Source of the DNA: Rhizobiaceae bacterium | Lineage (GTDB): Bacteria; Pseudomonadota; Alphaproteobacteria; Rhizobiales; Rhizobiaceae | Assembly (NCBI GenBank): GCA_045047085.1 | Contig: JASFYT010000034.1 | Coordinates: 2,098 to 66,097 of the forward strand | DNA length: 64,000 bases | Direction: 5' to 3' | Shown: piece by piece, positions 1-64,000 of the stretch | Layout of the letters: each line of letters opens with the position of its first letter | Numbering within the stretch: position 1 is the stretch's first letter | The notes under the pieces: model-generated | Database searches by the model: none | The model's input: the letters and a program-made list of their open reading frames with translations, nothing else | Told to the model about the DNA's origin: nothing | Made by a program: the position numbers and the translations under genes

Positions 1-171
1 GCTGCCAGAAGCCTGTGGCTCTTTGATAATGTTGTAAGTTCCAATGGAAGCCACACTCATCAAACCTTCACGCAAAATTTTCACTTCAGTGCTTTCAGTG
101 TCCACCGGAAGGTTTGAAAAATTCGCATAAGCCTGCACACCACCAACGTAGTCAATCCCAGCTTCACTCAT
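1..171 (-). CDS. hypothetical protein, N-terminal part only (gene runs off the window start)
   Basis: The minus-strand ATG at 171..169 shares one base with the TAA stop of the upstream ORF (TAATG junction). The frame MSEAGIDYVGGVQAYANFSNLPVDTE... stays open to base 1. No family recognised. Confidence 0.3.
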   Translation of the reverse strand, partial: MSEAGIDYVGGVQAYANFSNLPVDTESTEVKILREGLMSVASIGTYNIIKEPQASGS

Positions 172-1034
172 TATGAAATAAGCTCCCGTGTATTGTCAGT
201 AATACATCTTTCAAAGATATCATTCTTTATCCTTTGCGCTTCTTCCAACACACTCCAAAGGTCAACATCCTTTCTTGGAATATCTTCCGTTCGAAAAACA
301 TCTATGTCCAACAATAGCGAGAAATGTTTGGGCAAGGGTGCCGCCGTGGTTGTTGATGTAATCGAATAAATCCAATGAGGAATGATCGAAGGTTGTATCA
401 CCTGAGCAACATACTTTAACATAGGGCCACCATAGATAGTAGGTACATTTGGATAAAAATTCAAGTAATGGCTTAACAACCCGCTTGTTGAACTGTTAAT
501 CGGGACATCTATACGATTGATATATCGAACTCCAATTCGTGCAACTGGCTGCTGACTGCTTTTTCTCATATTAGAATACACAGTCTGTGCAGCTTCACGC
601 AATTCTTCCCAGCCCATGTAAGGTGCCAATCGAGAGGCAGTAACACCTCCTGGTTGAACTATAACCACTTCATTTTGCTCACGATTTGACAACCTAAAAC
701 CCTGTGGGCTCTGATTAACACTGAGAACACCACCTGTTGACGTGGCATCGAGTTTGACATCAATATTTTGCATTTCCTTCGAATCTGGATACAATTTTCC
801 CAACCGTCGAACAATAGTTTCTACGACCCTTGGTGAAAAATCCGAATTCATGCGGAAATCAATTACAGCTTCCGTGATAGGAGCTCTTTTATATTCTCTA
901 CTGGATAGCAGTTCTGGCAAATCACCCTCGCGAGTATAACCTCTTGTGTATTTTAGGAGCATTTCTATCACAATAGGTAAAGAAAATTGTTGCTCATTTG
1001 CATTAATTCTTGTTGGAATCCAAAACACACACAC
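171..1034 (-). CDS. conserved hypothetical protein, TIGR04255-like
   Basis: 287-aa ORF. The N-terminal segment YKRAPITEAVIDFRM resembles the TIGR04255 family signature as I remember it. The ATG at 962 (MLLKYTRGY...) is a more likely start than the GTG at 1034. Confidence 0.45.
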   Translation of the reverse strand: MCVFWIPTRINANEQQFSLPIVIEMLLKYTRGYTREGDLPELLSSREYKRAPITEAVIDFRMNSDFSPRVVETIVRRLGKLYPDSKEMQNIDVKLDATSTGGVLSVNQSPQGFRLSNREQNEVVIVQPGGVTASRLAPYMGWEELREAAQTVYSNMRKSSQQPVARIGVRYINRIDVPINSSTSGLLSHYLNFYPNVPTIYGGPMLKYVAQVIQPSIIPHWIYSITSTTTAAPLPKHFSLLLDIDVFRTEDIPRKDVDLWSVLEEAQRIKNDIFERCITDNTRELIS

Positions 1035-1173
1035 CCAAAAAATTTCAAATGTGGGTTGATTGAGTAAAAATGTGGTTCATAAACGGAAAATTCTTGACAC
1101 AAATTTGACACATGCAGAACCCTAATTCGGCTCAATTAGTTGAAAAATAACAAAAAAAAGAAAAAGAAAACAT

Positions 1174-1235
1174 CCCCTGCTAAGGGAGTAGGCGCCAAAA
1201 GCGTCTCGAGGGTTCGAATCCCTTCCTCTCCGCCA
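1174..1235 (+). pseudogene. truncated tRNA-Ser(GCU): 3' part only (anticodon loop, long variable arm, T-arm, acceptor 3' strand, CCA)
   Basis: The sequence ...ccCTGCTAAggg agtaggcgccaaaagcgtctc gaGGGTTCGAATCCCttcctctccgCCA has the anticodon loop CU-GCU-AA, a class-II variable arm, and a GGTTCGAATCC T-loop. No D-arm or 5' acceptor strand (ggagaggaag) lies upstream, only an A-rich tract. Confidence 0.8.
1223..1235 (+). repeat. 13-nt direct repeat TTCCTCTCCGCCA, copy 1 (3' end of the tRNA-Ser fragment); candidate att core
   Basis: The identical 13-mer recurs in the same orientation at 20452..20464. Confidence 0.6.
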
Positions 1236-1439
1236 TTATTTTTCATGTAACTAATTGATTTAATTAGTTGTTTTATGAAATTACACCAAATAATGGCTAA
1301 TACGCCCTGTTTTGCTACTCATTTTGCTGCACAAATGGGTTCAAGCATTGGAATATGTCTCTTATAAAATGTGATTCTAACTTTTCCATGAGAAGGCGCC
1401 TACTCAATCATTAAAAGCCTGTCGATACTCGTCAATATG

Positions 1440-1856
1440 TCTGGATCAGCTTCCATACGAATTCTGAAACCTTGGCTTGCCAGAACTTGCCCGTGGCATG
1501 ACTGAACCTTTCGCCGTCAATCAGCAAATTAAGACCGCCTGCCCATTCTAAAGGAGGATGGACAAGCACCATACAATGATGAAATCGCATTGCGGCTTCC
1601 AAATGTTTTTGTCAACGACGATGTTAAAATCATCCACTACATCTATGACTTTGGCGATGGCTGAGATCATCAGATCAAAATGGGAAAGTTCAGCAATCCT
1701 GTTCCAAATGAACTCTTTCTAAAATTGATTAATCTTGCTTGATCCTGCCTACCCAAAGATATTTTTGGAACCGTAGAAGCCATGGCTGATCTGAAACATC
1801 CAGAACACGACGAGCTCAAACTCGATGTTCTAAAACATTTAAAAAATAGAAACTAA
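1440..1856 (+). pseudogene. decayed pRiA4b ORF-3-like (plasmid-associated family) gene
   Basis: Translation gives ...IIHYIYDFGDG*DHQIKMGK...LINLA*SCLPKDIFGTVEAMADLKHPEHDEL...; this matches the Y.YDFGDGWEHEI and CPPEDxGG blocks of that family but has in-frame stops (for example TGG to TGA in GDGW). The upstream part is frameshifted. Confidence 0.5.
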
Positions 1857-2019
1857 GAAAAACCAAATTTAGGGCGGCCACACCGGACGCTTACCTTACA
1901 AACGGAATATTGAAGAAACAAATATCCTCAAACTCCATGCGTAACTCTACTGCATCTGGTAGCAAAAAAGATGCTTTCCATCCCCCGTACAACCAACGTT
2001 GGGACTGTAAGGTCAGGCA

Positions 2020-2643
2020 TCATCGGCCAGTTACGGCGTTAAGAACTTCACCAATGCGTTGCTGTGCAATTTTCAACGGCTCTGTTTCTCCCGCCATGGA
2101 AATTCGGCCCGTGGCCCCCATCATCTGAACATCTATGAGCGTAATTTCAGGGGCGGCTTTTTCTGCTTCGTTTGCCGCCATTGCAGCAAACAAAGCCGGA
2201 GCCATTTCATAGAGGAGAAGTGACTGGCCGGGCAGGATCATCGAAGCCTCACGCATGCGGTTATAAATAACGGCATGCTGATCTGAAATATTTTCGATGA
2301 TATCGGTAAACAATATTTCGGGCTTCAACTGATCTTCCGCCTTGCAATTGATCCCCTCAAGGATGGCCTCCCCTGCCCCCATGACCACTTCACGCGCGCT
2401 CGAATGTAATTCAAGCAAGCCGAAATGGCGCTCCGTAAACAAAATCCCCGGCTCAAGATCCGGCGCTGCTTTCAACGCCAGATCAGCAATTCGGTGAATT
2501 GCAAGCGCAGGTGCAACTTCGATAATGAGGCTGTGATCACCAACAAATGGCGGATACCCCCGGGCACGGGTCGGAGTCGCCATATACGCCGCAAACTGCG
2601 GTTGTAGATCCTCAATGGGCAGATAAACACGTAACTCTGTCAT
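2020..2643 (-). CDS. BMC shell protein, tandem-domain (BMC-T-like), paralog 1
   Basis: 207 aa with two internal BMC-like repeats (EVAPALAIHRIADLALKAAPD and EMAPALFAAMAANEAEKAAPE). It is a paralog of 3711..4331 and lies in an operon with BMC-H and BMC-P genes. Confidence 0.8.
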   Translation of the reverse strand: MTELRVYLPIEDLQPQFAAYMATPTRARGYPPFVGDHSLIIEVAPALAIHRIADLALKAAPDLEPGILFTERHFGLLELHSSAREVVMGAGEAILEGINCKAEDQLKPEILFTDIIENISDQHAVIYNRMREASMILPGQSLLLYEMAPALFAAMAANEAEKAAPEITLIDVQMMGATGRISMAGETEPLKIAQQRIGEVLNAVTGR

Positions 2644-2695
2644 CTATTTTTCAATCATTCTCACATAACCGCCACGCGGCCAGCACAACAGCGTT

Positions 2696-2986
2696 TTATT
2701 TGCCAGTACCAGTATTAAAGTTAAAATGGCTGGCCAGATCAGCGTGAGGACGTGGGATCACATGAACTGATATTAACTCGCCAATTTGACCCGCTGTGTC
2801 AGCGCCCGCTTCGGTAGCAGCCTTAACAGCACCCACATCTCCCTGAATAACCACAGATACCAGACCTGCGCCCACTTCTTCACGAGACACAATTTTCACA
2901 TTGGCAGCTTTCACCATTGCATCTGCCGCAGCCAGCGCAGCCACAAAACCTTTGGTCTCAATCATTCCTATTGCTTCATTTGACAT
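2696..2986 (-). CDS. BMC shell protein, single-domain hexamer type (BMC-H, PduA/EutM-like)
   Basis: [30 protein letters not shown]... is the canonical Pfam00936-type N-terminus. The ATG at 2986 is preceded by AAGGAG. The TTG-extended ORF reaching 3004 is not needed. Confidence 0.9.
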
Positions 2987-3009
2987 TTGTTTTCTCCTTT
3001 TCAAAAAAA

Positions 3010-3252
3010 TTAATTATCATCGTCGATCGATCCGATGATCAAGGCGTCAATCGGTGCCTTGACGTTATCAAAATAGGCCGCCGCTACAGACCCTTGCACA
3101 ACCAGCACATCTTCTCCCTCACCGCAGCCAAGCGGATCGAGGGCGATAATTTCTGTGCCGTTTTCCAGCTCCACATTCAGCAATGCCCCTTGTGGCAGAG
3201 TCTCTATACGCTTTGTTGACCAAAGCCTGCCGGTAACACGTCCTCTCACCAT
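3010..3252 (-). CDS. BMC vertex protein (BMC-P, EutN/CcmL family)
   Basis: 80 aa, [29 protein letters not shown]...LVVQGSVAA...[11 protein letters not shown], the typical EutN/CcmL pattern. Confidence 0.85.
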
Positions 3253-3707
3253 TATCTCATCCTTTCAATTATTATTTTACGCAGCCTGAGGCGATCTCGC
3301 GCCAAGGGAGTAAACCGGACTGCCCGCCCAAGTCGCACAATTTTCGTCTCCTGCGGCAGTGCCTCAACTTGCCTCTCGGACAAAAATCCATTTTCAATCT
3401 GCACCACACCACCCTGCGACGCCGGTACAGGCATATCCGCCTTCAGCCCGGAAGTGCGGTCAGAAGTGGTCTTCAACCGAAAAACATGATCGCCCCTAGC
3501 GATCTTGTCTCTCATAGGCTTGTTCTGGCTGAGCTTCAAAATTTGCTGAACCAGCGATTGCAAATCATCGTCGTTGTTTATCGACACAAACTCCTCGTCT
3601 ACCGATAGTTTTGAAACAAGAGCGCGCACTTTGCGTTCTTCGGCAATGAGAGACAGTTCTTCCGCCAGTATTTCACGAATGATGGATCTGACCGCATCAG
3701 TTGTCAT
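3252..3707 (-). CDS. BMC-operon protein of unknown function with an N-terminal encapsulation-peptide-like amphipathic helix
   Basis: 151 aa, embedded between the BMC-T and BMC-P genes with stop/start overlap. Its N-terminus AVRSIIREILAEELSLI resembles the C-terminus of the adjacent aldehyde dehydrogenase. No catalytic family recognised. Confidence 0.6.
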   Translation of the reverse strand: MTTDAVRSIIREILAEELSLIAEERKVRALVSKLSVDEEFVSINNDDDLQSLVQQILKLSQNKPMRDKIARGDHVFRLKTTSDRTSGLKADMPVPASQGGVVQIENGFLSERQVEALPQETKIVRLGRAVRFTPLARDRLRLRKIIIERMR

Positions 3708-3710
3708 GGC

Positions 3711-4331
3711 TTAGGCGTCTCCATGACCATCGAAACCACCCAGTGCATATTCTGCCGCTTCTTGCGCAGCGCGAATTTCAGACTCACCGCCCGACAGATA
3801 GACGCGCCCGTTTGCACCAATCATACGATAGTCAACCACTTTGATATTGGCTGCCTTTTCCGCTTCATTTGCCGCAAGGATGGCATAAGATGCGGGTTGC
3901 ATTTCGAGCAGGTATAAGGACTCACCACCCAGCACCATCGATCCCAATTTATTCCGGTTGATCAAAAATGCATGTTGGTTATCTATACGTGTCACGATTT
4001 TCGAACCCACTATCTTGGGTTGCATTGCGTCATTGGACTCCGCGCCAAGCGCATCCAGAACCGCCTGCGCGGATTCCCGCACCGCTGATGTATCGCGGGA
4101 ATGGAATTCCAGATAACCAAATTGGCGCTCGACAACCAGAATACCGGCACGAACATCCGCATGCTTCAGCGCAATATTGGTCAGGTTTTCAATATCAAGA
4201 CCAGGAGCAATTTCGATGATTTGTGCTGCAACATTGGCGCGAGGCAAGGACCCCCTCATCCAACTGGCCATGTAAGACATGGTTTGCGGTTGTAACTGGT
4301 CGATGAATATGAATGATCGTAAATTTGCCAT
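3711..4331 (-). CDS. BMC shell protein, tandem-domain (BMC-T-like), paralog 2
   Basis: 206 aa with internal repeats EIAPGLDIENLTNIALKHADV and EMQPASYAILAANEAEKAANI. It shares the N-terminal DQLQPQ motif with 2020..2643. Confidence 0.8.
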   Translation of the reverse strand: MANLRSFIFIDQLQPQTMSYMASWMRGSLPRANVAAQIIEIAPGLDIENLTNIALKHADVRAGILVVERQFGYLEFHSRDTSAVRESAQAVLDALGAESNDAMQPKIVGSKIVTRIDNQHAFLINRNKLGSMVLGGESLYLLEMQPASYAILAANEAEKAANIKVVDYRMIGANGRVYLSGGESEIRAAQEAAEYALGGFDGHGDA

Positions 4332-4334
4332 GGG

Positions 4335-5927
4335 TCAGCCTTTCAACGCAGAGCGTAATTCTTCAGCGATGATGCGACGGATGGTTTCGCGCAATTTGTG
4401 GTCTTGCTGAGAAATAGGGCGAGCTGTAGGTTCGGGGGCCTTGAGGTTTGCACTTCTTCCTCCTGATTGTCCGGGCACACCATCAGCCGGAGCTTTTAGC
4501 AATTTTCCCCGGTGGGTCAAACTGGCCATCTGGCGCCCATCAAGGTTTCCCGCCACATCCTTGTTCCATGCAATCTTGGTCCAGTTCACCAGGTGCTGCG
4601 GACCAACATTTTCACCGACAGATGAACGGCCAAAATAACCGGTGCCTATTGTGAAAGTTGGAGCGAGATTGGTTGCAAAACCAGCAGCTCCCTGACTGCA
4701 TGGCGCGTTGACAATTACACGGTACACTTCAACACTGGCGGCGTAATCCATGATGATTTGATCATCGTTTGCATGAATGGCTGCAGAGTGCCCTGCCCCG
4801 GTATAGCGCAGTAAAGCGCGCGCTTGTTTCATCACTTGCGAATGGCTATTCGCCACATAATATCCCAGTACCGGACAAAGTTTTTCGCGCGAAAGCACTT
4901 CGCCTACCCCGATCTTGTCGATTGGCGTGATGAGAACTTTGGTTTTACGAGGCACTTTGAACCCGGCCTGTTCGGCAATCCACGACGCATCGCGCCCCAA
5001 AGCTTCCACATTAAATCCACGCTGGTGAAACAAATAATTGCGCAGCAACTCGACTTCGTTTGGTTTGCAGATATGACATCCGGCGCGATCCAGTTCGCGC
5101 ATCAATTGGGCCGAAATCTCTTTCAAAGTGATCAACACCGACTCGTTGGTACACAAAACCGAATTGTCAAATGACTTGCTATCGGAGATGAACTTCGCTG
5201 CCTGCTTCAGATCAGCACTCGTATCCACAAAAACCGGAGCATTGCCGGGGCCGACCCCAATCGCCGGGTTGGAGGAAGAATAGGCTGCCCGCACCATGGC
5301 GCTGCCGCCCGTGGCAAGAATAACATTTGTCTTGTCCGACTTCATGAATTCGTCGATCAGCAAAAGGTTGGGATGTTCAATGACCTGAATGACAGCTTCC
5401 GGCGCACCTGCTGCCTCAGCAGCTTTTATCAATGTATTGACCGCATCAACAGAGCATTCACGCGCTGCGGGATGAGGGCTGACTACAATTGCGTTACGGG
5501 TCATCAGGGCGCACAACACCTTGAAATAAATTGTAGCAATCGGATTGGTAGATGGTGCAAGCGCAAAAACCACACCTGCGGGTCTCGGTACTTCGATGAT
5601 GTTGGTTTCTGCATCAAATCTCGGGTTCACAAAATCCCGATCCCGGTAATGTTCAACCAGCGGTAATGCGGAAAGTTCGTTTTTCAGCGTCTTATGTTCG
5701 GCAACGCCAAATCCGGTTTCTTTGACCGCCCAGTCGCCATACTTTCCAGCATTTTCATGGGCAGCTTTTGCCACTGCATCTGCGATGGCGAGTGTTGATT
5801 CTCGATCATAACGTTGAAAGACCTGAGATGCCCATCTCGCACGTTCCAGCGTCATATCGGCGGCAGCCCGTAACGCTGCGTCTGTGGCACTTATATCGAC
5901 GAGTTTTGCAATCGACAGATCCATCAC
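4335..5927 (-). CDS. CoA-acylating aldehyde dehydrogenase (EutE/PduP-like) with a C-terminal extension ending in an encapsulation-peptide-like helix
   Basis: 530 aa with the SFDNSVLCTNES catalytic-Cys block and an ATGGSAMV NAD-binding region. A roughly 60-aa Pro/Gly-rich tail ends in KLRETIRRIIAEELRSALKG. Confidence 0.85.
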   Translation of the reverse strand: MMDLSIAKLVDISATDAALRAAADMTLERARWASQVFQRYDRESTLAIADAVAKAAHENAGKYGDWAVKETGFGVAEHKTLKNELSALPLVEHYRDRDFVNPRFDAETNIIEVPRPAGVVFALAPSTNPIATIYFKVLCALMTRNAIVVSPHPAARECSVDAVNTLIKAAEAAGAPEAVIQVIEHPNLLLIDEFMKSDKTNVILATGGSAMVRAAYSSSNPAIGVGPGNAPVFVDTSADLKQAAKFISDSKSFDNSVLCTNESVLITLKEISAQLMRELDRAGCHICKPNEVELLRNYLFHQRGFNVEALGRDASWIAEQAGFKVPRKTKVLITPIDKIGVGEVLSREKLCPVLGYYVANSHSQVMKQARALLRYTGAGHSAAIHANDDQIIMDYAASVEVYRVIVNAPCSQGAAGFATNLAPTFTIGTGYFGRSSVGENVGPQHLVNWTKIAWNKDVAGNLDGRQMASLTHRGKLLKAPADGVPGQSGGRSANLKAPEPTARPISQQDHKLRETIRRIIAEELRSALKG

Positions 5928-7201
5928 CGTACCTTCTTCCGGTTGGAACCCATAATTTCCTCGGACGCCAGACCGATTGCAATTTCCACACGGGTCAGCA
6001 AATCTTCACACAGGCTTTGTGTCATCAATATACCCGGTTTGAATTGCAAAACACTTGGATCAAGGGTTGAAAATATCGCCCATACACCATGCTCGTAAAG
6101 GTGCCTCATTACCGGCTTCGCGCCCTCAGGGTCATTGAATTCCAGCCCTAAAATAACACCATTTTGCCGAATGCCCGTGAAGAAATCCGGGTAGAGCGCC
6201 TGAATATCGTCGAGCCCCGCACGGATAAAGTCAGAAACATAACGCACCATCGTGGCAACTTCCGGCCTCTGAGTTATTTCAAGCACTTTCAGCGCGACAA
6301 TGCAGCCAAGTTCTGCTCCCCCTGTGGTGGACATGTGAGCAAAGCCATCCTGCTTCAACCACTGCCCTGCCCGCTCGTTAACAACACAACACGAAATTGG
6401 ATACATGCCGCCGGTAATGCCCTTACCGATCACCATGATATCTGGTGTAACGCCGTATTTGGTAATGCCCCAAAGTTCGCCTGTACGCATTAATCCGGTC
6501 TGCACTTCATCAGCTATATAGAGCGCATCAAACCGCTCGCACAGGCTTTTTACGGCAGGCAGATAGCCCTCATTTGGCATTGGAAAACCATAGGTGGCCG
6601 GGATCGTTTCCATGATGACAGCGGCAACATCCCTTCCTCTCAACGCATCTTCCATTGCATCAAGATCATTGAATGGCACTTGAATAAATTCCCCAAGCGT
6701 ATCTTCTGACAAAAACATTTCGGAAAATCGCTCATCGCCTGTTTTAACAGCCAGACCGGAGTGTCCGTGATAAGCTTTGATAATCGAAACAATTTTGCGT
6801 TTTTGGGTTGCGTGCCGCGCAGATTTTATTGCCAGCTCCACGGCCTCAGCACCACCTGCCCCATAAATGGTATATTGCAGACCATCGGGTGTGCAGTCAG
6901 CCAAGGCCTCAGCCAAGGCCGTTCGGGCCAAAGCTGGAAAATGATGATTGCCCATATCAAAACGTTTTGCACCGGCATTCAATACTTCGATCAGTTCTGC
7001 ATTGCGATGGCCCAGATTATAGGTGCCGCCGTTGAGATGCACATCAATCAGGCGCTTGCCATCTAAATCATAGAGGCAATATCCTTCACGGCGATCAATC
7101 ACCAGATCGACGCCAACATCCTGCCAGAACTGGGTTTTATCCGGGTTCCAGAAAGCTTTCGACTGCTCCAGGAATTCCAGTTTTTCTGCACTCACAAGCA
7201 A
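5924..7201 (-). CDS. class-III aminotransferase-fold PLP enzyme; probable amino-alcohol-phosphate phospho-lyase
   Basis: 425 aa with DEVQTGLMRTGELWG and DIMVIGKGITGG (PLP-Lys) blocks. A 4-nt ATGA overlap links it to the AldDH gene. Pairing with an APH-type kinase is the known kinase/phospho-lyase arrangement. The lyase assignment, as opposed to a transaminase, is inference. Confidence 0.75.
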   Translation of the reverse strand: MLVSAEKLEFLEQSKAFWNPDKTQFWQDVGVDLVIDRREGYCLYDLDGKRLIDVHLNGGTYNLGHRNAELIEVLNAGAKRFDMGNHHFPALARTALAEALADCTPDGLQYTIYGAGGAEAVELAIKSARHATQKRKIVSIIKAYHGHSGLAVKTGDERFSEMFLSEDTLGEFIQVPFNDLDAMEDALRGRDVAAVIMETIPATYGFPMPNEGYLPAVKSLCERFDALYIADEVQTGLMRTGELWGITKYGVTPDIMVIGKGITGGMYPISCCVVNERAGQWLKQDGFAHMSTTGGAELGCIVALKVLEITQRPEVATMVRYVSDFIRAGLDDIQALYPDFFTGIRQNGVILGLEFNDPEGAKPVMRHLYEHGVWAIFSTLDPSVLQFKPGILMTQSLCEDLLTRVEIAIGLASEEIMGSNRKKVR

Positions 7202-7246
7202 ACACCTCTCAACATCCTGACAGGGTGCCTGAGTAATCGGCTAAGT

Positions 7247-7336
7247 ACTTGACACATAGAGATATAAACTTGACAGAGAACGCGCGCGCAACAAGCTATT
7301 TGCACAATGTCAAATGTCACCGCTTCATTGTCAAGT
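7247..7336. promoter_or_regulatory. four ACTTGACA-type boxes in the divergent BMC/kinase intergenic region (candidate operator and -35 elements)
   Basis: ACTTGACA lies at 7247..7254 and 7268..7275 on the plus strand. ACTTGACA at 7336..7329 and ATTTGACA at 7315..7308 lie on the minus strand. Both pairs are spaced exactly 21 bp and are arranged as a mirror image. Confidence 0.5.
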
Positions 7337-7395
7337 GATGTGGGGCATAACCATTTACCGTCGAGACATAAACAAGATGGTCGGATACGGAATAT

Positions 7396-8409
7396 ATGTC
7401 AGAATTTGATGATTTGTCCCATGAGGAGCAATTAATTTGCTTGAAGCATCTCGCGGATGCGGCCCTTGCCCATTTTCACCTGCCCATGGGCGTCACTTCT
7501 TATCTAATCAACCTATCAGAAAATGCCACCTACAAGGTTGAAGATCCTCGCACCTCCAAGTGCTGGGCCATGCGAGTCCATCGGGAAGGCTATCACACAA
7601 AAGACGTGATCTACTCCGAGTTGGCTTGGGCAAAGGCCCTGCGAGAAAGTGGTGCAGCGATTACACCAATCGCGCTGCCGGGCCTCGATGGAGATATCAT
7701 TCAGACAGTATCTCATGAAAGCCTGCCGAATTCGCGGCATGTGGTACTTTTTGAATGGGAAACTGGCGTTGAACCTTCTGAGGAAGACGATGACCTGCGG
7801 GCACCTTTCGAGGTACTTGGTGAAACCACAGCACACATGCATAAACACGTAAAATCGTGGAAATTACCAGAAAATTTTAGACGTCCAGTCTGGGATTTTG
7901 AAACTTCACTGGGATCGACCCCTCTTTGGGGGCGATGGCGCGATGGCATGGGCCTCGATAAAAATCGCATGCAGCTGTTCCATGAAACGGTGAACTTGAT
8001 AGAGCAACGGCTCGAAAAATTCGGAAAAGCACAAGAACGGTTCGGCTTGATTCATTGTGATATGCGTCTAGCCAATCTGCTGATTGACGGTGATGTAACC
8101 AAAGTAATTGATTTCGATGATTGTGGCTTTAGCTGGCTGATGTACGATTGTGCTACCACAGTATCCTTTTTCGAGAACAAACCTGAAGTCCCGGACTTAC
8201 TAAAATCATGGGTGAAAGGTTACCGCAAAGTCATCGACCTTCCAATGGAGGATGAAGCGGAAATTCCCACTTTTGTCATGCTGCGCAGATTGTTGCTTGT
8301 GGCCTGGATCGGCTCCCATTCAGAGACAGATCTTGCCCAGTCGATGGGGGTGACCTACAGCAAGGAAACAGATGCCCTTTGTCGCAATTATATTGCTGAT
8401 TTTAGTTGA
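7396..8409 (+). CDS. aminoglycoside-phosphotransferase-fold kinase (probable amino-alcohol kinase)
   Basis: 337 aa with the Brenner motif HCDMRLANLL and the metal-binding IDFDDCG. It is divergently transcribed from the BMC operon. Confidence 0.8.
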   Translation: MSEFDDLSHEEQLICLKHLADAALAHFHLPMGVTSYLINLSENATYKVEDPRTSKCWAMRVHREGYHTKDVIYSELAWAKALRESGAAITPIALPGLDGDIIQTVSHESLPNSRHVVLFEWETGVEPSEEDDDLRAPFEVLGETTAHMHKHVKSWKLPENFRRPVWDFETSLGSTPLWGRWRDGMGLDKNRMQLFHETVNLIEQRLEKFGKAQERFGLIHCDMRLANLLIDGDVTKVIDFDDCGFSWLMYDCATTVSFFENKPEVPDLLKSWVKGYRKVIDLPMEDEAEIPTFVMLRRLLLVAWIGSHSETDLAQSMGVTYSKETDALCRNYIADFS

Positions 8410-8557
8410 ATATAAATTTTGAGATGGTGCTGCCGGCGAAATTTTCATGACAACATCACAATATCAGCACATGCCTCCTCTTGATCCAGTCCACTTGAGT
8501 GTGCAAGGATTACAAAATGATTAGAAAGTTAGCTTCGTAATCGGTGTTGGGGAACGC

Positions 8558-9628
8558 ATGAATATTGCCACCCACAGTCTTGAACGTCCAACTGGCAGCG
8601 ATAACGCGACCAGTGCTAATCCTGCAGTGCTTGCTGCTGCGGCCACTGGTATGGTCGAGTTCATTGAGAAAATGGGGGGTGATGTTGATCGCATATTTGG
8701 TCATGCAGGCATCTCGCCGGATATGGCTGGGGAACCCACTTTAAAGTTGAGCCTTTCTTCGTTTTGCCTGTTATTTGAAGAGGCTTCACGCCTGTCACAA
8801 CATGATAATTTCGGCCTATGGTTTGGTAATCAGTTTTCTCCTCAAAAACTTGGATTGTGGGGATATGCAACAATTTCTTCGTCGACCGTCGGGATGGCAT
8901 TGGAAAATTTGGTTGGCCTGTTTCGCTATCAACAGGAATCGTCGGTGATGAGCCTTTCCGAAGACAAGAATGGATTAATGCGGCTGGAATACCAAATTCA
9001 AGCTGTCGATATTGTCGAGCGCCGACAGGATGCCGAGCTCTCTCTTGGCATGTTTTTCAATGTCATTCGTGAGGGATGCGGCGCGAGCTGGGTGCCTGAA
9101 GAAGTACATTTTGAGCATGCAAAACCGGAAAACTGGAAAGATCACGAAACAGCGTTTTCGGCGCCGGTGTATTTTTCACAGCCGAAAAATGCTCTGTTGT
9201 TCAAGCCGGATATCATGAAACTCACCATGCCCGGGCGCGATCTTTCGCTCATGACAATTATGCAAACCTGCCTTAAAACTGTTGGCGATGAAAATGCTCA
9301 ACCAGTGTCGCTGATTGGTAGAATCCAAAATACCATTCGCACACAATTGCCGGATGGATACCCCTCTTTGGAGCAGGTTGCGCTAACCCTGAAGCTATCG
9401 CCCTCTGTCATCCAGCGCGAATTAGCTTTTGAAGGGCTGACCTATAAGGGACTGATCGAGACCACGCGGAATGCTCTGGCACTGATGTATATCCGGCAGC
9501 GTCATTTGCCTTTTTCCGAGATCGCATTTCTTCTGGGCTATTCAGAACTCAGCGCCTTCTCAAGGGCAGTGCGTCGCTGGACCGGATTTTCGCCACGAAA
9601 ATACCGGGCGCAATTGGCCAATTCCTAG
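8558..9628 (+). CDS. AraC-family transcriptional regulator
   Basis: 356 aa with the C-terminal double HTH ...FSEIAFLLGYSELSAFSRAVRRWTGFSPRKYR and a long N-terminal ligand-domain-like region. Confidence 0.85.
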   Translation: MNIATHSLERPTGSDNATSANPAVLAAAATGMVEFIEKMGGDVDRIFGHAGISPDMAGEPTLKLSLSSFCLLFEEASRLSQHDNFGLWFGNQFSPQKLGLWGYATISSSTVGMALENLVGLFRYQQESSVMSLSEDKNGLMRLEYQIQAVDIVERRQDAELSLGMFFNVIREGCGASWVPEEVHFEHAKPENWKDHETAFSAPVYFSQPKNALLFKPDIMKLTMPGRDLSLMTIMQTCLKTVGDENAQPVSLIGRIQNTIRTQLPDGYPSLEQVALTLKLSPSVIQRELAFEGLTYKGLIETTRNALALMYIRQRHLPFSEIAFLLGYSELSAFSRAVRRWTGFSPRKYRAQLANS

Positions 9629-9810
9629 ATCGTATCTGTCTTTGACGGAATCAATCTAGCTTTATTTTGTCTCACGGCATATTCTCGTTTCACTCCGGCC
9701 TGCGGGGCGCGGCACAGCTAGCGCCGGGTGGCTCCCCTCGCCACCTAAACTTATCAGATGCTTCAGGCTAACGTTGACGATTCTAAAACCTCGTTTTCCC
9801 GACCGATGAC

Positions 9811-10575
9811 CTACGCCAACGCTTCCAGAGACTCGGGCAAAATCTGTCCGCCATCAACTATGATTGTCTGACCGGTGATATAGTTGGCTTCCTTGGATGC
9901 GAGAAACAAGGCGGCGTTGCCGATATCTTCAACTGAACCAATTTTTTTCAACGGTATGGATGCAGCCATCGTTGCAATGTAATCATCCCCCAACCCCTCA
10001 AGGCCTTCGGTGAAAATATTGCCCGGCAAAACGGCATTCATTGTAATCGCGTCCTTGGCCAATTCAATACAGGCGGTACGCATAAATCCGAGTTGGCCTG
10101 ATTTGCTCGCCCCATAATGGGACCAACCGGGAAAGCCCGTTTCAGGTCCGGTAATGGAAGAAGTCAGAATCACCCGTCCCTGATCAGAATTCTTTAAATG
10201 AGGAAGGCAGGCTTTAACCGATAAAAATGTGCCTTTCAAATTAGTACTCATCACAAGATCCCATTCGTCCGGATCCATGTCCTCGATATTGGTTTGCGGG
10301 TAAATGCCAGCATTGGCACACAAAATATCAAGCCCGCCATTGCGATCAACAGCCGCCTGAGCCATGGCCTGTGATTGCTCCCAATTAGAAATATCTGCCG
10401 AAAACCCCGAGGCGCCATTACCAATTTCCTTAGCACAGGCCTCTGCTTCTGAAAGGGTTCGCGATACCACCAGAATTTTTGCGCCTTGTGCAGCAAATAC
10501 TTTTGCTATCCCTTTGCCTATGCCTTTGCTCGCGCCGGTAACAATAACCGATCGGCCTGCAATTGATGTCAACAT
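9811..10575 (-). CDS. SDR-family oxidoreductase (FabG-like)
   Basis: 254 aa with VTGASKGIGKG (TGxxxGxG) and YGASKSG (YxxxK). Confidence 0.85.
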   Translation of the reverse strand: MLTSIAGRSVIVTGASKGIGKGIAKVFAAQGAKILVVSRTLSEAEACAKEIGNGASGFSADISNWEQSQAMAQAAVDRNGGLDILCANAGIYPQTNIEDMDPDEWDLVMSTNLKGTFLSVKACLPHLKNSDQGRVILTSSITGPETGFPGWSHYGASKSGQLGFMRTACIELAKDAITMNAVLPGNIFTEGLEGLGDDYIATMAASIPLKKIGSVEDIGNAALFLASKEANYITGQTIIVDGGQILPESLEALA

Positions 10576-10609
10576 GTGATTTCCTTCTTCATTTATTCAT
10601 ATGTGAGAT

Positions 10610-11434
10610 TTATAGCCGCTCCATCCGTCGCCTCCGGGCACCAATAACCAACCAAACAAGATAGGCAATCAACAGGAATATCGCAGCACTAAATAAAGTA
10701 AGCGCACCCAGGGTCGGCACCATTGGCGTGTAGCCTGACACCATTTTTGCATAGAGCCATTCAGGGATGGTTGAATCTGCACCGGTGGTGAACAGTGACA
10801 AGGGAAAATTCCCCCAAGACAACAGAAACGCGAAAATTGCCCCGGAAATAATTCCGGGCGATAAAATTGGCAAGGTCACTTCTGTAAGAACCTGCCACCT
10901 GGTTGCACCCAGATCGAACGCCGCTTCTTCAAGTGCCGGATCAAAACTATAAACCTGTATCGACATGATCAATATGACAATGGGGGTAATCCAGACCAGA
11001 TGAGCAAAGACGGCAGTGTGCCAACTTGTTGTAATGCCAAGAGCGGAAAACCACAGCAGCATCGCCAGTCCGAGAACCGCTTGAGGGAAGAATATCGGTA
11101 ATAAAATCAGCTTTTGATAAAGCTTGCGGCCCTTCCAGTCATAGCGCGCAAACGCCAATGCTCCCATAAACGCCAGTACGACGGAAATGACCGTTACCAG
11201 TGCCGCAACGGATAATGAGGTCCACAATAATTCCCGCACCGACAATGAGGAAAAGGCTTTTTGGTACCATTTATCAGTCCAACTCTGAATCGGGAATTTA
11301 AAATATCGTTGTTTGGAGAACGATGCCAGCAGCACCGCAACCATTGGCACATATAAGAAGAAGATAACGATCGATGTCCAAAGGATAATTGCCCGGCGCG
11401 TCATTTTTTGAGAAGTCGAACGCATATCTATCAT
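10610..11434 (-). CDS. ABC transporter permease (PotC-like)
   Basis: Multi-pass membrane protein with the EAA loop EEAAFDLGATRWQVLTEVTLP. The ATG at 11434 overlaps the upstream stop (ATGA). The longer track ORF is an upstream read-through. Confidence 0.8.
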   Translation of the reverse strand: MIDMRSTSQKMTRRAIILWTSIVIFFLYVPMVAVLLASFSKQRYFKFPIQSWTDKWYQKAFSSLSVRELLWTSLSVAALVTVISVVLAFMGALAFARYDWKGRKLYQKLILLPIFFPQAVLGLAMLLWFSALGITTSWHTAVFAHLVWITPIVILIMSIQVYSFDPALEEAAFDLGATRWQVLTEVTLPILSPGIISGAIFAFLLSWGNFPLSLFTTGADSTIPEWLYAKMVSGYTPMVPTLGALTLFSAAIFLLIAYLVWLVIGARRRRMERL

Positions 11435-12306
11435 CGCCTCCCGATAACCTTGTCGAGATCGACACGCCTGAACAGAATGAAAACAATGACGCCCGAAAGA
11501 GCTATCAGCAACACTGACAACGCCGAACCCTTGGGCCAATTCTGGGCAAAGGTGAAAGCTGACTCAATATCATCTGCAATCATCACAATGGCTTGCCCGC
11601 CAAGGATTTTCGCCTCAGCCAAAGACCCCAGAACAAGTACAAATGTTAAAATGCCACCGATCATAAACCCTGGCATAGACAAGGGTAACTCAATCTCACG
11701 AAATATCTGCCAACGCGTGGCACCCAAATCGGAGGCTGCTTCCTTCAACGTGTCCGGAACCATTGATATTCCGATGACCAATGGGAACAACGTAAAAGGC
11801 AGATAGACATATACCAGCCCCAACACAATGGCTGGCACAGTGAAGAGCAAACCTGAGGCTGTTGTGCCAAAAAGGGTTTGCAGCGAACCATCCAGAATTC
11901 CGTTTTTTAACAATATGAGAACCCAGCCAAACAGACGGATATTTTCAGAAATGAGTATAGGCACCGCAATGAGCGCGGTTACCAGATTGGCCCATTTGTT
12001 AAACAATTTGGCCATGCCATAAGCGATTGGGTAGCAAATGATAAACAATAATATTACGGTCGAGAGCGCGAGCACAAGTGACCAGAAAAACGAAATGTAA
12101 TAGCTGCTGGTGACAATCGAAACATAATTTTCAACCGTGGGCGTTTGCATCAATGAAAACGATTTCGACGGCATGAAGCTGTAGCCGACCACCATGAGAA
12201 GCGGACCGGCAAAGCCAATTAGCAAAAACAGCGACGCTGGCAAAGCGGTAAGAACGCCTGCCTGCCTGAACCATTTCGATTTACTACCTTGTGAACTGTC
12301 CGCCAT
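11431..12306 (-). CDS. ABC transporter permease (PotB-like)
   Basis: 291 aa, hydrophobic, with the EAA loop KEAASDLGATRWQIFREIELP. Confidence 0.85.
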   Translation of the reverse strand: MADSSQGSKSKWFRQAGVLTALPASLFLLIGFAGPLLMVVGYSFMPSKSFSLMQTPTVENYVSIVTSSYYISFFWSLVLALSTVILLFIICYPIAYGMAKLFNKWANLVTALIAVPILISENIRLFGWVLILLKNGILDGSLQTLFGTTASGLLFTVPAIVLGLVYVYLPFTLFPLVIGISMVPDTLKEAASDLGATRWQIFREIELPLSMPGFMIGGILTFVLVLGSLAEAKILGGQAIVMIADDIESAFTFAQNWPKGSALSVLLIALSGVIVFILFRRVDLDKVIGRR

Positions 12307-12310
12307 TATT

Positions 12311-13387
12311 TTACTCGCTCACCAAAATACAATCTTCCGGTTGCCAACCGATTTCAACCGTATCACCAACCTGTCCCTCATAAGGTTCGTCCTGAAGGCG
12401 CTCCACCAGCCAATGCTCTTCAAATTGTTCAATTCTAATTTGGTATTGCACCCGCGACCCCAATGCGTATTCGTTAAAGGCCACACCTTTGATTATGTTA
12501 TCCAGCCTCGCTGCAGATTTTCCGATTTTCATCATTTCCGGACGTATTATCAAAAACCCGTCGTTGAAATCTGAAAGATCGTCCACAACTTTGAATACAT
12601 CGCCAGAACCAATAACCCGGACCTGGTCTTTTCCAGCTTTTTCAACCTGGAGCGTATTCACCTCCCCCATAAACTGGGCAACGAATTTATTTTTCGGATG
12701 GTTGTATATTTCAAAAGGCGTTCCGACCTGAACAATGCCGCCATCACGCATAATGGCAATACGGTCAGACATCACCATCGCCTCTTCCAAAGAATGGGTG
12801 ATGTAGACGAACGTCTTGCCGGTCTCGCGATGAATATCTTTGAGTTCCTTTTCCAGCACCTTGCGCAGCCTGAAATCCAATGCCGACAAAGGTTCGTCAA
12901 AGAACAGGATTTCCGGATCAAAAGCCAGTGCCCGTGCAAGCGCGATGCGTTGACGTTCACCGCCCGAACACTGGGTAACACTGCGGTCATAATAGTCTAG
13001 CGGGAGGCGCAATTGCTCCATTAATTGACGGACCCGCGCTCGCCTGCTGGTTTTGTCCTGGCCGGCAATTTTCATTGAAAATTCAATATTCTCGCCAACG
13101 GATTTATGTGGAAATAACGCTAGGGATTGAAAAACCATGCAAGTCGGGCGCTTATTGGCTGGCAGGCCATTCATCACCTTGCTTTTCAGCCGCATCTCGC
13201 CCTCGGAAGGCTGATCCATGCCGACCAACATGCGTATCATTGTCGTTTTACCGGACCCAGAAGGGCCTACGAGCGTAAAGAATTCGCCTTCTAAAATCTT
13301 TAAATTAACATCATCAACTGCTACAAAATCACCAAAGCGCTTGGTGATCCCGCTGAGCTCGAGAAACGGCTCGCTTACTTCATTCAT
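12311..13387 (-). CDS. ABC transporter ATP-binding protein (PotA-like)
   Basis: Walker A GPSGSGKTT, signature CSGGERQR, Walker B ILFFDEP. The ATG at 13387 is preceded by GGAGG. Confidence 0.9.
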   Translation of the reverse strand: MNEVSEPFLELSGITKRFGDFVAVDDVNLKILEGEFFTLVGPSGSGKTTMIRMLVGMDQPSEGEMRLKSKVMNGLPANKRPTCMVFQSLALFPHKSVGENIEFSMKIAGQDKTSRRARVRQLMEQLRLPLDYYDRSVTQCSGGERQRIALARALAFDPEILFFDEPLSALDFRLRKVLEKELKDIHRETGKTFVYITHSLEEAMVMSDRIAIMRDGGIVQVGTPFEIYNHPKNKFVAQFMGEVNTLQVEKAGKDQVRVIGSGDVFKVVDDLSDFNDGFLIIRPEMMKIGKSAARLDNIIKGVAFNEYALGSRVQYQIRIEQFEEHWLVERLQDEPYEGQVGDTVEIGWQPEDCILVSE

Positions 13388-13530
13388 GAGGCCTCCGCGC
13401 CCGTCATACTTAGAGCACAATCTGAAAAGTGATAACCGGGTTTCAGATTGCGCTTTAAAATAAAATGCCCTAGGTCAGGAACTCTAATGAGCCCTGACCC
13501 AAGTAAACTTAAAATTGAAATCCAAAAAAC

Positions 13531-14688
13531 TTAGGTTTTTCGCTCACGTTTTGCGGCAGAATACAAATCGTACATTTCCGCGTAATCTGGGTTGATATCG
13601 TAATCAACAGAATTGCCCATTTCCTGCTCAATGGAATCCCATTGCACCGCATCCAATTCTTCTTTCGAGAAGGTGCTCAAAACATCCTGAGAACCCATTT
13701 GAGTTACAGGATTGTATGTTCCTTCGGCAAATGCAACTTTCTTGGAAACGTTAGGGCGCTGAACATACTCAAGAAAATCCTCAGCCAGACCAGATGGGTC
13801 AGGGTTGTTAACGACAGACGTCAACTCAATCCACACGATGCCGCCCTTGCCATCCATTGGGCCAGAATTTGGCGTAATGCCACGAATGTTTTTTGCACCA
13901 TCAAGACGTGCTGGCGATGCCGTATAGGTGCCACCAGTGAAATACGCATCGATTTCGCCATTGATCAAGGCAAGGTTCATTGCAACAAGATCGTCGGTCA
14001 AATTTTTTGCACCATTGAAAATTTGTTTGGCAACTTCACCAAATTTGGTGATTTCCGCTTTGGTATGTTTTTTGAACGGATGAATGTCGGCCGCGATGCA
14101 CATATGATAAATATTCCAGTTATCATACGTCAAAATGCCGTAACGCCCCTTCATTGCAGGATCAAGGAATAACTTGAAGCCCTGATCTTCCGCCAATTTT
14201 CTACTAATTTTATCCGTATTGACCACAAAAGAAAATGGGCCGAAACGCTGTGTCATGCCCAGCAAATCTTTACCGGAAGCATCCATCGCCCATTTATAGG
14301 GTGGCTTAAATGCTGGCATCATCTTGTCGTAATATGGCTCAAAACGTTCACGGGAAATAGGCTTGATCAAACCTTCGGGGAACATCTGCTCGCGTGCCCA
14401 TGGATTGTTTAGATTGATGATATCCCAAACCTTGGTTTCACCAGCGCGCAATCTGTTCACCGCATCCGGATCAGAGGTCAGCCCCTCTGCGCGAACCTTG
14501 GCTCCGAACTCTTTGCGGAACGGGTCAAGCACTTCATCGGAATTATACCCTTCCCAGCAATAAATGTTTAATTCCTTGTCACGCGCAGCATTAGCGATGT
14601 TCGGAAATGCACCGATTGACGCGGCAGCAGCGGCATATACGCCTGTCTGCTGCAAAAAATTACGTCGTGAAAGTGGGTATTTCAGCAT
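13531..14688 (-). CDS. periplasmic solute-binding protein (PotD/PotF-like) with a twin-arginine signal
   Basis: MLKYPLSRRNFLQQTGVYAAAAASIGAFPNIANA signal, followed by a polyamine-binding-like fold (LNIYCWEGY...). The ATG at 14688 has an RBS. Confidence 0.8.
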   Translation of the reverse strand: MLKYPLSRRNFLQQTGVYAAAAASIGAFPNIANAARDKELNIYCWEGYNSDEVLDPFRKEFGAKVRAEGLTSDPDAVNRLRAGETKVWDIINLNNPWAREQMFPEGLIKPISRERFEPYYDKMMPAFKPPYKWAMDASGKDLLGMTQRFGPFSFVVNTDKISRKLAEDQGFKLFLDPAMKGRYGILTYDNWNIYHMCIAADIHPFKKHTKAEITKFGEVAKQIFNGAKNLTDDLVAMNLALINGEIDAYFTGGTYTASPARLDGAKNIRGITPNSGPMDGKGGIVWIELTSVVNNPDPSGLAEDFLEYVQRPNVSKKVAFAEGTYNPVTQMGSQDVLSTFSKEELDAVQWDSIEQEMGNSVDYDINPDYAEMYDLYSAAKRERKT

Positions 14689-14940
14689 TATCTCTCTCCC
14701 TGTGGGCAAATCATCCCTGGAGGTGATTTCAAACAATCAACACTCCATTTGGCTTGCTATCCTGATTCAATTTGTATTTTACATCCGTGCCAACAAAAAA
14801 ATAAAGTATCAGCAAGACGCAATATCAATCTCCATCCAAGATAAGATTAATATATTCACCGCCGTTTCGTCTTGACATCAGACGCACTGGATTTGACACT
14901 TCCATACCGCTTCGGGCCAATTGGATATTCAAATAAATAT

Positions 14941-15636
14941 TTAGTGCAAATCCATCATTTCTTTTAACTCGCCGCTGCTGACCACATGACAGTAAATCAT
15001 ATTCATAATCTCCAGTTCCCTTTCATGCAGCTCATCGCTTCCGGCGGCACAACAATCTTCAACCACCACCACGTTAAAACTCTCATCAGCCAAACTTCTC
15101 ACCGTTGATGAGATGCATTGGTCTGTGAAAATTCCGCAACATATGACGTTTTTGATACCCAAATTGTGCAGGATCAATCTTAGATTGGTTCCTGTCAGCG
15201 CAGAATCTGTTGTTTTGGTTACGATAATTTCATCCCCCACCGGAGAAAGATCAGGCACCAATTGCGATGGTTTCAGGTTTTTCGGCAACAACAAATTATT
15301 CCATCCGGGCATTTTCTGACTGAGCGAACGGTCTCGCCCATCATCTGTGTGGCATGCAATGCGGGCAAATATGCATTCAACTCTGGCGTCGCGAAACAGC
15401 TTCAACAGCTCGGCAGTCCTGGGGATCACCTGCCTGTTCATACGATCATGAAATGGCGTCCATGCATCATATTCCACACGCGCATCATTTGACAGACCGC
15501 TTGTATCCGGACGCTCCAGATAGGTGTTTTGCACGTCAATGACCAAGAGTGCGGTTTCCGCAGGCTTGAGATCAAGATCATCTGGCTCGGGCGCATTTCG
15601 ATAGTAAATCGAGCGATAGGCTGTTTTCCAATTCAT
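14941..15636 (-). CDS. isochorismatase-family (cysteine) hydrolase
   Basis: 231 aa with LLVIDVQNTY and CGIFTDQCISSTVRS (catalytic Cys context). It lies 18 nt downstream of the dehydratase small subunit. Confidence 0.75.
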   Translation of the reverse strand: MNWKTAYRSIYYRNAPEPDDLDLKPAETALLVIDVQNTYLERPDTSGLSNDARVEYDAWTPFHDRMNRQVIPRTAELLKLFRDARVECIFARIACHTDDGRDRSLSQKMPGWNNLLLPKNLKPSQLVPDLSPVGDEIIVTKTTDSALTGTNLRLILHNLGIKNVICCGIFTDQCISSTVRSLADESFNVVVVEDCCAAGSDELHERELEIMNMIYCHVVSSGELKEMMDLH

Positions 15637-15654
15637 CAGGAGATTCCGTTTCGG

Positions 15655-16083
15655 TTAGTATCTGGTGGTGAACAAACCGCGTTGTTCATAAACCTCGGCG
15701 GCCTCTTCAATGAACTCAGCCATCCGTTCTGCCTGATAGGTAGTCCTTAATTTCTCAGATATCTCCAACAATACAGATTTGTCTTTTGCCCGGCCGGGTC
15801 TCAAAAACTCATAAATTTCCATCAAATAATCTTGCGGAATATTCGTAAGCTCAGAGGCACGATTAAAATTATCTCCAAGTTTTGGTCGATTGCAATCACG
15901 TGCTATATCCGCCTGCATCTCCAAAGCTTGACTGGTGATCCGGAAATCATCCATGACTACATCCCCACGCTCAACAGCGGCAAGATCAAGTTCACCGAGC
16001 TGTTTTCCTCGCTGGCCCAGAACAAGATCGGGGCGATTTTCCGCCAATGGGTAATCCTTGGCACCAAGCCTATTATTGTCCAA
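15655..16083 (-). CDS. pduE: B12-dependent diol/glycerol dehydratase small (gamma) subunit
   Basis: 142 aa. DYPLAENRPDLV...DDFRITSQALEMQADIA...LGDNFNRASELTNIPQDYLMEIYEFLRPGR matches the PduE/DhaB3 pattern. Confidence 0.85.
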   Translation of the reverse strand: MDNNRLGAKDYPLAENRPDLVLGQRGKQLGELDLAAVERGDVVMDDFRITSQALEMQADIARDCNRPKLGDNFNRASELTNIPQDYLMEIYEFLRPGRAKDKSVLLEISEKLRTTYQAERMAEFIEEAAEVYEQRGLFTTRY

Positions 16084-18379
16084 TATTGTTCTCCAAAAAT
16101 TTAATTTCGATTTCTTCGGGTGTGCGATCTTCCCCCGTCAAAGAGGTTTCAATTGCATAAATCAAGGCAACACGGGCGTGAAACCTTGCGCCCAGCGCTT
16201 CCCCGCGCGTTGGAACGACAACAGGTTCCGGCAAGGTGTCGTTGGCGTAATCACCTGCATTTTCTCCAAGTTTTCGATAATGTTCCAACCGGGTAATTGG
16301 AGCGTTAGAGAACAGCTCCAGATTATTGTGCGGCAAACGATCAATGTGATGGATCACAGCGGTTCCTTTTGCCTGAATGCCAATTCCGATCCCCGATCCT
16401 GCCATGCTTGCGGCACTCAGCCCCAAAAACGAAGTATCCGCGGTATGGTGAAAACGAACGATTCGGGCATGGCATCCCTTGGCCTCAATTCCGCTAATCA
16501 ATTCGCGCAAAACCTGTGCAAGGGAATGATCCGCAAGCGTACGAAAAAGTTTCAAACCAAAGGCCGGGCTAATGCCGATGACAATTTCATCGCTCTGACT
16601 GCCGCGTTCTGCCTGACCAATTTTTTTATAAGCAATTTGAGTGGATTCTTTTGGTTCGAAAGATTGCTCCACATGGAGAACAGCATCACGATTGAGTTGA
16701 TCGCGTATATTGATGATTTCGTTGCGGCGTTGTTCTGACAACTGATAGCCTGTGCCGGGGCCGCTGTAATTATTGGGATCATTGATGGCAGAAATTACCT
16801 GACCATTTCGGATGATTGCGGATGTTTGCAGGTAATCGCCCGATACCCGGAGCTTCACCAAAGACAACAAATGTTCAGCCTCCTTTGTAAACCCGCGTGC
16901 GGCCAGTGCTTTGATTACATCAACAACATTTATGCCACGATCCTTGATCTTGTCGCTGATGATTGCGACCTCTCGGGGCATGTAACTATCAGTCTCGTCC
17001 GACCCGGAAGCGGCCACCACGCTGCTTTTCATCGCGGCAGTTGGCGATCCCAAATCCAGTTCCTCAAATACCGCAGACAAAACATCAATGGCGCGACTGC
17101 GCAGATCAAGAATTTCAGTCTCGCCAATGGGGGTGAGACCACCATCAGCTTCAAAGTCACGTTGGAGAACCAGAAAATCTTCCATCTCTTCCCCGTTGAA
17201 GAGCGAAGCATTGAAAGAATTATCATATTTCAATATTGTGCCAAATCCTGAGCAAATGAAATCTGACCCTGCCATCAGGTAGGGAAGAATTTTGGCTCCT
17301 ATGCGAATTTCAGATTCGGAACTTCTTGCGTCATTACCGGAAGCACACTCTAAATCCAGCCAGACAGCGATGAGGTTTTCCGCTAGCAATTCACGCACCC
17401 CGCCAGCAATACTGGCTGCAAGCGGAGCGCCATCAATTCCGCCATTTTGAGTGCCCTGCGCACCCATGGCGCGCTGCATGCACAAACAACGCGCCTCAAG
17501 ATAAAGCAGAGATTTGGATTCATGAAACCCCATCAACAGTTCAGACCCTGCACCTGACGTGCAGCGCATTTTGATCCCGCGCGAAGCGTAAGCCGTTGTT
17601 AAAAATGCTTTGGACCACGGCGTATCATCCCCATCGATAAAAGCTTTCTCGGTGCCATACACGGAAACAGTTTCTGCGTATGAGGTAAATCCCGCCATGC
17701 CAATTTGAAGCTCTTCAGCTTCTTCACTAGAACATTGAAACAAGGTTCCCCAGCGACCAACCGCAGCCCCCACACAGCAGGCCAATGCATTCGACCATGC
17801 ATTACGCGACACACGCATGGTGGTCTCAATTTCATCAAATCCAAATGCAACCGCCGTAGCCGCATCAGCTACCAACTGCAGCGGATCATCCTTGGCGTTT
17901 GTGACATGTCCCTGATTTCCAGGCGTCTTGCGAGCACGCATTTTTGAATAGGCAAAGGTCAACTCCATGGCGGTTAAGTGGGCAACCACTTCTGTCAATT
18001 TTGCTGGTGTCATCCCATGCGCAAGCTTAACCAGATCAGCGCGCGGTACATGCATATCAACAAGCATACGGGCAACTTCCTGCGAAGGCATTGCCATCAT
18101 TGCAACGGTTGTTTCAGCATCGAGATGATGCCGGGCAATGAACAAATCGATCATATCGAAGTCTGCCTCCGCCACCCCGTCCATCGATACAACTCGACCG
18201 TCGTGAACCACGACACCCGGACTAGGGTCACGGGCCCCGTTCATTGCCGAAAACCCGTTTTCGGGATCATCAACGGCAAAATTATCGAGCCGCAAAGGTC
18301 GGTCGTCCCATTGAGAAAACCGTCTCCACCTATTGGGTTTTTGTGACATTGACTGGTCCATTCTACGCCCTCTCGACAT
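16073..18379 (-). CDS. B12-dependent diol/glycerol dehydratase, fused large (alpha) and medium (beta) subunits
   Basis: 768 aa. Residues up to about 555 follow PduC (GNQGHVTNAKDDPLQL, SYAETVSVYGTE, DDTPWSKAFL, ASGND, LQRDFEADGGL, GDYLQTSAI, GPGTGY). The C-terminal ~200 aa follow PduD (IVIGISPAFG...GSGIGIGIQAKGTAVIH...NLELF). Confidence 0.85.
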   Translation of the reverse strand: MSRGRRMDQSMSQKPNRWRRFSQWDDRPLRLDNFAVDDPENGFSAMNGARDPSPGVVVHDGRVVSMDGVAEADFDMIDLFIARHHLDAETTVAMMAMPSQEVARMLVDMHVPRADLVKLAHGMTPAKLTEVVAHLTAMELTFAYSKMRARKTPGNQGHVTNAKDDPLQLVADAATAVAFGFDEIETTMRVSRNAWSNALACCVGAAVGRWGTLFQCSSEEAEELQIGMAGFTSYAETVSVYGTEKAFIDGDDTPWSKAFLTTAYASRGIKMRCTSGAGSELLMGFHESKSLLYLEARCLCMQRAMGAQGTQNGGIDGAPLAASIAGGVRELLAENLIAVWLDLECASGNDARSSESEIRIGAKILPYLMAGSDFICSGFGTILKYDNSFNASLFNGEEMEDFLVLQRDFEADGGLTPIGETEILDLRSRAIDVLSAVFEELDLGSPTAAMKSSVVAASGSDETDSYMPREVAIISDKIKDRGINVVDVIKALAARGFTKEAEHLLSLVKLRVSGDYLQTSAIIRNGQVISAINDPNNYSGPGTGYQLSEQRRNEIINIRDQLNRDAVLHVEQSFEPKESTQIAYKKIGQAERGSQSDEIVIGISPAFGLKLFRTLADHSLAQVLRELISGIEAKGCHARIVRFHHTADTSFLGLSAASMAGSGIGIGIQAKGTAVIHHIDRLPHNNLELFSNAPITRLEHYRKLGENAGDYANDTLPEPVVVPTRGEALGARFHARVALIYAIETSLTGEDRTPEEIEIKFLENNIGQ

Positions 18380-18601
18380 CCAAATTTTATCGCCAGAATG
18401 TCGTCAACATTTTATAATCGTCAAGGAATTTTTTATTTCGAGCCATTCTCGATGATCTTTTGGCCACAAAACAAATGCTTGATTTTTCGGTAAATACACT
18501 TGTAAAAGCGGAGATATAACGCGTTTGTAATTTTTCCTGTGCAAAAAATATCCTCAAAATATTAGGCAGAAATACCTCAAAAAAATAAATGGAAACCAAC
18601 T

Positions 18602-20077
18602 ATGAAATCTGAATTATTCATCAATGGATCATGGGTCGCGGCGCATTCGGGCAAAAAATTCGAAGTGGTCGACCCGGCAACAGAACAAGTGTTCCATCAT
18701 GTTTCTTCGGCAGGAAAAAAAGATATCGACGACGCGGTTTTGGCCGCGCGTCGGGCATTTGATACGGGGCCATGGCCAAAAATGAATGGCACAGAACGGG
18801 CAGTGATTCTTCGAAAAATGGCTGACGAAATTGAAGCCCGAACTTTAGAGCTGGCGCAACTGGAAGTTCGAAACAATGGCAAGCCACTGGCGGAAGCAAT
18901 TTGGGATATTGAAGATACAGTCGGTTGTTTTGCATTTTATGCAAATTTGGCGGAAGAGCATCACAGTATTCAAGATGAAAAAATCAAACTAGACGATGAC
19001 CGATTCACTAGCATTGTTGTGAAAGAACCCGTCGGTGTTGTCGGGGCAATTATTCCGTGGAATTTTCCAATGTTGATGGCTGCCTGGAAGATCGCGCCTG
19101 CTCTTGCTGCTGGCTGCACAATTATTCTCAAGCCCTCTGAAGTGACGCCATTAACTGCCCTTGAATTGGGCGAAATTGCCCAAAAATCGGGCCTGCCCGA
19201 CGGCGTACTGAACATTGTTACAGGCTTTGGTCCCACCGCGGGGCAGCCTCTTTGCGAACACCCCGGCGTCGATAAACTTGCGTTCACCGGCTCTGTTTTA
19301 ACCGGTTCACGCATCATGCAAACGGCGGCAAAAGACATCAAAAACCTGTCGTTGGAACTTGGTGGAAAATCGCCTTTTGTTATTTTTGGTGACGCTAATA
19401 TCGACGACGCAGTCGAGTGGATAATGTTCGGAATTTTCTGGAATCAGGGGGAAGTATGCTCCGCCACATCGCGCGTTCTGGTGGAACAATCAATCTACGA
19501 ACCACTGCTTGAACGTCTGAGCGAAGAGGCAAAAAAAATTACCATCGGCAATGGTGCAGATGAGGGAATTTTACTCGGTCCAATTGTCAATAAAGCCCAG
19601 TTTGAAAAGGTCCTCACACACATAGAAAATGGCAAGAATTCGGGCGCGCGATTGGTCACTGGCGGCGGTCGGGTTGCCGCGATGAACAAGGGCTATTTTA
19701 TCGAACCGACAATCTTTGCAGACGTCGAGGAAACTGCTGATATTTGGCGGGAAGAAATTTTCGGGCCGGTGGTCTGTGTCAAATCTTTTGTTACAGAAGA
19801 AGAGGCGATCCGATTGGCCAATGACAGTGACTACGGTCTTGCAGCGGCAGTCATGTCAAAAGATGACGAGCGTTGCGAGCGGGTCGCCCGTGCTTTCCGC
19901 GCTGGCATCGTTTGGATAAATTGCTCACAACCTACCTTTGTCGAGGCCCCTTGGGGAGGTTACAAAAAATCAGGAATCGGTCGCGAATTGGGTCGATGGG
20001 GATTTGAAAACTATCTGCAAGAAAAGCAAATTACCCGATTTGCCAGCACCAAACCTTGGGGTTGGTATCTCAAATAG
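18602..20077 (+). CDS. NAD(P)-dependent aldehyde dehydrogenase (BetB/aminoaldehyde-DH-like, non-acylating)
   Basis: 491 aa with ELGGKSP, EEIFGPV, and the catalytic GEVCSATSR. Confidence 0.9.
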   Translation: MKSELFINGSWVAAHSGKKFEVVDPATEQVFHHVSSAGKKDIDDAVLAARRAFDTGPWPKMNGTERAVILRKMADEIEARTLELAQLEVRNNGKPLAEAIWDIEDTVGCFAFYANLAEEHHSIQDEKIKLDDDRFTSIVVKEPVGVVGAIIPWNFPMLMAAWKIAPALAAGCTIILKPSEVTPLTALELGEIAQKSGLPDGVLNIVTGFGPTAGQPLCEHPGVDKLAFTGSVLTGSRIMQTAAKDIKNLSLELGGKSPFVIFGDANIDDAVEWIMFGIFWNQGEVCSATSRVLVEQSIYEPLLERLSEEAKKITIGNGADEGILLGPIVNKAQFEKVLTHIENGKNSGARLVTGGGRVAAMNKGYFIEPTIFADVEETADIWREEIFGPVVCVKSFVTEEEAIRLANDSDYGLAAAVMSKDDERCERVARAFRAGIVWINCSQPTFVEAPWGGYKKSGIGRELGRWGFENYLQEKQITRFASTKPWGWYLK

Positions 20078-20451
20078 ATACCACATATCCCGTTTTTCAA
20101 GGCAAAAACCCTGCTCAGATTCGAGCGGCGGATGCTCCATTTTGGCAAACATACAATGCCCAAGCATGCAGTCTCTAGTCGGGCCAATTTAAGAAAGCTG
20201 CCCATCGCCTCCGTTGTTATGGCTAATTCGACAATGCCCACATCCAACAGTTCGAGGACATATTCCGATTTTCCTTAATTCAGATAGCTGCGAACTTCAA
20301 GAAAGCCATTTGCAAAAACTTCCAACCAAACACAGCAGCAAAATATGAGCCATAGTACATGTTATCCTGATCCATCATTTTTAATATTCAAGAGGCCGTA
20401 CAATACTATATTGCTGCTCACTTTAAATATTCAGAATTTTAATAAACGGAT

Positions 20452-20464
20452 TTCCTCTCCGCCA
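20452..20464 (+). repeat. 13-nt direct repeat TTCCTCTCCGCCA, copy 2
   Basis: Exact copy of the tRNA-Ser 3' terminus at 1223..1235. It sits in an AT-rich non-coding stretch just before the IS3 element. Confidence 0.6.
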
Positions 20465-20796
20465 ATCATAAATTATTTGATAGTCACCAACAATATCAAC
20501 AAGTTATCGGGGATAGAAAATAACGCCACCCCATGATGCGACCCCAAAAAAGATGGGAACGGGTCTTTAAATCGCTCTCAGCGAACTCCTGTTACCTATC
20601 GCAGGGCCACAGCTTCACCACCCTCAACCGATATTAGCAGCTTTCTCAGGTTGACCACCTTTGGCGAACCTTCGGGCATTCATAGAAATAGCAAGGTCCT
20701 TCCAATGCCTTCAAGGGCATTCTTGAAGCGGCCTGGACCTGTCGCGGAATTGTGTCGCTCCTTTAACCGCGTATTATGCGCAAAAGGAGACCGACT

Positions 20797-21072
20797 ATGG
20801 GAACGAGACGCACAGTAGAATTTAGGCAGGAGGCAGTTCGGGTTGCGCTGACGAGTGGCTTGACGCGCAAACAGATAGCATCTGATTTTGGTATTGGGTT
20901 TTCAACGTTGAGCAAGTGGATACAGCAAGACCGGAAAAACACTGAGAAGCCTTCGGCTCAAACTGATCTGGAGCGAGAGATTGCAGAGCTCAAAAAAGAA
21001 AACCGCCTTCTGCGCGAGGAATGGGACACCCTAAAAAAGGCAACAGTATTCTTCGCGAGCCAAAAGCTATGA
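20797..21072 (+). CDS. IS3-family transposase OrfA (HTH)
   Basis: MGTRRTVEFRQEAVRVALTSGLTRKQIASDFGIGFSTLSKWIQ... plus a leucine-zipper-like tail. The ATG at 20797 is preceded by AAGGAG. Confidence 0.85.
   Translation: MGTRRTVEFRQEAVRVALTSGLTRKQIASDFGIGFSTLSKWIQQDRKNTEKPSAQTDLEREIAELKKENRLLREEWDTLKKATVFFASQKL
21033..21039 (+). other. programmed -1 frameshift heptamer A AAA AAG of the IS3 element
   Basis: The heptamer is in the correct phase of orfA (cta aaa aag). The -1 frame continues into the orfB-like sequence RFRFVEENRDKV. Confidence 0.7.
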
Positions 21073-21921
21073 GGTTCCGGTTCGTCGAAGAAAACCGTGA
21101 CAAAGTTCTGATGAAACGGTTGTGCAGGATCATGAATGTCACGCGGCTTTCGTGCATTCCGGTCTCGTTCGATCAGCCAAAGCCAACGTAAGGATATGGT
21201 GCTGCTGGCACATATCAGGGAACAGCATCACCTGTCTCTGGGAAGTTATGGCCGCCCCAGGATGACCGAAGAACTGAAGGAACTGGGCTTTAATGTCGGG
21301 CACCGCCGTGTTGGCAGATTGATGCGCCAGAACGACATATCTGTTGTCAGAACCCGAAAACACAAGGTCACGACGGACAGCAACCACAAATTCAACATAG
21401 CACTCAACTTGCTAAATCGAGACTTCACGGCAGCAAAGCCCAATCAGAAATGGGTGGTCGATATCAGCTATGTCTGGACGCGGGAGGGCTGATTGTATCT
21501 GGCCGTGGCTCTTGACCTCTATTCAAGGCGCGTGATCGGTTGGGCTGTATCGAACAGAATGAAGAGGGATTTGGCGATTAGAGCATTAGATATGGCCATA
21601 GCTTTGCGTAGACCAGCCAAAGGCTGCATCCATTATTCCGACCGAGGCAGCCAGTATTGTTCTCATGATTATCAGAAGGTTCTGTGTGAACATGGTTTTA
21701 AAGCGTCGATGAGTGGCAAAGGTAATTGCTACGGTAACGCTGCAATGGAAACCTTCTTCAAAACCATCAAAGCAGAATTGATCTGGCGGCATTCATGGCA
21801 AACACGCAGAGCCGCTGAGATCGCTATCTTCGAATACATAAATGGCTTCTATAATCCGCGCCGGAGACACTCGGCATTAGGTTGGAAAAGCCCCTTGGCT
21901 TTTGAAAGAATTGCCGCTTAA
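21039..21921 (+). pseudogene. IS3-family transposase OrfB (DDE), inactivated
   Basis: There is a frame break near 21138 (..RLCRIMNV / SRGFRAFRSR..) and a TGG to TGA nonsense at about 21490 (WTREG*LYLAVALDLYSRR). The downstream DDE region (SDRGSQY...NAAMETFF) is otherwise recognisable. Confidence 0.8.
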
Positions 21922-21963
21922 ATGAGAACTCGGAGCGGCACTGAGGCGAGACAGGTCCAATCG

Positions 21964-22145
21964 TGAACTTGTCACGGTTTGATTTCGTGTTCTTGAATGG
22001 AATACTAGCCATCAAGGAGAATAACTATGGCACCTCGACACACAACAGAATTTAGACAAGAAGCCGTCCGTATTGCATTGACCAGCGGGTTGAAAGAGCA
22101 AAGCAAGTGAAGTTTGCTTTCGTTGATGAACACCGACACCGCGTT
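21964..22145 (+). mobile_element. remnant of a second IS3-family element (left end plus internally deleted orfA/orfB junction)
   Basis: It starts with TGAACTTGTCACGG 4 nt after the first IS. It encodes MAPRHTTEFRQEAVRIALTSGL, homologous to the neighbouring OrfA, joined directly to KFAFVDEHRHRV (the start of OrfB), and then ends. Confidence 0.65.
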
Positions 22146-22355
22146 TCTAATGCAAAATTACGCGATTTTAAATTCGGTAAGTGTTTCATAAATCATGTCA
22201 TCCATGGCAAAAAGTGCAGCTTCACGTTCCGCTTCGTCTTGCATAACCAATTCTGATCGAGGCTTCGGGAAACCCTACAATGCCATGTGTTTGTGAAAAT
22301 CCAATTGCATATTCCATAAAACGTATCACTAACAAAATTCAGAAAATATAGCGTT

Positions 22356-22392
22356 AAAGGCCTGCAGCATGCGGAACTTGCCGCAGGCCTTT
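22356..22392 (-). terminator. stem-loop terminator downstream of the rpiB-like gene
   Basis: AAAGGCCTGC (22356..22365) pairs with GCAGGCCTTT (22383..22392). Three further base pairs form inside the loop, and a T-rich run flanks it on each strand. It lies 23 nt after the stop at 22415. Confidence 0.6.
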
Positions 22393-22414
22393 TAACTCTA
22401 TGCTGACGACCACA

Positions 22415-22879
22415 CTAGCTCCGGGCATTATATTTCAGGTCAACCTGATTGATCGCTTCAACATTTCCAGTGGAGCGTCCATTCACATCAAACTCATTGG
22501 CAAGCCAGGAATCAGCAATGGATTTGGCCAGTTCAGCCCCGATCACTCGCGCGCCCATGGTGATAATCTGGGCATTGTTTGAGGTAGCTGCTTTTTCGGC
22601 AGAATAGGAATCATGTGTAAGCGCAGCACGAATACCCGGCACCTTATTGGCGGCGATACAAACACCAATTCCAGTACCACAACACAATATTGCCCGCTCA
22701 AAGGTTCCGTCCACAATGCCTGAGCAAACGCGGTCTGATAGATCTGCATAAAATTCTGCACCACCACCTGCAGGCCGCGAAAGTTCGACAACCTCAAGTC
22801 CTTCACGAGATTTCAGATACTCAAACAAATCATGTGCCAGAGGTTCGCCTGCACTATCACCTGCAATTGCCAGTTTCAT
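22415..22879 (-). CDS. rpiB: RpiB/LacAB-family sugar-phosphate isomerase (EryI-like)
   Basis: 154 aa with [25 protein letters not shown]...[13 protein letters not shown]. Confidence 0.85.
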
Positions 22880-22899
22880 AGTTATATCCTTTTCAATTT

Positions 22900-23670
22900 C
22901 TAAAGTATTGCGGCACAGCGCGCGAGAATTTCAAGATAGCTGTTCACATCCCATGCAGACCGCCCGATAAACAACCCATCGATATAATCGCAGGCTATCA
23001 GCTCCTCGCAATTGTCAATGTTCACACTGCCTCCATAAAGGCAGGGAATTTTTTGCCCCAACATTTGCTTGGCCAGATTGATAATTATTCTGTGTTGTTG
23101 GTTTGCGTATTCTGCATTTGCGGGTATGCCATTCTCTCCAATCGCCCAGACAGGCTCATAGGCGAGCAATATCGGTGCGACTTTTTGTTCACCACTCAAA
23201 TGTCCCAAAGCACCTTGTACCTGCGCCAAAAGAACTTCCTCGGTACGGCCTGCTTCACGCTCATCAAGCGTTTCGCCGATGCAAATCAATGGAATCAGGC
23301 CGTGGCGCACCGCCGCTTCTGTCTTAAGTCCGACCGTCTCGTTAGTTTCGCCAAAATGCGCCCGCCGTTCAGAGTGACCGAGTTCTACCAAATCCAGTTC
23401 ACAATCTTTCAGCATTAATGGTGAAATCTCGCCAGTCCACGCGCCACAATCAGCCCAATGCATATTTTGCGCACCCACCTTTACTGAAGTGCTGCGCAAC
23501 ATAGCCTTTACTTCCCGTGTGGTGGTAAAGGGTGGAACAACAAAACGCTGAATGCGCGAGTCACGAACCTCGTCAGCAACAACCAGGCCACTTGCAAACT
23601 CCCGCGCTTCAGCAAGCGTTTTATTCATTTTCCAACTGGTTCCAATCCAGATATTGATAGATTTGGTCAC
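22900..23670 (-). CDS. tpiA: triosephosphate-isomerase-family protein (TpiA / EryH-like)
   Basis: 256 aa with [24 protein letters not shown], and AYEPVWAIG. Confidence 0.85.
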
Positions 23671-23684
23671 GGTTTATCCTGTCG

Positions 23685-24116
23685 TTAGATATTTAAATCA
23701 TTAATGCCGGTATCGATATGCGGTGCCCAAAATGCGATGGATTCTGCAATTTGCGGAATAACTTCGCAGTCATTGGGTTCGCGCTCTTTGAACGAGAGTT
23801 CAAGACAGATTTCATTAATCTTGAACCAATCCACGTAATAGCGCCGCACATCTGGATCGGGGTGTCCAAAACGATTGAGCCTGCCATAAGGTCCAGTCAT
23901 GCCAAAGGTAACCTGCACAACAGTCCGCCTTTGAGCGCCCTGCATTTCACGGGTCAACCGCCGTACAAGCGAAGCCGGCCAACTGGGATTGATAAACTCA
24001 TGGGTGAGTTGTATATCGCGGATTTTGAGATCATGGGCTATGGTATCAACCGGATCTTTTATCTCAGCAAAGTGATTAACCAGCGGATTGGTGTTCAAAG
24101 AAAGAGTATAACTCAT
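23685..24116 (-). CDS. xylose-isomerase-like TIM-barrel protein (EryC-like) with a large in-frame internal deletion; probably non-functional
   Basis: The 143-aa ORF aligns with both ends of the 311-aa paralog at 45370..46305 (N-terminal ~100 aa and C-terminal ~42 aa). The central ~168 aa are missing (junction YYVDWFK|INEICLELSFKEREP). Confidence 0.7.
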   Translation of the reverse strand: MSYTLSLNTNPLVNHFAEIKDPVDTIAHDLKIRDIQLTHEFINPSWPASLVRRLTREMQGAQRRTVVQVTFGMTGPYGRLNRFGHPDPDVRRYYVDWFKINEICLELSFKEREPNDCEVIPQIAESIAFWAPHIDTGINDLNI

Positions 24117-24117
24117 T

Positions 24118-24978
24118 CTAACCTCCCCTTTTTTTGCGGGAATACGAAAAATCTGGAATTATATAATCAGGAACAGCTCTGAGTTCCCTGCATTCCGCAA
24201 CAATTTTTGCGTCACTCATCTCCGCATGAATGCCGGTGCGCACCAATGCAGTCGCAAAACCTGCAGCCTGTCCGCCTTTGATATCATGCGCGGGACTATC
24301 GCCGATGCATAAAATTTTCTTAGGATCGGGTTTACCCAAAATTTCATACGCTTTATCATAAATCAGGGGATGGGGTTTTCCGATCCATTCAACTTTCCCG
24401 CCCAGGTCCTCATAAAGTTTGGCAATCCGGCCAGTGCTGAACATAGTTCCCTTTGAAGTGAGTTTTATCATATCCGGGTTGGTACAAAGACATTGCACAC
24501 CGCGGCGCGCCGGTCCTTCCAAAATACTTTGGTAAGCCTCCAGCGGAATATCGCCTTCACGGCAACTGACCATAATAATCAATTCGGCCTCATCAGAATT
24601 TTGCGTAACACTTAACGGTAATCCAGCAATCGATGAAGTATCGTCATTCAACGCAATCACCAAAACTTTGGCACCTGCCGGTATCGTATTTCCAATCCGT
24701 TGTTCCAGATATCCAAAGGCTACTTCCCCGGACGAAAGAACCATTTCAAAGCTGTCCCGCGCAAACCCACTTGTCACCAGACGAGTATTATTTGGTTCAG
24801 ACCGCCTGCCTGAATTTGAAATCAGGATGATACATTTTCCCATTTTCGCCAGACGTTTCAACGCCATCGGAGCGCGGGGATACGCACCCTCCCCACTTAA
24901 CAATACGCCAAACTGGTCGATCAAAAACACGTCATATTTATCAGTGAGTGCTTCAAGATCGGTTAAAGACTGGTTCAC
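24118..24978 (-). CDS. HAD-superfamily hydrolase (subfamily IIA-like)
   Basis: FLIDQFGVLL (DxxG nucleophile motif), ILISNSGRR, and IGDSPAHDIKGG. The GTG at 24978 overlaps the upstream TGA; the longer track ORF would overlap the kinase by about 100 nt. Confidence 0.7.
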   Translation of the reverse strand: MNQSLTDLEALTDKYDVFLIDQFGVLLSGEGAYPRAPMALKRLAKMGKCIILISNSGRRSEPNNTRLVTSGFARDSFEMVLSSGEVAFGYLEQRIGNTIPAGAKVLVIALNDDTSSIAGLPLSVTQNSDEAELIIMVSCREGDIPLEAYQSILEGPARRGVQCLCTNPDMIKLTSKGTMFSTGRIAKLYEDLGGKVEWIGKPHPLIYDKAYEILGKPDPKKILCIGDSPAHDIKGGQAAGFATALVRTGIHAEMSDAKIVAECRELRAVPDYIIPDFSYSRKKRGG

Positions 24979-26240
24979 TTGTTCATTCCAAACCTTGCCA
25001 GCCGTGCCGTGCCGTATGCAGCTTCCATATTTAGGGGGACTGCCATTTCCACACCAAGGCGCCGCTCCCTCAATCGCGTCCAAATCAGGTTTTTTGCCCC
25101 ACCGCCAACTGTTCGCAAAGAGGTCAATGTCGGTGCTCCAAGCTCTGCCAGTTTTTGATAAGCCATCGCCTCCACTTCGGCAATCCCTTCTAATAAACCT
25201 TTGAGAAATATGGCTCGGTCGTCCGGTCGCGGAGAAATCCGTGGTTCCAAATTGGGGTCTGAAATCGGAAAGCGCTCCCCGGGCTTTGACAATGGATAAT
25301 AATCCAACCCACTATCGCATTCGGGATCGATGGCGCTGGACAAGTTGACCATCTCCTCGAGTGTAAAATGTTCGAGTAACACATTACCACCGGTATTAGA
25401 TGCCCCACCAGCGAGCCACTGATCAAGAATACGATGGCTGTAAACGCCAGAAGAGGGATCAAAAATTGGAGTGTCAGATAAAATCTTAATGGTCAAAGTC
25501 GTACCAAGCGCGCTGACCCCATCTCCGGGCTTTTCAGCTCCAGTCGCCAGGAATGACGCACAACCATCTGTGGTTCCCGCAACAATTTTTACATGAGCAG
25601 GAAGCCCAAATTCACTTGCCATCGAAGGTAATATTTCAGCAAAAGGTGTCCCCGGCGCATTCACTTCCGGCAACAGCGTTAGATCAAGCCCTGTCTTGGA
25701 AATCCAGTCTGGCCAACACCCCGCAATTGGATCGTATCCGGTTTTCAGAGCATTATTATCATCACTGGCATAAATACCACTTAGCTGTCCGGCTATCCAG
25801 TCAGCCTGATGCACCACACTGGCAGGCTTACAACTTTTCTGAAACATCAGCGCCTTGGCCATACCACTGGTTGGTCCATGGGCCGCACTTTCAAGCGGTG
25901 CATATTGTGCAATTGTTTTAAGGATCGATTTATCCTCGCATGGATCGTTATACATGCGTCCCTGAGCCAGCGGACAACCTTTGACGTCAGTCGGGATCAT
26001 CGTACCCGATGTGCCATCAACGCATATGGCCACCACTTTGGTGCTATCGATCTGGTTCAATGCAGCGCTTAACGCGGTCTTTGCTGCTGCCCACCAAATA
26101 TCAGGGTCACGGTAATTGTTACCATGATCCGCCATCATGGATTTCCCCTCGCCGACCACATCTCCCTCGTGGGACATAGCGATAGCACGCGCACCGGATG
26201 TGCCTAAATCAAGCCCGACATAGATCGCATCATTCGGCAT
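24975..26240 (-). CDS. FGGY-family carbohydrate kinase (ribulokinase/xylulokinase-like)
   Basis: VGLDLGTSGARA N-terminal motif and the C-terminal TVGGGAKNLIWTRL. Likely ATG at 26240 (MPNDAIYVGLDLG). Confidence 0.85.
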   Translation of the reverse strand: MPNDAIYVGLDLGTSGARAIAMSHEGDVVGEGKSMMADHGNNYRDPDIWWAAAKTALSAALNQIDSTKVVAICVDGTSGTMIPTDVKGCPLAQGRMYNDPCEDKSILKTIAQYAPLESAAHGPTSGMAKALMFQKSCKPASVVHQADWIAGQLSGIYASDDNNALKTGYDPIAGCWPDWISKTGLDLTLLPEVNAPGTPFAEILPSMASEFGLPAHVKIVAGTTDGCASFLATGAEKPGDGVSALGTTLTIKILSDTPIFDPSSGVYSHRILDQWLAGGASNTGGNVLLEHFTLEEMVNLSSAIDPECDSGLDYYPLSKPGERFPISDPNLEPRISPRPDDRAIFLKGLLEGIAEVEAMAYQKLAELGAPTLTSLRTVGGGAKNLIWTRLRERRLGVEMAVPLNMEAAYGTARLARFGMNK

Positions 26241-27312
26241 TGAGCGCCTTTCGATATTTTTCCGCATCCCAATCCAGAAGTTCCAAATTTTGTTCGTGGG
26301 TCAAATAGCAAAGCTCCGCGTCCACCGGTAGACGCAGCAGCACATCTACCAAGCATCGCATCAATGCATGGGCGCCGCTGCTCGCATCCCTGCGAACCAA
26401 AACGCCCTGCTCCGGTACAATCAGAAAAACCGGCGCAGGAGCACCAGTTTTCAGTACTCTTGTCTTTGCCTGAATTGGCGATTCATCGTCCGCCAACGCC
26501 GTTGCACCGATACCACAAAAAATCACATGGTCAGGATAAAGGCTGCCTGATGTGGCCTGTTTCACCCGAACAGGATCAAGCGCCAACTGATGAAGCATCA
26601 GATATTCAGGTAACACATACTCGCTCGATTGCGCCAATTCCTCCAGAGACGTCAGATCAGGCGCGACTTCAGGCTGGCTGTCGATTGCCAGCCGCTTATG
26701 CACTTCAATTAACAGCGCGTGAGCCTGCTCAACACTATCACCCGCGACAATCACTCCATGATTACCAAGAACAACTACGTTGGTCTTTCCATCAAGTCTC
26801 TGGATAACAAGATTGGCAAGGGTCGCACCCGGTTTTACATATTGAACCAGCGCCCAGTTAAGCCCCGCAAGTGTTGTTGCAAGCAATTCCTCACGCTCCA
26901 CTTGCACGGCATGAACGATGGTGTGAATGCAGTGAGCGTGAAGAACTATTTTCTGAGAAAAAACCGCATGAAGGCTGGTCTCAATTGATGGGCGAAGATC
27001 AAGCCCGCCAGGTAACAAAAATTCAGCCGGCTGGTCTGCACGCGCTTCGCCAGCAAGCATCGAGCGCCGCATTTTCAGCAGATCAACCGGAACAAATATA
27101 TCTTTGTCTTCAGCATCAGCCAGCAATGTTCCCGATGCCTTAATCCACATCACATCGCCATCCTTAATGGATGTATTCCCTCCCGCTGATTGAACTAGCA
27201 TTGGGTCTGCGCCTATCTCGGCAGAAACCTTTCGGAGTGCTGCAAATTCTTCAAGTTCAGGCTGATTTAACGGAGTCATTTTCGTACCATACTTTAAATT
27301 TGGATTTTTCAT
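26230..27312 (-). CDS. class-II aldolase/adducin-domain protein (N-terminal-half type of the bifunctional aldolase/SDR family)
   Basis: SAGGNTSIKDGDVMWIKASG and HAHCIHTIV motifs. The start is uncertain (27312 or 27279). Confidence 0.65.
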   Translation of the reverse strand: MKNPNLKYGTKMTPLNQPELEEFAALRKVSAEIGADPMLVQSAGGNTSIKDGDVMWIKASGTLLADAEDKDIFVPVDLLKMRRSMLAGEARADQPAEFLLPGGLDLRPSIETSLHAVFSQKIVLHAHCIHTIVHAVQVEREELLATTLAGLNWALVQYVKPGATLANLVIQRLDGKTNVVVLGNHGVIVAGDSVEQAHALLIEVHKRLAIDSQPEVAPDLTSLEELAQSSEYVLPEYLMLHQLALDPVRVKQATSGSLYPDHVIFCGIGATALADDESPIQAKTRVLKTGAPAPVFLIVPEQGVLVRRDASSGAHALMRCLVDVLLRLPVDAELCYLTHEQNLELLDWDAEKYRKALNAE

Positions 27313-28807
27313 TATTGCTCATATGCAGACCGTGTTTGGTCCGACGATATAAAATGTCTTCAACTGAAATTGCCCATTCTTTTTCACACAAATAGCGCAC
27401 TTCGCTTTGATATAATAGCGGCCCAAACTTGATACCCAAACCGTCCAGCGATCCCGCCCGAGACAGTATCTCATTCGAACGCGTTCCATAGAGCCGCGCA
27501 TAATGTGTGGCGAGATCATCAGGCAACCACGGATATTCACGGAGTACAGATTTCAGAAACCCATCAAAATCAGCATCCGGAAATTCCCCACCGGGAAGTA
27601 TTGCTTCGGCAGTCCAGTCCTTACCCATATCCGGGAATGTTTTATCCAGACGATGCATCGCTTGTTCAGCGAGTTTGCGGAACGTCGTGATCTTGCCACC
27701 AAAAATGTTCAGTAATGGTGCGCCACCATTTGTATCAAGATCAAAAACATAATCGCGGGTCACTGCGCTGGGATTGCCCTTGCCATCATCAAATAATGGT
27801 CGCACACCGGAGAAGCTTTCAAGTACATCTTTACGGTTTAATTTCTGTTTGAAATAGCGGTTTACAACAGCAATTAGATAATAGATCTCGTCCTCATCCA
27901 CGGTGACATCTTCTGGGGCACCTTCATATGGAATATCGGTCGTGCCAATAAGCGCTTTATCCCCTTCATAAGGGTTTATGAATATCACGCGCTTATCTTT
28001 GTTTTGTACCAGGTAGGCCTGTTCCCCATCCCAGAATTTGGGAACAACAATATGACTGCCCTTGATCAACAGCACTTCACGCGTGGAATTGGAGCCTGCA
28101 ACGCGGCTGATAATGTCATTCACCCACGGCCCGCCTGCATTAACAATTGCACGCGCTGTAATCTCAGATTTTTCATCCGACATGGAGTTTGTAATCTCGA
28201 CCTTCCACACATCACCTTCCCTGCGCACGGTGTTACAAACGGTACGGGTCAGAATTTTTGCGCCCTTCTCAGCAGCATCGATAGCATTCAGCATTACAAG
28301 GCGGGCATCATCAACCCAACAGTCAGAATATTCAAACCCCTTGGAGAAATGATCCTTGATTGGGGCACCCTTTGGATCATTCCGTAGATTGAGCACACGC
28401 GTTCCGGGCAGCTTTTTGCGTCCTCCCAGGTTGTCATACAAAAACAAACCCAGGCGGATCAGCCACGCGGGTCTGTCCTGAGGGCTATGGGGTAAAACAA
28501 ATCGCATTGGCCAAATGATATGTGCTGCCGAGTTCAACAAAACTTCACGTTCAATCAAGGATTCACGCACTAAACGAAATTCATAATATTCCAAATAGCG
28601 CAGCCCACCATGAACCAGTTTTCCAGATCGTGAAGACGTCCCCTGAGCCAAATCATCCTTTTCACAAAGTACAACCGATAGTCCACGACCAGACGCATCC
28701 CGCGCAATACCAGTTCCATTGATACCGCCACCTATTATAAAAAGGTCAACCGTATCTTTTGCATCAACTCTCATATGGGCAATGTTTTGATTGGGCTTGT
28801 CGTTCAT
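27257..28807 (-). CDS. glpD: FAD-dependent glycerol-3-phosphate-dehydrogenase-family enzyme (GlpD / EryB-like), copy 1
   Basis: 516 aa with DLFIIGGGINGTGIARDASGRGL, GKLVHGGLRYLE, and the C-terminal ILYRRTK block. Confidence 0.85.
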   Translation of the reverse strand: MNDKPNQNIAHMRVDAKDTVDLFIIGGGINGTGIARDASGRGLSVVLCEKDDLAQGTSSRSGKLVHGGLRYLEYYEFRLVRESLIEREVLLNSAAHIIWPMRFVLPHSPQDRPAWLIRLGLFLYDNLGGRKKLPGTRVLNLRNDPKGAPIKDHFSKGFEYSDCWVDDARLVMLNAIDAAEKGAKILTRTVCNTVRREGDVWKVEITNSMSDEKSEITARAIVNAGGPWVNDIISRVAGSNSTREVLLIKGSHIVVPKFWDGEQAYLVQNKDKRVIFINPYEGDKALIGTTDIPYEGAPEDVTVDEDEIYYLIAVVNRYFKQKLNRKDVLESFSGVRPLFDDGKGNPSAVTRDYVFDLDTNGGAPLLNIFGGKITTFRKLAEQAMHRLDKTFPDMGKDWTAEAILPGGEFPDADFDGFLKSVLREYPWLPDDLATHYARLYGTRSNEILSRAGSLDGLGIKFGPLLYQSEVRYLCEKEWAISVEDILYRRTKHGLHMSNNEKSKFKVWYENDSVKSA

Positions 28808-28816
28808 TCTAATATC

Positions 28817-29857
28817 TCAGCAAGGATTTCGCGGAGGTTCGCCAGATATAAAGCGGCGGACCTCTTCGGCGGCTTGTTCAGCTGCATAGGTAATAGTACG
28901 AACAGATGCCCCCGCAATGTGTGGTGTCAGGGTAACATTTTCCAATTTCAAGAGAGGCCAGTCGGCAGGCACGGGCTCCACCGCAAAAGTTTCCAACATA
29001 GCGCTGCCAAGGTTACCATCAGTCAAGGCCTCGTAAAGCGCATCATAATCACAAAGAGGCCCTCGCGCCGTATTCACAAAAAGCGCACCCTGTTTCATTT
29101 TGGCAAAGCTTTCCTTGTTCATGATGTGACGGGTTTCTTCGGTCACTCTTGGATGAAGGGTGACCACATCTGAACTCTCCAGCAAGGTATCAAGACTGAC
29201 TAGCTCAACACCAGCATCCCCATCATGTGGGTCCAATTGAACATAAGGATCATTAACAAGAATTTTCGCTCCGAACGCCCGCAATAACCGCACTACTTTA
29301 GTACCTATATTGCCATAACCAATCACACCGACCGTGAGTTCATTTAGTTCTCGTCCAGTGATATCAGCACGATATAAATCGCCGCGCCAGTCCCCTTTGC
29401 GCAATGCCTCATGCCCCAAACGAATTTTTCGAGTTTCAGCCAGAATGGCGCCAATCGTAAACTCCGCAACAGCACTGGCATTTCTACCCGGTGTGTTAAC
29501 AACAAAAATTCCATGGTCGCGCGCCGCGACCATATCAATATTCACCGGTCCACCCCGTGAAACTGCGATCATTTTGAGGTTCGGGAGCCTTTCCAGCATT
29601 TCCCGCGACATCGGCGCCAGATGGGTCACGAGAATTTCTGCATCCCCAATAAAATCAATTACATCTTCCGCTGTGCCAAAATACTCGTACAACCCCTCAA
29701 TACCACCTTCAGAATTTCCATTTTTCATGGGTTCATCGGGCCAATTATATTTTTGGGTGTTTGTGGTAATGAGCCCACCGCATATCTCTTGCAGTTTTTC
29801 ATCAAACACTTCCGGCAACATGAAATGATCGCCAATTATTGCAATCTGTCTGGTCAT
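28817..29857 (-). CDS. D-isomer-specific 2-hydroxyacid dehydrogenase family protein
   Basis: VGVIGYGNIGTKVV Rossmann motif and TPHIAGAS. The ATG at 29857 overlaps the upstream TGA (ATGA). Confidence 0.8.
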   Translation of the reverse strand: MTRQIAIIGDHFMLPEVFDEKLQEICGGLITTNTQKYNWPDEPMKNGNSEGGIEGLYEYFGTAEDVIDFIGDAEILVTHLAPMSREMLERLPNLKMIAVSRGGPVNIDMVAARDHGIFVVNTPGRNASAVAEFTIGAILAETRKIRLGHEALRKGDWRGDLYRADITGRELNELTVGVIGYGNIGTKVVRLLRAFGAKILVNDPYVQLDPHDGDAGVELVSLDTLLESSDVVTLHPRVTEETRHIMNKESFAKMKQGALFVNTARGPLCDYDALYEALTDGNLGSAMLETFAVEPVPADWPLLKLENVTLTPHIAGASVRTITYAAEQAAEEVRRFISGEPPRNPC

Positions 29858-31419
29858 TCTATCTCTCCTGTTCCCTGAGAACTGGCAAGGCCTGCCCAAA
29901 CAGGCGACAATGTTTGGCGTGCGGTGTAATATTGTGGGAATAATTTGTCATATATATCTGCGAGATCGGGGTCTGGCGTTTCAACAGAACCAAGCAATGG
30001 CGTCACCCAGACATCAATGCAATCTTCAATTCGCTCATAGGCACCGACTGCAACTGCAGCCATCATTGCAGCCCCGGCGGCACCTGCTTCTTCGCGGGAG
30101 GAGCATCTAACGGGCCTGTTTAGAACAGCACTCAGAATACCACGCAACGGGTCAGATTTTGCCGCACCACCGGTGAGACGTACTTCATTTGGCAAATCAC
30201 CCATGGCCTCGTAACAATCTCGCGCAGCCATACCCAATCCCTCGACTACGCCGCGCATCATATCTCCAAAACGGTGGGATGAATTGAGACCGACAAAGCC
30301 AGCCCGTGCATCATTGCTAACAAAAGGACCACGCTCTCCAGCCTCTGAGATATAAGGGTGGTATAACATACCCCCAGCTTTGCCGGAGTTAATCCAGCGA
30401 TCCACATGGGTAAGCAATTCAGAATGTGTGACCTTAACCCCAAGGTCTGAAATCAAATCGGAAGCAACGTTTAGCATCCAGTCAATATTTAAGGTCGAAG
30501 CCATATTGGATTGTATTTGAGCCACCAAACCATCAATTGGCAGCGCCATTACATAACCAGTTTTTTCCTCATTTAGCTGCACATCCTGCACTAAAGTGGC
30601 GCGCATATGCATTCCGGTTGAACCCACAATGGTACAACCGGCATTTGTATCTTTGGTATAAATACCCGCCCCCAGCGCGGTACAAACCACATCAACATAC
30701 CCAAGCGAAACAGGTGTTCCCTGTAGCAAACCTGTTTGCGACGCCGCATCAACACTCAAACCGTGCATGATTTTTGTACCATCGATAATCGGCGGCAACA
30801 TGCTACGTCTGGAAGTAAGACCTAGAATTTCGATGACTTCGTCATCATATTCACTTGTGCGGTAATTCCCGAAGGTGAAACTTGCCTCTGATGGGTCAAC
30901 CACCCGCTCACCTGTGAGGTTGAAATAGAGCCAGTCCTTGCAATGGAAAGCAGTCTCGGCTCCGTCAATAAGCTCTGGCATATCCGATTGCATATAGGCC
31001 AATTGTGCGCCCTGCTGGCACGAATTAAGCCCCGCCCCGGTTTTTTCAAACCGTAACCTGTCTTCAGGCTTTGCTCGTAAACGTTGCACCTGAGGTGCAG
31101 AACGTGAATCAAGCCAAAGCCAGCCATCTCCAACGGACGCTCCATTCTTGTCAATAAGCCATGTGCCATCGCCCTGCCCTGTCACTGCCAAAGCGGCAAC
31201 TCGTTCAGCAAGATTTGGAACTTTCTCCGCCAAATCCCGGAGGGTTTTCGTGCAATCTTCCCACGTCTGACCAAGCGACTGACTGGCTGTACCATCAGCG
31301 AGCACAGTATATCTATTGGGAACGGAAGCAGCAGCAATCTGTCGCCCCGAAAGATCAAATGCCACGGATTTAACAACCGATGTGCCAGAATCTATCCCAA
31401 TGAGAATGTCCTTGCTCAT
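29854..31419 (-). CDS. FGGY-family carbohydrate kinase (EryA/L-xylulokinase-like)
   Basis: 521 aa with IGIDSGTSVVKSV and LTGGAAKSDPL. Confidence 0.85.
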   Translation of the reverse strand: MSKDILIGIDSGTSVVKSVAFDLSGRQIAAASVPNRYTVLADGTASQSLGQTWEDCTKTLRDLAEKVPNLAERVAALAVTGQGDGTWLIDKNGASVGDGWLWLDSRSAPQVQRLRAKPEDRLRFEKTGAGLNSCQQGAQLAYMQSDMPELIDGAETAFHCKDWLYFNLTGERVVDPSEASFTFGNYRTSEYDDEVIEILGLTSRRSMLPPIIDGTKIMHGLSVDAASQTGLLQGTPVSLGYVDVVCTALGAGIYTKDTNAGCTIVGSTGMHMRATLVQDVQLNEEKTGYVMALPIDGLVAQIQSNMASTLNIDWMLNVASDLISDLGVKVTHSELLTHVDRWINSGKAGGMLYHPYISEAGERGPFVSNDARAGFVGLNSSHRFGDMMRGVVEGLGMAARDCYEAMGDLPNEVRLTGGAAKSDPLRGILSAVLNRPVRCSSREEAGAAGAAMMAAVAVGAYERIEDCIDVWVTPLLGSVETPDPDLADIYDKLFPQYYTARQTLSPVWAGLASSQGTGEIE

Positions 31420-32543
31420 CAGGCAATATCCTGCCCATGACTGACCGCCATACCGGATGCCGGGTTAAAAACATGGAGACTGGCCGGATCCAATATAACA
31501 GATATGGGCTGCCCTTCTTCCAATTTGGCCCGGTCATGCTCAACCAATACTATTGTACCGCCTGCAAATTTCGCGGCTATGTGACTTTGGTCTCCCAGCC
31601 ACTGGTTTGCTATGACAATCCCGGGAGCTCCCTCATCACTGAGCTTAACCGCGTAAGGTCTCACACCAATGACAACATCTTTCATTGATAGTAGTTTTTC
31701 ACGAACATCAGGTGCGAAATCCCCTTCTGGATAACTCAGATCAAGCCCGCCTTCCAATTTGAGATCCAACTTCCCATTTGCGCTCGAAACTACTGCCGGA
31801 AAAACATTCATTGGCGGTTCACCGATAAAAGTGCCGGTAAAAAGATTTGCCGGCCGTTCTTTGATTTCTTCGGGGCTGGCATATTGCTGAAGTTCGCCGT
31901 CTTCCATCACAGCGATCTTGTCAGCCAATGCATTCGCTTCCGTCTGGTCGTGTGTTACCAGAATAGCTGTCAGACCGCGTTCCTTGACGTAGTGTTTGAT
32001 ACGACCGCGCAACAATGTACGCAATTGCGGTTCGAGTTGCCCCATAGGTTCATCAAGAAGGTGCAGATCAGCATCGCGGATCAAAGCACGGGCAAGTGAC
32101 GCACGTTGCTGCTGCCCGCCAGATATTGAAGATGGAAAGCGCTCCAGAATATCTGAAATCTCGAGCATGCTCGCAATATCGTCAACTTTGCTGGTTATGT
32201 CGCCCGCACTCAAACTAGTAGCCTTGAGCGCAAAGGCAATATTGTCTCGCACCGAAACTGTGGGATAAAGAGAATATCCCTCAAACGCCATCGCAACATT
32301 GCGTTTGACTGGGCGCAGCATATGCACTTCACGCCCGGCCAGATGAATTTTACCACGACTTGTTGATTCAAAACCCGCAACCATCCGCAAAGTCGATGTC
32401 TTACCGCAACCTGATGACCCAAGCAGGGCAACAATATCACCTTGCTCCACCTCCAGATTAATATCCTTGACCGCATGAACCCCAGCATCAATGGTGCCAT
32501 AGAATTTGTCGATATTTTCTAGTCTCAGCAAGGGTTGATTCAT
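31419..32543 (-). CDS. ABC sugar/polyol transporter ATP-binding protein (MalK/UgpC-like), subunit 2
   Basis: GSSGCGKTS, ISGGQQQR, and LHLLDEP. Confidence 0.9.
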   Translation of the reverse strand: MNQPLLRLENIDKFYGTIDAGVHAVKDINLEVEQGDIVALLGSSGCGKTSTLRMVAGFESTSRGKIHLAGREVHMLRPVKRNVAMAFEGYSLYPTVSVRDNIAFALKATSLSAGDITSKVDDIASMLEISDILERFPSSISGGQQQRASLARALIRDADLHLLDEPMGQLEPQLRTLLRGRIKHYVKERGLTAILVTHDQTEANALADKIAVMEDGELQQYASPEEIKERPANLFTGTFIGEPPMNVFPAVVSSANGKLDLKLEGGLDLSYPEGDFAPDVREKLLSMKDVVIGVRPYAVKLSDEGAPGIVIANQWLGDQSHIAAKFAGGTIVLVEHDRAKLEEGQPISVILDPASLHVFNPASGMAVSHGQDIA

Positions 32544-33655
32544 GCCACTTCTCCCTGTTTTGCAGCGACGGTCCCAGTTGGTTTTATCCGTTCACCAGAT
32601 TTCCGGTCGAAGAGCATCATATTGCTCATATCAATGGCCACATAAGCTTCACCCAATTCGGGTCCGGGAGCGCCGGCTGGTCTGGAAATCATGATATCGC
32701 GACCTCCAGCTGTGCGAGTAAGACTGACTGTTTTTTCATTCAACGGTGTCTCTGCCTCAACGGTCACAGGAAAAGCGTTAGCGACATCCTTATCAACGAA
32801 ATGGATAGCCTCAGGTCGAATGCCCAAAACGCAATCTTGCCCAATCGTATCCGCAAGAAGTTCACCAATGGCTACCGATTGACCCGAAAGACGAACTTCT
32901 ACACTTGCCTTAGTGCGTTGTGGAATCACATCCAAAAGATTAATCACTGGGTCACCAAACAACCGCGCTGTCTCAACGCTACTAGGTCGAAGATAAATTT
33001 CTTCCGGAGTGCCTATCTGTTGAATTCCGCGACCATTCATTACAGCAATATTATCACCCAGTGCCATAGCTTCTTTATAATCCTGCGTTACATAAATTAC
33101 CGTGGCGTTCTGATCTTTCAAAAGTCGCGGTAATTCAAGACGCATTTCAAAGCGAAGCTTCGCATCCACATTGCGCAACGGATCGTCCAGAAGCAGGATG
33201 GACGGCTGTCCAGCCAACGCACGAGCAAGGGCCGTACGTTGTTTTTGGCCGTTCGAAAGTTCCTTGGGCTTATGGTCAAGCACGTGTTCAATTTTCAGCA
33301 ACCGCGCCAAGCTCTCAACCCCTGCTTTAATGGCAGATTTGCTTTGTCTGCGCGCAGTCAGCGGACTGGCGATATTTTCATGCGCGTCCATATGTGGAAA
33401 CAGCGCAAAGTTTTGAAACGCCATGCCAATGCCGCGATCTTCCGGCTCGACCCCATCCATATTGCGCCCATTGACTTCGATCACACCTTCATCTTGTTCA
33501 ATCACACCAGCAATCAGCCGCAATAGAACTGTTTTACCGGCACCGGACGGGCCAAAGAGAATAAGGGTTTCGCCTTGATTGACCGACAATGAAACATCAT
33601 CAAGAATAAGATCCTCTTTGAAAGATTTGACGATATTTGAAAGTTTAAGTGACAT
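32540..33655 (-). CDS. ABC sugar/polyol transporter ATP-binding protein, subunit 1
   Basis: GPSGAGKTV, LSNGQKQR, and ILLLDDP. Confidence 0.9.
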   Translation of the reverse strand: MSLKLSNIVKSFKEDLILDDVSLSVNQGETLILFGPSGAGKTVLLRLIAGVIEQDEGVIEVNGRNMDGVEPEDRGIGMAFQNFALFPHMDAHENIASPLTARRQSKSAIKAGVESLARLLKIEHVLDHKPKELSNGQKQRTALARALAGQPSILLLDDPLRNVDAKLRFEMRLELPRLLKDQNATVIYVTQDYKEAMALGDNIAVMNGRGIQQIGTPEEIYLRPSSVETARLFGDPVINLLDVIPQRTKASVEVRLSGQSVAIGELLADTIGQDCVLGIRPEAIHFVDKDVANAFPVTVEAETPLNEKTVSLTRTAGGRDIMISRPAGAPGPELGEAYVAIDMSNMMLFDRKSGERIKPTGTVAAKQGEVA

Positions 33656-33658
33656 AAT

Positions 33659-34516
33659 TTATCCCTTCACCGCACCAAGTGACAAACCCTCGACCAGATA
33701 ACGTTGGGCATAAAGTGCAAGCGCAAAGGTGGGTGCAATTGAAAGCACGATGCCTGCAGCAATTTGGCCATACTGGATGCCTGAAGCCGTAATAAAGGCG
33801 AGCGCACCAACGGTTACCGGTTGCTTGTCGGCGGAAGCCAAAACCAATGCGAAGATGAAGTTATTCCACGAAAATATGAAGGCCAGCAGGCCAGCCGCAG
33901 CGATGCCCGGTGCAGCTAATGGCAGGGCAATTTTGCGGAATGTTGAAAACCAACTGTGACCGGCAATGCGATAGGCATATTCTATATCGGCTGGAATATC
34001 TTCAAAATAGCCCCGCACAATCCAGAGGATCAACGGCAATACAATGAGCTGGTAGACCCAGATCAACCCGATATAAGTGTTAGCAAGGCCAATCTGTTGG
34101 AAATAGATCGTTAGCGGCAACAACACCAAAAGCGGGGGCGCAAACTTGAATGACAGCAGCGTAAAAGCGATATCTTCAGAGCCACGAAATTTCAAACGGG
34201 CAAAGGCATAAGCTGCCGGAACGCCAAGGATAAGCCCGACCGCGACCGAAGCTGTCGAAAGGAACAGGGAATTAAAGAGGTTCCGCATGAATTCAATTTT
34301 CAGCGACCCAGCCGCCGTATTCAATTCCCCAGTAATCAGCGCCACGTAATTTGTGACGGTTGGTGCAAAATCAATCGATGGTGGCACACGCAGGATGGTC
34401 TCATTGGTCTGGAACGACATTAATATGATCCATAAAATCGGGAACATAAAAAACAGGATTACCAGCGTAATTGCGATAGAGCGCAGGACGCGTTCAGTGA
34501 TGCTTGAGGTTTCCAT
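33659..34516 (-). CDS. ABC transporter permease (carbohydrate type)
   Basis: Hydrophobic, with the EAA-like loop IEYAYRIAGHSWFSTFRKIALP. The ATG at 34516 is preceded by GGAGAGG. Confidence 0.85.
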   Translation of the reverse strand: METSSITERVLRSIAITLVILFFMFPILWIILMSFQTNETILRVPPSIDFAPTVTNYVALITGELNTAAGSLKIEFMRNLFNSLFLSTASVAVGLILGVPAAYAFARLKFRGSEDIAFTLLSFKFAPPLLVLLPLTIYFQQIGLANTYIGLIWVYQLIVLPLILWIVRGYFEDIPADIEYAYRIAGHSWFSTFRKIALPLAAPGIAAAGLLAFIFSWNNFIFALVLASADKQPVTVGALAFITASGIQYGQIAAGIVLSIAPTFALALYAQRYLVEGLSLGAVKG

Positions 34517-34526
34517 TGGCCTCTCC

Positions 34527-35450
34527 TTACTCGTAACCGCGCGCTTTTTCGCGCAGACGCAGCCAGTTTTTGATAAATACATTCGACAGGAAGTATGTGA
34601 TCGCCCAAAGGATCATTAGCAACGCTGACGAACGTGCCACATTGGTCGACTGGAAGAAATTCAGATAGGCTTCCACCTGAAATACCGTCAGTTGATCGCC
34701 CGGCCCGCCTTGGGTCATGGCGTAGATAATGTCAAATTGTTGGATCGATTCAATCACACGGAACAAGGTCGCCGTTAGCAAAAAGGGCGTCAGCATTGGT
34801 AGTGTGATGCGCCAAAACACGAAAAGACGTGGAACACCATCCAGCTCAGCCGCCTCAAAAGGTTGGCGCGGCAGTGAACGTAGTCCGGCCAGAAGCAGAA
34901 TCATGATGAAGGGTGTATAGACCCACACATCAACAATCACCACAGTCAGCATTGCTGTTGCAGGATCAGATGCCCAGCGCATATTCTCGAAACCAAGCAG
35001 TGTTGCGAAATAGCTGAGAATACCAAATCCCGGATTGGTCATCAATTTCCACATAAGAGATGCAAGTGCTGGCGCCGTCATCAGCGGCATAAGCAACATA
35101 ATCGAAACGAAATTGTTGAAGCGGTTTCTTCTCTGCAAAAGCAACGCAATACCAAGTCCGAGCAACAGTTCGATACCAACCGTCGAAACCGCATATATCA
35201 TTGAGACTTTGAGCGTGTTCCAGAACGATGGATCGGTCATGAAATTCAGGTAGTTTTCACCCCAATTGAACTTCCTGGCCCATGGTTGCGAAAGACGGTA
35301 GCGCTGTAACGAATAGATTGCCGCTGTAAAAAACGGAATGAGAATGCCGATACAGGTCAAAAGTGCAGGCAAGCTTAAGAGATAGGGCAGATAACGCCGG
35401 CTAACTCTGAAACGTCGCTTTGGCAGATCGGTAATATTTGCGTCAGACAT
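34527..35450 (-). CDS. ABC transporter permease (carbohydrate type)
   Basis: 307 aa with FEAAELDGVPRLFVFWRITLP. Confidence 0.85.
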   Translation of the reverse strand: MSDANITDLPKRRFRVSRRYLPYLLSLPALLTCIGILIPFFTAAIYSLQRYRLSQPWARKFNWGENYLNFMTDPSFWNTLKVSMIYAVSTVGIELLLGLGIALLLQRRNRFNNFVSIMLLMPLMTAPALASLMWKLMTNPGFGILSYFATLLGFENMRWASDPATAMLTVVIVDVWVYTPFIMILLLAGLRSLPRQPFEAAELDGVPRLFVFWRITLPMLTPFLLTATLFRVIESIQQFDIIYAMTQGGPGDQLTVFQVEAYLNFFQSTNVARSSALLMILWAITYFLSNVFIKNWLRLREKARGYE

Positions 35451-35567
35451 ATTTCATTTTTCCGCCGCCCAATATTGCAAAGGGAGACCGTCTTAGGTTT
35501 TACAAGTTGTATTAAAAGCGAACCCGCCTCGTTCGGAGAAAGAAGAGGCGAGCCCGGTCGGGAGGCT

Positions 35568-37013
35568 TTAACCCAACCCTGCTTCTTTCAGTTGACGATC
35601 AACGCTCTGGGCCAATTGGTCCAAACCTTCATCCACAGGCACTTCTTTGGCGACCATTTTTTGAAGCGTTGCAGCCCATTCCGTAGTCAGATCAAAGAAT
35701 AATGGTTGCGCTGTAAAGTGGATTTTCGCGCCCGGCGCTGAAATATCGTGCATTTCAACATAACCGGGATAACTTTTATCCAACCGATCGCGGAACATTT
35801 CATCTGCCCAAACTGACTTGCGAACAGGATTGACGAAATCCATCTTGGTAGCGCCAAACAGACCATGCTCAGGACCGGAAGCCCATTGCATGAAGTACCA
35901 TGCCGCATCTTTCTGCTTTGAGAAGCTGGACATTGCCAGAGACCAAATCCAGATATTTGGTGTTGGTGCTGAGGCTTCAGGATTAGCAGCAAACGGTGCA
36001 AAGGCAAGATTTCCAGCCTCGGCATTGTCGCCACCATTCATGAAATAACCCAGGATATCCGCGTCGAAGATCATTGCAGATTTACCGGCACCAAGATCAG
36101 TACCAGCCTGATACCAAGTGTGGGTAGACCAATCCGGTGCACCACTTTCCTGAATCATCTGAACCCATTTCTCATGGTAGCTTCTTGATACGTCAGTGTT
36201 CATAGCCGCTGACAATTTACCGTCAGCGCCCACGTTCAAGTCTTTTTGACCAAAGTTTGCGTATCCTGAAAGAAATCCTGGATGGATTGTTGCCCATGAG
36301 CGGGAGCCGCGAACGCCAATACCATAAGCTCCATCGATACCAGCTTTTGCTGCCGCAGCAGTATCAAGCAACTCATCGATATTCTTTGGAACAGACAATC
36401 CTGCCTGCTTAAACATACGATTATTATATGTTAGGTTATTTTGCTCATAACCCCAAGGGATACACCATTGCTTGGCGTCATCTGAACCAAGAGCACCACC
36501 CGGCTTGCCATTCCATGCACAAGATGCACGAACACCTGGCAGCATATCATTCCAATTATAGTCAGGGTTAGTTTTTGCAGGATCATTGATCCACTCATTG
36601 AGATCATCGATCCAACCGGCAGGACCGTAGGTCCATGTCATATAAGCACCGGTCATGAATGCATCATATTCAGTTGAACCAGATGAAAGTGCAGCAGTTA
36701 CTTTATCAAAGTAGACATCTTCCGGGAAAATATCGTATTGAATATCCATTCCGGTGAGTTTTTTGAAATTCTCAAGATTTGCAATCATCGCATCGGCATA
36801 GGGGTGCTTGTTCAGAAGAAGCTTAACGGTCGTACCCGCATGCTTTTTCCAATCAAAACCGTTCTGCGCCAAAGCGTTTGTAGCGGCTGCATTGACAAGC
36901 ACCCCGGCAGTTGCTGCCGACACACCCAACGCACCCAATCCGCGGATAACACCGCGGCGACTGACGCCTCCTTTTACAAAGGATTCAATCAAGTCCCTTT
37001 CTTTCTCATACAT
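35568..37013 (-). CDS. periplasmic solute-binding protein (family 1) with a twin-arginine signal
   Basis: SRRGVIRGLGALGVSAATAGVLVNAAATNALA signal. The ATG at 37013 is preceded by GGAGGA. Confidence 0.85.
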   Translation of the reverse strand: MYEKERDLIESFVKGGVSRRGVIRGLGALGVSAATAGVLVNAAATNALAQNGFDWKKHAGTTVKLLLNKHPYADAMIANLENFKKLTGMDIQYDIFPEDVYFDKVTAALSSGSTEYDAFMTGAYMTWTYGPAGWIDDLNEWINDPAKTNPDYNWNDMLPGVRASCAWNGKPGGALGSDDAKQWCIPWGYEQNNLTYNNRMFKQAGLSVPKNIDELLDTAAAAKAGIDGAYGIGVRGSRSWATIHPGFLSGYANFGQKDLNVGADGKLSAAMNTDVSRSYHEKWVQMIQESGAPDWSTHTWYQAGTDLGAGKSAMIFDADILGYFMNGGDNAEAGNLAFAPFAANPEASAPTPNIWIWSLAMSSFSKQKDAAWYFMQWASGPEHGLFGATKMDFVNPVRKSVWADEMFRDRLDKSYPGYVEMHDISAPGAKIHFTAQPLFFDLTTEWAATLQKMVAKEVPVDEGLDQLAQSVDRQLKEAGLG

Positions 37014-37030
37014 AGGTATTCCTCCAGTTT

Positions 37031-37999
37031 TCAATCGTGATGATTGAAATTTAAGAGCGCATTTGCGGTACGCTCATCGGTGATGAGACCGCTTAACAAG
37101 CCACTCATCAAAATCGACCCGATAGCGCGGGCCTTTCCTTTGCCACCCGCAACGGCGACAATTCTACTATTTTTCAAATCCGATAGACCAACAGAGATGG
37201 TGCGCGCTGTCAGTGAGGTCTCGAGGCTTTCTCCATCATCATTGAAAAAATGTCCCAAAAGCTCGCCCACCCCTCCATGTGCTTTCACCTCCTCAATTTC
37301 CTCTTGTTCAACCATGCCGGAAGATACAAGCTGAGCGCCCGGCTCGACGGTACCAATTCCGACAAATTTCAACTTGGACTGCTCCGCCATTTGCATCACA
37401 TCTGATACACCGCGTTGGGCAAGAAGCACTTCTCTGTCTTCAATCGAATTGGCAAAGAACGGCACGGGCATCACATACGATTCTGCTCCGGTCTTTTCCG
37501 CCATCCGATGCATTACATCATGTGGGTTAGCTGAAAAATTCCGCGTCAAACCACCAAGCAGCGATACAAATCGCACACCATTTGCATCCATTCTTGGCAA
37601 TTGAGAAACACTTGCTGAAAGCGTTCGCCCATGGCCGACACCAATCAACTCATTTGCACCACTTAAAATTTCACGGTTAAGAAACCTCGCACCGGCAATG
37701 CTGAGAGCGCGGGTGGGCAACGACTCTTCATTCAATTCCGGCACAACTTCACAATACTGAAGACCAAAACGTTCAGAAATAGCCATTTCCAGCGCTACAC
37801 ATTCGGCAATTTCACCATCAATGGTAACTTTAACTACGCCTTCTTGATTGGCTCGGGTGATCAAACGATGAGCTTTCACGCCAGTTACACCTAGTCGCTT
37901 GGCAACATCTGCCTGAGTTAACCCACCGGCATAATGAAGCCAGGCAGCCCGGATCGCGAGGCTTAAATCTTCATCTCTTTTTGAACTGGATCGTGCCAC
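37031..37999 (-). CDS. SorC/DeoR-type sugar-binding transcriptional regulator (EryD-like), copy 1
   Basis: The N-terminal HTH AAWLHYAGGLTQADVAKRLGVTGVKAHRLI is followed by a sugar-phosphate-binding domain (IGVGHGRTL...). Confidence 0.8.
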   Translation of the reverse strand: MARSSSKRDEDLSLAIRAAWLHYAGGLTQADVAKRLGVTGVKAHRLITRANQEGVVKVTIDGEIAECVALEMAISERFGLQYCEVVPELNEESLPTRALSIAGARFLNREILSGANELIGVGHGRTLSASVSQLPRMDANGVRFVSLLGGLTRNFSANPHDVMHRMAEKTGAESYVMPVPFFANSIEDREVLLAQRGVSDVMQMAEQSKLKFVGIGTVEPGAQLVSSGMVEQEEIEEVKAHGGVGELLGHFFNDDGESLETSLTARTISVGLSDLKNSRIVAVAGGKGKARAIGSILMSGLLSGLITDERTANALLNFNHHD

Positions 38000-38162
38000 G
38001 TAGCCACACCTGTTGGTTTTTGTAATAATTTTCAGCCTATGTAATTTTTTACACTTAAGCGGTTATCTGTCAAGCCATTACAATGAAATGAAAAGTAAGC
38101 ATGCTCCACATGCCGGCCGCCTGCAGGTTATTCACAACGAGAAATTATCAAAGTTTTCTGTT

Positions 38163-39311
38163 TTAAGAAGCGGTGCGCAGGATTTCAATCAGCTTGGATT
38201 CCTGCAGATACACGGGATTACCCTTCATCGATGATGATGAAAGAGAGGCAATGGCAATCTCATCAAAATCTTCGGAACTGACACCCACATCGCTCAATGA
38301 CGGCAAACCACAGCGTCGCGACCAAGCAGCCAATTCATCAAAGGAGATCTCGGACTCAACACCAAGAGCGTCAGCAATCCAGTGTTGAATTTTATGAAAG
38401 CGTTCTCGTATTTGTGTCGGTAATTCCGGTACAGAGAAATTAGATTTCAAAACATGGGGTAAAAGTATCCCGCAGATAACTCCATGAGGAGCAGCTGCCC
38501 TCCCCCCAATAACACCTGCAAATCCGTGAACAGCTCCCAATCCAGAATTTGCCAACGCCAAGCCTCCGCAATGGCTTACCCATGCCAGATCATCACGGGC
38601 CTTTTCATCTTCACCCTGCATAAGACGCACCAAAGCCAATAATCCTAGTGGTATAGCATCTCGGCAAAGCGCATCAGAAAACCGATTTGCCTTGCAAGAA
38701 ACATAAGATTCAATCACCTGCGTGACAGCATCAAGTCCACTGGCAAGTGTTACTGAACGTGATGTATTGTCTGTTAAAGCTGGATCAATTATTGCTAAGT
38801 TTGGCAACATACGTACATCCCGTAACGATACCTTGCGTCGATGATCCGGCACTCCAATGACTGCGTTCCTAGTAACTTCGGCCCCAGTTCCCGCCGTCGT
38901 TGGAATTGCTACAAATGGCAAGGGTGGTTGTTCAAGTGCCAAACCTTTCCCAACGACTTCCAGATAATCAAGAATCGGTTTATCGGCAGGAACCAGCGCC
39001 GCAATAGCCTTACCTGCGTCAATAACCGAACCGCCCCCCAGAGAAACTATTACATCGGCCTCAAATTCACGCGCGACCAGTACTCCGTTTTCAATCAGGG
39101 AGATTTCCGGCTCGCTTGCGCAGCTAAATTGTCCAACACGAATACCTTCCCGCTCTAGCGCATCTACCAACCAGACAGCGCGCGCGGGATTTGCACCATG
39201 AACCAGAAAGATATTTTTGCCGAGGGTCGCAATATCTTCGGCAGCCTGCTTGGCACAGCCTCTGCCAAAACGAATGTCCTGCGCAGTGGAAATCGAAAAA
39301 ATGCCTGGCAT
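38163..39311 (-). CDS. iron-containing (group III) alcohol dehydrogenase
   Basis: 382 aa with SLGGGSVIDAGKAIA and the GLGAVHG metal-site region. Confidence 0.8.
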   Translation of the reverse strand: MPGIFSISTAQDIRFGRGCAKQAAEDIATLGKNIFLVHGANPARAVWLVDALEREGIRVGQFSCASEPEISLIENGVLVAREFEADVIVSLGGGSVIDAGKAIAALVPADKPILDYLEVVGKGLALEQPPLPFVAIPTTAGTGAEVTRNAVIGVPDHRRKVSLRDVRMLPNLAIIDPALTDNTSRSVTLASGLDAVTQVIESYVSCKANRFSDALCRDAIPLGLLALVRLMQGEDEKARDDLAWVSHCGGLALANSGLGAVHGFAGVIGGRAAAPHGVICGILLPHVLKSNFSVPELPTQIRERFHKIQHWIADALGVESEISFDELAAWSRRCGLPSLSDVGVSSEDFDEIAIASLSSSSMKGNPVYLQESKLIEILRTAS

Positions 39312-39313
39312 TG

Positions 39314-41077
39314 CTAAATCCTGTCCCCAAATTCCTCTTCGACCACCTCCCGCATGGCGTTCAATATCACCACGACCGAAGCTGCGCCTGGATCAACGTG
39401 TCCCAACGAACGCAATCCCAGCTTGGCAGAGCGTCCCTTTTTTGATTTCATTTGCACAGTCGCATTCTTGCCCTTCTCGGCTCCGTCACATGCAGCCTGA
39501 AGACAGGCGATAATGCTTCCACCAGCCTCCTGTTCGCGCGCGGCGTGTTCAACAGCTGGCGTCCAAGCATCCACCATCGTCTTATCGCCGGGAGCGGCTC
39601 CTCCAAGATCAACAATACCGTTTCTAATTGCATCCAACCATGAAACAAGCGCCATTGAATCCAGATTAAGCCGATCATTCACCGCTTTTGATGCCCTCTG
39701 AAAGGCTGTTCCATATAGCGGCCCCACGGAAGCACCGACGGCATCTAAGAAATTCTTTCCTGCCTTTGCGCACATAACCGATATAGTGACTTCATCTTCC
39801 GAAAGACCATCACGAATAGCACGCCACCCCACATCCATGGCAATGCCATGATCTGCATCACCAATGACACCATCCAGTTCACACAAATACCCCTTATTTT
39901 CTCCAATTTGTTCAGTGATCCGCAGCAGCATTCGACGAAAGATTTCGGGGGTAACATCGCCCTCAGCAATTAAATCTTCTCTCGAAATATCCGACTCAAT
40001 CTTCTTGGTAACCATTGGTGCATGTGAGCGCCGTCGTGGTCTTTGGTTAGGTGAAATTTTGATCTCCCCAACTTGTAAAGCAGCGGTTTCACAGGGATGG
40101 TCCAGCATTTTGATCAACTGATCATCCAGCTTCATTACCGTGACCGAAGCGCCAGCCATTTCAAGCGATGTAACATAATTCCCCACCCAGGATTGATATA
40201 GGGAAACTCCGAGCCCACACAGTCTGCTACGTATTTGGCGATGCAAGATATAAAGTTCCATCAATGATGTTGAACCTAGCCCATTCACCAATACGGCCAC
40301 CCTGTCGCCTTTGCCAAATTCAATATCTGCAACAATCAGATCCATCAACCGGTCTGCAACCGCATTGGCAGGTTCAAGTGTGGTTCTGGAAATCCCAGGT
40401 TCGCCGTGAATTCCCATCCCTACTTCCATCTCATCCGGACCAATCTCGAAGTTCGGTCTACGCGTTTGAGGTAGCGAGCAGGCACCAAGAGCCACCCCAG
40501 CCGACCTCGTCATAGCATTCGCATGCCTCGCAATGAGTTCAACCTCATCCATAGAATAATCCAAATCAGCCGCCGCCCCAGCACATTTAAATACAAAGAA
40601 TGTTCCGGCAATCCCCCGGCGTTCACTAATAATTTTTGCTGAGGCTACATCATCTGTAACTGTGATGGAATTTGCCTTAATACCTTCAGAGCCAAGTTCC
40701 TCTACAGCCATATCAAAATTCATAACGTCACCAGTATAATTTCCATAGAGAAACAACACACCTGCTCCCCCGTCTGCTGCACGTGCTGCATCCATGATCT
40801 GCTCCGGCGAAGGGGAAGCAAACACGTTTCCCACAGCCGAAGCATCTGCCAACCCCTTACCGACATATCCAGAAAACGCCGGCTCATGGCCAGAACCACC
40901 ACCCACGACAATGCCAACTTTGCCCTCGCGTGGACCTTTTATAGAAACCACAGCCCTACCCGTCGCTCCTTCGACACAAAGCATTTCGGGGTGAGCTCCA
41001 ACCATACCATCGATCAATTCCTCAATGACATGGTCGGCATCATTTATCAGCTTTTTTGTCTTCTGCGTATCTATCAT
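39314..41077 (-). CDS. ATP-dependent dihydroxyacetone-kinase-family protein (fused DhaK+DhaL domains); possible triose/tetrulose kinase
   Basis: 587 aa with GGGSGHEPAFSGYVG (DhaK) and GVIGDADHGIAM (DhaL). Confidence 0.85.
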   Translation of the reverse strand: MIDTQKTKKLINDADHVIEELIDGMVGAHPEMLCVEGATGRAVVSIKGPREGKVGIVVGGGSGHEPAFSGYVGKGLADASAVGNVFASPSPEQIMDAARAADGGAGVLFLYGNYTGDVMNFDMAVEELGSEGIKANSITVTDDVASAKIISERRGIAGTFFVFKCAGAAADLDYSMDEVELIARHANAMTRSAGVALGACSLPQTRRPNFEIGPDEMEVGMGIHGEPGISRTTLEPANAVADRLMDLIVADIEFGKGDRVAVLVNGLGSTSLMELYILHRQIRSRLCGLGVSLYQSWVGNYVTSLEMAGASVTVMKLDDQLIKMLDHPCETAALQVGEIKISPNQRPRRRSHAPMVTKKIESDISREDLIAEGDVTPEIFRRMLLRITEQIGENKGYLCELDGVIGDADHGIAMDVGWRAIRDGLSEDEVTISVMCAKAGKNFLDAVGASVGPLYGTAFQRASKAVNDRLNLDSMALVSWLDAIRNGIVDLGGAAPGDKTMVDAWTPAVEHAAREQEAGGSIIACLQAACDGAEKGKNATVQMKSKKGRSAKLGLRSLGHVDPGAASVVVILNAMREVVEEEFGDRI

Positions 41078-41439
41078 GTGACCCTCGATTTCAATAGGCT
41101 AGCCATCTGCCAATCATTCATTGCTGAAAATTAGTACATATTTATTGTTCATCTAGAAACAGTGCAAAATCAACAGCTGGAAAAATTACTCCAAACACTG
41201 ACGTCCCAAGTGCGGTTGTTGTCGTGGTCATCCGTCAGCCATTTGCGTGAAGGAATTATTATGGGTTAACAACCATACCGTCCTAATCAAGCGGGATTGA
41301 ATAACGACACAATACAGGAATATGACATTTTCTTTGGAAGAAGAAACAATTCGGCAATCCATCATTGATACCTGCCTCCACATGAGTACCTGCAGCTTAC
41401 AGTGGTTGGGTATCATATGCACGTGATCGTAATCATGTA

Positions 41440-41484
41440 AAATTCATACAATTGCAAAGTATGTATTGACATTTGTATGAATTT
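41440..41484. promoter_or_regulatory. perfect 12-bp inverted repeat AAATTCATACAA-N21-TTGTATGAATTT (candidate operator) in a divergent promoter region
   Basis: The arms are at 41440..41451 and 41473..41484. The spacer contains TTGACA (41466..41471). It lies about 80 nt upstream of the rpe-like start. Confidence 0.5.
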
Positions 41485-41564
41485 GAGTTGTTTAGAATTA
41501 CCATTTGATTTTCAATTCCCCCGGTCCCCCGGCGCGACATCACGCCCGTCTTGGTAGGAAGAAT

Positions 41565-42257
41565 ATGACCCACGAGGCACATCTCTCGCTTAAGCAAAGT
41601 TGTCGTGGCATCAGTCTGGGTATTTTTGCGGGTGATTTTGGAAATTTCAGAAGCAATATGCAATCAGCCGCTAAATGGGGCTGCAATGTTCTCCACTTTG
41701 ATGTCATGGATGGCCTATTTGTTCCTCAGATGACGGGCGGTCCGGGGTTTGTAAAAGCCCTTAAAGGTGAAATGATCCTTGATGTGCATCTAATGGTTCA
41801 GAAGCCACTGGTACATATCGCATCATATGTCGAAGCAGGTGCGGATATCGTGACAATCCATGCCGAATCTGAAGAACCAGTGGCGGCATTTAAGGCCATT
41901 CGAACTGCTGCTGAGAAATCGGGACGACCGGTCATGGCCGGCATATCGCTCATGCCCGGTACTTCGATTGAGAACATCAAAGAGCTATTTGACTTAAAAC
42001 CCGATCTCATTTTGGTTCTCGCCCTTGATCCTCGAACGAGCGACTCAACTGACGTCACGAAGGCATGTGTCCGGCTTCAGGAAATCAGAACGCTCACGGC
42101 TGAATTCTCCCCAATTCTTGCATTCGATGGCGGTGTCACACTCGACACAATTGCTGAAATTTCAAGTTCATCAGCAGAACTCGTTGTTAGCGGAAGTGCC
42201 GTACTGAAATCAGCAAATCCATCTGAGGCCTTTCGTTTAATGCAAAGTGCTCTCTAG
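41565..42257 (+). CDS. ribulose-phosphate-3-epimerase-family protein (divergent)
   Basis: LHFDVMDGLFVP, DVHLMV, and FDGGV motifs. The usual MSVNPGFGGQ block is replaced by LALDPRTSDS. The ATG at 41565 has an AGGAAG RBS. Confidence 0.7.
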   Translation: MTHEAHLSLKQSCRGISLGIFAGDFGNFRSNMQSAAKWGCNVLHFDVMDGLFVPQMTGGPGFVKALKGEMILDVHLMVQKPLVHIASYVEAGADIVTIHAESEEPVAAFKAIRTAAEKSGRPVMAGISLMPGTSIENIKELFDLKPDLILVLALDPRTSDSTDVTKACVRLQEIRTLTAEFSPILAFDGGVTLDTIAEISSSSAELVVSGSAVLKSANPSEAFRLMQSAL

Positions 42258-42352
42258 CAGGTCAATCCTAATTACCAATAGAGCGCATTTAAGAATTTGG
42301 ATCACTGAGCGCGCGCTCAAAGTACATGTAGTTACTATCAAAGGAAGATAAT

Positions 42353-43234
42353 ATGGCAGACATTGATGACATCAAAGATGGTAAAGACTTTGGTCTGGAC
42401 ACGCCCCAGGACAAGCAGGGATTTTTTCTCAAAGGAAATGCCAACTACGATTGGGGTTTGAAGAACCGCATGAGCCGAATTTTCAATCCGAAAACTGGCC
42501 GCACGGTTATGCTTGCTTTTGATCATGGTTATTTCCAAGGCCCAACAAGCGGATTGGAACGGATTGACCTCAACATCCTTCCGCTCATCGAGCATGCAGA
42601 TGTAATGATGTGCACACGCGGCATCCTTCGTTCTGTAGTTCCACCAACAATCACAAAGCCCGTTGTCATGCGCGCCTCGGGCGGCAACTCGATACTTTCT
42701 GAATTGTCCAATGAAACGATTGCGGTTGACATCGATGATGCCATTCGCATGGGTGCCTGTGCCATGGCAGCACAAATCTATATTGGGTCCGAGTTCGAGC
42801 ACAAATCAATCACCAATGTAATCAATCTCATCGATCGTGGTCAGCGCTATGGTATCCCAACTCTCGCTGTCACCGGTGTAGGCAAAGACATGGCACGTGA
42901 TGCGCGCTATTTCGGTCTTGCAACCCGCATCGCTGCCGAGATTGGCTCACATTATGTGAAAAGCTATTTCGTTGAAGAGGGATTTGAAAAAGTCTGCGCA
43001 GCCTGCCCAGTGCCCATCGTTATTGCGGGGGGTAAAAAGCTTCCTGAAGCTGATGCTCTCGACATGGCCTATAAAGCGATTGATCAGGGTGCTGCCGGGG
43101 TTGATATGGGCCGCAACATTTTCCAGGCCGATGATCCAGTAGCAATGATCCAGGCGGTTTCCAGTGTTGTCCATGATCTGACGAAGCCGGAAAAAGCCTT
43201 GCAGATGTACAATGATCTAAAAGCAAAAGGTTAG
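42353..43234 (+). CDS. lsrF: LsrF-like class-I aldolase-fold enzyme (3-hydroxy-5-phosphonooxypentane-2,4-dione thiolase family)
   Basis: [16 protein letters not shown]...[34 protein letters not shown]...MCTRGILRS...[12 protein letters not shown]...[10 protein letters not shown] tracks E. coli LsrF closely as I remember it. Needs confirmation by alignment. Confidence 0.7.
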
Positions 43235-43322
43235 CAGATAACAGACTCCCAAAACTGGCCCCTAAACCTACGTTTTGGGTTTGGGGCACTTTTTGAAACT
43301 AAACAGACAGTCTCAGTTCGGC

Positions 43323-44954
43323 ATGGAGGTAATCTTGAACTCAAGTGAAATGCAAGATATCAAAGATCTTCTTGTTATAGGTGGTGGTATTAACGGTGTC
43401 GGCATTGCCCGCGATGCAGCCGGCCGTGGTCTGAACGTATGTCTGGCAGAAATGGGTGACTTGGCGGGCGCGACATCATCCGCTTCGACAAAGCTTTTTC
43501 ACGGCGGGCTTCGTTATCTCGAGTATTTTGAATTTGGCCTGGTGCGTCATGCACTCGCAGAGCGGGAAACTTTATTGCGGGCCATGCCGCATATAAGCTG
43601 GCCAATGCGTTTTGTGCTTCCCTACCACAAGGACATGCGTTTTGAGAATTCAACTCCGACATCCCGACTTCTAAATATCTTCATGCCCTGGATGAAAGGT
43701 CGTCGGCCAGCATGGTTAATCAGATTTGGTCTGTTCCTTTACGATCATTTGGGCGGGAGGACTGTTCTGCCGGGAACTTCGACTATCTATCTTCAAAAAA
43801 GTGTCGAAGGTGAAGCCATCAATGACAAGTTTGTTAAGGCATATGAATATTCTGATTGCTGGATTGAGGATTCGCGACTGGTGGTCCTTAATGCTCGCGA
43901 CGCAGAAAAGCGCGGTGCTGAAATATGTGTTCGGACCAAAGTTATATCAGCCATTCGTGTTGACGATATTTGGGAAGCTACTCTTGAGGATGTAAACAGC
44001 GGAAACAGGCGTGTCGTGCGCGCCAAGATGCTTGTGAATGCGGCTGGTCCTTGGGTGGATGATGTTATTCAGAACAAGGCACGACTAAATTCACGCGAGG
44101 GTGTCAGGTTGGTCCGAGGCAGCCACATTGTCACAAAGCGTCTTTATGATCATGACAAATGCTATTTATTCCAGGGCACCGATGGCCGCATCATATTCGC
44201 AATTCCCTATGAAACAGATTTTACACTCATCGGTACGACAGATGCCAAACATTCTGATCTTTCGGAACAACCAATTTGTACAGACGAAGAAAAGCAATAT
44301 CTCGTCGACTTTGCCAATGGCTATCTTAAATCACCGATCTCCGTCGACGACATTGTTTGGAGTTATTCAGGGGTGCGCCCACTTTATGATGACGGTGCGG
44401 AATCTGCTTCAGCTGCGACACGCGATTACGTGATGACCATTGATGATTACGAAGGTGCGCCGTTGTTGAATATCTTCGGTGGCAAGATCACTACTTATCG
44501 GTGTCTAGCGGAAGATGCGTTGGATAAAATCAAAGATTACTTCCCAAACCTCTCAGGTAAGTGGACCGCAGGAATTGCCTTGCCAGGTGGAGATTTTCCT
44601 GTTGATGGCTTTGCTGATCTTACTCAGTCGCTTATTGACCGCTATTCATTTTTGGATACTAAAATGGCCAGCCGGCTCATCAAAGCCTATGGGACCGAGG
44701 CCGCAGGTATTTTCGAAGGTGCAGAAAGCTTTAATGATCTCGGGCACCATTTCGGAGCAGGCTTAACCGAACGCGAGGTTGAGTGGCTCATGCATAATGA
44801 GTATGCTCAGATAGCCGAAGATATCATCTGGCGCCGTAGCAAGCTGGGCCTGCGCCTGTCATCTTCTCAGATCGAATACCTTGAAAAATGGATTCAAACG
44901 AACCTGAACCTCCAGAATCGCAGACGCCTTACCGCTTTGCTTGTCAACCAGTGA
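43323..44954 (+). CDS. glpD: FAD-dependent glycerol-3-phosphate-dehydrogenase-family enzyme (GlpD / EryB-like), copy 2
   Basis: DLLVIGGGINGVGIARDAAGRGL, TKLFHGGLRYLE, and IIWRRSK. The start is uncertain (43323 or 43350). Confidence 0.85.
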   Translation: MEVILNSSEMQDIKDLLVIGGGINGVGIARDAAGRGLNVCLAEMGDLAGATSSASTKLFHGGLRYLEYFEFGLVRHALAERETLLRAMPHISWPMRFVLPYHKDMRFENSTPTSRLLNIFMPWMKGRRPAWLIRFGLFLYDHLGGRTVLPGTSTIYLQKSVEGEAINDKFVKAYEYSDCWIEDSRLVVLNARDAEKRGAEICVRTKVISAIRVDDIWEATLEDVNSGNRRVVRAKMLVNAAGPWVDDVIQNKARLNSREGVRLVRGSHIVTKRLYDHDKCYLFQGTDGRIIFAIPYETDFTLIGTTDAKHSDLSEQPICTDEEKQYLVDFANGYLKSPISVDDIVWSYSGVRPLYDDGAESASAATRDYVMTIDDYEGAPLLNIFGGKITTYRCLAEDALDKIKDYFPNLSGKWTAGIALPGGDFPVDGFADLTQSLIDRYSFLDTKMASRLIKAYGTEAAGIFEGAESFNDLGHHFGAGLTEREVEWLMHNEYAQIAEDIIWRRSKLGLRLSSSQIEYLEKWIQTNLNLQNRRRLTALLVNQ

Positions 44955-45353
44955 CTCACCAGTGCAAATGAGAGGTATCAGACCATGACGAACAGCGGTT
45001 TTAACTTTCAAGCCAACAGTTTGTTTGTTTCATTGAAATGCTCTCTGCACTTTGAATGGACCAATTTCACAATATCCAAATTGCAATCAGTCAACATCGG
45101 TACGGAGACTTCGCCGGTCCAGGCGCCGTTGTCCTTCCAATGCGTGTATTGAGCTCGGACCCTTCATTGATGTAATGGAACATTGCTCTTTAACTGCACG
45201 AATAAGAGGAAAGCTCGGTATGACAAAACACTGAATTCTGTCATCATGGTGAGAGTTAAAAGCCAGCAATCCATTGGCAAAACCCAAGGCTTCGTTGAGC
45301 AGTTTATTCATCTTCCAGCTGGTTCCATTTCAAAGTTTTGCATTGGTGGACAT
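44928..45353 (-). pseudogene. decayed, truncated tpiA/EryH-like gene
   Basis: Starts [21 protein letters not shown]. Other frames continue GAWTGEVSVPMLTDCNLDIVKLVHS...FNETN and then [20 protein letters not shown]. It is collinear with the intact Tpi at 22900..23670 but has at least one stop and two frameshifts, and the C-terminal half is missing. Confidence 0.75.
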
Positions 45354-45369
45354 GCGCCCTCGTTCCTCT

Positions 45370-46305
45370 CTAAATGTTGAGATCTTGAACGCCTGAATCG
45401 AAATGAGGCGCCCAAAAAGCCACACTCTCGGCGATATGGGTGAGCACAAGCCGGTCGTCAGGCTCTCGTTCTTTGAAGCTGAGTTCAAGGCAGATTTCGT
45501 TGTTGTGTGCCCCGCCGGCATGAAGAGCATCGATCAGGAGATCGGGCTGGATCAACCCATTGTCGTTGTGTTCTTTAGTGAATGGGCGATGCCCTCCTTT
45601 ATCCAACAACGATTGCTTGATATGGATGATAGGAGATACAAGCGGTACCGCCTGCGCCCACGAATAGGGATCGTAATCATTTTTGTTTTTGCTGGTTATG
45701 TCACCGTGATCGATGTCGGCCATCATCCACATTGGGATCGCCATATCCATTTTTGTCAAACGGTCCTGCAATCGAAGGCAGCCATCAATGGTCTCGCCAA
45801 ATTCACGTCCAATGCTCATGGGTTCCCAAAAAAGGAATTCCAATCCGACTTGCTTTCCGTGTTCTGCTACCTCCGACCAGGCATCGATCGCTATTTTTGT
45901 CAGTTCTTCTCGCCTAACCGGATCGTCAAAATCGCGATAGGTGAAAATGGCAAATTGAGTTCCTAAAGATTTTCCACCGAGATCTGATATGATCTCCGCA
46001 TTGGTTTTGAACCAGTTGATATAATAACGCCTGACTTCAGCATCTGGATGCCCGAAGTGGTTAAGTCGGCCATAAGGACCGGTCATTCCGGACGTGACTC
46101 GGACCCCAGTTCTCGAGCAAGCATGGTGCATTTGACGGACTAGCCGTGCAATGGTTTTGCCAGGCCAACTTGGGTTGATAAATTCATGGGTGAGCTGCAC
46201 ATCGCGAATCCTCAAATCGGTTGCGATAGTGTAAATTAGATCGTCACAATCAGCAAAACGGTTCACTAACGGATTTGTATTGAGCGAGAGGGTGAAAGCC
46301 ATCAT
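45370..46305 (-). CDS. xylose-isomerase-like TIM-barrel protein (EryC-like), full length
   Basis: 311 aa. It is a paralog of the truncated ORF at 23685..24116 (FTLSLNTNPLVN...THEFINPSWP...MTGPYGRLN.FGHPD...ICLELSFKEREP). Confidence 0.75.
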   Translation of the reverse strand: MMAFTLSLNTNPLVNRFADCDDLIYTIATDLRIRDVQLTHEFINPSWPGKTIARLVRQMHHACSRTGVRVTSGMTGPYGRLNHFGHPDAEVRRYYINWFKTNAEIISDLGGKSLGTQFAIFTYRDFDDPVRREELTKIAIDAWSEVAEHGKQVGLEFLFWEPMSIGREFGETIDGCLRLQDRLTKMDMAIPMWMMADIDHGDITSKNKNDYDPYSWAQAVPLVSPIIHIKQSLLDKGGHRPFTKEHNDNGLIQPDLLIDALHAGGAHNNEICLELSFKEREPDDRLVLTHIAESVAFWAPHFDSGVQDLNI

Positions 46306-46457
46306 GCAGCCCTTTCTTCAAGAGAAAATGCAGGGATTCTACAATCCGGCACTGCGTTTTGGTGCCTACCCATCATCAGTATCCATTTGACAAACGGATA
46401 CGGGAAGCGCCAAGCATTAATCCAAACGGGGCGTCAGATTGTTCGACTATGGTTCGA

Positions 46458-47534
46458 TCAGGCGACATCGATTGCAAGCTTGGTGATTGCATCAAATAGG
46501 TGCACCCGGTCGACGGCGGGAAACAGTTTGATATCGCCGCCCACGGACCATTCTAGGCGTTCCCTTGAGATTGAAATAACTTCGTTTCCATCAACGTCTA
46601 GATAGAGATGGGTTTCAGGGCCGGTAGGCTCAACAACTTTAATTTTTGCTGGGAAACCTTGCCCGCTCATTTTTGGTTCAAGGTGTTCGGGACGAATACC
46701 ATAAACTACCTTTTGACCAACTTCTACCTTTGAAGATGGGGGGATGGGCAAGGAAAGATTGCCGGATTTCACAATCTTCGACTTCTTATCGAGAACAATT
46801 TCGCCTTCCATCAGGTTCATGCCTGGAGAGCCGATAAATTGTGCGACAAACAGGTTTGCAGGTTTGTCGTAAATATCAAGTGGCTTGCCAGATTGCTCGA
46901 TAATTCCATCGCGCATGATCACAACAATATCGGCCATGGTCATGGCTTCAATCTGGTCGTGTGTAACGTAGACAGTTGTTGTTTTGAGTTTTTGGTGAAG
47001 CTCCTTGATTTCTGTGCGCATCTGTACACGTAATTTTGCATCAAGGTTGGAAAGTGGCTCATCGAAAAGGAACACATCCGGATTACGAACGATCGCTCTG
47101 CCCATTGCCACCCGTTGGCGCTGACCACCCGACAATTCTTTGGGGTAGCGTTCAAGGTAGGGCTCCAGGCTCAATATTTCAGATGCCCATTTAACGCGTT
47201 CATCAACAATCGAATCTTCTGTCTTTTTCAAACGCATTGAGAACGCAATGTTCTCTTTGACGGTCATATGGGCATAAAGTGCATAGTTCTGGAAAACCAT
47301 GGCTATGTTTCTATCCTTTGGATGGACATCGTTCACAATCCGATTGCCGATCGAAACATCACCGGCGGTGATCGCCTCCAAACCAGCCAACATGCGCAGC
47401 AAGGTTGATTTTCCGCAACCAGATGGCCCCAATAGTACCACAAACTGACCGTCTTCAATCTTGAGATCGATCCCGTGCAACACTTCTATTGCTCCATAAT
47501 TCTTCTTAACTTTGCTAATTGTAACGGAACTCAT
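46458..47534 (-). CDS. ABC sugar/polyol transporter ATP-binding protein (MalK/UgpC-like)
   Basis: GPSGCGKST, LSGGQRQR, and VFLFDEP. Start ATG at 47534; the longer track ORF overlaps the upstream gene. Confidence 0.9.
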   Translation of the reverse strand: MSSVTISKVKKNYGAIEVLHGIDLKIEDGQFVVLLGPSGCGKSTLLRMLAGLEAITAGDVSIGNRIVNDVHPKDRNIAMVFQNYALYAHMTVKENIAFSMRLKKTEDSIVDERVKWASEILSLEPYLERYPKELSGGQRQRVAMGRAIVRNPDVFLFDEPLSNLDAKLRVQMRTEIKELHQKLKTTTVYVTHDQIEAMTMADIVVIMRDGIIEQSGKPLDIYDKPANLFVAQFIGSPGMNLMEGEIVLDKKSKIVKSGNLSLPIPPSSKVEVGQKVVYGIRPEHLEPKMSGQGFPAKIKVVEPTGPETHLYLDVDGNEVISISRERLEWSVGGDIKLFPAVDRVHLFDAITKLAIDVA

Positions 47535-47538
47535 TTCA

Positions 47539-48390
47539 CTACGCCCCTTCGAAAAAATTTGTGTTTTGATTAGCTGTTCGGGCGGCGATAATTTGCTCTC
47601 CGATTTCAACGAAACCGTCTCCACCACAGGCGTTCGCAACAAAGGTCGGTAAAGCCTCCATACGGCCGACAAACTCTTGTACATTAGCGACGCCACACGC
47701 GTTGGGAAAAAAATCAAACATTGGAGAGTCGTTGGGGCTATCACCGCAATAGATGAACCTGTCTTTGTCTCTTTCCACATCGATGGAAAATTCTTCCATC
47801 AAAAACTTGCGAGTCATGGAAAGTTTATCCCAATCCCCAAACCAACCGTTGACATGAATGGACGAAGCTTTAGCGACCGCGCCGACATCATGGAAATGCT
47901 TGAGGATCCGTTCCACATCATCTTCACTTAAAGCCGGGACGTCTTCGCGAAAATCAATTGCGAGATCCGCCTCACGATAGAGTTGATCCGATGCAACGGC
48001 AGAGCCTTTCACATCATCGACAATAACCCTTGCAAGGTCATTGAGTTTTTTGCGATTTTTGTTGCGGGTCGCATCATCCATCATGAAGGTACGCTTCATT
48101 TGGCGCATCTCATGATCGTATCGAAATGCTAAAGCGCCATTTTCGCCGACCACGCCGGCTACTGGCCAAAACCTTGCGACCATGTCGCACCAACCTGCAG
48201 GTCTGCCGGTAATCGGGATAACCAACAACCCCGTATCCGAAAGCCTCTCCAACATGTTATAAGCTGCAGCCGGAAGCCGACCATTTGTTGTTATCGTGTC
48301 ATCAATATCAGTGAGTACACCAATTAAGTTTTGGCTGGTATCGTGCGGGATCTCCGCGACTGATTTCATCGACTCAATTTTTCGTGCCAT
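47539..48390 (-). CDS. HAD-superfamily hydrolase (subfamily IIB-like phosphatase)
   Basis: GVLTDIDDTITTNG (DxDxT) and YCGDSPNDSPMF (GDxxND). Confidence 0.75.
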   Translation of the reverse strand: MARKIESMKSVAEIPHDTSQNLIGVLTDIDDTITTNGRLPAAAYNMLERLSDTGLLVIPITGRPAGWCDMVARFWPVAGVVGENGALAFRYDHEMRQMKRTFMMDDATRNKNRKKLNDLARVIVDDVKGSAVASDQLYREADLAIDFREDVPALSEDDVERILKHFHDVGAVAKASSIHVNGWFGDWDKLSMTRKFLMEEFSIDVERDKDRFIYCGDSPNDSPMFDFFPNACGVANVQEFVGRMEALPTFVANACGGDGFVEIGEQIIAARTANQNTNFFEGA

Positions 48391-48396
48391 TTCCTG

Positions 48397-49950
48397 CTAT
48401 CTCTTTCGTTTGGTCTCGCTCGGAGCCAAGTCTTCATTGGCGAATGATCGCAAACGTTTGTTCCATGAAGATATTGTTGGCCACAATTCGTCGTAAATTT
48501 CGCGAAGTTCTGCGTATCGGGCAGCCCGTTTCGAATCGGGATTTGTTGTCTGAAAATCCTTTTGGCTCATTGAGCTGGAGGCGCTTGCCAAGCTGTCATA
48601 CCAGCCGACACCATAGGCAGCAGACATAGCCGCGCCAAGCGAAGAGGCCTCTGTTACTGCTGATCTAAGAACTGGAATATTGAGCGCATCTGCAATAATT
48701 TGCAGAAGAAGCTTGGAAGCCGAACCACCGCCGATAGCGACAACGTGGTCGATAGAGCCACCGGTTGCAGACACCGCTTTTTCTAACGCATAAGCTTGGT
48801 CGAGAGCTAGTCCCTCAAGCAAAGCACGATAGACATCACCGCGTCTTGAGGAGCCTGAAAGACCTGCGATGATACCGCGAGCATCTGTGTCCCAATGCGG
48901 TGTCATGGAGCCTTGCCAAAAGGGCAGCACGACGATACCACCAGCTCCTATCGGGCTGCATGTCGCTTCCTTTTCCAACTGTTCTAGGTAGGAAGGCCGC
49001 TCCTCCTCAGATACTCCGCCGAGTTCACGCGCCACCCAGTCAATCAAAAATGTTCCAGATTTGAGAACTGTTTCACAGATGTATCCGCTGTCCGAAATAG
49101 CCAATTCCGTTCTGAAAGCTTGATCATGTTTGAATTCGGGTGAATAGACTCCTGCGACCAAAGCCGTTCCAAGGTTCATATAGGCCGTAGATGGTTCAAT
49201 CACACCAGCGCCACATGCCGCACATTGCCCATCGCCACCGCCTGCGATCACAGGCGTTCCAGCGGAGAGTCCACAACTGTCTGCTGCTGCCTGGGTTACT
49301 TCGCCGATAAGCGATCCTGGCTCAACGAGATCGGGCATAATCGCAAGCGGGATTCCGGCAGCTGACAACAACTCCTCTGACCAACTCTTTGTCGCCATAT
49401 CCAGCATTCCAGATGGATCGGCCGATGCAGTTGAAGTCGCCCAATTCCCAGTAAGACAGAAATTCAGAAAACAGTGTACGTCAGCATAATGCTCGACTTT
49501 CTCGAATATCTCCGGACGCTCCTCGCGAACCCAGATCATTCGATAAATCGGCACAACCACATCGACGGGCTTGCCGGTAATTGCCCTAATATGCGCAGAT
49601 CCAACTTCTTCGCTGAATTGAATTGCCTGATTTCGCGATCGTTCATCAAGCCAAACCATACCTGGCATTACAGCAACGCCGTTTGAGTCAAATAATCCAA
49701 AAGTCTCGCGTTGATTTGCAATGGAAATAGCGGCAATACGATCTGGGTTGATCTTCGCCAGCAACTGTTTGAGCGCGCCGGATGTCGAATTCCACCATTC
49801 ATCGGGCTCCTGTTCAAAATGTCCCGGTTCGGGGTTGGAAAGCTGAATGGAAACTCTTGCCTCAGCAACAAATTCACCATCCCTAGTCCAGGCTATGGCC
49901 TTGGTCGCAGAAGTGGAAGAATCTAATCCAATCACCAGATCTTTGTTCAA
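48397..49950 (-). CDS. FGGY-family carbohydrate kinase (xylulokinase-like)
   Basis: 517 aa with IGLDSSTSATKAIAW and AIGGGSASKLL. Confidence 0.85.
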   Translation of the reverse strand: MNKDLVIGLDSSTSATKAIAWTRDGEFVAEARVSIQLSNPEPGHFEQEPDEWWNSTSGALKQLLAKINPDRIAAISIANQRETFGLFDSNGVAVMPGMVWLDERSRNQAIQFSEEVGSAHIRAITGKPVDVVVPIYRMIWVREERPEIFEKVEHYADVHCFLNFCLTGNWATSTASADPSGMLDMATKSWSEELLSAAGIPLAIMPDLVEPGSLIGEVTQAAADSCGLSAGTPVIAGGGDGQCAACGAGVIEPSTAYMNLGTALVAGVYSPEFKHDQAFRTELAISDSGYICETVLKSGTFLIDWVARELGGVSEEERPSYLEQLEKEATCSPIGAGGIVVLPFWQGSMTPHWDTDARGIIAGLSGSSRRGDVYRALLEGLALDQAYALEKAVSATGGSIDHVVAIGGGSASKLLLQIIADALNIPVLRSAVTEASSLGAAMSAAYGVGWYDSLASASSSMSQKDFQTTNPDSKRAARYAELREIYDELWPTISSWNKRLRSFANEDLAPSETKRKR

Positions 49951-50018
49951 AAGTATTACTCCGAAAAAAAGTACACCACCCGAAAAAATCCCGGGTGGTG
50001 CAATATTAGTCCTACGCT

Positions 50019-51545
50019 TTAGCGTAGGCCAGCTTCTGCAACGCGCGTATCAACGAGTTTAGCGACTGCATCCATACAGGCCTTCGCATCGCCGCCATAT
50101 TCTTGACCAGTTAGCAACTTGCCCAACTCTGTTGGAATTTCATTGCCGGAAAGTCCGGCCCAAAGCGGCATATCCGGTTCAGATGCGATGAATTTCTCGA
50201 TCGTCTCAAGAACAACAGGCAGGTGACGCGTAGTACCTGCACCAACCACCGCTTTTGCTTTAACACGCGGATCGGCGAACGATGAATTCCGCATCGGAGC
50301 AAATCCACCCCCAAGCGTACAACGGGTCATAATCTCTTTTGAACACGCCCACTGCATAAAGAGCCATGCAGCATCAACATTCTTGGAGTATTTGGATAGA
50401 GCAATGGTTGAGCCGCCCTGATGTCCCCAACCTGGAATTTCACCGAAGCCAGCTGCATCAGTTGAACGTAGAGTATGAGGGCCTTGAAGAGGTACAGTCG
50501 TTTCCCACAGGCCTCTTACTTTTGAATCATCTGCATCCATACCCGGAAAAAACTCGTCCCAAGACTGAACCATGGCAACCTGGCCAGAGTTCATCATTTG
50601 CCACTGGCCATCCCAAGTAGATGTTAGTGAACTTGCGGGCGCGTTCTTTATCAGATTCTGATACCACTGTAGTCCTTCGATAGCCTGTTCGTCATTGCCT
50701 GAGAACATCTTGTCCGCAGTAAAGATCGAACCACCATGCCCCCAAACAGCTTGTGACCAGTCACATTCAAGAGAATAATGGCCAGACTTCGCCTGTAATC
50801 CAGTTCCGAAGATTCCATTTTCTTTTTCGGCGGCGGTGATTAACTCAACAGCAGCTGTAAACTCAGTGTAGGTTTTTGGAACCGGAATACCGTGCTTTTC
50901 AAGAATATCGCGACGGTACATGAAGGTAAAAATTGGAATATCAAACGGGATACCAACCCATTTTCCTTCATAGAGTGCGATACCCTCCACAAGCGTCGAT
51001 GCAAAATCTTCGAAGTCGAAGCCAGGCATCGCAAGATCAGGTTTGTCTTTGTAGTGCTGTACAGGATCGATGGTGTCCCGAGAGAACGTCGATGTCCAAG
51101 CCTGATCGAGATAATACAGATCGTAGGAACCGAGTTGTCCTTGAACGTCCTGCGTTGCCTTCGCAAGTACCTGCTCAAGCGGTACAATTTCGATCTCGAC
51201 ATTGATGCCAGTTAGTTCCGTAAACTCTGCTTTAAGTTCATTCAATACATTGGTTGGCGGTGTCGCTTCAGATGTGTAGCGAATAGTGGTGCCTTTGAAA
51301 GCTTTACCTGCTTCACGGAAAAAATTCTTCTGATCTTCAGGCATCTGGTCTTCAGTTGCAGCAAGAGCTGCACTACTAAAACGACCCTTGCGCGGCGTAC
51401 CGAGCATGCCAGTCGCGAAGGCAGAAAAGCCTACACCAGCGATGCCCATTTTGTACAAGAAGTCTCGTTTGGATATCTGTTTATTGGTAAATGCGTTAGC
51501 GGCATCCACAATAAAATTTTGTCTATCGTTTTGTTTAAAGCTCAT
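50019..51545 (-). CDS. periplasmic solute-binding protein (family 1) with a TAT-like signal
   Basis: The ATG at 51545 is preceded by GGAGG. Signal ...ISKRDFLYKMGIAGVGFSAFATG. The 114 codons upstream in the track ORF overlap the permease gene. Confidence 0.85.
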   Translation of the reverse strand: MSFKQNDRQNFIVDAANAFTNKQISKRDFLYKMGIAGVGFSAFATGMLGTPRKGRFSSAALAATEDQMPEDQKNFFREAGKAFKGTTIRYTSEATPPTNVLNELKAEFTELTGINVEIEIVPLEQVLAKATQDVQGQLGSYDLYYLDQAWTSTFSRDTIDPVQHYKDKPDLAMPGFDFEDFASTLVEGIALYEGKWVGIPFDIPIFTFMYRRDILEKHGIPVPKTYTEFTAAVELITAAEKENGIFGTGLQAKSGHYSLECDWSQAVWGHGGSIFTADKMFSGNDEQAIEGLQWYQNLIKNAPASSLTSTWDGQWQMMNSGQVAMVQSWDEFFPGMDADDSKVRGLWETTVPLQGPHTLRSTDAAGFGEIPGWGHQGGSTIALSKYSKNVDAAWLFMQWACSKEIMTRCTLGGGFAPMRNSSFADPRVKAKAVVGAGTTRHLPVVLETIEKFIASEPDMPLWAGLSGNEIPTELGKLLTGQEYGGDAKACMDAVAKLVDTRVAEAGLR

Positions 51546-51598
51546 GGTTTCCTCCATTTGGTGAGCGGTTTCTGCGTCTAAGTTATGTCCAAGCCCAA

Positions 51599-52486
51599 CT
51601 AATCCTTGATTGCTCCCATAGTCAGACCGCGAACGAGATGTTTCTGAACCAGTAAAATGAATATGAAACTGGGTAAGATTGCCGATGTTCCAAGTGCGGA
51701 GATAAATCCCCACTCCGAGCCGGTTGAAGTTACGAAAGTGGTGATTTTTACTGGCAAAGTTCTGATCTGGCTGGTTAAGAAAAGTGACAGAAGGAATTCG
51801 GTCCAAGAGAAAATGAAGCATAAAACGGCAGTCGCTGCGATGCCGCCCTTGACCATTGGCAAGACAACCAGACGGAAGCATTGCCAACGCGTTGCGCCAT
51901 CAATCATGGCAGCCTGATCAACATCCTTTGGAATGTCATCAATAAATGATTTCAAGAGCAGCAATGCGATTGGAAGATTTATCAAACTGTGAATCAGGAT
52001 CAGCCCTAAATGGGTGTCTCGTAGTCCCAGATCATGGAAAATAAACACCAAGGGAACGATTATCGCGATTGGTGGTAAAAAACGCTGCGATAAAATCCAG
52101 GTCATATAGCCCTGCGATCCTCGAAATGTCATTCGTGACAACGGATAAGCTGCAGACAATGCCATGAATATTGTAATGATCGTTGATCCAATGGCGATTA
52201 CAAGGGAATCAAAAATGGTTTTTCGACCATCAAACGCACCGCCGCCGCCAAAACCAAGAGCATCGCCGCTCTGCAATTCTGCTCGTGATTGTCCAAAAAT
52301 AGTGACACGATAATTGTCGAACGTTGGAATGAAGTCGAACACGACGACCATGTCTTTGTTGAAAATTGCCGAGATCGGTTTGATCGAGGTCAGCGCCCAC
52401 CAAAAAATCGGAAACATGAATAGCGCGACCAAGAAAATCGCCACCACATATCGAAAAAATACCTGAGTCGGAGATGCGGTCATCAA
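51599..52486 (-). CDS. ABC transporter permease (carbohydrate type)
   Basis: 295 aa with DQAAMIDGATRWQCFRLVVLP. Confidence 0.85.
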   Translation of the reverse strand: MMTASPTQVFFRYVVAIFLVALFMFPIFWWALTSIKPISAIFNKDMVVVFDFIPTFDNYRVTIFGQSRAELQSGDALGFGGGGAFDGRKTIFDSLVIAIGSTIITIFMALSAAYPLSRMTFRGSQGYMTWILSQRFLPPIAIIVPLVFIFHDLGLRDTHLGLILIHSLINLPIALLLLKSFIDDIPKDVDQAAMIDGATRWQCFRLVVLPMVKGGIAATAVLCFIFSWTEFLLSLFLTSQIRTLPVKITTFVTSTGSEWGFISALGTSAILPSFIFILLVQKHLVRGLTMGAIKD

Positions 52487-53397
52487 AACTTCACCCTGAA
52501 AATTTTAATGAAAATATTGGCGGTGATAACTACAAGAAGAAGAGTCAAGATTGCTACGGTGGACGCATAAGGAAAATCTGCGTTCTTGAAGTAGATCGTG
52601 CCGGCATAGGCAGTCAGGGTCTCAGTGGCTGTCCCTGGCCCACCATCGGTCATCACTTTAATGTAGTCATAGATCCGAAATAGATCGATGCCACGGATCA
52701 GTACCGCTAAAGCGATGATCTTTGCCATCATAGGCAACGTAAGTTTGATGAAAGCTTGCGTTGCAGTAGCACCATCAATCGCCGCTGCCTCGAACGGCTC
52801 CTTAGGTAACGCGCGCAGACCAGCCAGCATGAGCAGCACCATAAAGGGGGTCCACTGCCAGACATCCGCAACTATTACCCCCGCGAGTGCAAGAGAGCCT
52901 GTGGCAAGAATTGGCGTGTCAGGTGACAATAATCCTATGCTGTAGAGAGCTTGGCTAATGACGCCGAACGAGCCATCATACATCAAGAGGAACATCATTC
53001 CAGTAACGGCTGGCGGCACCACCAGGGGCAGAGTCATCAAGGCACGAAGAATGCCAAAACCCTTGCGATCGCTGTCCAGCAGTAGAGCTATCATCATGCC
53101 CAGCACGAGCTGAATTGTAATGGCGATACCCGTATACATGAAAGTTGTGACAACCGCATCGAGAACACGATCATCGCTGAAAATCTTGCCCCAGTTCCAT
53201 GATGGCCAAAATGTGTTCTCACGCGTGACGGGATTGCGCCGGAATAACGTCAGCCATGCCGCATATAAAATAGGATAGAGACCGAATATGATCAGCATTG
53301 CAGTAGCTGGAAACAGCCACGGAAGCGGATGCTCGGACGAAAGCCATCTTGGTAGTCGGCTTTTACCGCCCGGCTTGTAAATCATCGAATCTGTCAT
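52483..53397 (-). CDS. ABC transporter permease (carbohydrate type)
   Basis: 304 aa with FEAAAIDGATATQAFIKLTLP. Confidence 0.85.
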   Translation of the reverse strand: MTDSMIYKPGGKSRLPRWLSSEHPLPWLFPATAMLIIFGLYPILYAAWLTLFRRNPVTRENTFWPSWNWGKIFSDDRVLDAVVTTFMYTGIAITIQLVLGMMIALLLDSDRKGFGILRALMTLPLVVPPAVTGMMFLLMYDGSFGVISQALYSIGLLSPDTPILATGSLALAGVIVADVWQWTPFMVLLMLAGLRALPKEPFEAAAIDGATATQAFIKLTLPMMAKIIALAVLIRGIDLFRIYDYIKVMTDGGPGTATETLTAYAGTIYFKNADFPYASTVAILTLLLVVITANIFIKIFRVKF

Positions 53398-53834
53398 CGC
53401 ATCATCGCCGCTACATTGCCGCCATCAACGGTCAAAACAGCACCTGTGCTGACTCTGGCTTTAGCCAAATGAACGAAGGCATCGGCTACATCTTTACCGG
53501 TCACTTTGCGCTTCACGAGATTGCCACACATGTATTGTTCAGGGGTAAAGCCCCTTGCTTTGCTGCGTTTTTCGACCATTTCATCTGTCATGAGACCGGT
53601 CCGAATACGGTCCGCATTCACGGCGTTAGACGTAATTCCATCCGGCCCATGCTCCACCGCATATTGACGCATGAACGCCATCAGTGCGGCCTTGGGAGTA
53701 CCATGGGCACCAAATTTTGGCCCGGGATTTACAGCTTGTTTAGAAACGTTGAAGACAAGCGCCCCTCTGATAACAGGTGCTACGTCAGCAATCTGCGCTA
53801 GGGTTGTTTCATCAATTTGTGTTACATTGTACAT
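53394..53834 (-). pseudogene. C-terminal fragment of an SDR domain of the bifunctional aldolase/short-chain-dehydrogenase family
   Basis: 146 aa with no TGxxxGxG Rossmann N-terminus. The YxxxK position reads HGTPK (Tyr replaced by His). The tail VNADRIRTG...VTGKDVADAF...TGAVLTVDGGNVAAMMR is typical of that family's C-terminus. Confidence 0.55.
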
Positions 53835-53846
53835 TTACGTTTTCAC

Positions 53847-54572
53847 TTAGAATTTCTGACGAGTTGGGGTAATGCAGATTTCTTGGATCAGCGCCAATTG
53901 CGGCAGCTGATATGCATGCAACATGGAGCTGGCAACGTGCTCCGCCCCGATGCCACCACCAATAGCTTCTTTATTGGCCTTGTAACTTGCCAACGTATTC
54001 GGGTCTTTAACCCCATTGAGAACTTCGGTCTCAACGATGCCCGGCGACAAAACGATCACGCGCACATCAAATTCAGATAGGTATTCACGGATGCTCTCCG
54101 ATACGGCGTGAACAAAATATTTTGTCCCGCAATAGACAGTATGATCCGGGTAAATTTTTCGCCCTGCAATCGAACCCATCATGAACAAAGTGCCCGTACG
54201 GCGCTTGATCATGCCAGCCATCACAGAATGGACTGTGTTCATTACACCTTTGGTGTTGATGTCGATCATCTGATCCCATTCTTCGGGATCCTGAGTACTG
54301 ATATCTGCCAGATGAGCGACCCCGGCATTGCAGAACATCATATCCACGGGACCAAATTTTAATTCAGCATCTTTGACAGCTGCTGCAATCTGCTGGCGAT
54401 CGCGAACATCGACCTGCCGGCAAATCGAATTTGGAAGGTTAAGCGCTTCCATTCTGTCAAGACGCCGCGCCATCAACAACACAGGGTGGCCAGCAGCAGA
54501 AAACTCGCGAGCGGCGGCTTCACCAATTCCCGAACTTGCACCGGTGATTGCAACGAGCAACTTATCTGCCAT
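53847..54572 (-). CDS. SDR-family oxidoreductase
   Basis: 241 aa with ITGASSGIGEAAA and YCGTKYF (YxxxK). Confidence 0.85.
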   Translation of the reverse strand: MADKLLVAITGASSGIGEAAAREFSAAGHPVLLMARRLDRMEALNLPNSICRQVDVRDRQQIAAAVKDAELKFGPVDMMFCNAGVAHLADISTQDPEEWDQMIDINTKGVMNTVHSVMAGMIKRRTGTLFMMGSIAGRKIYPDHTVYCGTKYFVHAVSESIREYLSEFDVRVIVLSPGIVETEVLNGVKDPNTLASYKANKEAIGGGIGAEHVASSMLHAYQLPQLALIQEICITPTRQKF

Positions 54573-54659
54573 ATTGTCCTCCCTTGTTTACTTGTCGTCA
54601 GTTAAATTTACTTGTCGTTAGTTAAATTTTTGGTGACCTTCATTTTTGTATCCAAAGCC

Positions 54660-56015
54660 TTACCCTTCCTTTTTGGCGAAATTGGCCAGCAGTCCAGAAT
54701 TTGCGGCAATATCCAAGAACGAAAATCGATCACGCATTTCGTGGTTATGGCGCACTGCTTCTTGATAAAATTCGACCGGAAGCCCGAGTTTTTCGCCCGT
54801 AGTTGGTGCTCCGGCCGCTTTGAGAAGCCGGGTCATTTCTTCAACGGGAATGATGAAGGGTTCTATTTCTTTTTTCAAAGTCGGCCAAAGTTTGGTAATT
54901 TTTGAATTAAAGGCTTCAGCACTCTTTTCAGTGAATGCCTTCTTCTTCAATTCAATCAGACATTCAGCAGCAATTTTTGGGCCCATACGACGAGACATAT
55001 CTTCAAGATCAAACTTGGTAGGTGAAACTTGGGGTGCCTCGTCAGCCGCCAGCATCTGCTGCTGTAAGCGAGCCATCGTAAGACATGCAACGCCAACTTG
55101 TTGACCATGCAGCGTGCCAGGATGGCGATCACCTGCAAAACAATCAATGTAATGCGATATTTGATGCTCGCCCATTGACCCATGGTGGGAGATGCCAGTA
55201 AAACTGATACCTAACCCGCAAAGAGTAAGAACCCTGTGTAGGCTTGCGATTGCGTCAATATTACCCTCAGGTAGCAAAGCGGCTTTTTTGTTCAGTTCGA
55301 TCTCATCTTCATCCTGAATGATATAGGGCGATGCCCAGTAATCCGTTCCTAAGAGGCGATGTGACATCCACCAATCAACCTGCGCAACCGAACGTGCCAT
55401 ACAATCGGCAAAGCCGGATGCGGTCAAGTACGTTGGGGCGTCTGCGGAAATAGTCAGGTCCACAAAGAAGCCCTTTGGAGCTTGCGCTGGAAGAGAGACC
55501 TTTAGACCGGATGCAAGTGTCATGCTTGCTGTCGACGATGTATAACCGTTCATCGATGCGGCAGTCGCAAATACACAATAGCCTCGCCCATCTAGATGGG
55601 TTGCATATTTGCAAAGGTCATTGATTGTCCCCGACCCTACTGCGACGATACCATCATTGCCTTTTAACTGCTGGCGTAATTTCTCTGCAGTTTCCAAATC
55701 TGCATGGGGGTGATCCAAAACAATAGTTTTGACCGAGCCAAGAACTTTTAGAGCCTTGGCCACCCGCTTACCCAATGCTTCAAAGGTGGCTGCATCTGAT
55801 ACGACGATAAAATTGGAACCGAGATTAAGCGACTGAACCAGCTCAGCTTCGCGACCTTCAAGCGATTCTTCAAATACAATCGCCTCATATGGTACGGACA
55901 TCCGTTTTTGTGTCTCGGGATTAAACCATGTTCCAGCGACAATATCATCGATTAAGTGTGTCCACTTGCCAGAATCTTGATCTCCGAATTCCTGCTTACT
56001 TGGATCAAATGACAT
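54660..56015 (-). CDS. iron-containing alcohol dehydrogenase / glycerol-1-phosphate-dehydrogenase-like protein
   Basis: AVGSGTINDLCKYA and HHGSMGEHQISH metal-site region. The ATG at 56015 is preceded by GAGGAG. Confidence 0.7.
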   Translation of the reverse strand: MSFDPSKQEFGDQDSGKWTHLIDDIVAGTWFNPETQKRMSVPYEAIVFEESLEGREAELVQSLNLGSNFIVVSDAATFEALGKRVAKALKVLGSVKTIVLDHPHADLETAEKLRQQLKGNDGIVAVGSGTINDLCKYATHLDGRGYCVFATAASMNGYTSSTASMTLASGLKVSLPAQAPKGFFVDLTISADAPTYLTASGFADCMARSVAQVDWWMSHRLLGTDYWASPYIIQDEDEIELNKKAALLPEGNIDAIASLHRVLTLCGLGISFTGISHHGSMGEHQISHYIDCFAGDRHPGTLHGQQVGVACLTMARLQQQMLAADEAPQVSPTKFDLEDMSRRMGPKIAAECLIELKKKAFTEKSAEAFNSKITKLWPTLKKEIEPFIIPVEEMTRLLKAAGAPTTGEKLGLPVEFYQEAVRHNHEMRDRFSFLDIAANSGLLANFAKKEG

Positions 56016-56158
56016 CCAACGCTCCTCATTGGTAGTTTTCAAATGTATGAAGATACTTTGCATATGTCAATATCATTTGTAGGGTAGCCATTGTCAAAAG
56101 TAAAAATCAGCACCAAACACCCTTGACCGAACTGGTTTCTGGCTCGATAAACGTAAAC

Positions 56159-57151
56159 ATGAAGAATACCATCAAGAAAAGTCGAACCGGCGCTGCAAAC
56201 AAGCCGCCGTTACCATTCGAGTTCCAAGATCAAGTTATGTGGGCAGCATGGCTATATTTTGTAGATGAATGGACGCAAAGCCAGATCGCCAAAAAAATAG
56301 GTATTTCCCGTGTAACGGTGATCAAACTGCTGAATGAAGCGAAAACGCGGGGGCTAGTTAGTATTCAGATAAGCCCAAAAGTTGCGGCGCACACGACGAC
56401 TTCCAGAAAACTTGCGGAGATATTCTCCCTAAATGCCGTGACAATCATCCCAGATCTTAAAGGTGAACCCCTAGTTCCCAGACTGGGCAAAGCTGGTGCC
56501 TTCGCACTAGCTGAAACATTGGAGAAAGACGATATTATTGGGATTGCATGGGGCCGGACAGTTCTCGCAGTTGCAGAAGCCATCTCTCTATCAGAACCAA
56601 TTGAAAACTTAACTGTTGCCCAAATAACGGGAAGTCCTAACGGGTTATCTGCGGATTTCTCACCCGAGTCATGCTCTTCCCTTCTCGCTAATAATCTGGG
56701 TGCTCGAAACGTCAAATTGCTGGCGCCGGCAATGGTTTCCAATCCCGAACTCAGGGATATGTTGTTAAAAGAAGCATCGATCAAGAAACAGTTCTCGGTT
56801 ATACGATCTGCAAACCGAATTCTGTTTGGGGTTGGTGATGTTGGAAGAGAATCCACCCTTAGGAACAGCGATCTACACACACAAAAAGCGGTGGACAAGC
56901 TTGTTACCAATGGTGCAATTGCCGCGATTATTGGACGTTTTATTGATGCCGATGGAAACGAACTTGCCTTGCCAAATCAAAATCGAATGATCGGTACCAA
57001 TCTTGATGAGATGCGCAAAATCCCACATCGACTTTGTGTTGCAGGTGGGCCGATTAAGGTGAAATCCATTATTGCGGCCTTGAAAGGCGGGTTTGCCACA
57101 GATCTTGTGATCGATCAGGCTACAGCTGAATATATTGTAAAGCTGTCGTAG
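56159..57151 (+). CDS. SorC/DeoR-type sugar-binding transcriptional regulator, copy 2
   Basis: HTH AAWLYFVDEWTQSQIAKKIGISRVTVIKLL, then IGIAWGRTV... sugar-binding domain. ATG at 56159. Confidence 0.8.
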   Translation: MKNTIKKSRTGAANKPPLPFEFQDQVMWAAWLYFVDEWTQSQIAKKIGISRVTVIKLLNEAKTRGLVSIQISPKVAAHTTTSRKLAEIFSLNAVTIIPDLKGEPLVPRLGKAGAFALAETLEKDDIIGIAWGRTVLAVAEAISLSEPIENLTVAQITGSPNGLSADFSPESCSSLLANNLGARNVKLLAPAMVSNPELRDMLLKEASIKKQFSVIRSANRILFGVGDVGRESTLRNSDLHTQKAVDKLVTNGAIAAIIGRFIDADGNELALPNQNRMIGTNLDEMRKIPHRLCVAGGPIKVKSIIAALKGGFATDLVIDQATAEYIVKLS

Positions 57152-57159
57152 GCTCATGA

Positions 57160-57631
57160 CCCGCTGATCTTGTCATTTTCAGCTTTTCAAATCTTGCATC
57201 AGATCGTCCCGGCGAACACTGCTAACGGCTCCGTCGCAAAGTTTGTCGGTCGTATCCTTGTCAGCTGAACTCTGCGATATGCTTTTCAAAAAAAGCTACA
57301 GGCAGGACTTCCAAATGACAGTTGATTTCAAAGGCAGCCAGATTGGTCCTGTTTAATGGTTTCAAAGAAGGTTTCCATGGCAGTGTAATCGTTACATTTA
57401 CCTTTGGCGGCTTCTTGCGCCAGTTATAAAAGGTTGCATCTGATATCCCCGCCTTGCGACAAACTTCTCCAACTGGTGTACTTTCATCAGCCTGACGCAA
57501 AATAAAGGCTATCTGCGCATCCGAAAACTTCAATCTCTTCATAGAATTCTCCTCATCCCTCAAGGGAATTATAAATGGAAAATTCCAGCTTTAAATGATA
57601 CGATTTATAGGGAGCACGTCACGGCTTACAA
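57160..57631 (-). mobile_element. internally deleted IS3-family remnant
   Basis: The OrfA N-terminus MKRLKFSDAQIAFILRQADESTPVGEVCRKAGISDATFYNWRKK (57542..57411) is joined directly to an OrfB C-terminal piece (..KGKCNDYTAMETFFETIK.., out of frame). The boundaries are approximate. Confidence 0.6.
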
Positions 57632-57671
57632 AGCGTTTACTATAGAAGGTGAACAGGGCATGCATTACAAC

Positions 57672-58910
57672 TCAGCTGCATAAATCCAGTAGTGCCCGCT
57701 CAAACTGCGGATAAGCTGCCCCGATTATTTCATCCTCGGTTCCCGCCCGCGCGACGGTCAGCACAACATGGCTATGGGCAAAAACGTGTGATTGGGAAGG
57801 TAGCAGCAGCCTGAATTCTGCACTTAGCTGCTCAAAGATTTTGCTGTGTTGAACAAATGGCCCGGTTAATACAATCTGGTGGGGTGACAGAATCATGGTA
57901 AGATTACGCATGGCAACCGCCATCAGGTGCACGGCATTATCCAGAATGGAGATATCAAATTTTTCATTGTTTTTTAGAAAACTCTCAAAACTCCATTCAT
58001 CCGTAGGTATCTCGGGATAGATTTTGCGCAGTTCCGGCAACAGCGCCCAAAGGGCTGCCTGAGTTTCAAGGCAATTTTTCAAACCGCATCTGCATTGCGT
58101 CTCGTGTTTGCAATGGGTGTAGGTGTGCCCAATTTCACCAACTCCCCCATTGCCGCTGATTAATGACGTCTTCCCCAAAGAATAGGTAGCGCCAATGCCG
58201 TGCCCCCAATGGATGAATAAAATATTGGTGGTGGATTTTTCTCCCCGGCGGGCAATACGAGCCTGGACTTCACAGTTTAGGTTTTTATTCACAGTCACAT
58301 TTAGGTTCAACGCATCACCTATTTGCGAAAAATCCATATTGCGAATTTGAGGCCATCTGGATGTAGCAAAAACCCATGAATTATTAGCCTCATCAACAAT
58401 ACCGGGCACAGAAAATGAGATACCTACAATGTTCGTATTTACAGGTGCTCTGGCGCGAAGGTTTTCGGCCATGCCAATAATCAGGTCTTTTAAATCATCA
58501 TTTTCGATCTGATCCGCATGAACTTCCTTTGATTCATTGCACAATTCATTACCGCCAAAATCCAGTAGCGTAGCGTGGATAGACTGGGAGACCACATAAA
58601 AAACGATCACGCCCAGGCTCGACATGACGGGGCGAAGGATTATCTCAGGCCTTCCTTTTTGGTAGGGCGTTGTCGGCCGTCCCTCCTGAACCAGCCCGTG
58701 CTCAATTAATTGCAACACAAGGTCAGAAACAGTGCCGGGGCGAATGTTAAAGTCCTTTGCCAACTCTTTGCGGGTAACTTTTTTCGGCTTGCAGATTTCC
58801 ATAAAAATCCGCCCCTTACGCCCTTTCACAGCATGTTGCTCACTGGCTTCGAATTGCCTGGAGTACGAGCCAAGCATAGGGATTGAAGGTAGGTCTTGAA
58901 CTTCAGGCAT
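57672..58910 (-). CDS. ROK-family transcriptional regulator
   Basis: N-terminal wHTH (VTRKELAKDFNIRPGTVSDLVLQLIEHGLV) and a ROK domain with the Zn motif HTYTHCKHETQCRCGLKNCLE. The start is uncertain (58910 or 58877). Confidence 0.8.
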   Translation of the reverse strand: MPEVQDLPSIPMLGSYSRQFEASEQHAVKGRKGRIFMEICKPKKVTRKELAKDFNIRPGTVSDLVLQLIEHGLVQEGRPTTPYQKGRPEIILRPVMSSLGVIVFYVVSQSIHATLLDFGGNELCNESKEVHADQIENDDLKDLIIGMAENLRARAPVNTNIVGISFSVPGIVDEANNSWVFATSRWPQIRNMDFSQIGDALNLNVTVNKNLNCEVQARIARRGEKSTTNILFIHWGHGIGATYSLGKTSLISGNGGVGEIGHTYTHCKHETQCRCGLKNCLETQAALWALLPELRKIYPEIPTDEWSFESFLKNNEKFDISILDNAVHLMAVAMRNLTMILSPHQIVLTGPFVQHSKIFEQLSAEFRLLLPSQSHVFAHSHVVLTVARAGTEDEIIGAAYPQFERALLDLCS

Positions 58911-59409
58911 GACAAATATCTTCAATTCTGTATTTTACTGCGCCCACCAGCAGGCCCGTGATTTTTTGCATAAGACATATATATCGGCAGTAGGTGTTAT
59001 TAAATACATTATATTTCATGTCTGCCAATCTGCCACGGCAGACATGGTTTTACCAGACATCAAGAGCACTTCTCTGTAACTGGATATTTCACGCTTCGGA
59101 GACGGTGCGGCAAATTTGGCAACCGGGGCGAAGCCGGTTAATAATATTTGGCACGCTCATAATGAGCCCGCAATTTGACTGATCACACGTGATATTATTG
59201 CGTCTGGATGAAAAGTGCGGCCAGCAACAAACCTGCGAAGAGGCGTGCAAGTAAAAGAAACCATCATTGGTTACTGAGTAATAAGAAGTTCAATTAAGCC
59301 GTTTGGCTCTGAAGCCTCATTGGTTTGTTTTAAAGTATGACGGGCTCTAAGTCTTTTTTACGCCACTTCATATTATCCGATAACGGGCGCCCACTTATCG
59401 GGGCACGCG

Positions 59410-60693
59410 TTAATATCCAAGCAAATGCGGCAAAAACAATGAAACCTCGGGAATATAGGTTGTAAGAAGCAGCGCAAACAAAATTGCCAGATAAAATGGC
59501 CAGATAGTACCGATAACCTCTTCAATGCGTACCTTGGCTATAGAGCAGCCCACAAATAGGCAACCGCCCACCGGAGGTGTTGTTAGTCCAAGCCCTAAAT
59601 TCATCATCAACAACATGCCAAATTGTATAGGATCCATACCCAGAGCCGTAGCGACCGGCAGGAAAATAGGGGTGCATATGAGGATAAGCGCGCCCATATC
59701 CATGAACATGCCAAGGATCAATAGGGATATGTTAATGAGCAATAAGAGCACATATTTGTTTTCTGAAAGAGTTTGCAAGCCAGTCAGAATTACTGAGGGC
59801 ACATGGTATAGCGCTATGAAATAGCTAAACGCCTGTGCTGTTCCAACCAAAATCATGACCATTGCAGTTGTGCGTATTGCCTGGGTTACGCTTGTCCAGA
59901 AATCTTCCAGAGACAGGGATTTGTAGAAAAAAACCACGACTAACAATGCATAAATCACGCCAATCGCAGCGGATTCTGTTACTGTGAAAATGCCTGAAAC
60001 AACCCCGCCAATAATGACCACTGCGGTAAGGAAACCAGGTAGAGCAACTGCTGCTGCAACGAGTACGGCGCGCCAGCCGGGGAATTTGCCCACTGGATAG
60101 TTGCGTTTTACCGCCACCATGTAAGCTGCAAAGGCCAGGCACAGGCATAATAAAACACCAGGAACTACGCCAGCAATGAACAGGGACGTAATTGAAATAC
60201 CTCCCCCTGCGGCCAGTGCATAAAGGATCATATTATGGGAAGGGGGAATGAGTACCCCGGCAATAGAGGAGGTCACCGTAACATTGACAGAATAGTCATC
60301 GTCATAACCGCGTTCCCGCATCATGGGGATTAAAACGGAACCAAGCGCCGATGTGTCGGCCACAGCTGAGCCGGAAATCCCGCCAAACAGCATTGATGTA
60401 AGTACATTTACCACGCCAAGGCCACCGCGCACCTGGCCAACTACTGTTTCAGCAAACCGCACCAGGCGCAGGGCGATACCGCCGCGCATCATAATTTCCC
60501 CGGCAAAAATGAAAAATGGTATAGCCAAAAGAGAATAAATATTTACTCCGGCAACGATGCGTTGAAAAACAATCAGCGTGGGAATTCCCTCATACAAGGC
60601 CGTGGCCAGAGCCGCGATACCCAATGAAAAGGCAATGGGAATGCCAATAAGAGTGGTTGCAAAAAAAACACCAAGGAGGAGTATCAAACCCAT
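59410..60693 (-). CDS. dctM: TRAP transporter large permease
   Basis: 427 aa, highly hydrophobic, following a DctQ-like gene. Confidence 0.85.
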   Translation of the reverse strand: MGLILLLGVFFATTLIGIPIAFSLGIAALATALYEGIPTLIVFQRIVAGVNIYSLLAIPFFIFAGEIMMRGGIALRLVRFAETVVGQVRGGLGVVNVLTSMLFGGISGSAVADTSALGSVLIPMMRERGYDDDYSVNVTVTSSIAGVLIPPSHNMILYALAAGGGISITSLFIAGVVPGVLLCLCLAFAAYMVAVKRNYPVGKFPGWRAVLVAAAVALPGFLTAVVIIGGVVSGIFTVTESAAIGVIYALLVVVFFYKSLSLEDFWTSVTQAIRTTAMVMILVGTAQAFSYFIALYHVPSVILTGLQTLSENKYVLLLLINISLLILGMFMDMGALILICTPIFLPVATALGMDPIQFGMLLMMNLGLGLTTPPVGGCLFVGCSIAKVRIEEVIGTIWPFYLAILFALLLTTYIPEVSLFLPHLLGY

Positions 60694-60697
60694 AAGT

Positions 60698-61186
60698 CTA
60701 GCCTTTATTTACTGTTTTAGTGAGGGACTGGACCGCGAACCATATCCGTTCAATCATAAAGACAACAATCAGTATGCCGGTAAGAATTAACGGTAAATAT
60801 TGCACGCCCTGCGGTATGCCTATGAGTGGAATTGCCCGCCCCCAGGTGCCTATAACAAGAGGCCACGTTCCAAATACCATCGCGATTCCGAAAATACCAA
60901 GAATAAGCGCATTGATAATTTCGACCCATTTCTGGGCTTGTAAAGGCATTGCTTCAACAACGAACACTATACCAAGATGAAATTTCTCACGTAATCCCAC
61001 TGCCGACATGGGCAGCGCGACGATCAGAATAAGGAGCAGAGCTGCTTTTTCGGTCCATGTCGGTGTATCATTCATCACATAACGTCCCCAGACCTGATAT
61101 CCGGTAAAAACCACAAGTAACAGCAATGAAATAGAACTGATGAATACGACCCACCAGGACAGGTGATCTAATATTTTCCAGTGCAT
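60698..61186 (-). CDS. dctQ: TRAP transporter small permease
   Basis: About 160 aa with four TM segments. The ATG at 61186 is preceded by AAGGAGG. Confidence 0.8.
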   Translation of the reverse strand: MHWKILDHLSWWVVFISSISLLLLVVFTGYQVWGRYVMNDTPTWTEKAALLLILIVALPMSAVGLREKFHLGIVFVVEAMPLQAQKWVEIINALILGIFGIAMVFGTWPLVIGTWGRAIPLIGIPQGVQYLPLILTGILIVVFMIERIWFAVQSLTKTVNKG

Positions 61187-61369
61187 ACCAGTATCCTCCT
61201 TCAAACCACTAGACTGCTTTTTTACGCGTGTTATTCATCCGATAATCAGAAGTTGACGGTCTACCGCCGACAATTGTTTGTCGGTGACACGCCCTAAAGT
61301 CAGATATTATTCCACCGCCCCGTAAAAAGTGAACAGGGCGGCGGGTTTGCTCATAGTATTGATAAGGAT

Positions 61370-62341
61370 TTAATCCAGTTCCTGGATCCGTTTGAGCAAT
61401 GCAGCAACGACCGGATCAGAAGCGAAACGTTTATATACAGGTCCCATAGCATCACTGAAAGCAGACTTGTCATCAAGTTCTACAATGACCGAGCCGGCTG
61501 CTTCAACGATTTTGCGGGATTTTTCTTCGCGTGCAGCCCACAGTTCACGTTGATAAAGAGCTGATTCATATGCAGCTTCACGAATAATTACTTGATCTTC
61601 TGGGCTAAATTTATCCCAGGTGGATTTAGCAAATATAATGCCTTCAGGTACAATTGTGTGCTCATCAATGATGTAATACGGTGCCACTTCATAGTGGCTG
61701 GTGGATTCATATGATGGCCAGTTGTTTTCCGCACCATCAACCACCCCGGACTGGATCGAAGTGAACACCTCTCCGAATGGAAGAGGTGTTGCATTGGCTC
61801 CAAGAGCTTCAACCATTGCAACATTAATGTCGCTGTTTTGAACGCGGAATTTCAAACCGGCGATATCTTTAACAGAGTTTAGTGGAGCACTGGCATAAAA
61901 AGAACGTGATCCACTGGCGTACCATGCGAGTGGAACCATGTTTGCCTTAGCCATGGCCGCAGCAATGTCTTCGCCTATTTTCCCTTCCATTACACGGAAT
62001 TGGTGCTCGGGAGATTTGAAGACGTAAGGCAAGGAGGCAACACCAAGCTCAATCACAGTATTTACCATGGGGGCCGTTGAGAATACGCCGTAATCAAGGG
62101 CACCAAACTGCAATTGTTCTGTAGCAAATTCGCCTTCACCCAATTGGGCAGAGTGATAGTTGGTCAAGGTGATGCGACCATCTGTGCGTTCGCTCACAAG
62201 TTTAGAAAATTTATCCAGTGCAATGGATACCGGGTAGTCCGGGACATGGGTATTCCAGCCACGAAATTCCTGGGCGAGCGATGTTGAGGCCAGCCCCGTC
62301 ATAAGTGATGCTACTAATGTAGCTTTCATAAAAATATTCAT
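61370..62341 (-). CDS. dctP: TRAP transporter periplasmic solute-binding protein
   Basis: 323 aa with the signal peptide MKATLVASLMTGLASTSLAQE and a DctP-like body (LKFRVQNSD...). Confidence 0.85.
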   Translation of the reverse strand: MNIFMKATLVASLMTGLASTSLAQEFRGWNTHVPDYPVSIALDKFSKLVSERTDGRITLTNYHSAQLGEGEFATEQLQFGALDYGVFSTAPMVNTVIELGVASLPYVFKSPEHQFRVMEGKIGEDIAAAMAKANMVPLAWYASGSRSFYASAPLNSVKDIAGLKFRVQNSDINVAMVEALGANATPLPFGEVFTSIQSGVVDGAENNWPSYESTSHYEVAPYYIIDEHTIVPEGIIFAKSTWDKFSPEDQVIIREAAYESALYQRELWAAREEKSRKIVEAAGSVIVELDDKSAFSDAMGPVYKRFASDPVVAALLKRIQELD

Positions 62342-62439
62342 ATTTATATTCCTCCAAGTGTTATCCGGTATAAATCCGGTTCAATTAGCGGTGGGGTTGC
62401 AAGGAAATATTGCCGCTCCACCGATTCACATGCCACAAT

Positions 62440-63489
62440 TTACGCAGCAATCTCCTCGATCAGGACACCTCGCCCCTCTCTGGACGAAAGTGCTATGGCA
62501 TCTATAAGGTTGTGAACTGCCATTGCCTCCCGACCCGTAATTTCCGGGTTTTTTCCGCGGGATATGGCGTCGGCAAAGTTTAGCATTACCGTCCGGTGTA
62601 AATCACACGAAAAAGCCATTGGGTCAGCGCCTGAGCCTGTCGTTAATTCCTCGCCTGTCGTCTCACGTTCACCGTTTTGCCAATTAACTTGCAAAGTTCC
62701 TGATACGATGCGCAAAGAGGCCCGTTCGCAATGAATTTCAATACTTTCAGCCGCCCCGGGATAAGCCGCGGTTGTTGCGGTAAAGCTGCCTATCGCACTA
62801 TTCTTGAATTCCAGCCCAGCGGTTACCAGATCTTCGCTTTCCATCTTATGGAATAGTGATGTACGCGCAAAACCGTGAACACTGTGAACATCACCCACAA
62901 GCCATAATGCCAAATCAAATGTATGGATTGCCTGAGAAATCATGACACCACCACCATCGCGTGCATAACTGCCACGACCTTGGACATCATAATAGGATTG
63001 TGGGCGCCACCAAGGCACCTCAATACGTACAAACGAAACTGCACCGAACTCTCTGGAACGTAAACGTGAGTGTACTGACCTGACAATCGGGTGTGTGCGC
63101 TGTTGCAGCATAACCCCTAAAGGAACATCTCGTGCTTCACATAGTTCTACAATTTTACGCGCTTCAACAGAGTTTCGTTCCAGTGGTTTTTCCGTTAAAA
63201 TTGGCTTGCCAGCAGCACTTAATATTTCAATTATTTCCAGGCGGGCATTGGGTGGCGTCGCAAGAACAACCATATCAACATCGGCGTCATTTGCTATTTC
63301 CTCAATCGAAGAATAACAGCGCACTGTTGCGCCGGTTTTTGATTTCAATTTTGTTGCAAATGATGCGCGGGCGTTTGCGTTTCGGCTATATATACCCCAA
63401 AGGCTCAATTTCCCGTTGGATGAAGCAATAGCATTGATATAAGTATCGGACACCATCCCCAGGCCAATTAAAACGACATACATAAACAT
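62440..63489 (-). CDS. Gfo/Idh/MocA-family oxidoreductase
   Basis: N-terminal Rossmann VVLIGLGMVSDTY, ATPPNARLEI, and the EKPL motif (LTEKPLE). Confidence 0.8.
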   Translation of the reverse strand: MFMYVVLIGLGMVSDTYINAIASSNGKLSLWGIYSRNANARASFATKLKSKTGATVRCYSSIEEIANDADVDMVVLATPPNARLEIIEILSAAGKPILTEKPLERNSVEARKIVELCEARDVPLGVMLQQRTHPIVRSVHSRLRSREFGAVSFVRIEVPWWRPQSYYDVQGRGSYARDGGGVMISQAIHTFDLALWLVGDVHSVHGFARTSLFHKMESEDLVTAGLEFKNSAIGSFTATTAAYPGAAESIEIHCERASLRIVSGTLQVNWQNGERETTGEELTTGSGADPMAFSCDLHRTVMLNFADAISRGKNPEITGREAMAVHNLIDAIALSSREGRGVLIEEIAA

Positions 63490-63707
63490 TTGTTCCCGTT
63501 AGTTTTTACCGACACGAATTAAATCGGCTCTGATCATTAAAAGGGAACCCACCAAGCTCCCAATCCTTGCCGATGTATTAATTACACATTAAAAACATTC
63601 AGTGTCAATAAAATCAACAAATGTAAATAAAAAGAATTGGCGGCACGGGTTTTTTGTGCTTGTTTTGTCGAAGATATTATTTTTGTGATAAGAAAAATAC
63701 GAGAAGA

Positions 63708-64000
63708 ATGATGAGCCTACTGGATAAAAATCGTTTATTCCCCCTTGAACCGGGGGCAAGGGCAATTGCCCAAAACCTACATAAAACCGTCGAAAACCTA
63801 CCCATCATCAGTCCGCACGGGCACACTAACCCGCGCTGGTATGCCCAAAATGAAGCGTTTACCGATCCCGCTCAGCTTTTTGTGACCCCGGATCATTATG
63901 TTTTTCGTATGATGTACTCCCAGGGAGTATCTTTAACTTCACTGGGGGTGCCTCGGCTGGACGGGGGATGGACGGAAACCGATGGACGTAAGATCTGGCG
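63708..64000 (+). CDS. uxaC: glucuronate (uronate) isomerase, N-terminal part (runs off the window end)
   Basis: MMSLLDKNRLFPLEPGARAIAQNLHKTVENLPIISPHGHTNPRWYAQNEAF..PDHYVFRMMYSQGV resembles the alphaproteobacterial UxaC N-terminus as I remember it. Confidence 0.6.
   Translation, partial: MMSLLDKNRLFPLEPGARAIAQNLHKTVENLPIISPHGHTNPRWYAQNEAFTDPAQLFVTPDHYVFRMMYSQGVSLTSLGVPRLDGGWTETDGRKIW

What the first reader, a model, noticed from the sequence alone, without database searches (positions are those of the whole stretch)
1174..20464. tRNA-Ser 3' fragment and an exact 13-nt repeat of the tRNA terminus bracket a ~19-kb island carrying the BMC, importer, and diol dehydratase
Seen in the sequence: 1174..1235 is only the 3' two-thirds of a tRNA-Ser(GCU), running from the anticodon loop to CCA, with no 5' half. 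Its last 13 nt (TTCCTCTCCGCCA) recur in the same orientation at 20452..20464, within AT-rich non-coding DNA. At equal base frequencies, a specified 13-mer is expected about 0.002 times by chance in 64 kb read on both strands.

Established knowledge: islands that integrate at tRNA 3' ends leave displaced partial tRNA copies as direct repeats downstream of the intact gene.

Inference: an intact tRNA-Ser probably lies to the left of the window. The interval 1236..20451 would then be a (possibly second, tandem) integrated island that has since lost its integrase. The interval holds the BMC locus, AraC, SDR, Pot-like importer, fused diol dehydratase, and ALDH. The only mobile-element relic inside it is the pRiA4b ORF-3-like pseudogene at its left edge, and IS3 elements follow immediately on the right.
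Basis: partly seen in the sequence, partly recalled or inferred. Interest (0 to 1): 0.7.

Follow-up and report, generated by a model that had tools for sequence, protein, structure and literature searches.

The report
tRNA-Ser integration scars flanking metabolic block
A leftover piece of a serine tRNA gene shows that a mobile element inserted just left of this window, and a 13-base echo of its tip 19 kb away hints, without proving, that the metabolic gene block in between arrived earlier the same way; either way this is an ordinary kind of bacterial genomic island.

Summary
Both observations are real. Window 1173-1235 (+) is the exact 3' 63 nt, from the anticodon stem to CCA, of a tRNA-Ser(GCU). 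Its last 13 nt recur exactly at 20452-20464 (+) in non-coding DNA.

The 63-nt piece is best read as the displaced tRNA end (attR type) of a low-GC element lying to the left of the window (confidence about 0.85). A provirus in IMG/VR shows the same layout with a 65-nt copy.

Whether 1236-20451 is a second, older island stays open (about 0.5).

- **For:** an end-anchored, correctly oriented 13-mer is expected only 0.001-0.004 times by chance. It sits in junk DNA beside IS3 debris, near the edge of synteny with an 87% relative. A provirus on the same tRNA has a 17-nt terminal repeat.
- **Against:** there is no integrase or any mobility gene. Composition matches the right flank. Two other chance 13-14-nt matches to the same tRNA end occur in the window. 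Six related contigs carry the same gene cluster with no tRNA, and their breakpoints (about 2040-2080 and 18435) differ from 1235 and 20452. No empty site could be found.

The kind is known and novelty is low.

The parts
1..1172 (-). Right end of a low-GC element lying mostly left of the window. It holds a gene start at 171 that runs off the window, a TIGR04255-family ('sporadically distributed') gene at 171-1034, and an A-rich spacer at 1035-1172.
   Evidence: TIGR04255 E 2.3e-34. GC is 0.40, and the tetranucleotide distance to the right flank is larger than every equal-length null window. The TIGR04255 CDS has GC 0.404 against 0.46-0.52 for all other CDS tested.
1173..1235 (+). Displaced 3' fragment of tRNA-Ser(GCU): 63 nt, from tRNA position 28 to CCA. 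It is an attR-type scar of an integration at the anticodon-loop site.
   Evidence: 100% identical to the 3' part of the intact tRNA in L009. No intact tRNA in the window. A 65-nt analogue sits next to a tyrosine integrase in proviral contig L113/L117.
1223..1235 (+). Copy 1 of the 13-mer TTCCTCTCCGCCA: the last 2 nt of the T stem, the acceptor 3' strand, the discriminator and CCA.
1236..2019 (+). Decayed non-coding stretch (GC 0.40) with a pRiA4b ORF-3-like pseudogene at about 1390-1853. Its main frame, 1533-1853, has two in-frame stops.
   Evidence: PF07929 E 1.4e-7 after reading through one stop. The GC is typical of intergenic DNA in this window. The stretch is collinear down to 1735 with a relative that is 95.5% identical over its whole contig (93% in this non-coding part), L090.
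2020..8409 (-). RMM-type microcompartment locus. It encodes a CcmP-like BMC-T (2020-2643), BMC-H (2696-3004), BMC-P (3010-3252), a 151-aa ORF, a second BMC-T (3711-4331), an aldehyde dehydrogenase (4335-5927), a class-III aminotransferase-fold enzyme (5924-7201) and, on the + strand, an APH-family kinase (7396-8409).
   Evidence: The closest plasmid-borne BMC-T is in Rhodococcus jostii RHA1, 65% identical. RMM and RMM2 are defined in PMC4207490.
8558..18379 (-). AraC regulator (+ strand), SDR, PotABCD-like ABC importer, isochorismatase-family hydrolase, and a diol dehydratase with a small subunit and fused large+medium subunits.
   Evidence: This part alone is syntenic with L001 (window 8537-18435).
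18602..20077 (+). Betaine-aldehyde/aminobutyraldehyde-type aldehyde dehydrogenase. It is not part of the cluster conserved in relatives L001 and L007.
   Evidence: A 96% identical homologue exists in a relative.
20078..20451 (.). AT-rich non-coding DNA (GC 0.41) with no recognisable gene remnant.
20452..20464 (+). Copy 2 of the 13-mer. It is a candidate distal scar of an older integration at the T-stem/acceptor junction, or a chance match.
20734..21959 (+). IS3-family element, a pseudogene. It has 28-nt TG...CA terminal inverted repeats, OrfA at 20776-21072, and an OrfB broken by an in-frame TGA. The 3-nt flanks (gcc and atc) are not a target duplication.
22009..22277 (+). Second, heavily deleted IS3-family remnant (OrfA-like at 22015-92). 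Position 22277 is also where synteny with the 87% relative L093 ends.

Best explanation
The window opens at a tRNA-Ser(GCU) integration hot spot that seems to have been used twice.

Layer 1 (shown, about 0.85). A low-GC element lies to the left, mostly outside the window. Its tyrosine integrase crossed over at the anticodon loop of the tRNA gene. The element brought its own copy of the tRNA 3' part, which restores the gene at the far (left) end. The original 63-nt 3' piece was pushed to the element's right end, where it now sits at 1173-1235.

Layer 2 (inferred, about 0.5). Before that event, a different integrase inserted another element at the junction of the T stem and the acceptor stem of the same tRNA. 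That crossover needs only about 13 nt of identity: a 7-bp overlap plus the 6 nt that complete the tRNA. It would leave TTCCTCTCCGCCA at both ends of the insert. The remnant of that insert is 1236-20451. It has lost its integrase and all mobility genes, so it can no longer move. It has the same composition as the neighbouring DNA. It carries an RMM2-like microcompartment, importer and diol dehydratase cluster, plus an aldehyde dehydrogenase. IS3 elements later landed in the junk DNA to its right.

The left element's integrase could not use the 13-mer, because the 13-mer lacks the anticodon-loop crossover region. The two layers are therefore independent events and not one composite element.
For: Layer 1:
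- The fragment is an exact 63-nt identity to an intact tRNA-Ser(GCU).
- The breakpoint is at the 5' strand of the anticodon stem. It lies within 2 nt of the breakpoint of a 65-nt copy next to a tyrosine integrase in a proviral contig that also holds the intact gene.
- Anticodon-centred sites are one of the known crossover subsites (PMC4383910).
- The only compositionally foreign coding DNA lies left of the fragment, and it is a 'sporadic' TIGR04255 gene.

Layer 2:
- The 13-mer is exact, ends precisely at CCA, has the right orientation and lies downstream. Its chance expectation is 0.001-0.004.
- It lies in the roughly 8% of the window that is non-coding, whereas the two other matches of this size lie in or at coding DNA.
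- It starts 2 nt inside the T stem, at the 'J' subsite of Islander.
- Provirus L116 on the same tRNA has an integrase abutting the tRNA and a 17-nt end-anchored repeat 11 kb downstream.
- DRs of 12-98 bp are reported in a Rhizobiaceae species.
- Both edges of the interval are junk or pseudogene DNA, and IS3 debris follows.
- The backbone shared with the 87% relative ends at 22277. With the two IS3 elements removed, that is about 320 nt from the 13-mer.
- The cluster has at least four different sets of neighbours in relatives, so it does move.
Against: - There is no integrase, excisionase, transfer or phage gene, and no detectable remnant of one, in 1236-20451. Islander would reject the candidate, and it calls tandem arrays only when each member has its own integrase. 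All 88 tRNA-integrated elements of S. meliloti had one.
- GC and tetranucleotide usage of the interval match the right flank better than any equal-length control window does.
- Two other matches of 13-14 nt to the same tRNA end occur in the window where 0.04-0.14 were expected. Pyrimidine-rich strings like this are therefore commoner here than the models say.
- 13 nt is at the short extreme for such repeats. The 3 nt upstream (GAT against CCC) rule out a decayed 16-17-nt repeat.
- None of six related contigs with the cluster shows a tRNA, the 13-mer or an integrase. Their synteny ends (about 2040-2080 and 18435) leave 1236-2019 and 18436-20451 outside the conserved unit.
- If the block predates the split from the 87% relative, where non-coding identity is 78%, a perfect 13-nt scar has only about a 0.2 chance of surviving.
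- The intact tRNA to the left was not seen.
Confidence: 0.5

Rival explanations
1. There was only one integration, the element to the left. The 13-mer at 20452 is a coincidence. Then 1236-20451 is simply the variable neighbourhood downstream of the tRNA: a catabolic cluster native to this lineage or moved by other means, with pseudogene and IS debris around it.
For: - No mobility gene or remnant is present.
- Composition is identical to the right flank.
- There are 56 families of direct repeats of at least 13 nt in the window.
- Two further chance matches of equal size hit the same tRNA end, at 6629-6641 inside a CDS and at 12299-12312.
- The cluster sits in core-like contexts (nar genes, the pst/pho operon, purine catabolism) without any tRNA in relatives.
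- The breakpoints in relatives do not coincide with 1235 and 20452.
- No arm-type or terminal repeats are shared by the two ends beyond chance.
Against: It needs an event with expectation of about 0.001-0.004, and about ten times less if the non-coding location is required. The match ends exactly at the tRNA terminus, is in the right orientation and on the right side, and sits beside IS debris at a synteny edge. The 13-mer was never seen outside tRNA genes in about 2 Mb of comparison DNA.
Confidence: 0.38
2. The 63-nt piece is not a chromosomal scar but the attP of an element that is not integrated here, meaning the contig itself is a plasmid or excised element. Alternatively, it is a tRNA gene truncated in place by a deletion.
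For: An attP for a tRNA site also holds only the 3' part of the tRNA (PMC4383910). Low GC is found on both sides of the piece (1-1172 and 1236-2019). A pRiA4b ORF-3-like pseudogene, a family named after a plasmid, lies next to it.
Against: No integrase lies within 1.1 kb to the left or anywhere to the right. The low GC of 1236-2019 is ordinary for non-coding DNA in this window. No plasmid in PLSDB resembles the region. The breakpoint matches the anticodon-type att breakpoint seen in a provirus, which a random deletion would not be expected to do.
Confidence: 0.07

Closest known systems
tRNA-integrated genomic islands and tandem arrays as defined by Islander (Hudson, Lau & Williams 2015, PMC4383910)
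   Same: The signature is a tRNA gene plus a displaced 3' fragment in the same orientation with the island in between. The crossover subsites are at the anticodon loop (matching the 63-nt piece) and at the T-stem/acceptor junction (matching the 13-mer). Arrays form by repeated use of one tRNA.
   Different: The intact tRNA is outside the window. The candidate second island has no integrase, which Islander requires of every array member.
IMG/VR provirus IMGVR_UViG_2886942716_000001 (L116) at tRNA-Ser(GCU)
   Same: It has the same tRNA 3' end and an end-anchored short direct repeat (17 nt, TCCCTTCCTCTCCGCCA) 11 kb downstream in the same orientation.
   Different: A tyrosine integrase starts 8 nt after the tRNA, and capsid and terminase genes are present. 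The repeat is 4 nt longer. The window interval has none of these genes.
IMG/VR provirus IMGVR_UViG_3300034631_000008 (L113/L117)
   Same: It holds an intact tRNA-Ser(GCU) plus a 65-nt 3' copy that begins 2 nt upstream of where the window's 63-nt piece begins.
   Different: Its integrase ends 10 nt before the fragment. In the window the gene next to the fragment is a TIGR04255-family gene.
Prophages and genomic islands in tRNA genes of Sinorhizobium meliloti (PMC11476347)
   Same: The host family (Rhizobiaceae) matches the label on the source MAG. Direct repeats of 12-98 bp are derived from a tRNA end.
   Different: All 88 elements carried an integrase.
Integrase-less, att-flanked remnants (CIMEs of Streptococcus thermophilus) and the 17-bp Phe-tRNA repeat of the Mesorhizobium symbiosis island. 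Both are recalled from my own knowledge and were not checked here.
   Same: They are att-flanked cargo without a recombinase, sitting next to a newer element at the same tRNA, with a short terminal tRNA repeat.
   Different: A CIME shares its att site with the neighbouring element and can be mobilised with it. Here the two repeats use different crossover sites, so the left element's integrase could not act on the 13-mer.

Membership tests
tRNA-integrated genomic island (Islander criteria), applied to 1236-20451 | A 3' end fragment of the tDNA at the distal end: end-anchored, in the same orientation and downstream | tested here: met
   The 13-mer at 20452-20464 ends at CCA and is on the + strand like the fragment. 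It is only 13 nt long.
tRNA-integrated genomic island (Islander criteria), applied to 1236-20451 | The fragment does not overlap a conserved protein domain | tested here: met
   It lies in non-coding DNA, and no Pfam hit covers any frame across it.
tRNA-integrated genomic island (Islander criteria), applied to 1236-20451 | A tyrosine integrase gene inside the candidate (each member of a tandem array needs its own) | tested here: not met
   All ORFs are assigned to metabolic, shell, transport or regulator families. No PF00589 hit and no remnant were found at either edge.
tRNA-integrated genomic island (Islander criteria), applied to 1236-20451 | An intact cognate tRNA gene at the proximal end | not testable with these tools
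   Only the 63-nt fragment is in the window.
tRNA-integrated genomic island (Islander criteria), applied to 1236-20451 | Length between 2 and 200 kb | tested here: met
   19,216 nt
Genomic island by comparative criterion (empty site in a relative) | A related genome lacks the block, with its junction exactly at the repeats | tested here: inconclusive
   Relatives at 74-77% nt identity carry the cluster elsewhere, with breakpoints at about 2040-2080 and 18435. The 87% relative's contig ends in an IS after 22277. The 95.5% relative's contig stops at 1735. No empty site was found.
Genomic island by composition (a typical feature, not a defining one) | GC or oligonucleotide usage differs from the flank | tested here: not met
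   GC is 0.480 against 0.479. The tetranucleotide distance of 0.088 is below all equal-length control windows.
Displaced tRNA fragment of an anticodon-site integration, applied to 1173-1235 | Uninterrupted identity to the tRNA from the anticodon stem to the 3' end, with unrelated DNA on the 5' side | tested here: met
   63 of 63 nt are identical to the L009 tRNA and the upstream bases differ. The breakpoint class is the same as in L117.
Displaced tRNA fragment of an anticodon-site integration, applied to 1173-1235 | Foreign DNA with an integrase between the fragment and the intact gene | tested here: inconclusive
   The 1.17 kb visible to the left is compositionally foreign and encodes a sporadically distributed family. 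The integrase and the tRNA would lie outside the window.
Cis-mobilisable integrase-less element (CIME-like) | Both of its att sites are substrates of the neighbouring element's integrase | tested here: not met
   The 13-mer lacks the anticodon loop and stem where the 63-nt repeat's crossover must lie. This is read from the sequence and is an inference about the recombinase.
IS3 family, applied to 20734-21959 | TG...CA terminal inverted repeats, OrfA (HTH) and OrfB (rve), and a 3-4 bp target duplication | tested here: inconclusive
   The IRs and both ORF families are present. OrfB is broken by a stop, and the flanks gcc and atc are not a duplication.

The most novel reading that the evidence does not exclude
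The 19-kb RMM2-like microcompartment, importer and diol dehydratase block would be an integrase-less, mobilisable metabolic island. It would spread among marine alphaproteobacteria by borrowing, in trans, an integrase that recognises the 13-nt T-stem/acceptor junction of tRNA-Ser. This would explain why the same cluster sits in a different neighbourhood in every relative.
Probability: 0.07. Interest if true: 0.5.

Novelty: new member of a known kind. Interest (0 to 1): 0.25.

Why it matters
If the second layer is real, it dates and delimits how a Rhizobiaceae-like marine bacterium acquired a whole microcompartment-based catabolic module. The module is RMM2-like, a locus type first described only in Actinobacteria. 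It would also be an example of tandem use of two different crossover sites in one tRNA gene. If the second layer is not real, the case is a caution: a short tRNA-end repeat without an integrase or an empty site cannot define an island. Either way the mechanism, tyrosine-recombinase integration at a tRNA gene, is textbook.

Tried and rejected
1. Fetching the DNA left of the window. Exact-protein look-ups for three window proteins and for the 100% identical RpiB returned nothing. The source could only be named: an NCBI MAG labelled 'Rhizobiaceae bacterium', with a 99,862-nt contig and proteins MFK5978695.1, MFK5978712.1 and MFK5978713.1.
2. An exact 59-nt tRNA pattern in 185,579 species genomes gave no match. 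In metagenomes it gave one unrelated 58%-GC contig with the intact tRNA but no synteny.
3. A search for an empty site via TpiA in species genomes. The best hits were only 75-77% identical at the amino-acid level. One of 80 loci (Rubellimicrobium) has a tRNA-Ser(GCU) on the corresponding side, which is about what chance gives.
4. PLSDB plasmids. There was no similar DNA apart from a piece of IS3.
5. The junction sequences of a putative attL and attR in IMG/VR gave no match. The TIGR04255 protein had no relative in IMG/VR, and PADLOC gave no hit.
6. Integrase or other remnants in six-frame pieces of 1236-2030, 20070-20740 and 21955-22420. Only the pRiA4b pseudogene and an IS3 OrfA remnant turned up.
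7. Arm-type or terminal repeats shared by the two ends. Two inverted 10-mers were found (p about 0.05), but there was no extended alignment above shuffles, so they were dropped as noise.
8. Terminator and promoter scans at both junctions were uninformative.
9. A decayed longer fragment at 20402-20451 was rejected, with 9 of 50 positions identical.
10. Similarity between the tail of the 87% relative's contig and window 1-2100 or 20000-22276. None was found.

Full report
**Observation**

The window has no intact tRNA by ARAGORN or by Rfam at gathering thresholds. Positions 1173-1235 on the + strand nevertheless read as the 3' part of a class II tRNA. The elements in order are the anticodon stem 3' strand and loop (CT-GCT-AA), a 6-bp variable arm, the T arm, the acceptor 3' strand CCTCTCC, the discriminator G and CCA.

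A metagenome scan with 59 nt of it found one contig (L009) with an intact 91-nt tRNA-Ser(GCU). The last 63 nt of that tRNA are identical to window 1173-1235.

The 13-mer TTCCTCTCCGCCA occurs exactly at 1223-1235 and 20452-20464 on the + strand and nowhere else, even with two mismatches. It does not extend on either side. The 50 nt before 20452 match the tRNA at 9 of 50 positions, so it is not a decayed long fragment.

**How unlikely is the 13-mer?**

For the pre-specified terminal 13-mer, Markov models of order 0-5 give 0.0011-0.0023 same-strand copies per 64 kb. Extrapolating from the four end-anchored 8-9-mers on the + strand gives about 0.004.

The number is less impressive if any part of the fragment may match:
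- The expectation is 0.03-0.04 by model, or about 0.14 from the observed fraction of positions with a 13-mer twin (0.28%).
- The window has 56 families of direct repeats of at least 13 nt.
- Two other same-strand matches hit the same pyrimidine-rich tRNA end. One is ATCCCTTCCTCTC at 6629-6641 inside the aminotransferase gene. The other is TCCGCCATTATTTT at 1229-1242 and 12299-12312, at the junction of two transporter genes. Both are certainly chance, and both are in or at coding DNA.

The copy at 20452 differs from those two. It ends exactly at CCA, lies in AT-rich non-coding DNA (GC 0.41) and lies downstream in the right orientation. Outside tRNA genes the 13-mer was absent from about 2 Mb of other loci.

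**The 63-nt fragment**

Established knowledge (Islander paper, PMC4383910) is that an element integrating into a tRNA gene carries a copy of part of the gene. The gene is then restored at one end and the original piece is displaced to the other. The known crossover subsites are the anticodon loop, the T loop and the T-stem/acceptor junction.

A fragment starting at the 5' strand of the anticodon stem fits the first subsite. IMG/VR supplies a direct analogue. One 53-kb proviral contig holds an intact tRNA-Ser(GCU) (L113) and a 65-nt 3' copy (L117) that starts 2 nt upstream of the window's start. A tyrosine integrase (PF00589, E 1.6e-15) ends 10 nt before that copy.

In the window, the DNA left of the fragment encodes a TIGR04255 'sporadically distributed' protein. 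It has GC 0.40, and its tetranucleotide distance from the right flank exceeds every control window. Its CDS (GC 0.404) is the only coding outlier, the others being 0.46-0.52.

I conclude with about 0.85 confidence that the fragment is the right-end scar of an element lying to the left. This could not be verified, because the DNA left of the window was not retrievable.

**The 19-kb interval**

Its content is entirely metabolic:
- An RMM-type microcompartment locus: two CcmP-like BMC-T proteins, BMC-H, BMC-P, an aldehyde dehydrogenase, a class-III aminotransferase-fold enzyme and an APH kinase.
- An AraC regulator, an SDR, a PotABCD-like importer and an isochorismatase-family hydrolase.
- A diol dehydratase with fused large and medium subunits plus a small subunit.
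- A second aldehyde dehydrogenase.

No recombinase, transfer or phage gene is present. Six-frame pieces of both edges give only the pRiA4b ORF-3-like pseudogene (PF07929, E 1.4e-7).

GC (0.480) and tetranucleotide usage are indistinguishable from 22000-64000 (GC 0.479). The distance of 0.088 is below all equal-length controls. The low GC of 1236-2019 is normal for non-coding DNA here.

**Relatives**

The source is an NCBI MAG labelled Rhizobiaceae bacterium. No species-representative genome is close: TpiA is at most 77% identical, and the 59-nt tRNA pattern is absent.

Metagenome contigs at 74-77% nt identity carry the same cluster in the same order (L006, L007, L008, L091, L092), or only its AraC-to-dehydratase half (L001). 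Their neighbours are different each time:
- YkuD plus the pst/pho operon
- nar genes
- MerR and glyoxalase
- DUF1485
- purine catabolism, and cupin/GST/TetR

None of these contigs has a tRNA or the 13-mer. Synteny ends at about 2040-2080 and at 18435, so 1236-2019 and the ALDH region are not part of the conserved unit.

A contig that is 95.5% identical (L090) is collinear down to 1735 and then ends.

On the right, an 87% relative (L093) is collinear from 32381 to 22277. It then diverges into a different IS3-family transposase, where its contig ends.

In the window the DNA between 22277 and the 13-mer consists of:
- an IS3 OrfA remnant (22015-92)
- an IS3 pseudogene with 28-nt inverted repeats but no target duplication (20734-21959)
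- about 320 nt of unassigned DNA

None of these comparisons is a true empty site.

**Weighing**

For a second, older integration:
- The terminal, oriented, non-coding 13-mer has a low chance probability.
- Its start, 2 nt inside the T stem, is the junction subsite. There 13 nt would be a 7-bp overlap plus the 6 nt needed to complete the tRNA.
- Provirus L116 on the same tRNA has the integrase abutting the gene and a 17-nt terminal repeat 11 kb away.
- Repeats of 12-98 bp are reported in S. meliloti.
- Both edges of the interval are junk DNA, IS debris follows, and a synteny edge is nearby.
- The cluster is evidently mobile among relatives.

Against:
- No integrase is present, whereas Islander requires one and all 88 S. 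meliloti elements had one.
- There is no compositional signal.
- 13 nt is at the short extreme for such repeats.
- Two chance matches of equal size occur in the same window.
- No tRNA association of the cluster was seen in six relatives.
- If the block predates the split from the 87% relative, as the 96% ALDH homologue hints, a perfect neutral 13-mer is only about 20% likely, given 78% non-coding identity.

My rough odds come out near even. I put 0.5 on the two-layer reading and 0.38 on coincidence. A further 0.07 goes to the fragment being an attP or a truncated gene, and the rest is unassigned.

The two repeats use different crossover sites. The left element's integrase therefore could not act on the 13-mer, so the pair is not a composite or CIME-like unit (inference).

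**Comparison and novelty**

The feature is a member of a well-known kind: tRNA-targeted integrative elements and their scars. Layer 1 meets the testable criteria. Layer 2 fails the integrase criterion and lacks comparative proof, so it should not be filed as an island, only as a candidate remnant.

Nothing here is mechanistically new. The cargo is RMM2-like (PMC4207490) and lies outside Actinobacteria. It is of some interest but is a separate matter. Interest is 0.25.

Noticed in passing
window 2020-18379: The cargo is an RMM2-like locus: an RMM microcompartment plus diol dehydratase. Axen et al. 2014 (PMC4207490) described this type only from Rhodococcus and Mycobacterium. Here it sits in a Rhizobiaceae-labelled MAG, joined to a PotABCD-like importer, an SDR, an isochorismatase-family hydrolase and a fused large+medium dehydratase subunit. 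The same 16-kb gene order recurs in many marine alphaproteobacterial metagenome contigs. The closest plasmid-borne BMC-T is on a Rhodococcus jostii RHA1 plasmid (65% identity).
   Followed up: partly
window 6629-6641 and 12299-12312: Two further exact same-strand matches to the tRNA 3' end region. One is 13 nt inside the aminotransferase CDS. The other is 14 nt spanning the tRNA end plus flank, at a transporter gene junction. Together they are more than Markov models predict (0.04 expected). This is probably because pyrimidine-rich strings are enriched on the antisense strand of genes.
   Followed up: partly
window 20734-21959 and 22009-22277; L093 10750-10913: An IS3 pseudogene without a target-site duplication lies next to a second, gutted IS3 remnant. 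The 87% relative has a different IS3-family transposase at the same place downstream of rpiB. The end of the erythritol-type locus is therefore a recurrent IS landing or rearrangement site.
   Followed up: partly
window 22415-41077 and 45370-57151: There are two separate polyol/erythritol-type catabolic loci. They encode FGGY kinases, glycerol-3-phosphate-dehydrogenase-like enzymes, TpiA and RpiB, SorC/DeoR-type regulators and sugar ABC transporters. The first is 86-88% identical at nt level to contig L093.
   Followed up: no
L121 54-266 (IMG/VR): An intact tRNA-Ser(GCU) is followed 97 nt later by a 28-nt copy of its T loop-to-CCA end. This looks like a T-loop-type att scar with almost nothing left between the repeats.
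   Followed up: no
L116 10135-10146 (IMG/VR): Inside the provirus with the 17-nt terminal repeat there is also a 12-nt end-anchored copy of the tRNA tip. End-anchored 10-12-mers also occur about six times more often than uniform expectation in 2 Mb of GC-rich comparison DNA. Short tRNA-tip matches below about 13 nt therefore carry little weight.
   Followed up: partly
window 1250-1277: Right after the tRNA fragment there is an AT-only hairpin (AACTAATT-GATTT-AATTAGTT) followed by GTTTTAT. It may be the terminator of the tRNA gene, supplied by whichever DNA originally followed the gene. The consensus scan does not call it because it has no G-C pairs.
   Followed up: no
L077 18378-18467 (Rubellimicrobium thermophilum): This is the only one of 80 TpiA loci with a tRNA-Ser(GCU) within 10 kb. 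The tRNA is on the same side and in the same orientation as inferred for the window, with IS elements directly downstream of it. The count is compatible with chance.
   Followed up: partly

What the first reader, a model, noticed from the sequence alone, without database searches (positions are those of the whole stretch)
2020..8409. Complete RMM/amino-alcohol-type bacterial microcompartment locus in an apparently Gram-negative host
Seen in the sequence: one minus-strand operon encodes BMC-T, BMC-H, BMC-P, an unknown protein, a second BMC-T, an acylating AldDH, and a class-III aminotransferase-fold enzyme, with overlapping stop/start codons. An APH-fold kinase is transcribed divergently.

Established knowledge: an APH-type kinase paired with a class-III-aminotransferase-fold phospho-lyase is the known route amino alcohol -> O-phospho-amino alcohol -> aldehyde + NH3 + Pi. 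That pair together with an acylating AldDH and this shell set defines the Rhodococcus/Mycobacterium (RMM, aminoacetone/1-amino-2-propanol) metabolosome class, which is described mainly from Actinobacteria.

Inference: the surrounding genes look proteobacterial, given the TAT-signal periplasmic binding proteins, TRAP transporter, and rhizobial-type erythritol loci. The accessory set also differs from the actinobacterial one: an AraC regulator and a PotABCD-like ABC importer are present, and no phosphotransacylase or alcohol dehydrogenase sits in the operon. This may therefore be a horizontally transferred or undescribed variant of this BMC class, and its substrate is unproven (1-amino-2-propanol, ethanolamine, or another amino alcohol).
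Basis: partly seen in the sequence, partly recalled or inferred. Interest (0 to 1): 0.85.

Follow-up and report, generated by a model that had tools for sequence, protein, structure and literature searches.

The report
Known-type amino-alcohol microcompartment locus (RMM2/AAUM2)
This is a real, intact gene cluster for a protein-shelled organelle that most likely breaks down small amino alcohols. This organelle type is already catalogued in many Gram-negative bacteria, so the locus is another ordinary example, not a new variant.

Summary
Window 2020-7201 (minus strand) encodes BMC-T, BMC-H, BMC-P, a conserved unknown, a second BMC-T, an acylating AldDH and a class-III aminotransferase-fold enzyme. 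An APH kinase is transcribed divergently.

All four shell proteins match the four Mycobacterium smegmatis RMM shell structures one-to-one. The kinase matches the solved (S)-1-amino-2-propanol kinase (4e-80).

The RMM assignment is right, but the novelty claim is not.
- The 2021 BMC catalog lists RMM1/AAUM1 in Actinobacteria and Proteobacteria. It lists RMM2/AAUM2 in varied Proteobacteria, including a Hyphomicrobiales genus.
- My scan found at least 475 related loci in species-representative genomes.
- At least 25 of the best 80 carry the same ABC importer and SDR upstream of the core, and 26 have an AraC hit.
- The "missing" dehydrogenase is present at 9811-10575. It is an ortholog of the RMM 1-amino-2-propanol dehydrogenase (8e-85).

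Modest additions:
- A TGTCAA-N15-TGTCAA operator precedes all three transcription units and recurs across proteobacterial loci.
- Related amphipathic helices, like encapsulation peptides, sit on the AldDH C-terminus and on the unknown 151-aa protein.
- A fused B12 diol dehydratase lies nearby, as in many related loci.
- Mobile-element debris flanks the block.

Phospho-lyase activity and the substrate remain inferred.

The parts
2020..2643 (-). BMC-T (double-stacking, CcmP-like), ortholog of M. smegmatis MSM0271. Last gene of the operon.
   Evidence: NF053796 2.5e-54. PDB 5suh MSM0271 3.9e-83. Conserved at the end of the core module in all full-length related loci.
2696..2986 (-). BMC-H hexamer shell protein, ortholog of MSM0272. 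The ORF extends to a TTG at 3004, but the ATG at 2986 is the likely start.
   Evidence: PF00936 1.8e-27. PDB 5l38 MSM0272 8.3e-39.
3010..3252 (-). BMC-P pentamer vertex protein, ortholog of MSM0273.
   Evidence: PF03319 8.9e-20. PDB 5l37 MSM0273 4e-23, the only solved match.
3252..3707 (-). Conserved 151-aa protein of unknown fold. It has an N-terminal amphipathic helix resembling an encapsulation peptide (AVRSIIREILAEELSLI) and an invariant C-terminal TPLARDRLR motif. It is probably encapsulated cargo or a scaffold.
   Evidence: No Pfam or NCBIfam family. A gene occupies this slot in both phyla. Alignment. 783 representative clusters at E<=0.001; the 150 listed are 96-217 aa and most match end to end. 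AF2 pLDDT 72.6. No Foldseek PDB match better than E=0.28.
3711..4331 (-). BMC-T (double-stacking, CcmP-like), ortholog of MSM0275.
   Evidence: NF053796 2e-64. PDB 5l39 MSM0275 2.7e-87.
4335..5927 (-). CoA-acylating aldehyde dehydrogenase. A roughly 75-aa C-terminal extension consists of a Pro/Gly-rich linker plus an amphipathic helix resembling an encapsulation peptide (LRETIRRIIAEELRSALKG, about 4338-4394).
   Evidence: TIGR02518 2.7e-121 and NF010378 7.3e-130. PDB 5j78 1.7e-91. SFDNSVLCTNES motif present; that it holds the catalytic Cys is my own knowledge. By inspection, nearly all of the 79 related loci end in a similar helix; a strict regex flagged only 12 of 79, and a few tails (L040, L056) are extraction errors.
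5924..7201 (-). Class-III aminotransferase-fold PLP enzyme, the inferred signature enzyme (amino-alcohol O-phosphate phospho-lyase). First gene of the BMC operon.
   Evidence: PF00202 4.8e-71. DEVQTG and GKGITGG motifs intact; their PLP role is my own knowledge. 59-93% identical to the AT of related loci, 65-70% to mycobacterial ones. The nearest solved structures are true transaminases, led by putrescine AT at 1.2e-48.
7249..7275 (-). Predicted operator (TGTCAA-N15-TGTCAA read on the minus strand), 48 nt upstream of the AT/BMC operon.
   Evidence: Perfect match. Conserved in L001, L040 and L074. Found at the equivalent position upstream of AT in many proteobacterial loci.
7308..7334 (+). Predicted operator (TGTCAA-N15-TGTCAA read on the plus strand), 62 nt upstream of the kinase ATG.
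7396..8409 (+). APH-fold amino-alcohol kinase, ortholog of M. smegmatis (S)-1-amino-2-propanol kinase. Probably co-transcribed with the AraC gene.
   Evidence: PDB 6ef6 4.4e-80 over residues 19-334. HCDMRLANLL and IDFDD motifs present; their catalytic role is my own knowledge.
8558..9628 (+). AraC-family regulator of the amine-responsive QhpR type, the predicted activator of the three promoters.
   Evidence: NF049968 QhpR 2.1e-85, 286 bits against a cutoff of 250. PF12625 and PF12833. An AraC hit is present in 26 of the 80 related loci.
9811..10575 (-). Short-chain dehydrogenase, ortholog of the RMM (S)-1-amino-2-propanol dehydrogenase (aminoacetone reductase). Last gene of the importer operon.
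   Evidence: PDB 6ci9/6ci8 about 8e-85 and 3pk0 7.5e-86; the next-best hits are about 1e-46. 53-91% identical to the SDR of related loci.
10610..14736 (-). PotABCD-like ABC importer: two permeases (10610-11539, 11431-12306), a TOBE-domain ATPase (12311-13420) and a Tat-signal periplasmic binding protein (13531-14736, likely ATG at 14688).
   Evidence: Pfam hits. PotD/PotF-like with a TAT signal, and PotA-like. Syntenic upstream of the core in at least 25 related proteobacterial loci.
14872..14898 (-). Third copy of the predicted operator, upstream of the importer-SDR operon.
   Evidence: Perfect match, one of only three in 64 kb. Found at the equivalent position upstream of SBP in L003, L005, L008, L018, L020, L029 and others.
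14941..18379 (-). Neighbouring B12-dependent diol/glycerol dehydratase: fused large+medium subunit (16073-18379), small subunit (15655-16083) and an isochorismatase-family hydrolase (14941-15636). The association with the BMC is recurrent, but its role is unproven.
   Evidence: PF02286 3.7e-211 plus PF02288. PF02287 1.5e-43. PDB 9vi2 3e-205. The fused dehydratase lies within 10 kb of the core in at least 17 of 80 loci, in both phyla. No operator upstream. No EP-like terminus.
18602..20077 (+). Non-acylating NAD(P) aldehyde dehydrogenase (betaine/aminobutyraldehyde-DH-like), divergent from the dehydratase. Its membership in the system is uncertain.
   Evidence: PF00171 2.2e-176. TIGR01804 2.4e-163, below its cutoff.

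Best explanation
This is an RMM2/AAUM2-type catabolic bacterial microcompartment (metabolosome) locus in an alphaproteobacterium, probably a member of Hyphomicrobiales.

Proposed mechanism:
1. A Tat-exported PotD-like binding protein and its ABC transporter import a small amino alcohol or amino ketone.
2. The SDR interconverts aminoacetone and 1-amino-2-propanol.
3. The APH-fold kinase phosphorylates the hydroxyl group.
4. The PLP-dependent class-III-fold enzyme eliminates phosphate and ammonia to give propionaldehyde (acetaldehyde if the substrate is ethanolamine).
5. The CoA-acylating AldDH converts the aldehyde to the acyl-CoA.

The aldehyde-forming and aldehyde-consuming steps occur inside a shell built from one BMC-H, one BMC-P and two stacking BMC-T proteins. 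The AldDH and the 151-aa unknown protein are probably recruited through related amphipathic helices resembling encapsulation peptides. An amine-responsive AraC/QhpR-type regulator probably activates three promoters (BMC operon, kinase-regulator operon, importer-SDR operon) through a shared TGTCAA-N15-TGTCAA site.

Shown by computation here: gene identities, orthology to the M. smegmatis proteins, synteny, helix and operator conservation. Shown elsewhere for the mycobacterial orthologs only: kinase and dehydrogenase activities (cited). Inferred: phospho-lyase chemistry, which proteins are encapsulated, the substrate, and the regulator-operator link.
For: - One-to-one best matches of all four shell proteins to MSM0271/0272/0273/0275.
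- Kinase matches PDB 6ef6 at 4.4e-80. SDR matches PDB 6ci9 at 7.7e-85.
- AldDH is of the acylating EutE/AdhE type, and its SFDNSVLC motif is present.
- AT PLP-site motifs are intact.
- The core order AT-AldDH-T-unknown-P-H-T is conserved in the related loci with complete core coverage.
- In an NJ tree of AT+AldDH+T1+T2, the window falls in an all-proteobacterial clade with its own gene order. That clade is separate from the RMM1-order clade containing Pimelobacter ATCC 6946, which the catalog labels RMM1.
- Similar helices sit on the AldDH C-terminus and the unknown protein's N-terminus in both phyla.
- The operator occurs three times, perfectly, only at the three promoter regions in 64 kb (0.52 expected at <=1 mismatch). 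It gives 47 matches in 1.38 Mb of related loci. All but about five lie 48-189 nt upstream of the first gene of an RMM transcription unit in proteobacterial loci, correctly oriented. The only actinobacterial match lies inside a coding sequence.
- The regulator passes the curated QhpR cutoff.
Against: - No characterised phospho-lyase is among the AT's solved relatives at E<=1e-30. Its closest characterised relatives are genuine transaminases such as putrescine AT and ArgD.
- No experiment on this organism or on any proteobacterial RMM2 locus was found in the searchable literature.
- How NAD+ and CoA are recycled is unknown for this BMC type (PMC11626177). No PTAC or Fe-type alcohol dehydrogenase is in the locus.
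- Assignment to RMM2 rather than RMM1 rests on gene order, host phylum and my tree. It was not made with the catalog's own HMMs.
- The TTGACA half-site equals the sigma-70 -35 consensus, so part of the repeat signal could be promoter elements rather than a regulator site.
Confidence: 0.72

Rival explanations
1. A true-transaminase metabolosome. The class-III enzyme deaminates aminoacetone to methylglyoxal, or 1-amino-2-propanol to lactaldehyde. The AldDH then forms pyruvyl-CoA or lactyl-CoA inside the shell, and the APH protein does something else.
For: This was proposed for RMM loci in PMC4207490 and PMC6620236. The AT's nearest characterised relatives are real transaminases.
Against: The kinase is a clear ortholog of the enzyme solved as (S)-1-amino-2-propanol kinase. 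It shares the divergent promoter region and the operator with the AT operon and travels with the core in both phyla. A transaminase route leaves it without a role. The field now describes the BMC as converting aminoacetone to propionyl-CoA (PMC8156839).
Confidence: 0.12
2. The same kinase/phospho-lyase chemistry, but the physiological substrate in this marine-type proteobacterium is ethanolamine (or another amino alcohol). The products would be acetaldehyde and acetyl-CoA.
For: The AldDH scores best against acetaldehyde dehydrogenase models. An ethanolamine permease flanks the Rhodococcus jostii pRHL2 locus. The importer is polyamine/amine-type and the regulator is of an amine-responsive type. 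From my own knowledge, ethanolamine kinase plus phospho-lyase routes were described biochemically in Gram-negative bacteria in the 1970s.
Against: The co-regulated SDR is an ortholog of an aminopropanol/aminoacetone dehydrogenase, which has no obvious role with ethanolamine. The kinase ortholog is reported as specific for (S)-1-amino-2-propanol, but I know this only from the paper's title, because the paper was not readable here.
Confidence: 0.1
3. A dual-input propionaldehyde organelle. The adjacent B12 diol dehydratase feeds 1,2-propanediol-derived propionaldehyde into the same shell and AldDH. This is the bifunctional reading of RMM2/PDU2 in Axen 2014.
For: A complete fused dehydratase (large+medium, small) lies 7 kb from the operon. 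A homologous fused dehydratase lies within 10 kb of the core in at least 17 of 80 loci in both phyla, often with the same isochorismatase-family gene. Axen 2014 raised this possibility.
Against: The dehydratase subunits carry no EP-like helix. The shared operator is absent upstream of it. No reactivase gene is in 2020-20077. [quoted passage not shown]
Confidence: 0.06

Closest known systems
RMM2 / AAUM2 locus type of Proteobacteria (Sutter et al. 2021 catalog, PMC8217296; earlier RMM2/PDU2 of Axen et al. 2014, PMC4207490)
   Same: Proteobacterial host. Same enzyme and shell set as RMM1 but a different gene order. A diol dehydratase is sometimes adjacent. Catalogued hosts include Notoacmeibacter (Hyphomicrobiales), Pelagicola, Rhodobacter, Acidiferrobacter and Verminephrobacter. 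In my tree the window sits in the all-proteobacterial clade with this organisation.
   Different: Nothing substantive was found. In the window and in four of the 80 related loci (L001, L012, L040, L074) the kinase is inverted and divergent from the BMC operon, instead of co-directional.
RMM1 / AAUM1 microcompartment of Mycobacterium smegmatis and Rhodococcus (shell structures 5suh, 5l38, 5l37, 5l39; kinase 6ef6; dehydrogenase 6ci9)
   Same: One-to-one orthologs of all four shell proteins, the kinase, the SDR, the AldDH, the AT and the small unknown protein. The core order AT-AldDH-T-x-P-H-T is the same. Neither has PTAC or alcohol dehydrogenase.
   Different: Kinase and SDR lie upstream rather than downstream of the shell genes. 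An AraC/QhpR-type regulator replaces GntR. An ABC importer replaces the GabP/amino-acid permease. The two types form a separate clade in the core-protein tree.
EUT and PDU metabolosomes (ethanolamine / 1,2-propanediol utilisation)
   Same: The same logic of an aldehyde-generating signature enzyme plus an acylating AldDH inside a BMC-H/T/P shell. The AldDH is EutE/AdhE-like.
   Different: The signature enzyme is a PLP class-III-fold protein fed by a kinase, not a B12 ammonia-lyase or dehydratase inside the shell. There is no PTAC, no alcohol dehydrogenase, no EutS/PduU and no reactivase. The shell proteins match RMM structures far better than EUT or PDU structures.
Kinase plus class-III-fold phospho-lyase pairs (animal ETNPPL/AGXT2L1 and PHYKPL with their kinases; bacterial amino-alcohol kinase/phospho-lyase routes). 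Own knowledge, not tested here.
   Same: The proposed chemistry: O-phosphorylation of an amino alcohol, then PLP-dependent elimination of phosphate and ammonia to give an aldehyde.
   Different: The window enzyme is not a close sequence relative of any solved phospho-lyase. It also works in a microcompartment context.

Membership tests
RMM/AAUM metabolosome (general) | Shell set of one BMC-H, one BMC-P and two different BMC-T(dp) proteins | tested here: met
   Each protein's best natural solved match is the corresponding M. smegmatis RMM shell protein.
RMM/AAUM metabolosome (general) | Acylating AldDH and a class-III aminotransferase-fold enzyme encoded immediately upstream of the shell genes | tested here: met
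   The order AT-AldDH-T-x-P-H-T is identical to actinobacterial loci. Identity to mycobacterial loci is 65-70% (AT) and 46-55% (AldDH).
RMM/AAUM metabolosome (general) | APH-fold kinase orthologous to (S)-1-amino-2-propanol kinase | tested here: met
   PDB 6ef6 4.4e-80 across nearly the full length. This tests sequence only; activity was not tested.
RMM/AAUM metabolosome (general) | Short-chain dehydrogenase orthologous to 1-amino-2-propanol dehydrogenase | tested here: met
PDB 6ci9/6ci8 about 8e-85 against about 1e-46 for generic FabG-type SDRs.
RMM/AAUM metabolosome (general) | Phospho-lyase activity of the class-III enzyme and formation of polyhedral bodies | not testable with these tools
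   This needs an enzyme assay and electron microscopy. The nearest solved relatives are transaminases.
RMM1/AAUM1 subtype | Kinase and SDR downstream of the second BMC-T, with a GntR regulator and an amino-acid permease | tested here: not met
   In the window the kinase and SDR lie upstream, with AraC and an ABC importer. The window falls outside the clade containing the catalog's RMM1 example, Pimelobacter.
RMM2/AAUM2 subtype | Same components as RMM1 in a different gene order; proteobacterial host; occasional adjacent diol dehydratase | tested here: met
   for order, host and clade. for the dehydratase. The catalog's own HMMs (e.g. Tdp_cinnamon_aRMM2) could not be run, so the label rests on these criteria.
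EUT / PDU / GRM metabolosomes | Signature enzyme (EutBC, PduCDE with encapsulation peptides, or a glycyl-radical enzyme) within the shell operon, plus PTAC and alcohol dehydrogenase | tested here: not met
   No EutBC, GRE, PTAC or Fe-ADH lies in 2020-20077. The diol dehydratase is in a separate unit without EP-like termini.

The most novel reading that the evidence does not exclude
The EP-bearing 151-aa protein may be a so-far unrecognised core component of all RMM/AAUM organelles. It belongs to a family of hundreds of representative clusters and has no Pfam family and no detectable fold match. It could, for example, be the scaffold that nucleates the cargo, or part of the unsolved NAD+/CoA recycling. 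In Proteobacteria the whole system may also be a three-promoter regulon of an amine-sensing AraC/QhpR regulator acting through TGTCAA-N15-TGTCAA sites. Neither point appears in the papers I could read.
Probability: 0.2. Interest if true: 0.45.

Novelty: new member of a known kind. Interest (0 to 1): 0.25.

Why it matters
For BMC classification it matters little. It adds one more proteobacterial RMM2/AAUM2 locus to a type already catalogued and, by my scan, present in hundreds of species. It has some practical value, because RMM/AAUM is among the least-studied metabolosomes.
- Its signature phospho-lyase has not, to my knowledge, been characterised.
- Its cofactor recycling is an acknowledged open question.
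- Its conserved small protein has no assigned function.
- A Gram-negative version with a predicted operator, a defined importer and clear candidate targeting helices offers simple handles for genetics. Those helices could also be used for engineering.

Tried and rejected
- Exact-sequence look-ups of the AT and BMC-T1 products found no source contig. The AT query started at an uncertain TTG, so only the BMC-T1 result is informative.
- Megablast of the 18-kb block against plasmids found nothing. Among plasmids only Rhodococcus jostii pRHL2 carries a related BMC-T, so there is no evidence for plasmid carriage.
- ARAGORN and Rfam found no tRNA or other RNA family in the region. The tRNA-like 3' end at 1211-1235 has no second copy in the window, so island ends could not be defined.
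- The generic promoter/terminator scan was no better than shuffles.
- Structure prediction of the 151-aa protein gave moderate confidence (pLDDT 72.6, pTM 0.32). No Foldseek PDB match was better than E=0.28, so its fold remains unassigned.
- The profile search gave hundreds of relatives. The 150 listed are all short (96-217 aa) and none shows an added domain, so there was no domain-fusion clue.
- The key mycobacterial papers (JBC 2017 and 2018) are not held, so kinase and shell details come only from PDB titles and citing papers.
- I considered testing the conserved carboxylate-binding arginine of transaminases in the AT. I dropped this because the same residue could bind phosphate in a lyase, so the outcome would not discriminate.
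- I considered the TTGACA repeats as plain -35 boxes. Under that reading the two -10 regions would fall on a GC-rich stretch (inspection of the sequence). The repeats also come in 21-bp-spaced pairs at three promoters, so a regulator site is more likely.

Full report
**1. Checking the observation**

On the minus strand, in the order of transcription, the genes are:
- a class-III aminotransferase-fold protein (5924-7201; PF00202, 4.8e-71);
- an acylating aldehyde dehydrogenase (4335-5927; TIGR02518, 2.7e-121);
- a tandem-domain, CcmP-like BMC-T (3711-4331);
- a 151-aa protein with no family (3252-3707);
- a BMC-P (3010-3252; PF03319);
- a BMC-H (2696-3004; PF00936);
- a second BMC-T (2020-2643).

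An APH-fold kinase (7396-8409) is divergent. Junctions are tight: AT/AldDH overlap by 4 nt, unknown/BMC-P overlap by 1 nt, and the rest are gaps of 3-52 nt.

**2. Is it RMM-type?**

They do not. Against all PDB sequences, each shell protein's best natural match is the corresponding Mycobacterium smegmatis RMM protein:
- 2020-2643 with MSM0271 (3.9e-83);
- BMC-H with MSM0272 (8.3e-39);
- BMC-P with MSM0273, its only hit (4e-23);
- 3711-4331 with MSM0275 (2.7e-87).

The kinase matches PDB 6ef6 at 4.4e-80 over nearly its full length. Citing papers name that entry's protein the (S)-1-amino-2-propanol kinase of the mycobacterial microcompartment. The RMM/AAUM assignment is sound.

**3.

The locus continues to the right of 8409.
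- 8558-9628 encodes an AraC regulator that passes the curated cutoff of the QhpR model, an amine-dehydrogenase regulator (286 bits against 250).
- 9811-10575 encodes a short-chain dehydrogenase. Its best solved matches are 3pk0 (7.5e-86) and 6ci9/6ci8 (about 8e-85). Generic FabG-type SDRs score only about 1e-46. That 6ci9/6ci8 is the M. smegmatis aminopropanol dehydrogenase structure is my own knowledge; the enzyme's characterisation is cited.
- This SDR is the last gene of a minus-strand operon that encodes a PotABCD-like importer. Its binding protein carries a Tat signal.

The statement that no alcohol dehydrogenase is present is therefore wrong as regards the RMM-specific dehydrogenase. It remains true that no PTAC and no Fe-type alcohol dehydrogenase lies in 2020-20077. 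That gap is a known property of RMM loci and is still unexplained.

**4. Is a Gram-negative RMM locus new?**

It is not.
- The 2021 catalog states that RMM1/AAUM1 (140 loci) occurs in "various Actinobacteria and Proteobacteria".
- Its BMC-T tree lists RMM2 members from Notoacmeibacter (Hyphomicrobiales), Pelagicola, Rhodobacter, Acidiferrobacter, Verminephrobacter and an unclassified alphaproteobacterium.
- A 2019 comparative study also found the cluster in Proteobacteria.

Of the best 80, 46 are from Alpha- or Gammaproteobacteria and 34 from Actinobacteria. The nearest is a Hyphomicrobiales MAG (L001). It shows about 75% nucleotide identity, 54% (unknown protein) and 78-94% (other genes) protein identity, and the same gene order, including the inverted kinase.

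**5. Synteny and subtype**

I ran tblastn with all window proteins against the 80 loci.
- The core AT-AldDH-T-x-P-H-T is invariant.
- In Actinobacteria and a minority of Proteobacteria, the kinase and SDR follow the last BMC-T. This is the RMM1 order, seen for example in Pimelobacter ATCC 6946, which the catalog labels RMM1.
- In most Proteobacteria, an SBP-ATPase-permease-permease-SDR unit and the kinase precede the core.
- At least 25 loci carry the importer plus SDR upstream, and 26 have an AraC hit.

A neighbour-joining tree of AT+AldDH+T1+T2 (1287 columns, 67 loci) splits at its midpoint into two groups. One is an all-proteobacterial group with the upstream-kinase organisation. It contains the window, which is sister to L001. 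The other group has the RMM1 order. I therefore file the locus as RMM2/AAUM2, with the caveat that the catalog's own HMMs could not be run. The only local peculiarity is that the kinase-AraC pair is inverted and divergent from the BMC operon. This is shared with L001, L012, L040 and L074.

**6. Mechanism**

The best-supported reading is the pathway described for the mycobacterial system by citing papers, namely aminoacetone to propionyl-CoA:
1. import;
2. SDR interconversion of aminoacetone and 1-amino-2-propanol;
3. O-phosphorylation by the kinase;
4. PLP-dependent elimination of phosphate and ammonia to give propionaldehyde;
5. CoA-acylating oxidation, with steps 4 and 5 inside the shell.

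Conserved sequence motifs are intact in the AldDH (SFDNSVLC), the AT (DEVQTG and GKGITGG) and the kinase (HCDMRLANLL, IDFDD). Their assignment to the catalytic Cys, the PLP lysine and the kinase active site is from my own knowledge.

The weak link is the phospho-lyase step. The AT's nearest solved and curated relatives are real transaminases, led by putrescine AT at 1.2e-48. No characterised phospho-lyase appears at E<=1e-30. That step is inferred from the kinase partnership, not shown.

**7. Targeting helices**

- The AldDH has a C-terminal extension of about 75 aa. It is a Pro/Gly-rich linker ending in the amphipathic helix LRETIRRIIAEELRSALKG.
- The 151-aa unknown protein begins with a closely similar helix, AVRSIIREILAEELSLI.
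- By inspection, nearly all of the 79 related loci, in both phyla, end their AldDH in a similar helix. A strict regex flagged only 12, and a few tails were extraction errors. The unknown protein's N-terminal helix is likewise conserved.
- A terminal amphipathic helix after a disordered linker is the usual form of BMC encapsulation peptides (general knowledge; compare the abstract of PMC12339742).

The unknown protein also has an invariant C-terminal TPLARDRLR motif. It has no Pfam or NCBIfam family and an AF2 model of moderate confidence. No Foldseek PDB match was better than E=0.28. It has 783 representative clusters at E<=0.001, and the 150 listed are 96-217 aa with no added domains. Its function is unknown, and a scaffold or cargo-adaptor role is my inference.

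**8. A predicted operator**

Aligning the divergent kinase/AT intergenic region with L001, L040 and L074 revealed conserved TTGACA-N15-TTGACA pairs on both strands.
- In the whole 64-kb window this pattern has exactly three matches at <=1 mismatch, all perfect (0.52 expected).
- They lie at 7249-7275, 7308-7334 and 14872-14898.
- Read in the direction of transcription as TGTCAA-N15-TGTCAA, one copy lies 48 nt upstream of the AT operon and one lies 62 nt upstream of the kinase. The third lies 136-184 nt upstream of the importer-SDR operon.

In the 80 related loci (1.38 Mb) there are 47 matches at <=1 mismatch, against about 6 by my rough estimate for uniform base composition. All but about five lie 48-189 nt upstream of SBP, kinase, AT, AldDH or SDR in proteobacterial loci, in the matching orientation. 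The single actinobacterial match lies inside an AldDH coding sequence. The 21-bp register suits an AraC-family dimer (general knowledge).

This ties the importer and SDR to the BMC operon as one predicted regulon. It is a prediction, and the half-site equals the -35 consensus, which is a caveat.

**9. Neighbouring diol dehydratase and flanks**

- 16073-18379 encodes a fused large+medium subunit of a B12 diol/glycerol dehydratase (PF02286, 3.7e-211; PDB 9vi2, 3e-205).
- 15655-16083 encodes the small subunit, and 14941-15636 an isochorismatase-family hydrolase.
- A homologous fused dehydratase lies within 10 kb of the core in at least 17 of 80 loci in both phyla, often with the same hydrolase. 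This echoes the RMM2/PDU2 of Axen 2014. By this rough count the association (17 of 80) is a little more frequent than the catalog's 4 of 32.
- It lacks EP-like termini and lacks the operator, so I treat a dual-input organelle as a minor rival.

The roughly 18-kb block is bracketed by mobile-element debris.
- On the left is an AT-rich stretch (40.5% GC) with a tRNA-like 3' end (1211-1235). No intact tRNA gene is present. A pRiA4_ORF3-like pseudogene fragment is also there, with weak support (1.2e-4).
- On the right is a degraded IS3-family element (20776-21921).
- Similarity to L001 could be followed only on the T2 side, where it stops at the end of the last BMC-T.

This is consistent with acquisition as a module, but no recent transfer can be shown. 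GC content of the block (48-52%) barely differs from the rest of the window.

**10. Verdict**

This is a genuine, intact and correctly typed RMM/AAUM microcompartment locus, and an ordinary member of the already catalogued proteobacterial RMM2/AAUM2 type. Three modest leads remain for anyone studying this under-characterised organelle: the operator, the shared targeting helices with the conserved unknown protein, and the recurrent dehydratase neighbour.

Noticed in passing
window 7249-7275, 7308-7334, 14872-14898; related loci L001-L078: A 21-bp-register direct repeat, TGTCAA-N15-TGTCAA, precedes each of the three transcription units of the locus. It recurs upstream of RMM genes in proteobacterial (AraC-linked) loci. 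Its only match in actinobacterial loci lies inside a coding sequence. It is the predicted operator of the QhpR-like AraC regulator.
   Followed up: yes
window 14941-18379: A B12 diol/glycerol dehydratase with naturally fused large+medium subunits, plus a small subunit and an isochorismatase-family hydrolase, but no reactivase gene nearby. The same fused dehydratase, often with the hydrolase, lies next to RMM cores in at least 17 of 80 loci in both Actinobacteria and Proteobacteria.
   Followed up: partly
window 3252-3707 and homologs (P0001-P0186): A large stand-alone family (783 representative clusters at E<=0.001) of roughly 150-aa proteins. They have an N-terminal helix resembling an encapsulation peptide and an invariant TPLARDRLR motif. 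There is no Pfam or NCBIfam model and no detectable fold match.
   Followed up: partly
window 1140-1240: A poly-A tract is followed by a sequence that looks like the 3' half of a tRNA and ends in GGTTCGAATCCCTTCCTCTCCGCCA. By eye it may be Ser-GCU. ARAGORN finds no intact tRNA anywhere in the window, and the fragment has no second copy. It may be a relic attachment site at the edge of the BMC block.
   Followed up: partly
window 1440-1860: A reading frame interrupted by stop codons resembles a pRiA4b ORF-3-like protein (PF07929, E=1.2e-4, below the gathering score). It lies in a 40% GC stretch and is probably a decayed mobile-element gene.
   Followed up: partly
window 20776-22100: A degraded IS3-family insertion sequence. 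orfA (HTH_Tnp_1) is followed by an orfB split by an in-frame stop at 21490-21492 (HTH_21 / rve). A second truncated orfA-like fragment follows.
   Followed up: partly
window 171-1034: A minus-strand gene for a TIGR04255-family protein (2.3e-34) of unknown function, in the AT-rich left flank.
   Followed up: no
L081 (Rhodococcus jostii RHA1 plasmid pRHL2, NC_008270.1 400544-407474): The plasmid-borne RMM locus contains an exact tandem duplication of the BMC-T / hypothetical / BMC-P / BMC-H block, with identical protein accessions appearing twice. The aminotransferase gene sits between the two copies.
   Followed up: no
window 22400-63500: The rest of the window is dense in polyol and sugar catabolism genes. 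These include two SorC-type regulators, three FGGY kinases, two GlpD-like oxidases, TIM, RpiB, dihydroxyacetone kinase with an Fe-ADH, two sugar ABC importers and a TRAP transporter.
   Followed up: partly

What the first reader, a model, noticed from the sequence alone, without database searches (positions are those of the whole stretch)
3636..4400. The same amphipathic peptide sits at the AldDH C-terminus and at the N-terminus of the 151-aa protein (candidate encapsulation peptides)
Seen in the sequence: the AldDH ends in ...KLRETIRRIIAEELRSALKG after a Pro/Gly-rich linker (GVPGQSGGRSANLKAPEPTARP). The 151-aa ORF begins MTTDAVRSIIREILAEELSLIAEE. Both contain the core I-(I/R)-R-x-I-(I/L)-AEEL.

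Established knowledge: BMC cargo is targeted by short amphipathic helices of about 18 aa at a protein terminus, separated from the body by a flexible linker. The classical PduD peptide has a similar ...LLRQIIEDVL... pattern.

Inference: these two proteins are the shell-targeted hub. The kinase and the phospho-lyase show no comparable terminal helix, so they may be recruited indirectly or act outside the shell.
Basis: partly seen in the sequence, partly recalled or inferred. Interest (0 to 1): 0.7.

Follow-up and report, generated by a model that had tools for sequence, protein, structure and literature searches.

The report
Matching targeting peptides in RMM microcompartment
Two proteins of an aminoalcohol-degrading bacterial microcompartment carry near-matching terminal helices that look like standard cargo-targeting peptides. 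One is expected on the aldehyde dehydrogenase; the other sits on a small uncharacterised protein that appears to be a distant cousin of the assembly protein PduM.

Summary
The aldehyde dehydrogenase (AldDH) ends in KLRETIRRIIAEELRSALKG. The 151-aa ORF starts MTTDAVRSIIREILAEEL. The shared motif occurs only at these two sites in the six-frame translation of the 64-kb window.

Both peptides are conserved in 49 related genome loci and in a Rhodococcus RMM1 locus. A scoring matrix built from one peptide family finds the other at about 15 bits. Only 2 to 5 of 525,677 background positions score that high.

Both are predicted helices next to poorly conserved or disordered linkers. The small-protein matrix also scores the Salmonella PduP, PduB, PduE and PduD N-terminal peptides at their own positions. 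Three of those are validated signal sequences; PduE's did not target GFP. The kinase, phospho-lyase and short-chain dehydrogenase have no such peptide.

The locus is an RMM/AAUM microcompartment. A C-terminal encapsulation peptide on this AldDH class is already known.

The less expected result concerns the 151-aa protein. It belongs to a large unannotated family (779 clusters), always sits just upstream of the pentamer gene, and shares a 40-residue C-terminal module with PduM. PduM is an assembly protein whose own N-terminal signal sequence was shown in 2025.

"Shell-targeted hub" is only partly supported, because Pdu signal sequences go to the cargo core. No function was tested.

The parts
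4356..4397 (-). AldDH C-terminal encapsulation-peptide core, residues 511-524 (KLRETIRRIIAEEL). The predicted helix covers residues 507-529 (4341-4409).
   Evidence: Sequence. Conserved in 47 AldDH tails. AF2 helix with block-mean pLDDT 88-97. Cross-matrix score 14.9 bits.
4410..4562 (-). AldDH linker, residues about 456-506. Predicted disordered. It contains a conserved GPLPxAPSDGVPG motif (4470-4508) followed by a variable stretch of 13-36 aa.
   Evidence: Family-model matches end near residue 455. Conservation profile. AF2 block-mean pLDDT 44-66.
4563..5927 (-). AldDH catalytic body, of the acylating type and closest to TIGR02518.
   Evidence: Pfam PF00171; NCBIfam TIGR02518 at 405.8 bits and PRK13805 at 434 bits, both below their cut-offs.
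3654..3695 (-). N-terminal encapsulation-peptide core of the 151-aa protein, residues 5-18 (AVRSIIREILAEEL). The AF2 helix covers residues 3-31 (3615-3701).
   Evidence: R11, E12, L14, E16 and E17 are invariant in 39 homologs. Cross-matrix score 13.1 bits for the window copy.
3600..3641 (-). Poorly conserved, length-variable linker of the 151-aa protein, residues about 23-36.
   Evidence: Low identity and frequent gaps in alignments A1 and A3.
3474..3599 (-). Central small domain of the 151-aa protein, residues 37-78 (strand-helix-helix-strand). No detectable relatives.
   Evidence: AF2 model. No Foldseek or PDB sequence match.
3255..3413 (-). C-terminal module of the 151-aa protein, residues 99-151, with the invariant FTPLARDRLR. 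Related to the C-terminal segment of PduM.
   Evidence: hhalign of A3 against PduM: E 1.5e-5, score 37.1, against a shuffled null of 12.6 +/- 2.2. PF15953 weak hits in 36 of 142 members.
3010..3252 (-). BMC-P pentamer gene. It overlaps the stop codon of the 151-aa ORF by 1 nt, the same adjacency as pduM-pduN.
   Evidence: Pfam PF03319. Junction sequence. Salmonella pdu locus.
3711..4331 (-). Tandem-domain BMC-T shell protein (CcmP-like, double-stacking type) lying between the two peptide-bearing genes.
   Evidence: Pfam PF00936; NCBIfam CcmP at 217 bits.
2020..3004 (-). Second CcmP-like BMC-T (2020-2643) and the BMC-H hexamer (2696-3004).
5924..7201 (-). Class-III aminotransferase-fold protein, the presumed aminopropanol-phosphate phospho-lyase. 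It has no encapsulation peptide and its stop overlaps the AldDH start.
   Evidence: Pfam PF00202 covers residues 33-408 of 425. Best peptide-matrix score 5.9 bits. Junction sequence.
7396..8409 (+). APH-family kinase, transcribed divergently. No encapsulation peptide.
   Evidence: Pfam PF01636. Best peptide-matrix score 8.6 bits.

Best explanation
**Setting.** The locus is an RMM/AAUM-type metabolosome, which degrades aminoacetone and 1-amino-2-propanol. It has one BMC-H, one BMC-P, two CcmP-like BMC-T proteins, an acylating AldDH, a class-III aminotransferase-fold phospho-lyase, an APH kinase and an SDR.

**The two peptides.** Both terminal helices are encapsulation or signal peptides of one sequence class, with core R-x-x-I-R-x-h-h-A-E-E-L.

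**AldDH peptide.** This is the known C-terminal encapsulation peptide of this AldDH lineage. It is tethered by a disordered linker of about 50 residues.

**The 151-aa protein.** It is not an enzyme. It is the RMM counterpart of PduM. It has an N-terminal signal peptide, a variable linker, a small central domain, a disordered stretch, and a C-terminal module homologous to the C-terminus of PduM. Its gene is translationally coupled to the pentamer gene, as pduM is adjacent to pduN.

**Proposed mechanism (inferred, not shown).**
- The two helices bring the AldDH and the small protein into the same condensing cargo core, or onto the same shell surface.
- The body of the small protein then helps couple the core to the shell and set compartment shape, as PduM does.
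- The phospho-lyase has no peptide but must make the aldehyde inside. It would enter by piggy-backing on the AldDH or on the small protein.
- The kinase and SDR probably act outside.
For: **Locus type**
- Pfam and NCBIfam assignments.
- Gene order matches msmeg_0271 to msmeg_0277 and the catalogue description of RMM1/RMM2.

**Conservation and significance of the peptides**
- Gene order and both peptides are conserved in 49 loci and in Rhodococcus RMM1.
- The Rhodococcus small protein is homologous to the window family: hhalign probability 98.7%, E 2.6e-16.
- Cross-matrix significance.
- The motif occurs only twice in the window.

**Encapsulation-peptide architecture**
- Predicted helices.
- Conserved helix plus variable linker.
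- The small-protein matrix scores the PduP, PduB, PduE and PduD N-terminal peptides at 12.7-15.6 bits, against a background 99.99th percentile of 10.4.
- No other protein class in the loci carries such a peptide.

**Literature**
- Type I AldDHs carry a C-terminal encapsulation peptide (PMC8217296; PMC4594438).
- PduM residues 1-23 are a signal sequence, and PduM helps couple core and shell (PMC12108088; PMC9132943).

**PduM link**
- PF15953 is the most recurrent Pfam hit: 36 of 142 members, best E 3.8e-5.
- hhalign E 1.5e-5.
- 0 of 150 column shuffles reach the real score.
- The C-module HMM hits all 16 PduM sequences at residues 121-159.
- pduM is directly followed by pduN.
Against: - No experiment or complex model was possible, so targeting is inferred from sequence class only.
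- The Eisenberg hydrophobic moment of either peptide is not above its own shuffles.
- The PduM relationship covers only about 40 residues.
- The window protein itself has no PF15953 hit.
- Salmonella PduM alone scores 9 bits (E 0.35) against a 5,876-ORF background.
- PduM's own N-terminal peptide scores poorly with the RMM matrix, at 3.5 bits.
- The two peptides do not co-vary within loci, so there is no direct sign that they share a partner.
[quoted passage not shown] Sequence resemblance alone can therefore mislead.
Confidence: 0.7

Rival explanations
1. The two helices are primarily a hetero-association pair. The acidic small-protein helix would pair with the basic AldDH helix. The small protein would then act as an adaptor or nucleator that bridges the AldDH to the peptide-less phospho-lyase, rather than each helix being an independent targeting tag.
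For: - The two families keep fixed, different residues at the same helix positions. Position 8 is E in the small protein and R in the AldDH. Positions 4-5 are S/L against E/E.
- Counted directly from the two peptide sequences, not by a tool, net charge is about -1 for the small-protein core and +3 for the AldDH helix.
- The lyase lacks a peptide.
- Pdu signal sequences go to the cargo core, and their binding partner there is unknown (PMC12108088).
Against: - No within-locus co-variation between the two helices.
- The small-protein matrix matches the Pdu N-terminal peptides, which are not known to work as pairs.
- No interaction data exist.
Confidence: 0.15
2. Only the AldDH helix is an encapsulation peptide. 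The N-terminal helix of the 151-aa protein would be an oligomerisation or structural helix of that protein, resembling an encapsulation peptide by convergence, as the non-functional PduE N-terminus does.
For: - AF2 predicts one long helix (residues 3-31), longer than the usual 15-20 aa.
- The amphipathicity statistic is weak.
Against: - Only residues about 5-19 of the helix are conserved. The rest varies in sequence and length, like a linker.
- The motif is shared with the in-locus AldDH tail far beyond chance.
- PduM, which shares the C-terminal module, has an experimentally shown N-terminal signal sequence.
Confidence: 0.1
3. The resemblance is a chance match between two charged helical segments, or a composition artefact.
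For: BLASTP finds no alignment. Short HMMER profiles give only 2-8 bits.
Against: - Only 2 to 5 of 525,677 background positions reach the cross-matrix scores.
- The motif occurs only at these two sites in 127,996 six-frame residues.
- It is conserved from Alphaproteobacteria to Rhodococcus.
Confidence: 0.01

Closest known systems
C-terminal encapsulation peptides of type I (TIGR02518/IPR013357-like) microcompartment aldehyde dehydrogenases, as in EUT2 and GRM1 (Aussignargues 2015, PMC4594438; Sutter 2021, PMC8217296)
   Same: A conserved helix of about 18 residues at the extreme C-terminus follows a poorly conserved linker rich in Pro, Gly and Ser. The linker here is about 50 aa, and the published range is 4-91. 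The enzyme is an acylating AldDH encoded in a shell-gene operon.
   Different: The RMM version has its own motif (LREEIRRIIAEELRxALK) and, in Proteobacteria, an extra conserved GPLPxAPSDGVPG element in the linker. I could not confirm that an RMM-specific peptide HMM exists in the catalogue, because the held copy of its supplementary file is cut off.
PduM of the propanediol-utilisation microcompartment (Pfam PF15953). Its residues 1-23 are a signal sequence (Johnson et al. 2025, PMC12108088), and it helps couple core and shell (Yang et al. 2022, PMC9132943).
   Same: - Small non-enzymatic protein: 151 aa here, 163 aa for PduM.
- N-terminal helix with the hh..hh..hh pattern.
- Homologous C-terminal module of about 40 residues (h-x-T-x-L-A-x-D/E ... 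I-x-h).
- Gene immediately upstream of the pentamer gene.
   Different: - The central 80 or so residues show no detectable similarity.
- The window protein does not reach any PF15953 score.
- PduM's own N-terminal peptide scores low with the RMM matrix.
- The system is RMM/AAUM, not Pdu. It has no PduB-type trimer whose N-terminus could link shell to core.
N-terminal signal sequences of PduP, PduD and PduB
   Same: Same alternating pattern of hydrophobic and hydrophilic pairs. They score 12.7-15.6 bits with the RMM small-protein matrix, at their known positions.
   Different: They sit on other proteins, in another compartment type. The acidic AEEL end and the paired arginines are specific to RMM.
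CcmN of the beta-carboxysome, a non-enzymatic assembly protein with a C-terminal encapsulation peptide
   Same: An organising protein rather than an enzyme carries the peptide, and it links the cargo core to the shell.
   Different: No sequence relationship. The peptide is on the opposite terminus and the compartment is anabolic.

Membership tests
BMC encapsulation peptide (signal sequence) | Located at the extreme N- or C-terminus of the protein | tested here: met
   The small-protein core is residues 5-18 of 151. The AldDH core is residues 511-524 of 530. The best AldDH match lies within 12 residues of the C-terminus in 48 of 49 AldDH-class ORFs.
BMC encapsulation peptide (signal sequence) | Predicted alpha-helix of about 15-20 residues | tested here: met
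   AF2 gives AldDH residues 507-529 as helix at block-mean pLDDT 88-97, and small-protein residues 3-31 as helix at pLDDT 76-84. Only residues about 5-19 of the latter are conserved.
BMC encapsulation peptide (signal sequence) | Amphipathic, with alternating hydrophobic and hydrophilic pairs | tested here: inconclusive
   The pattern hh..hh..hhh..h is the same as in PduD, PduE, PduP, PduB and PduM. The Eisenberg moment at 100 degrees is not above shuffles (p = 0.26 and 0.11). The Pdu N-terminal peptides give comparable values (0.33-0.56).
BMC encapsulation peptide (signal sequence) | Separated from the protein body by a poorly conserved flexible linker | tested here: met
   The AldDH has a variable stretch of 13-36 aa, predicted disordered. 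The small protein has a gap-rich, low-identity stretch at residues about 23-36.
BMC encapsulation peptide (signal sequence) | Absent from homologs not associated with compartments | tested here: inconclusive
   AldDH family models end near residue 455. The second AldDH in the window (18602-20077) has no extension. The small protein has no homologs outside compartment loci, so the test cannot be applied to it.
BMC encapsulation peptide (signal sequence) | Necessary and/or sufficient for targeting cargo to the compartment | not testable with these tools
   This needs GFP-fusion and deletion experiments.
RMM/AAUM microcompartment locus | AldDH, class-III aminotransferase-fold enzyme, APH kinase and SDR, together with one BMC-H, one BMC-P and two BMC-T of the double-stacking type | tested here: met
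   for the domains. Gene order matches msmeg_0271 to msmeg_0277 and Rhodococcus pRHL2.
PduM family (Pfam PF15953) | Match to the Pfam model at its gathering threshold | tested here: not met
   The window protein has no hit at E <= 10. In the wider family, 36 of 142 members give weak hits, best E 3.8e-5.
PduM family (Pfam PF15953) | Homology of the C-terminal segment | tested here: met
   hhalign gives E 1.5e-5, probability 79.8% and score 37.1. The column-shuffled null is 12.6 +/- 2.2 with a maximum of 19.1. The C-module HMM hits all 16 PduM sequences at residues 121-159.
PduM family (Pfam PF15953) | Full-length similarity, including the central region | tested here: not met
   hhalign aligns only the last 39-43 columns.
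PduM family (Pfam PF15953) | Gene directly upstream of the pentamer (BMC-P) gene in a shell operon | tested here: met
   Window: 1-nt overlap with the BMC-P gene. All 49 loci show the same order. In Salmonella, pduM is at 10001-10492 and pduN at 10496-10771.
Type I microcompartment AldDH (TIGR02518-like) | Sequence membership in the acetylating acetaldehyde dehydrogenase equivalog | tested here: not met
   TIGR02518 scores 405.8 bits against a cut-off of 620. The enzyme is a relative, not an equivalog. It is closer to this model than to the EutE/PduP-type model PRK15398, which scores 234.7 bits.

The most novel reading that the evidence does not exclude
The 151-aa protein would define a widespread family of metabolosome assembly factors with two parts: a signal peptide and a PduM-type C-terminal module. 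PduM would be just the Pdu branch of that family.

In RMM compartments there is no PduB-type trimer with a core-binding N-terminus. This protein would therefore be the main core-to-shell coupler. Its acidic helix would pair with the basic AldDH helix to nucleate the core and bring in the peptide-less phospho-lyase.

The same C-terminal module may also be the TPxARE element at the N-termini of EutQ and EutT.
Probability: 0.25. Interest if true: 0.65.

Novelty: new member of a known kind. Interest (0 to 1): 0.45.

Why it matters
How RMM/AAUM compartments load their cargo, and how they join core to shell, has not been described in any paper I could read.

Two results narrow the question:
- Only two proteins in the locus carry a targeting-type helix.
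- The enzyme that makes the aldehyde carries none.

The candidate assembly factor is a single small gene, at the MSMEG_0274 position in the genetically tractable Mycobacterium smegmatis.

The link to PduM also matters. The 2025 paper states that PduM has no known homologs outside Pdu compartments. If the C-terminal module is shared, PduM-type assembly proteins are more general than thought. The module then becomes a target for structural and binding studies, and for engineering cargo loading into minimal RMM-type shells.

Tried and rejected
**Standard similarity searches on the two peptides**
- BLASTP of the two termini found no alignment.
- Short HMMER profiles gave only 2-8 bits. I replaced them with an ungapped scoring-matrix test.

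**Annotation and structure of the 151-aa protein**
- Pfam and NCBIfam: no family.
- PDB sequence search with the family profile: only noise, E >= 0.2.
- Foldseek of the AF2 model against PDB: nothing at E <= 0.001. The model is multi-domain with flexible linkers (pTM 0.28).
- tblastn against plasmids: no match. Searching with the neighbouring BMC-T instead found the Rhodococcus locus.

**Amphipathicity and co-variation**
- The hydrophobic moment against shuffles did not discriminate, even for the Pdu N-terminal peptides.
- Within-locus co-variation of the two peptides: none.

**Literature access**
- The Mallette and Kimber RMM papers are not held.
- The catalogue's supplementary file of peptide HMMs is cut off before any RMM entry.

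**Widening the PduM profile**
- The last large protein search returned only enterobacterial PduM, so it added no diversity.

**Other checks**
- The EutQ and EutT N-termini match the C-module HMM only weakly, at 2.9 and 6.8 bits. This is a lead, not a finding.
- I considered whether the nearby diol dehydratase is cargo. Its large and medium subunits are fused, and neither it nor the small subunit has a terminal extension. That agrees with Axen 2014, who concluded it is not encapsulated.
Full report
**1. What is in the window**

On the minus strand, a tightly packed operon reads, from upstream to downstream:
- class-III aminotransferase-fold protein (5924-7201)
- aldehyde dehydrogenase, AldDH (4335-5927)
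- tandem-domain BMC-T (3711-4331)
- a 151-aa ORF (3252-3707)
- BMC-P pentamer (3010-3252)
- BMC-H hexamer (2696-3004)
- a second BMC-T (2020-2643)

An APH-family kinase (7396-8409) and an AraC regulator are transcribed divergently, and an SDR lies at 9811-10575. Gene junctions are 1- to 4-nt overlaps or 3-nt gaps.

This inventory of enzymes and shell proteins is that of the RMM/AAUM microcompartment as the catalogue describes it: one BMC-H, one BMC-P and two different double-stacking BMC-T (PMC8217296 supplement). The gene order equals msmeg_0271 to msmeg_0277. That places the 151-aa ORF at the position of msmeg_0274. This assignment rests on position only, because I could not obtain that sequence.

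**2. The observation**

Both quoted peptides are present as described. The true shared core is I-R-x-I-(I/L)-A-E-E-L. A degenerate form of the motif occurs exactly twice in the six-frame translation of all 64 kb, at these two sites.

I fetched 49 genome loci that encode a relative of the 151-aa protein. Most are from Alphaproteobacteria, with some from Gammaproteobacteria.
- Every locus long enough to show it keeps the order lyase, AldDH, BMC-T, small protein, BMC-P, BMC-H, BMC-T.
- All keep both peptides. The small-protein form is x-[IVL]-R-x-x-[IV]-R-[EDQ]-[IVL]-L-x-E-E-[LIV]. The AldDH form is L-R-[ED]-[EQ]-[IL]-R-x-[IL]-I-A-E-E-L-R-x-x-L-K.

Standard tools are blind to the match, so I built 14-column scoring matrices.
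- The matrix from small-protein N-termini scores AldDH C-termini at a median of 14.9 bits. Only 2 of 525,677 background positions in 2,353 ORFs from the same loci reach that.
- The best-scoring site in the AldDH is within 12 residues of the C-terminus in 48 of 49 AldDH-class ORFs.
- The reverse test gives 14.7 bits, reached by 5 of 525,677.

The two coding segments are only 21/42 identical at the DNA level, so this is not a recent DNA duplication.

The peptides are two fixed variants of one motif rather than "the same peptide". Mean identity is 6.1 of 14. Family-specific residues sit at positions 5, 8 and 10, and there is no within-locus co-variation.

**3. Are they encapsulation peptides?**

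*AldDH tail*
- The conserved catalytic body ends at ...WTRIAW.
- It is followed by a conserved GPLPxAPSDGVPG element, then 13-36 variable residues, then the conserved helix.
- AF2 run on the last 99 residues gives a helix at residues 507-529 with block-mean pLDDT 88-97. Everything before it is low-confidence coil.

*Small protein*
- AF2 with a 39-sequence alignment gives a helix at residues 3-31.
- Only residues about 5-19 are conserved across 142 diverse family members. Residues 23-36 vary in sequence and length.

*Comparison with real Pdu peptides*
- I took the Pdu proteins from a real Salmonella locus.
- The small-protein matrix scores PduP at 15.6, PduB at 14.1, PduE at 13.2 and PduD at 12.7 bits, each at its known peptide position. 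The background 99.99th percentile is 10.4 bits.
- PduP, PduB and PduD are validated signal sequences. The PduE N-terminus is not: in the 2025 study it failed to target GFP.
- The hydrophobic pattern hh..hh..hhh..h is the same as in PduD, PduE, PduP, PduB and PduM.

*Weak point*
- The Eisenberg moment does not exceed shuffles for either peptide. It is equally undiscriminating for the Pdu N-terminal peptides.

*Literature*
- AldDH encapsulation peptides can sit at either terminus according to compartment subtype (PMC4594438).
- Type I AldDHs carry them C-terminally (PMC8217296).
- The window AldDH is closest to the TIGR02518 model.

The AldDH half of the finding is therefore an instance of a known feature.

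**4. Other proteins**

Across the 50 loci, the best combined matrix score is 8.6 bits for the kinase, 5.9 for the phospho-lyase and 7.4 for the SDR. No other protein class in the loci carries such a peptide.

According to the reviews I could read, the phospho-lyase step belongs to the 1-amino-2-propanol pathway of this compartment (PMC6787980). That it generates the aldehyde is my recollection of Mallette and Kimber 2018, which I could not access. If so, it must enter the compartment without a peptide of its own.

**5. What the 151-aa protein is**

- It has no Pfam or NCBIfam family.
- It has no relative in the PDB by sequence or by fold.
- The family is nevertheless large. There are 779 clusters at 50% identity with E <= 1e-3, and nearly all are 135-170 aa and match end to end.
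- It extends to Actinobacteria. In the RMM1 locus on Rhodococcus jostii RHA1 plasmid pRHL2, a 145-aa hypothetical protein lies between BMC-T and BMC-P and begins MTSAPALGLRALVRELISEII. It aligns to the family over its whole length (probability 98.7%, E 2.6e-16). The neighbouring AldDH ends ...AVREELRRLIVEELRGLIGQNHG.

The invariant C-terminal FTPLARDRLR reminded me of PduM, so I tested that.
- PF15953 (PduM) is by far the most recurrent weak Pfam hit: 7 of 39 close members, then 36 of 142 diverse members, best E 3.8e-5. The next family is hit by 9 members.
- Profile-profile comparison with 16 real PduM sequences aligns the last 39-43 columns. With the shallow family profile E is 0.041. With the diverse profile E is 1.5e-5 and probability 79.8%.
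- The real score of 37.1 compares with 12.6 +/- 2.2 (maximum 19.1) for 150 column-shuffled PduM alignments.
- An HMM of the C-terminal module hits all 16 PduM sequences at residues 121-159 at 9-19 bits. Salmonella PduM alone is not significant in a 5,876-ORF background.
- pduM is directly followed by the pentamer gene pduN, just as the 151-aa ORF overlaps the BMC-P start.

[quoted passage not shown] Its loss partly separates core from shell (PMC9132943). Its residues 1-23 were shown in 2025 to be a signal sequence that targets GFP to the cargo core. That paper describes this as the first signal sequence found on a structural protein, and states that PduM has no known homologs outside Pdu compartments (PMC12108088).

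My reading is that the 151-aa protein is the RMM counterpart of PduM and a distant relative of it. The shared features are the N-terminal signal helix, the C-terminal module and the gene position. The central region is unrelated. It fails the Pfam membership test, so I do not file it as a PduM family member.

**6. Mechanism**

*Shown by sequence analysis*
- There are two conserved terminal helices of one class.
- There are none on the other enzymes.
- The small protein shares a module with PduM.

*Inferred*
- Both helices deliver their proteins to the same place.
- The body of the small protein helps couple core and shell.
- The lyase piggy-backs on another protein.

In Pdu the same kind of peptide goes to the core, not the shell.

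A rival worth testing is direct pairing of the two helices, one mildly acidic and one basic. The fixed charge differences at matching positions hint at it. The lack of co-variation does not support it.

**7. Novelty and limits**

The AldDH peptide is a known feature. I did not find the small-protein peptide, or its PduM relationship, described in any paper I could read. The catalogue's file of peptide HMMs is truncated before any RMM entry. Prior description therefore cannot be excluded. Nothing here tests function.

Noticed in passing
window 15655-18379 (minus strand), with 14941-15636 and 18602-20077: A B12-type diol/glycerol dehydratase lies about 13 kb from the shell genes. Its large and medium subunits are fused (768 aa), and there is a 142-aa small subunit. 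Neither has a terminal extension, so neither carries an encapsulation peptide. Next to them are an isochorismatase-family gene and a second AldDH (491 aa) that also lacks an extension. This matches the "RMM2/PDU2" layout of Axen 2014. At least seven related loci carry the same fused dehydratase.
   Followed up: partly
window 4470-4508 (AldDH residues 474-486): A GPLPxAPSDGVPG motif inside the otherwise variable AldDH linker is conserved in all proteobacterial loci. It is absent from the Rhodococcus AldDH. It could be a second interaction site. No explanation was found.
   Followed up: no
L050 (Rhodococcus jostii RHA1 pRHL2) 8001-9597 and 11894-13490: The block BMC-T, small protein, BMC-P, BMC-H is tandemly duplicated, with identical protein accessions in both copies. 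The aminotransferase gene lies between the copies.
   Followed up: no
L052 (E. coli K-12 eut operon): eutT 17503-18306 and eutQ 18303-19004: The N-termini of EutT (...SRLTPSARELLESRHLRI) and EutQ (...SIITPEAREVADLLGFTI) are the two best Eut matches to the HMM of the small protein's C-terminal module. The scores are weak, at 6.8 and 2.9 bits. The module may recur in other compartment types.
   Followed up: partly
window 3654-3695 against 4356-4397, and the same peptides in L001-L049: The two peptide families keep different fixed residues at matching helix positions. Position 5 is L/M/I against E/Q, position 8 is E against R, and position 10 is L against I. As a result one helix is mildly acidic and the other basic. 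They show no within-locus co-variation.
   Followed up: yes
window 10610-14736 (minus strand): Read by eye from the translations only, four ORFs next to the SDR look like an ABC importer of the polyamine type: a binding protein, an ATPase and two permeases. It could take up the amino-alcohol substrate. Several close loci have the same neighbours.
   Followed up: no
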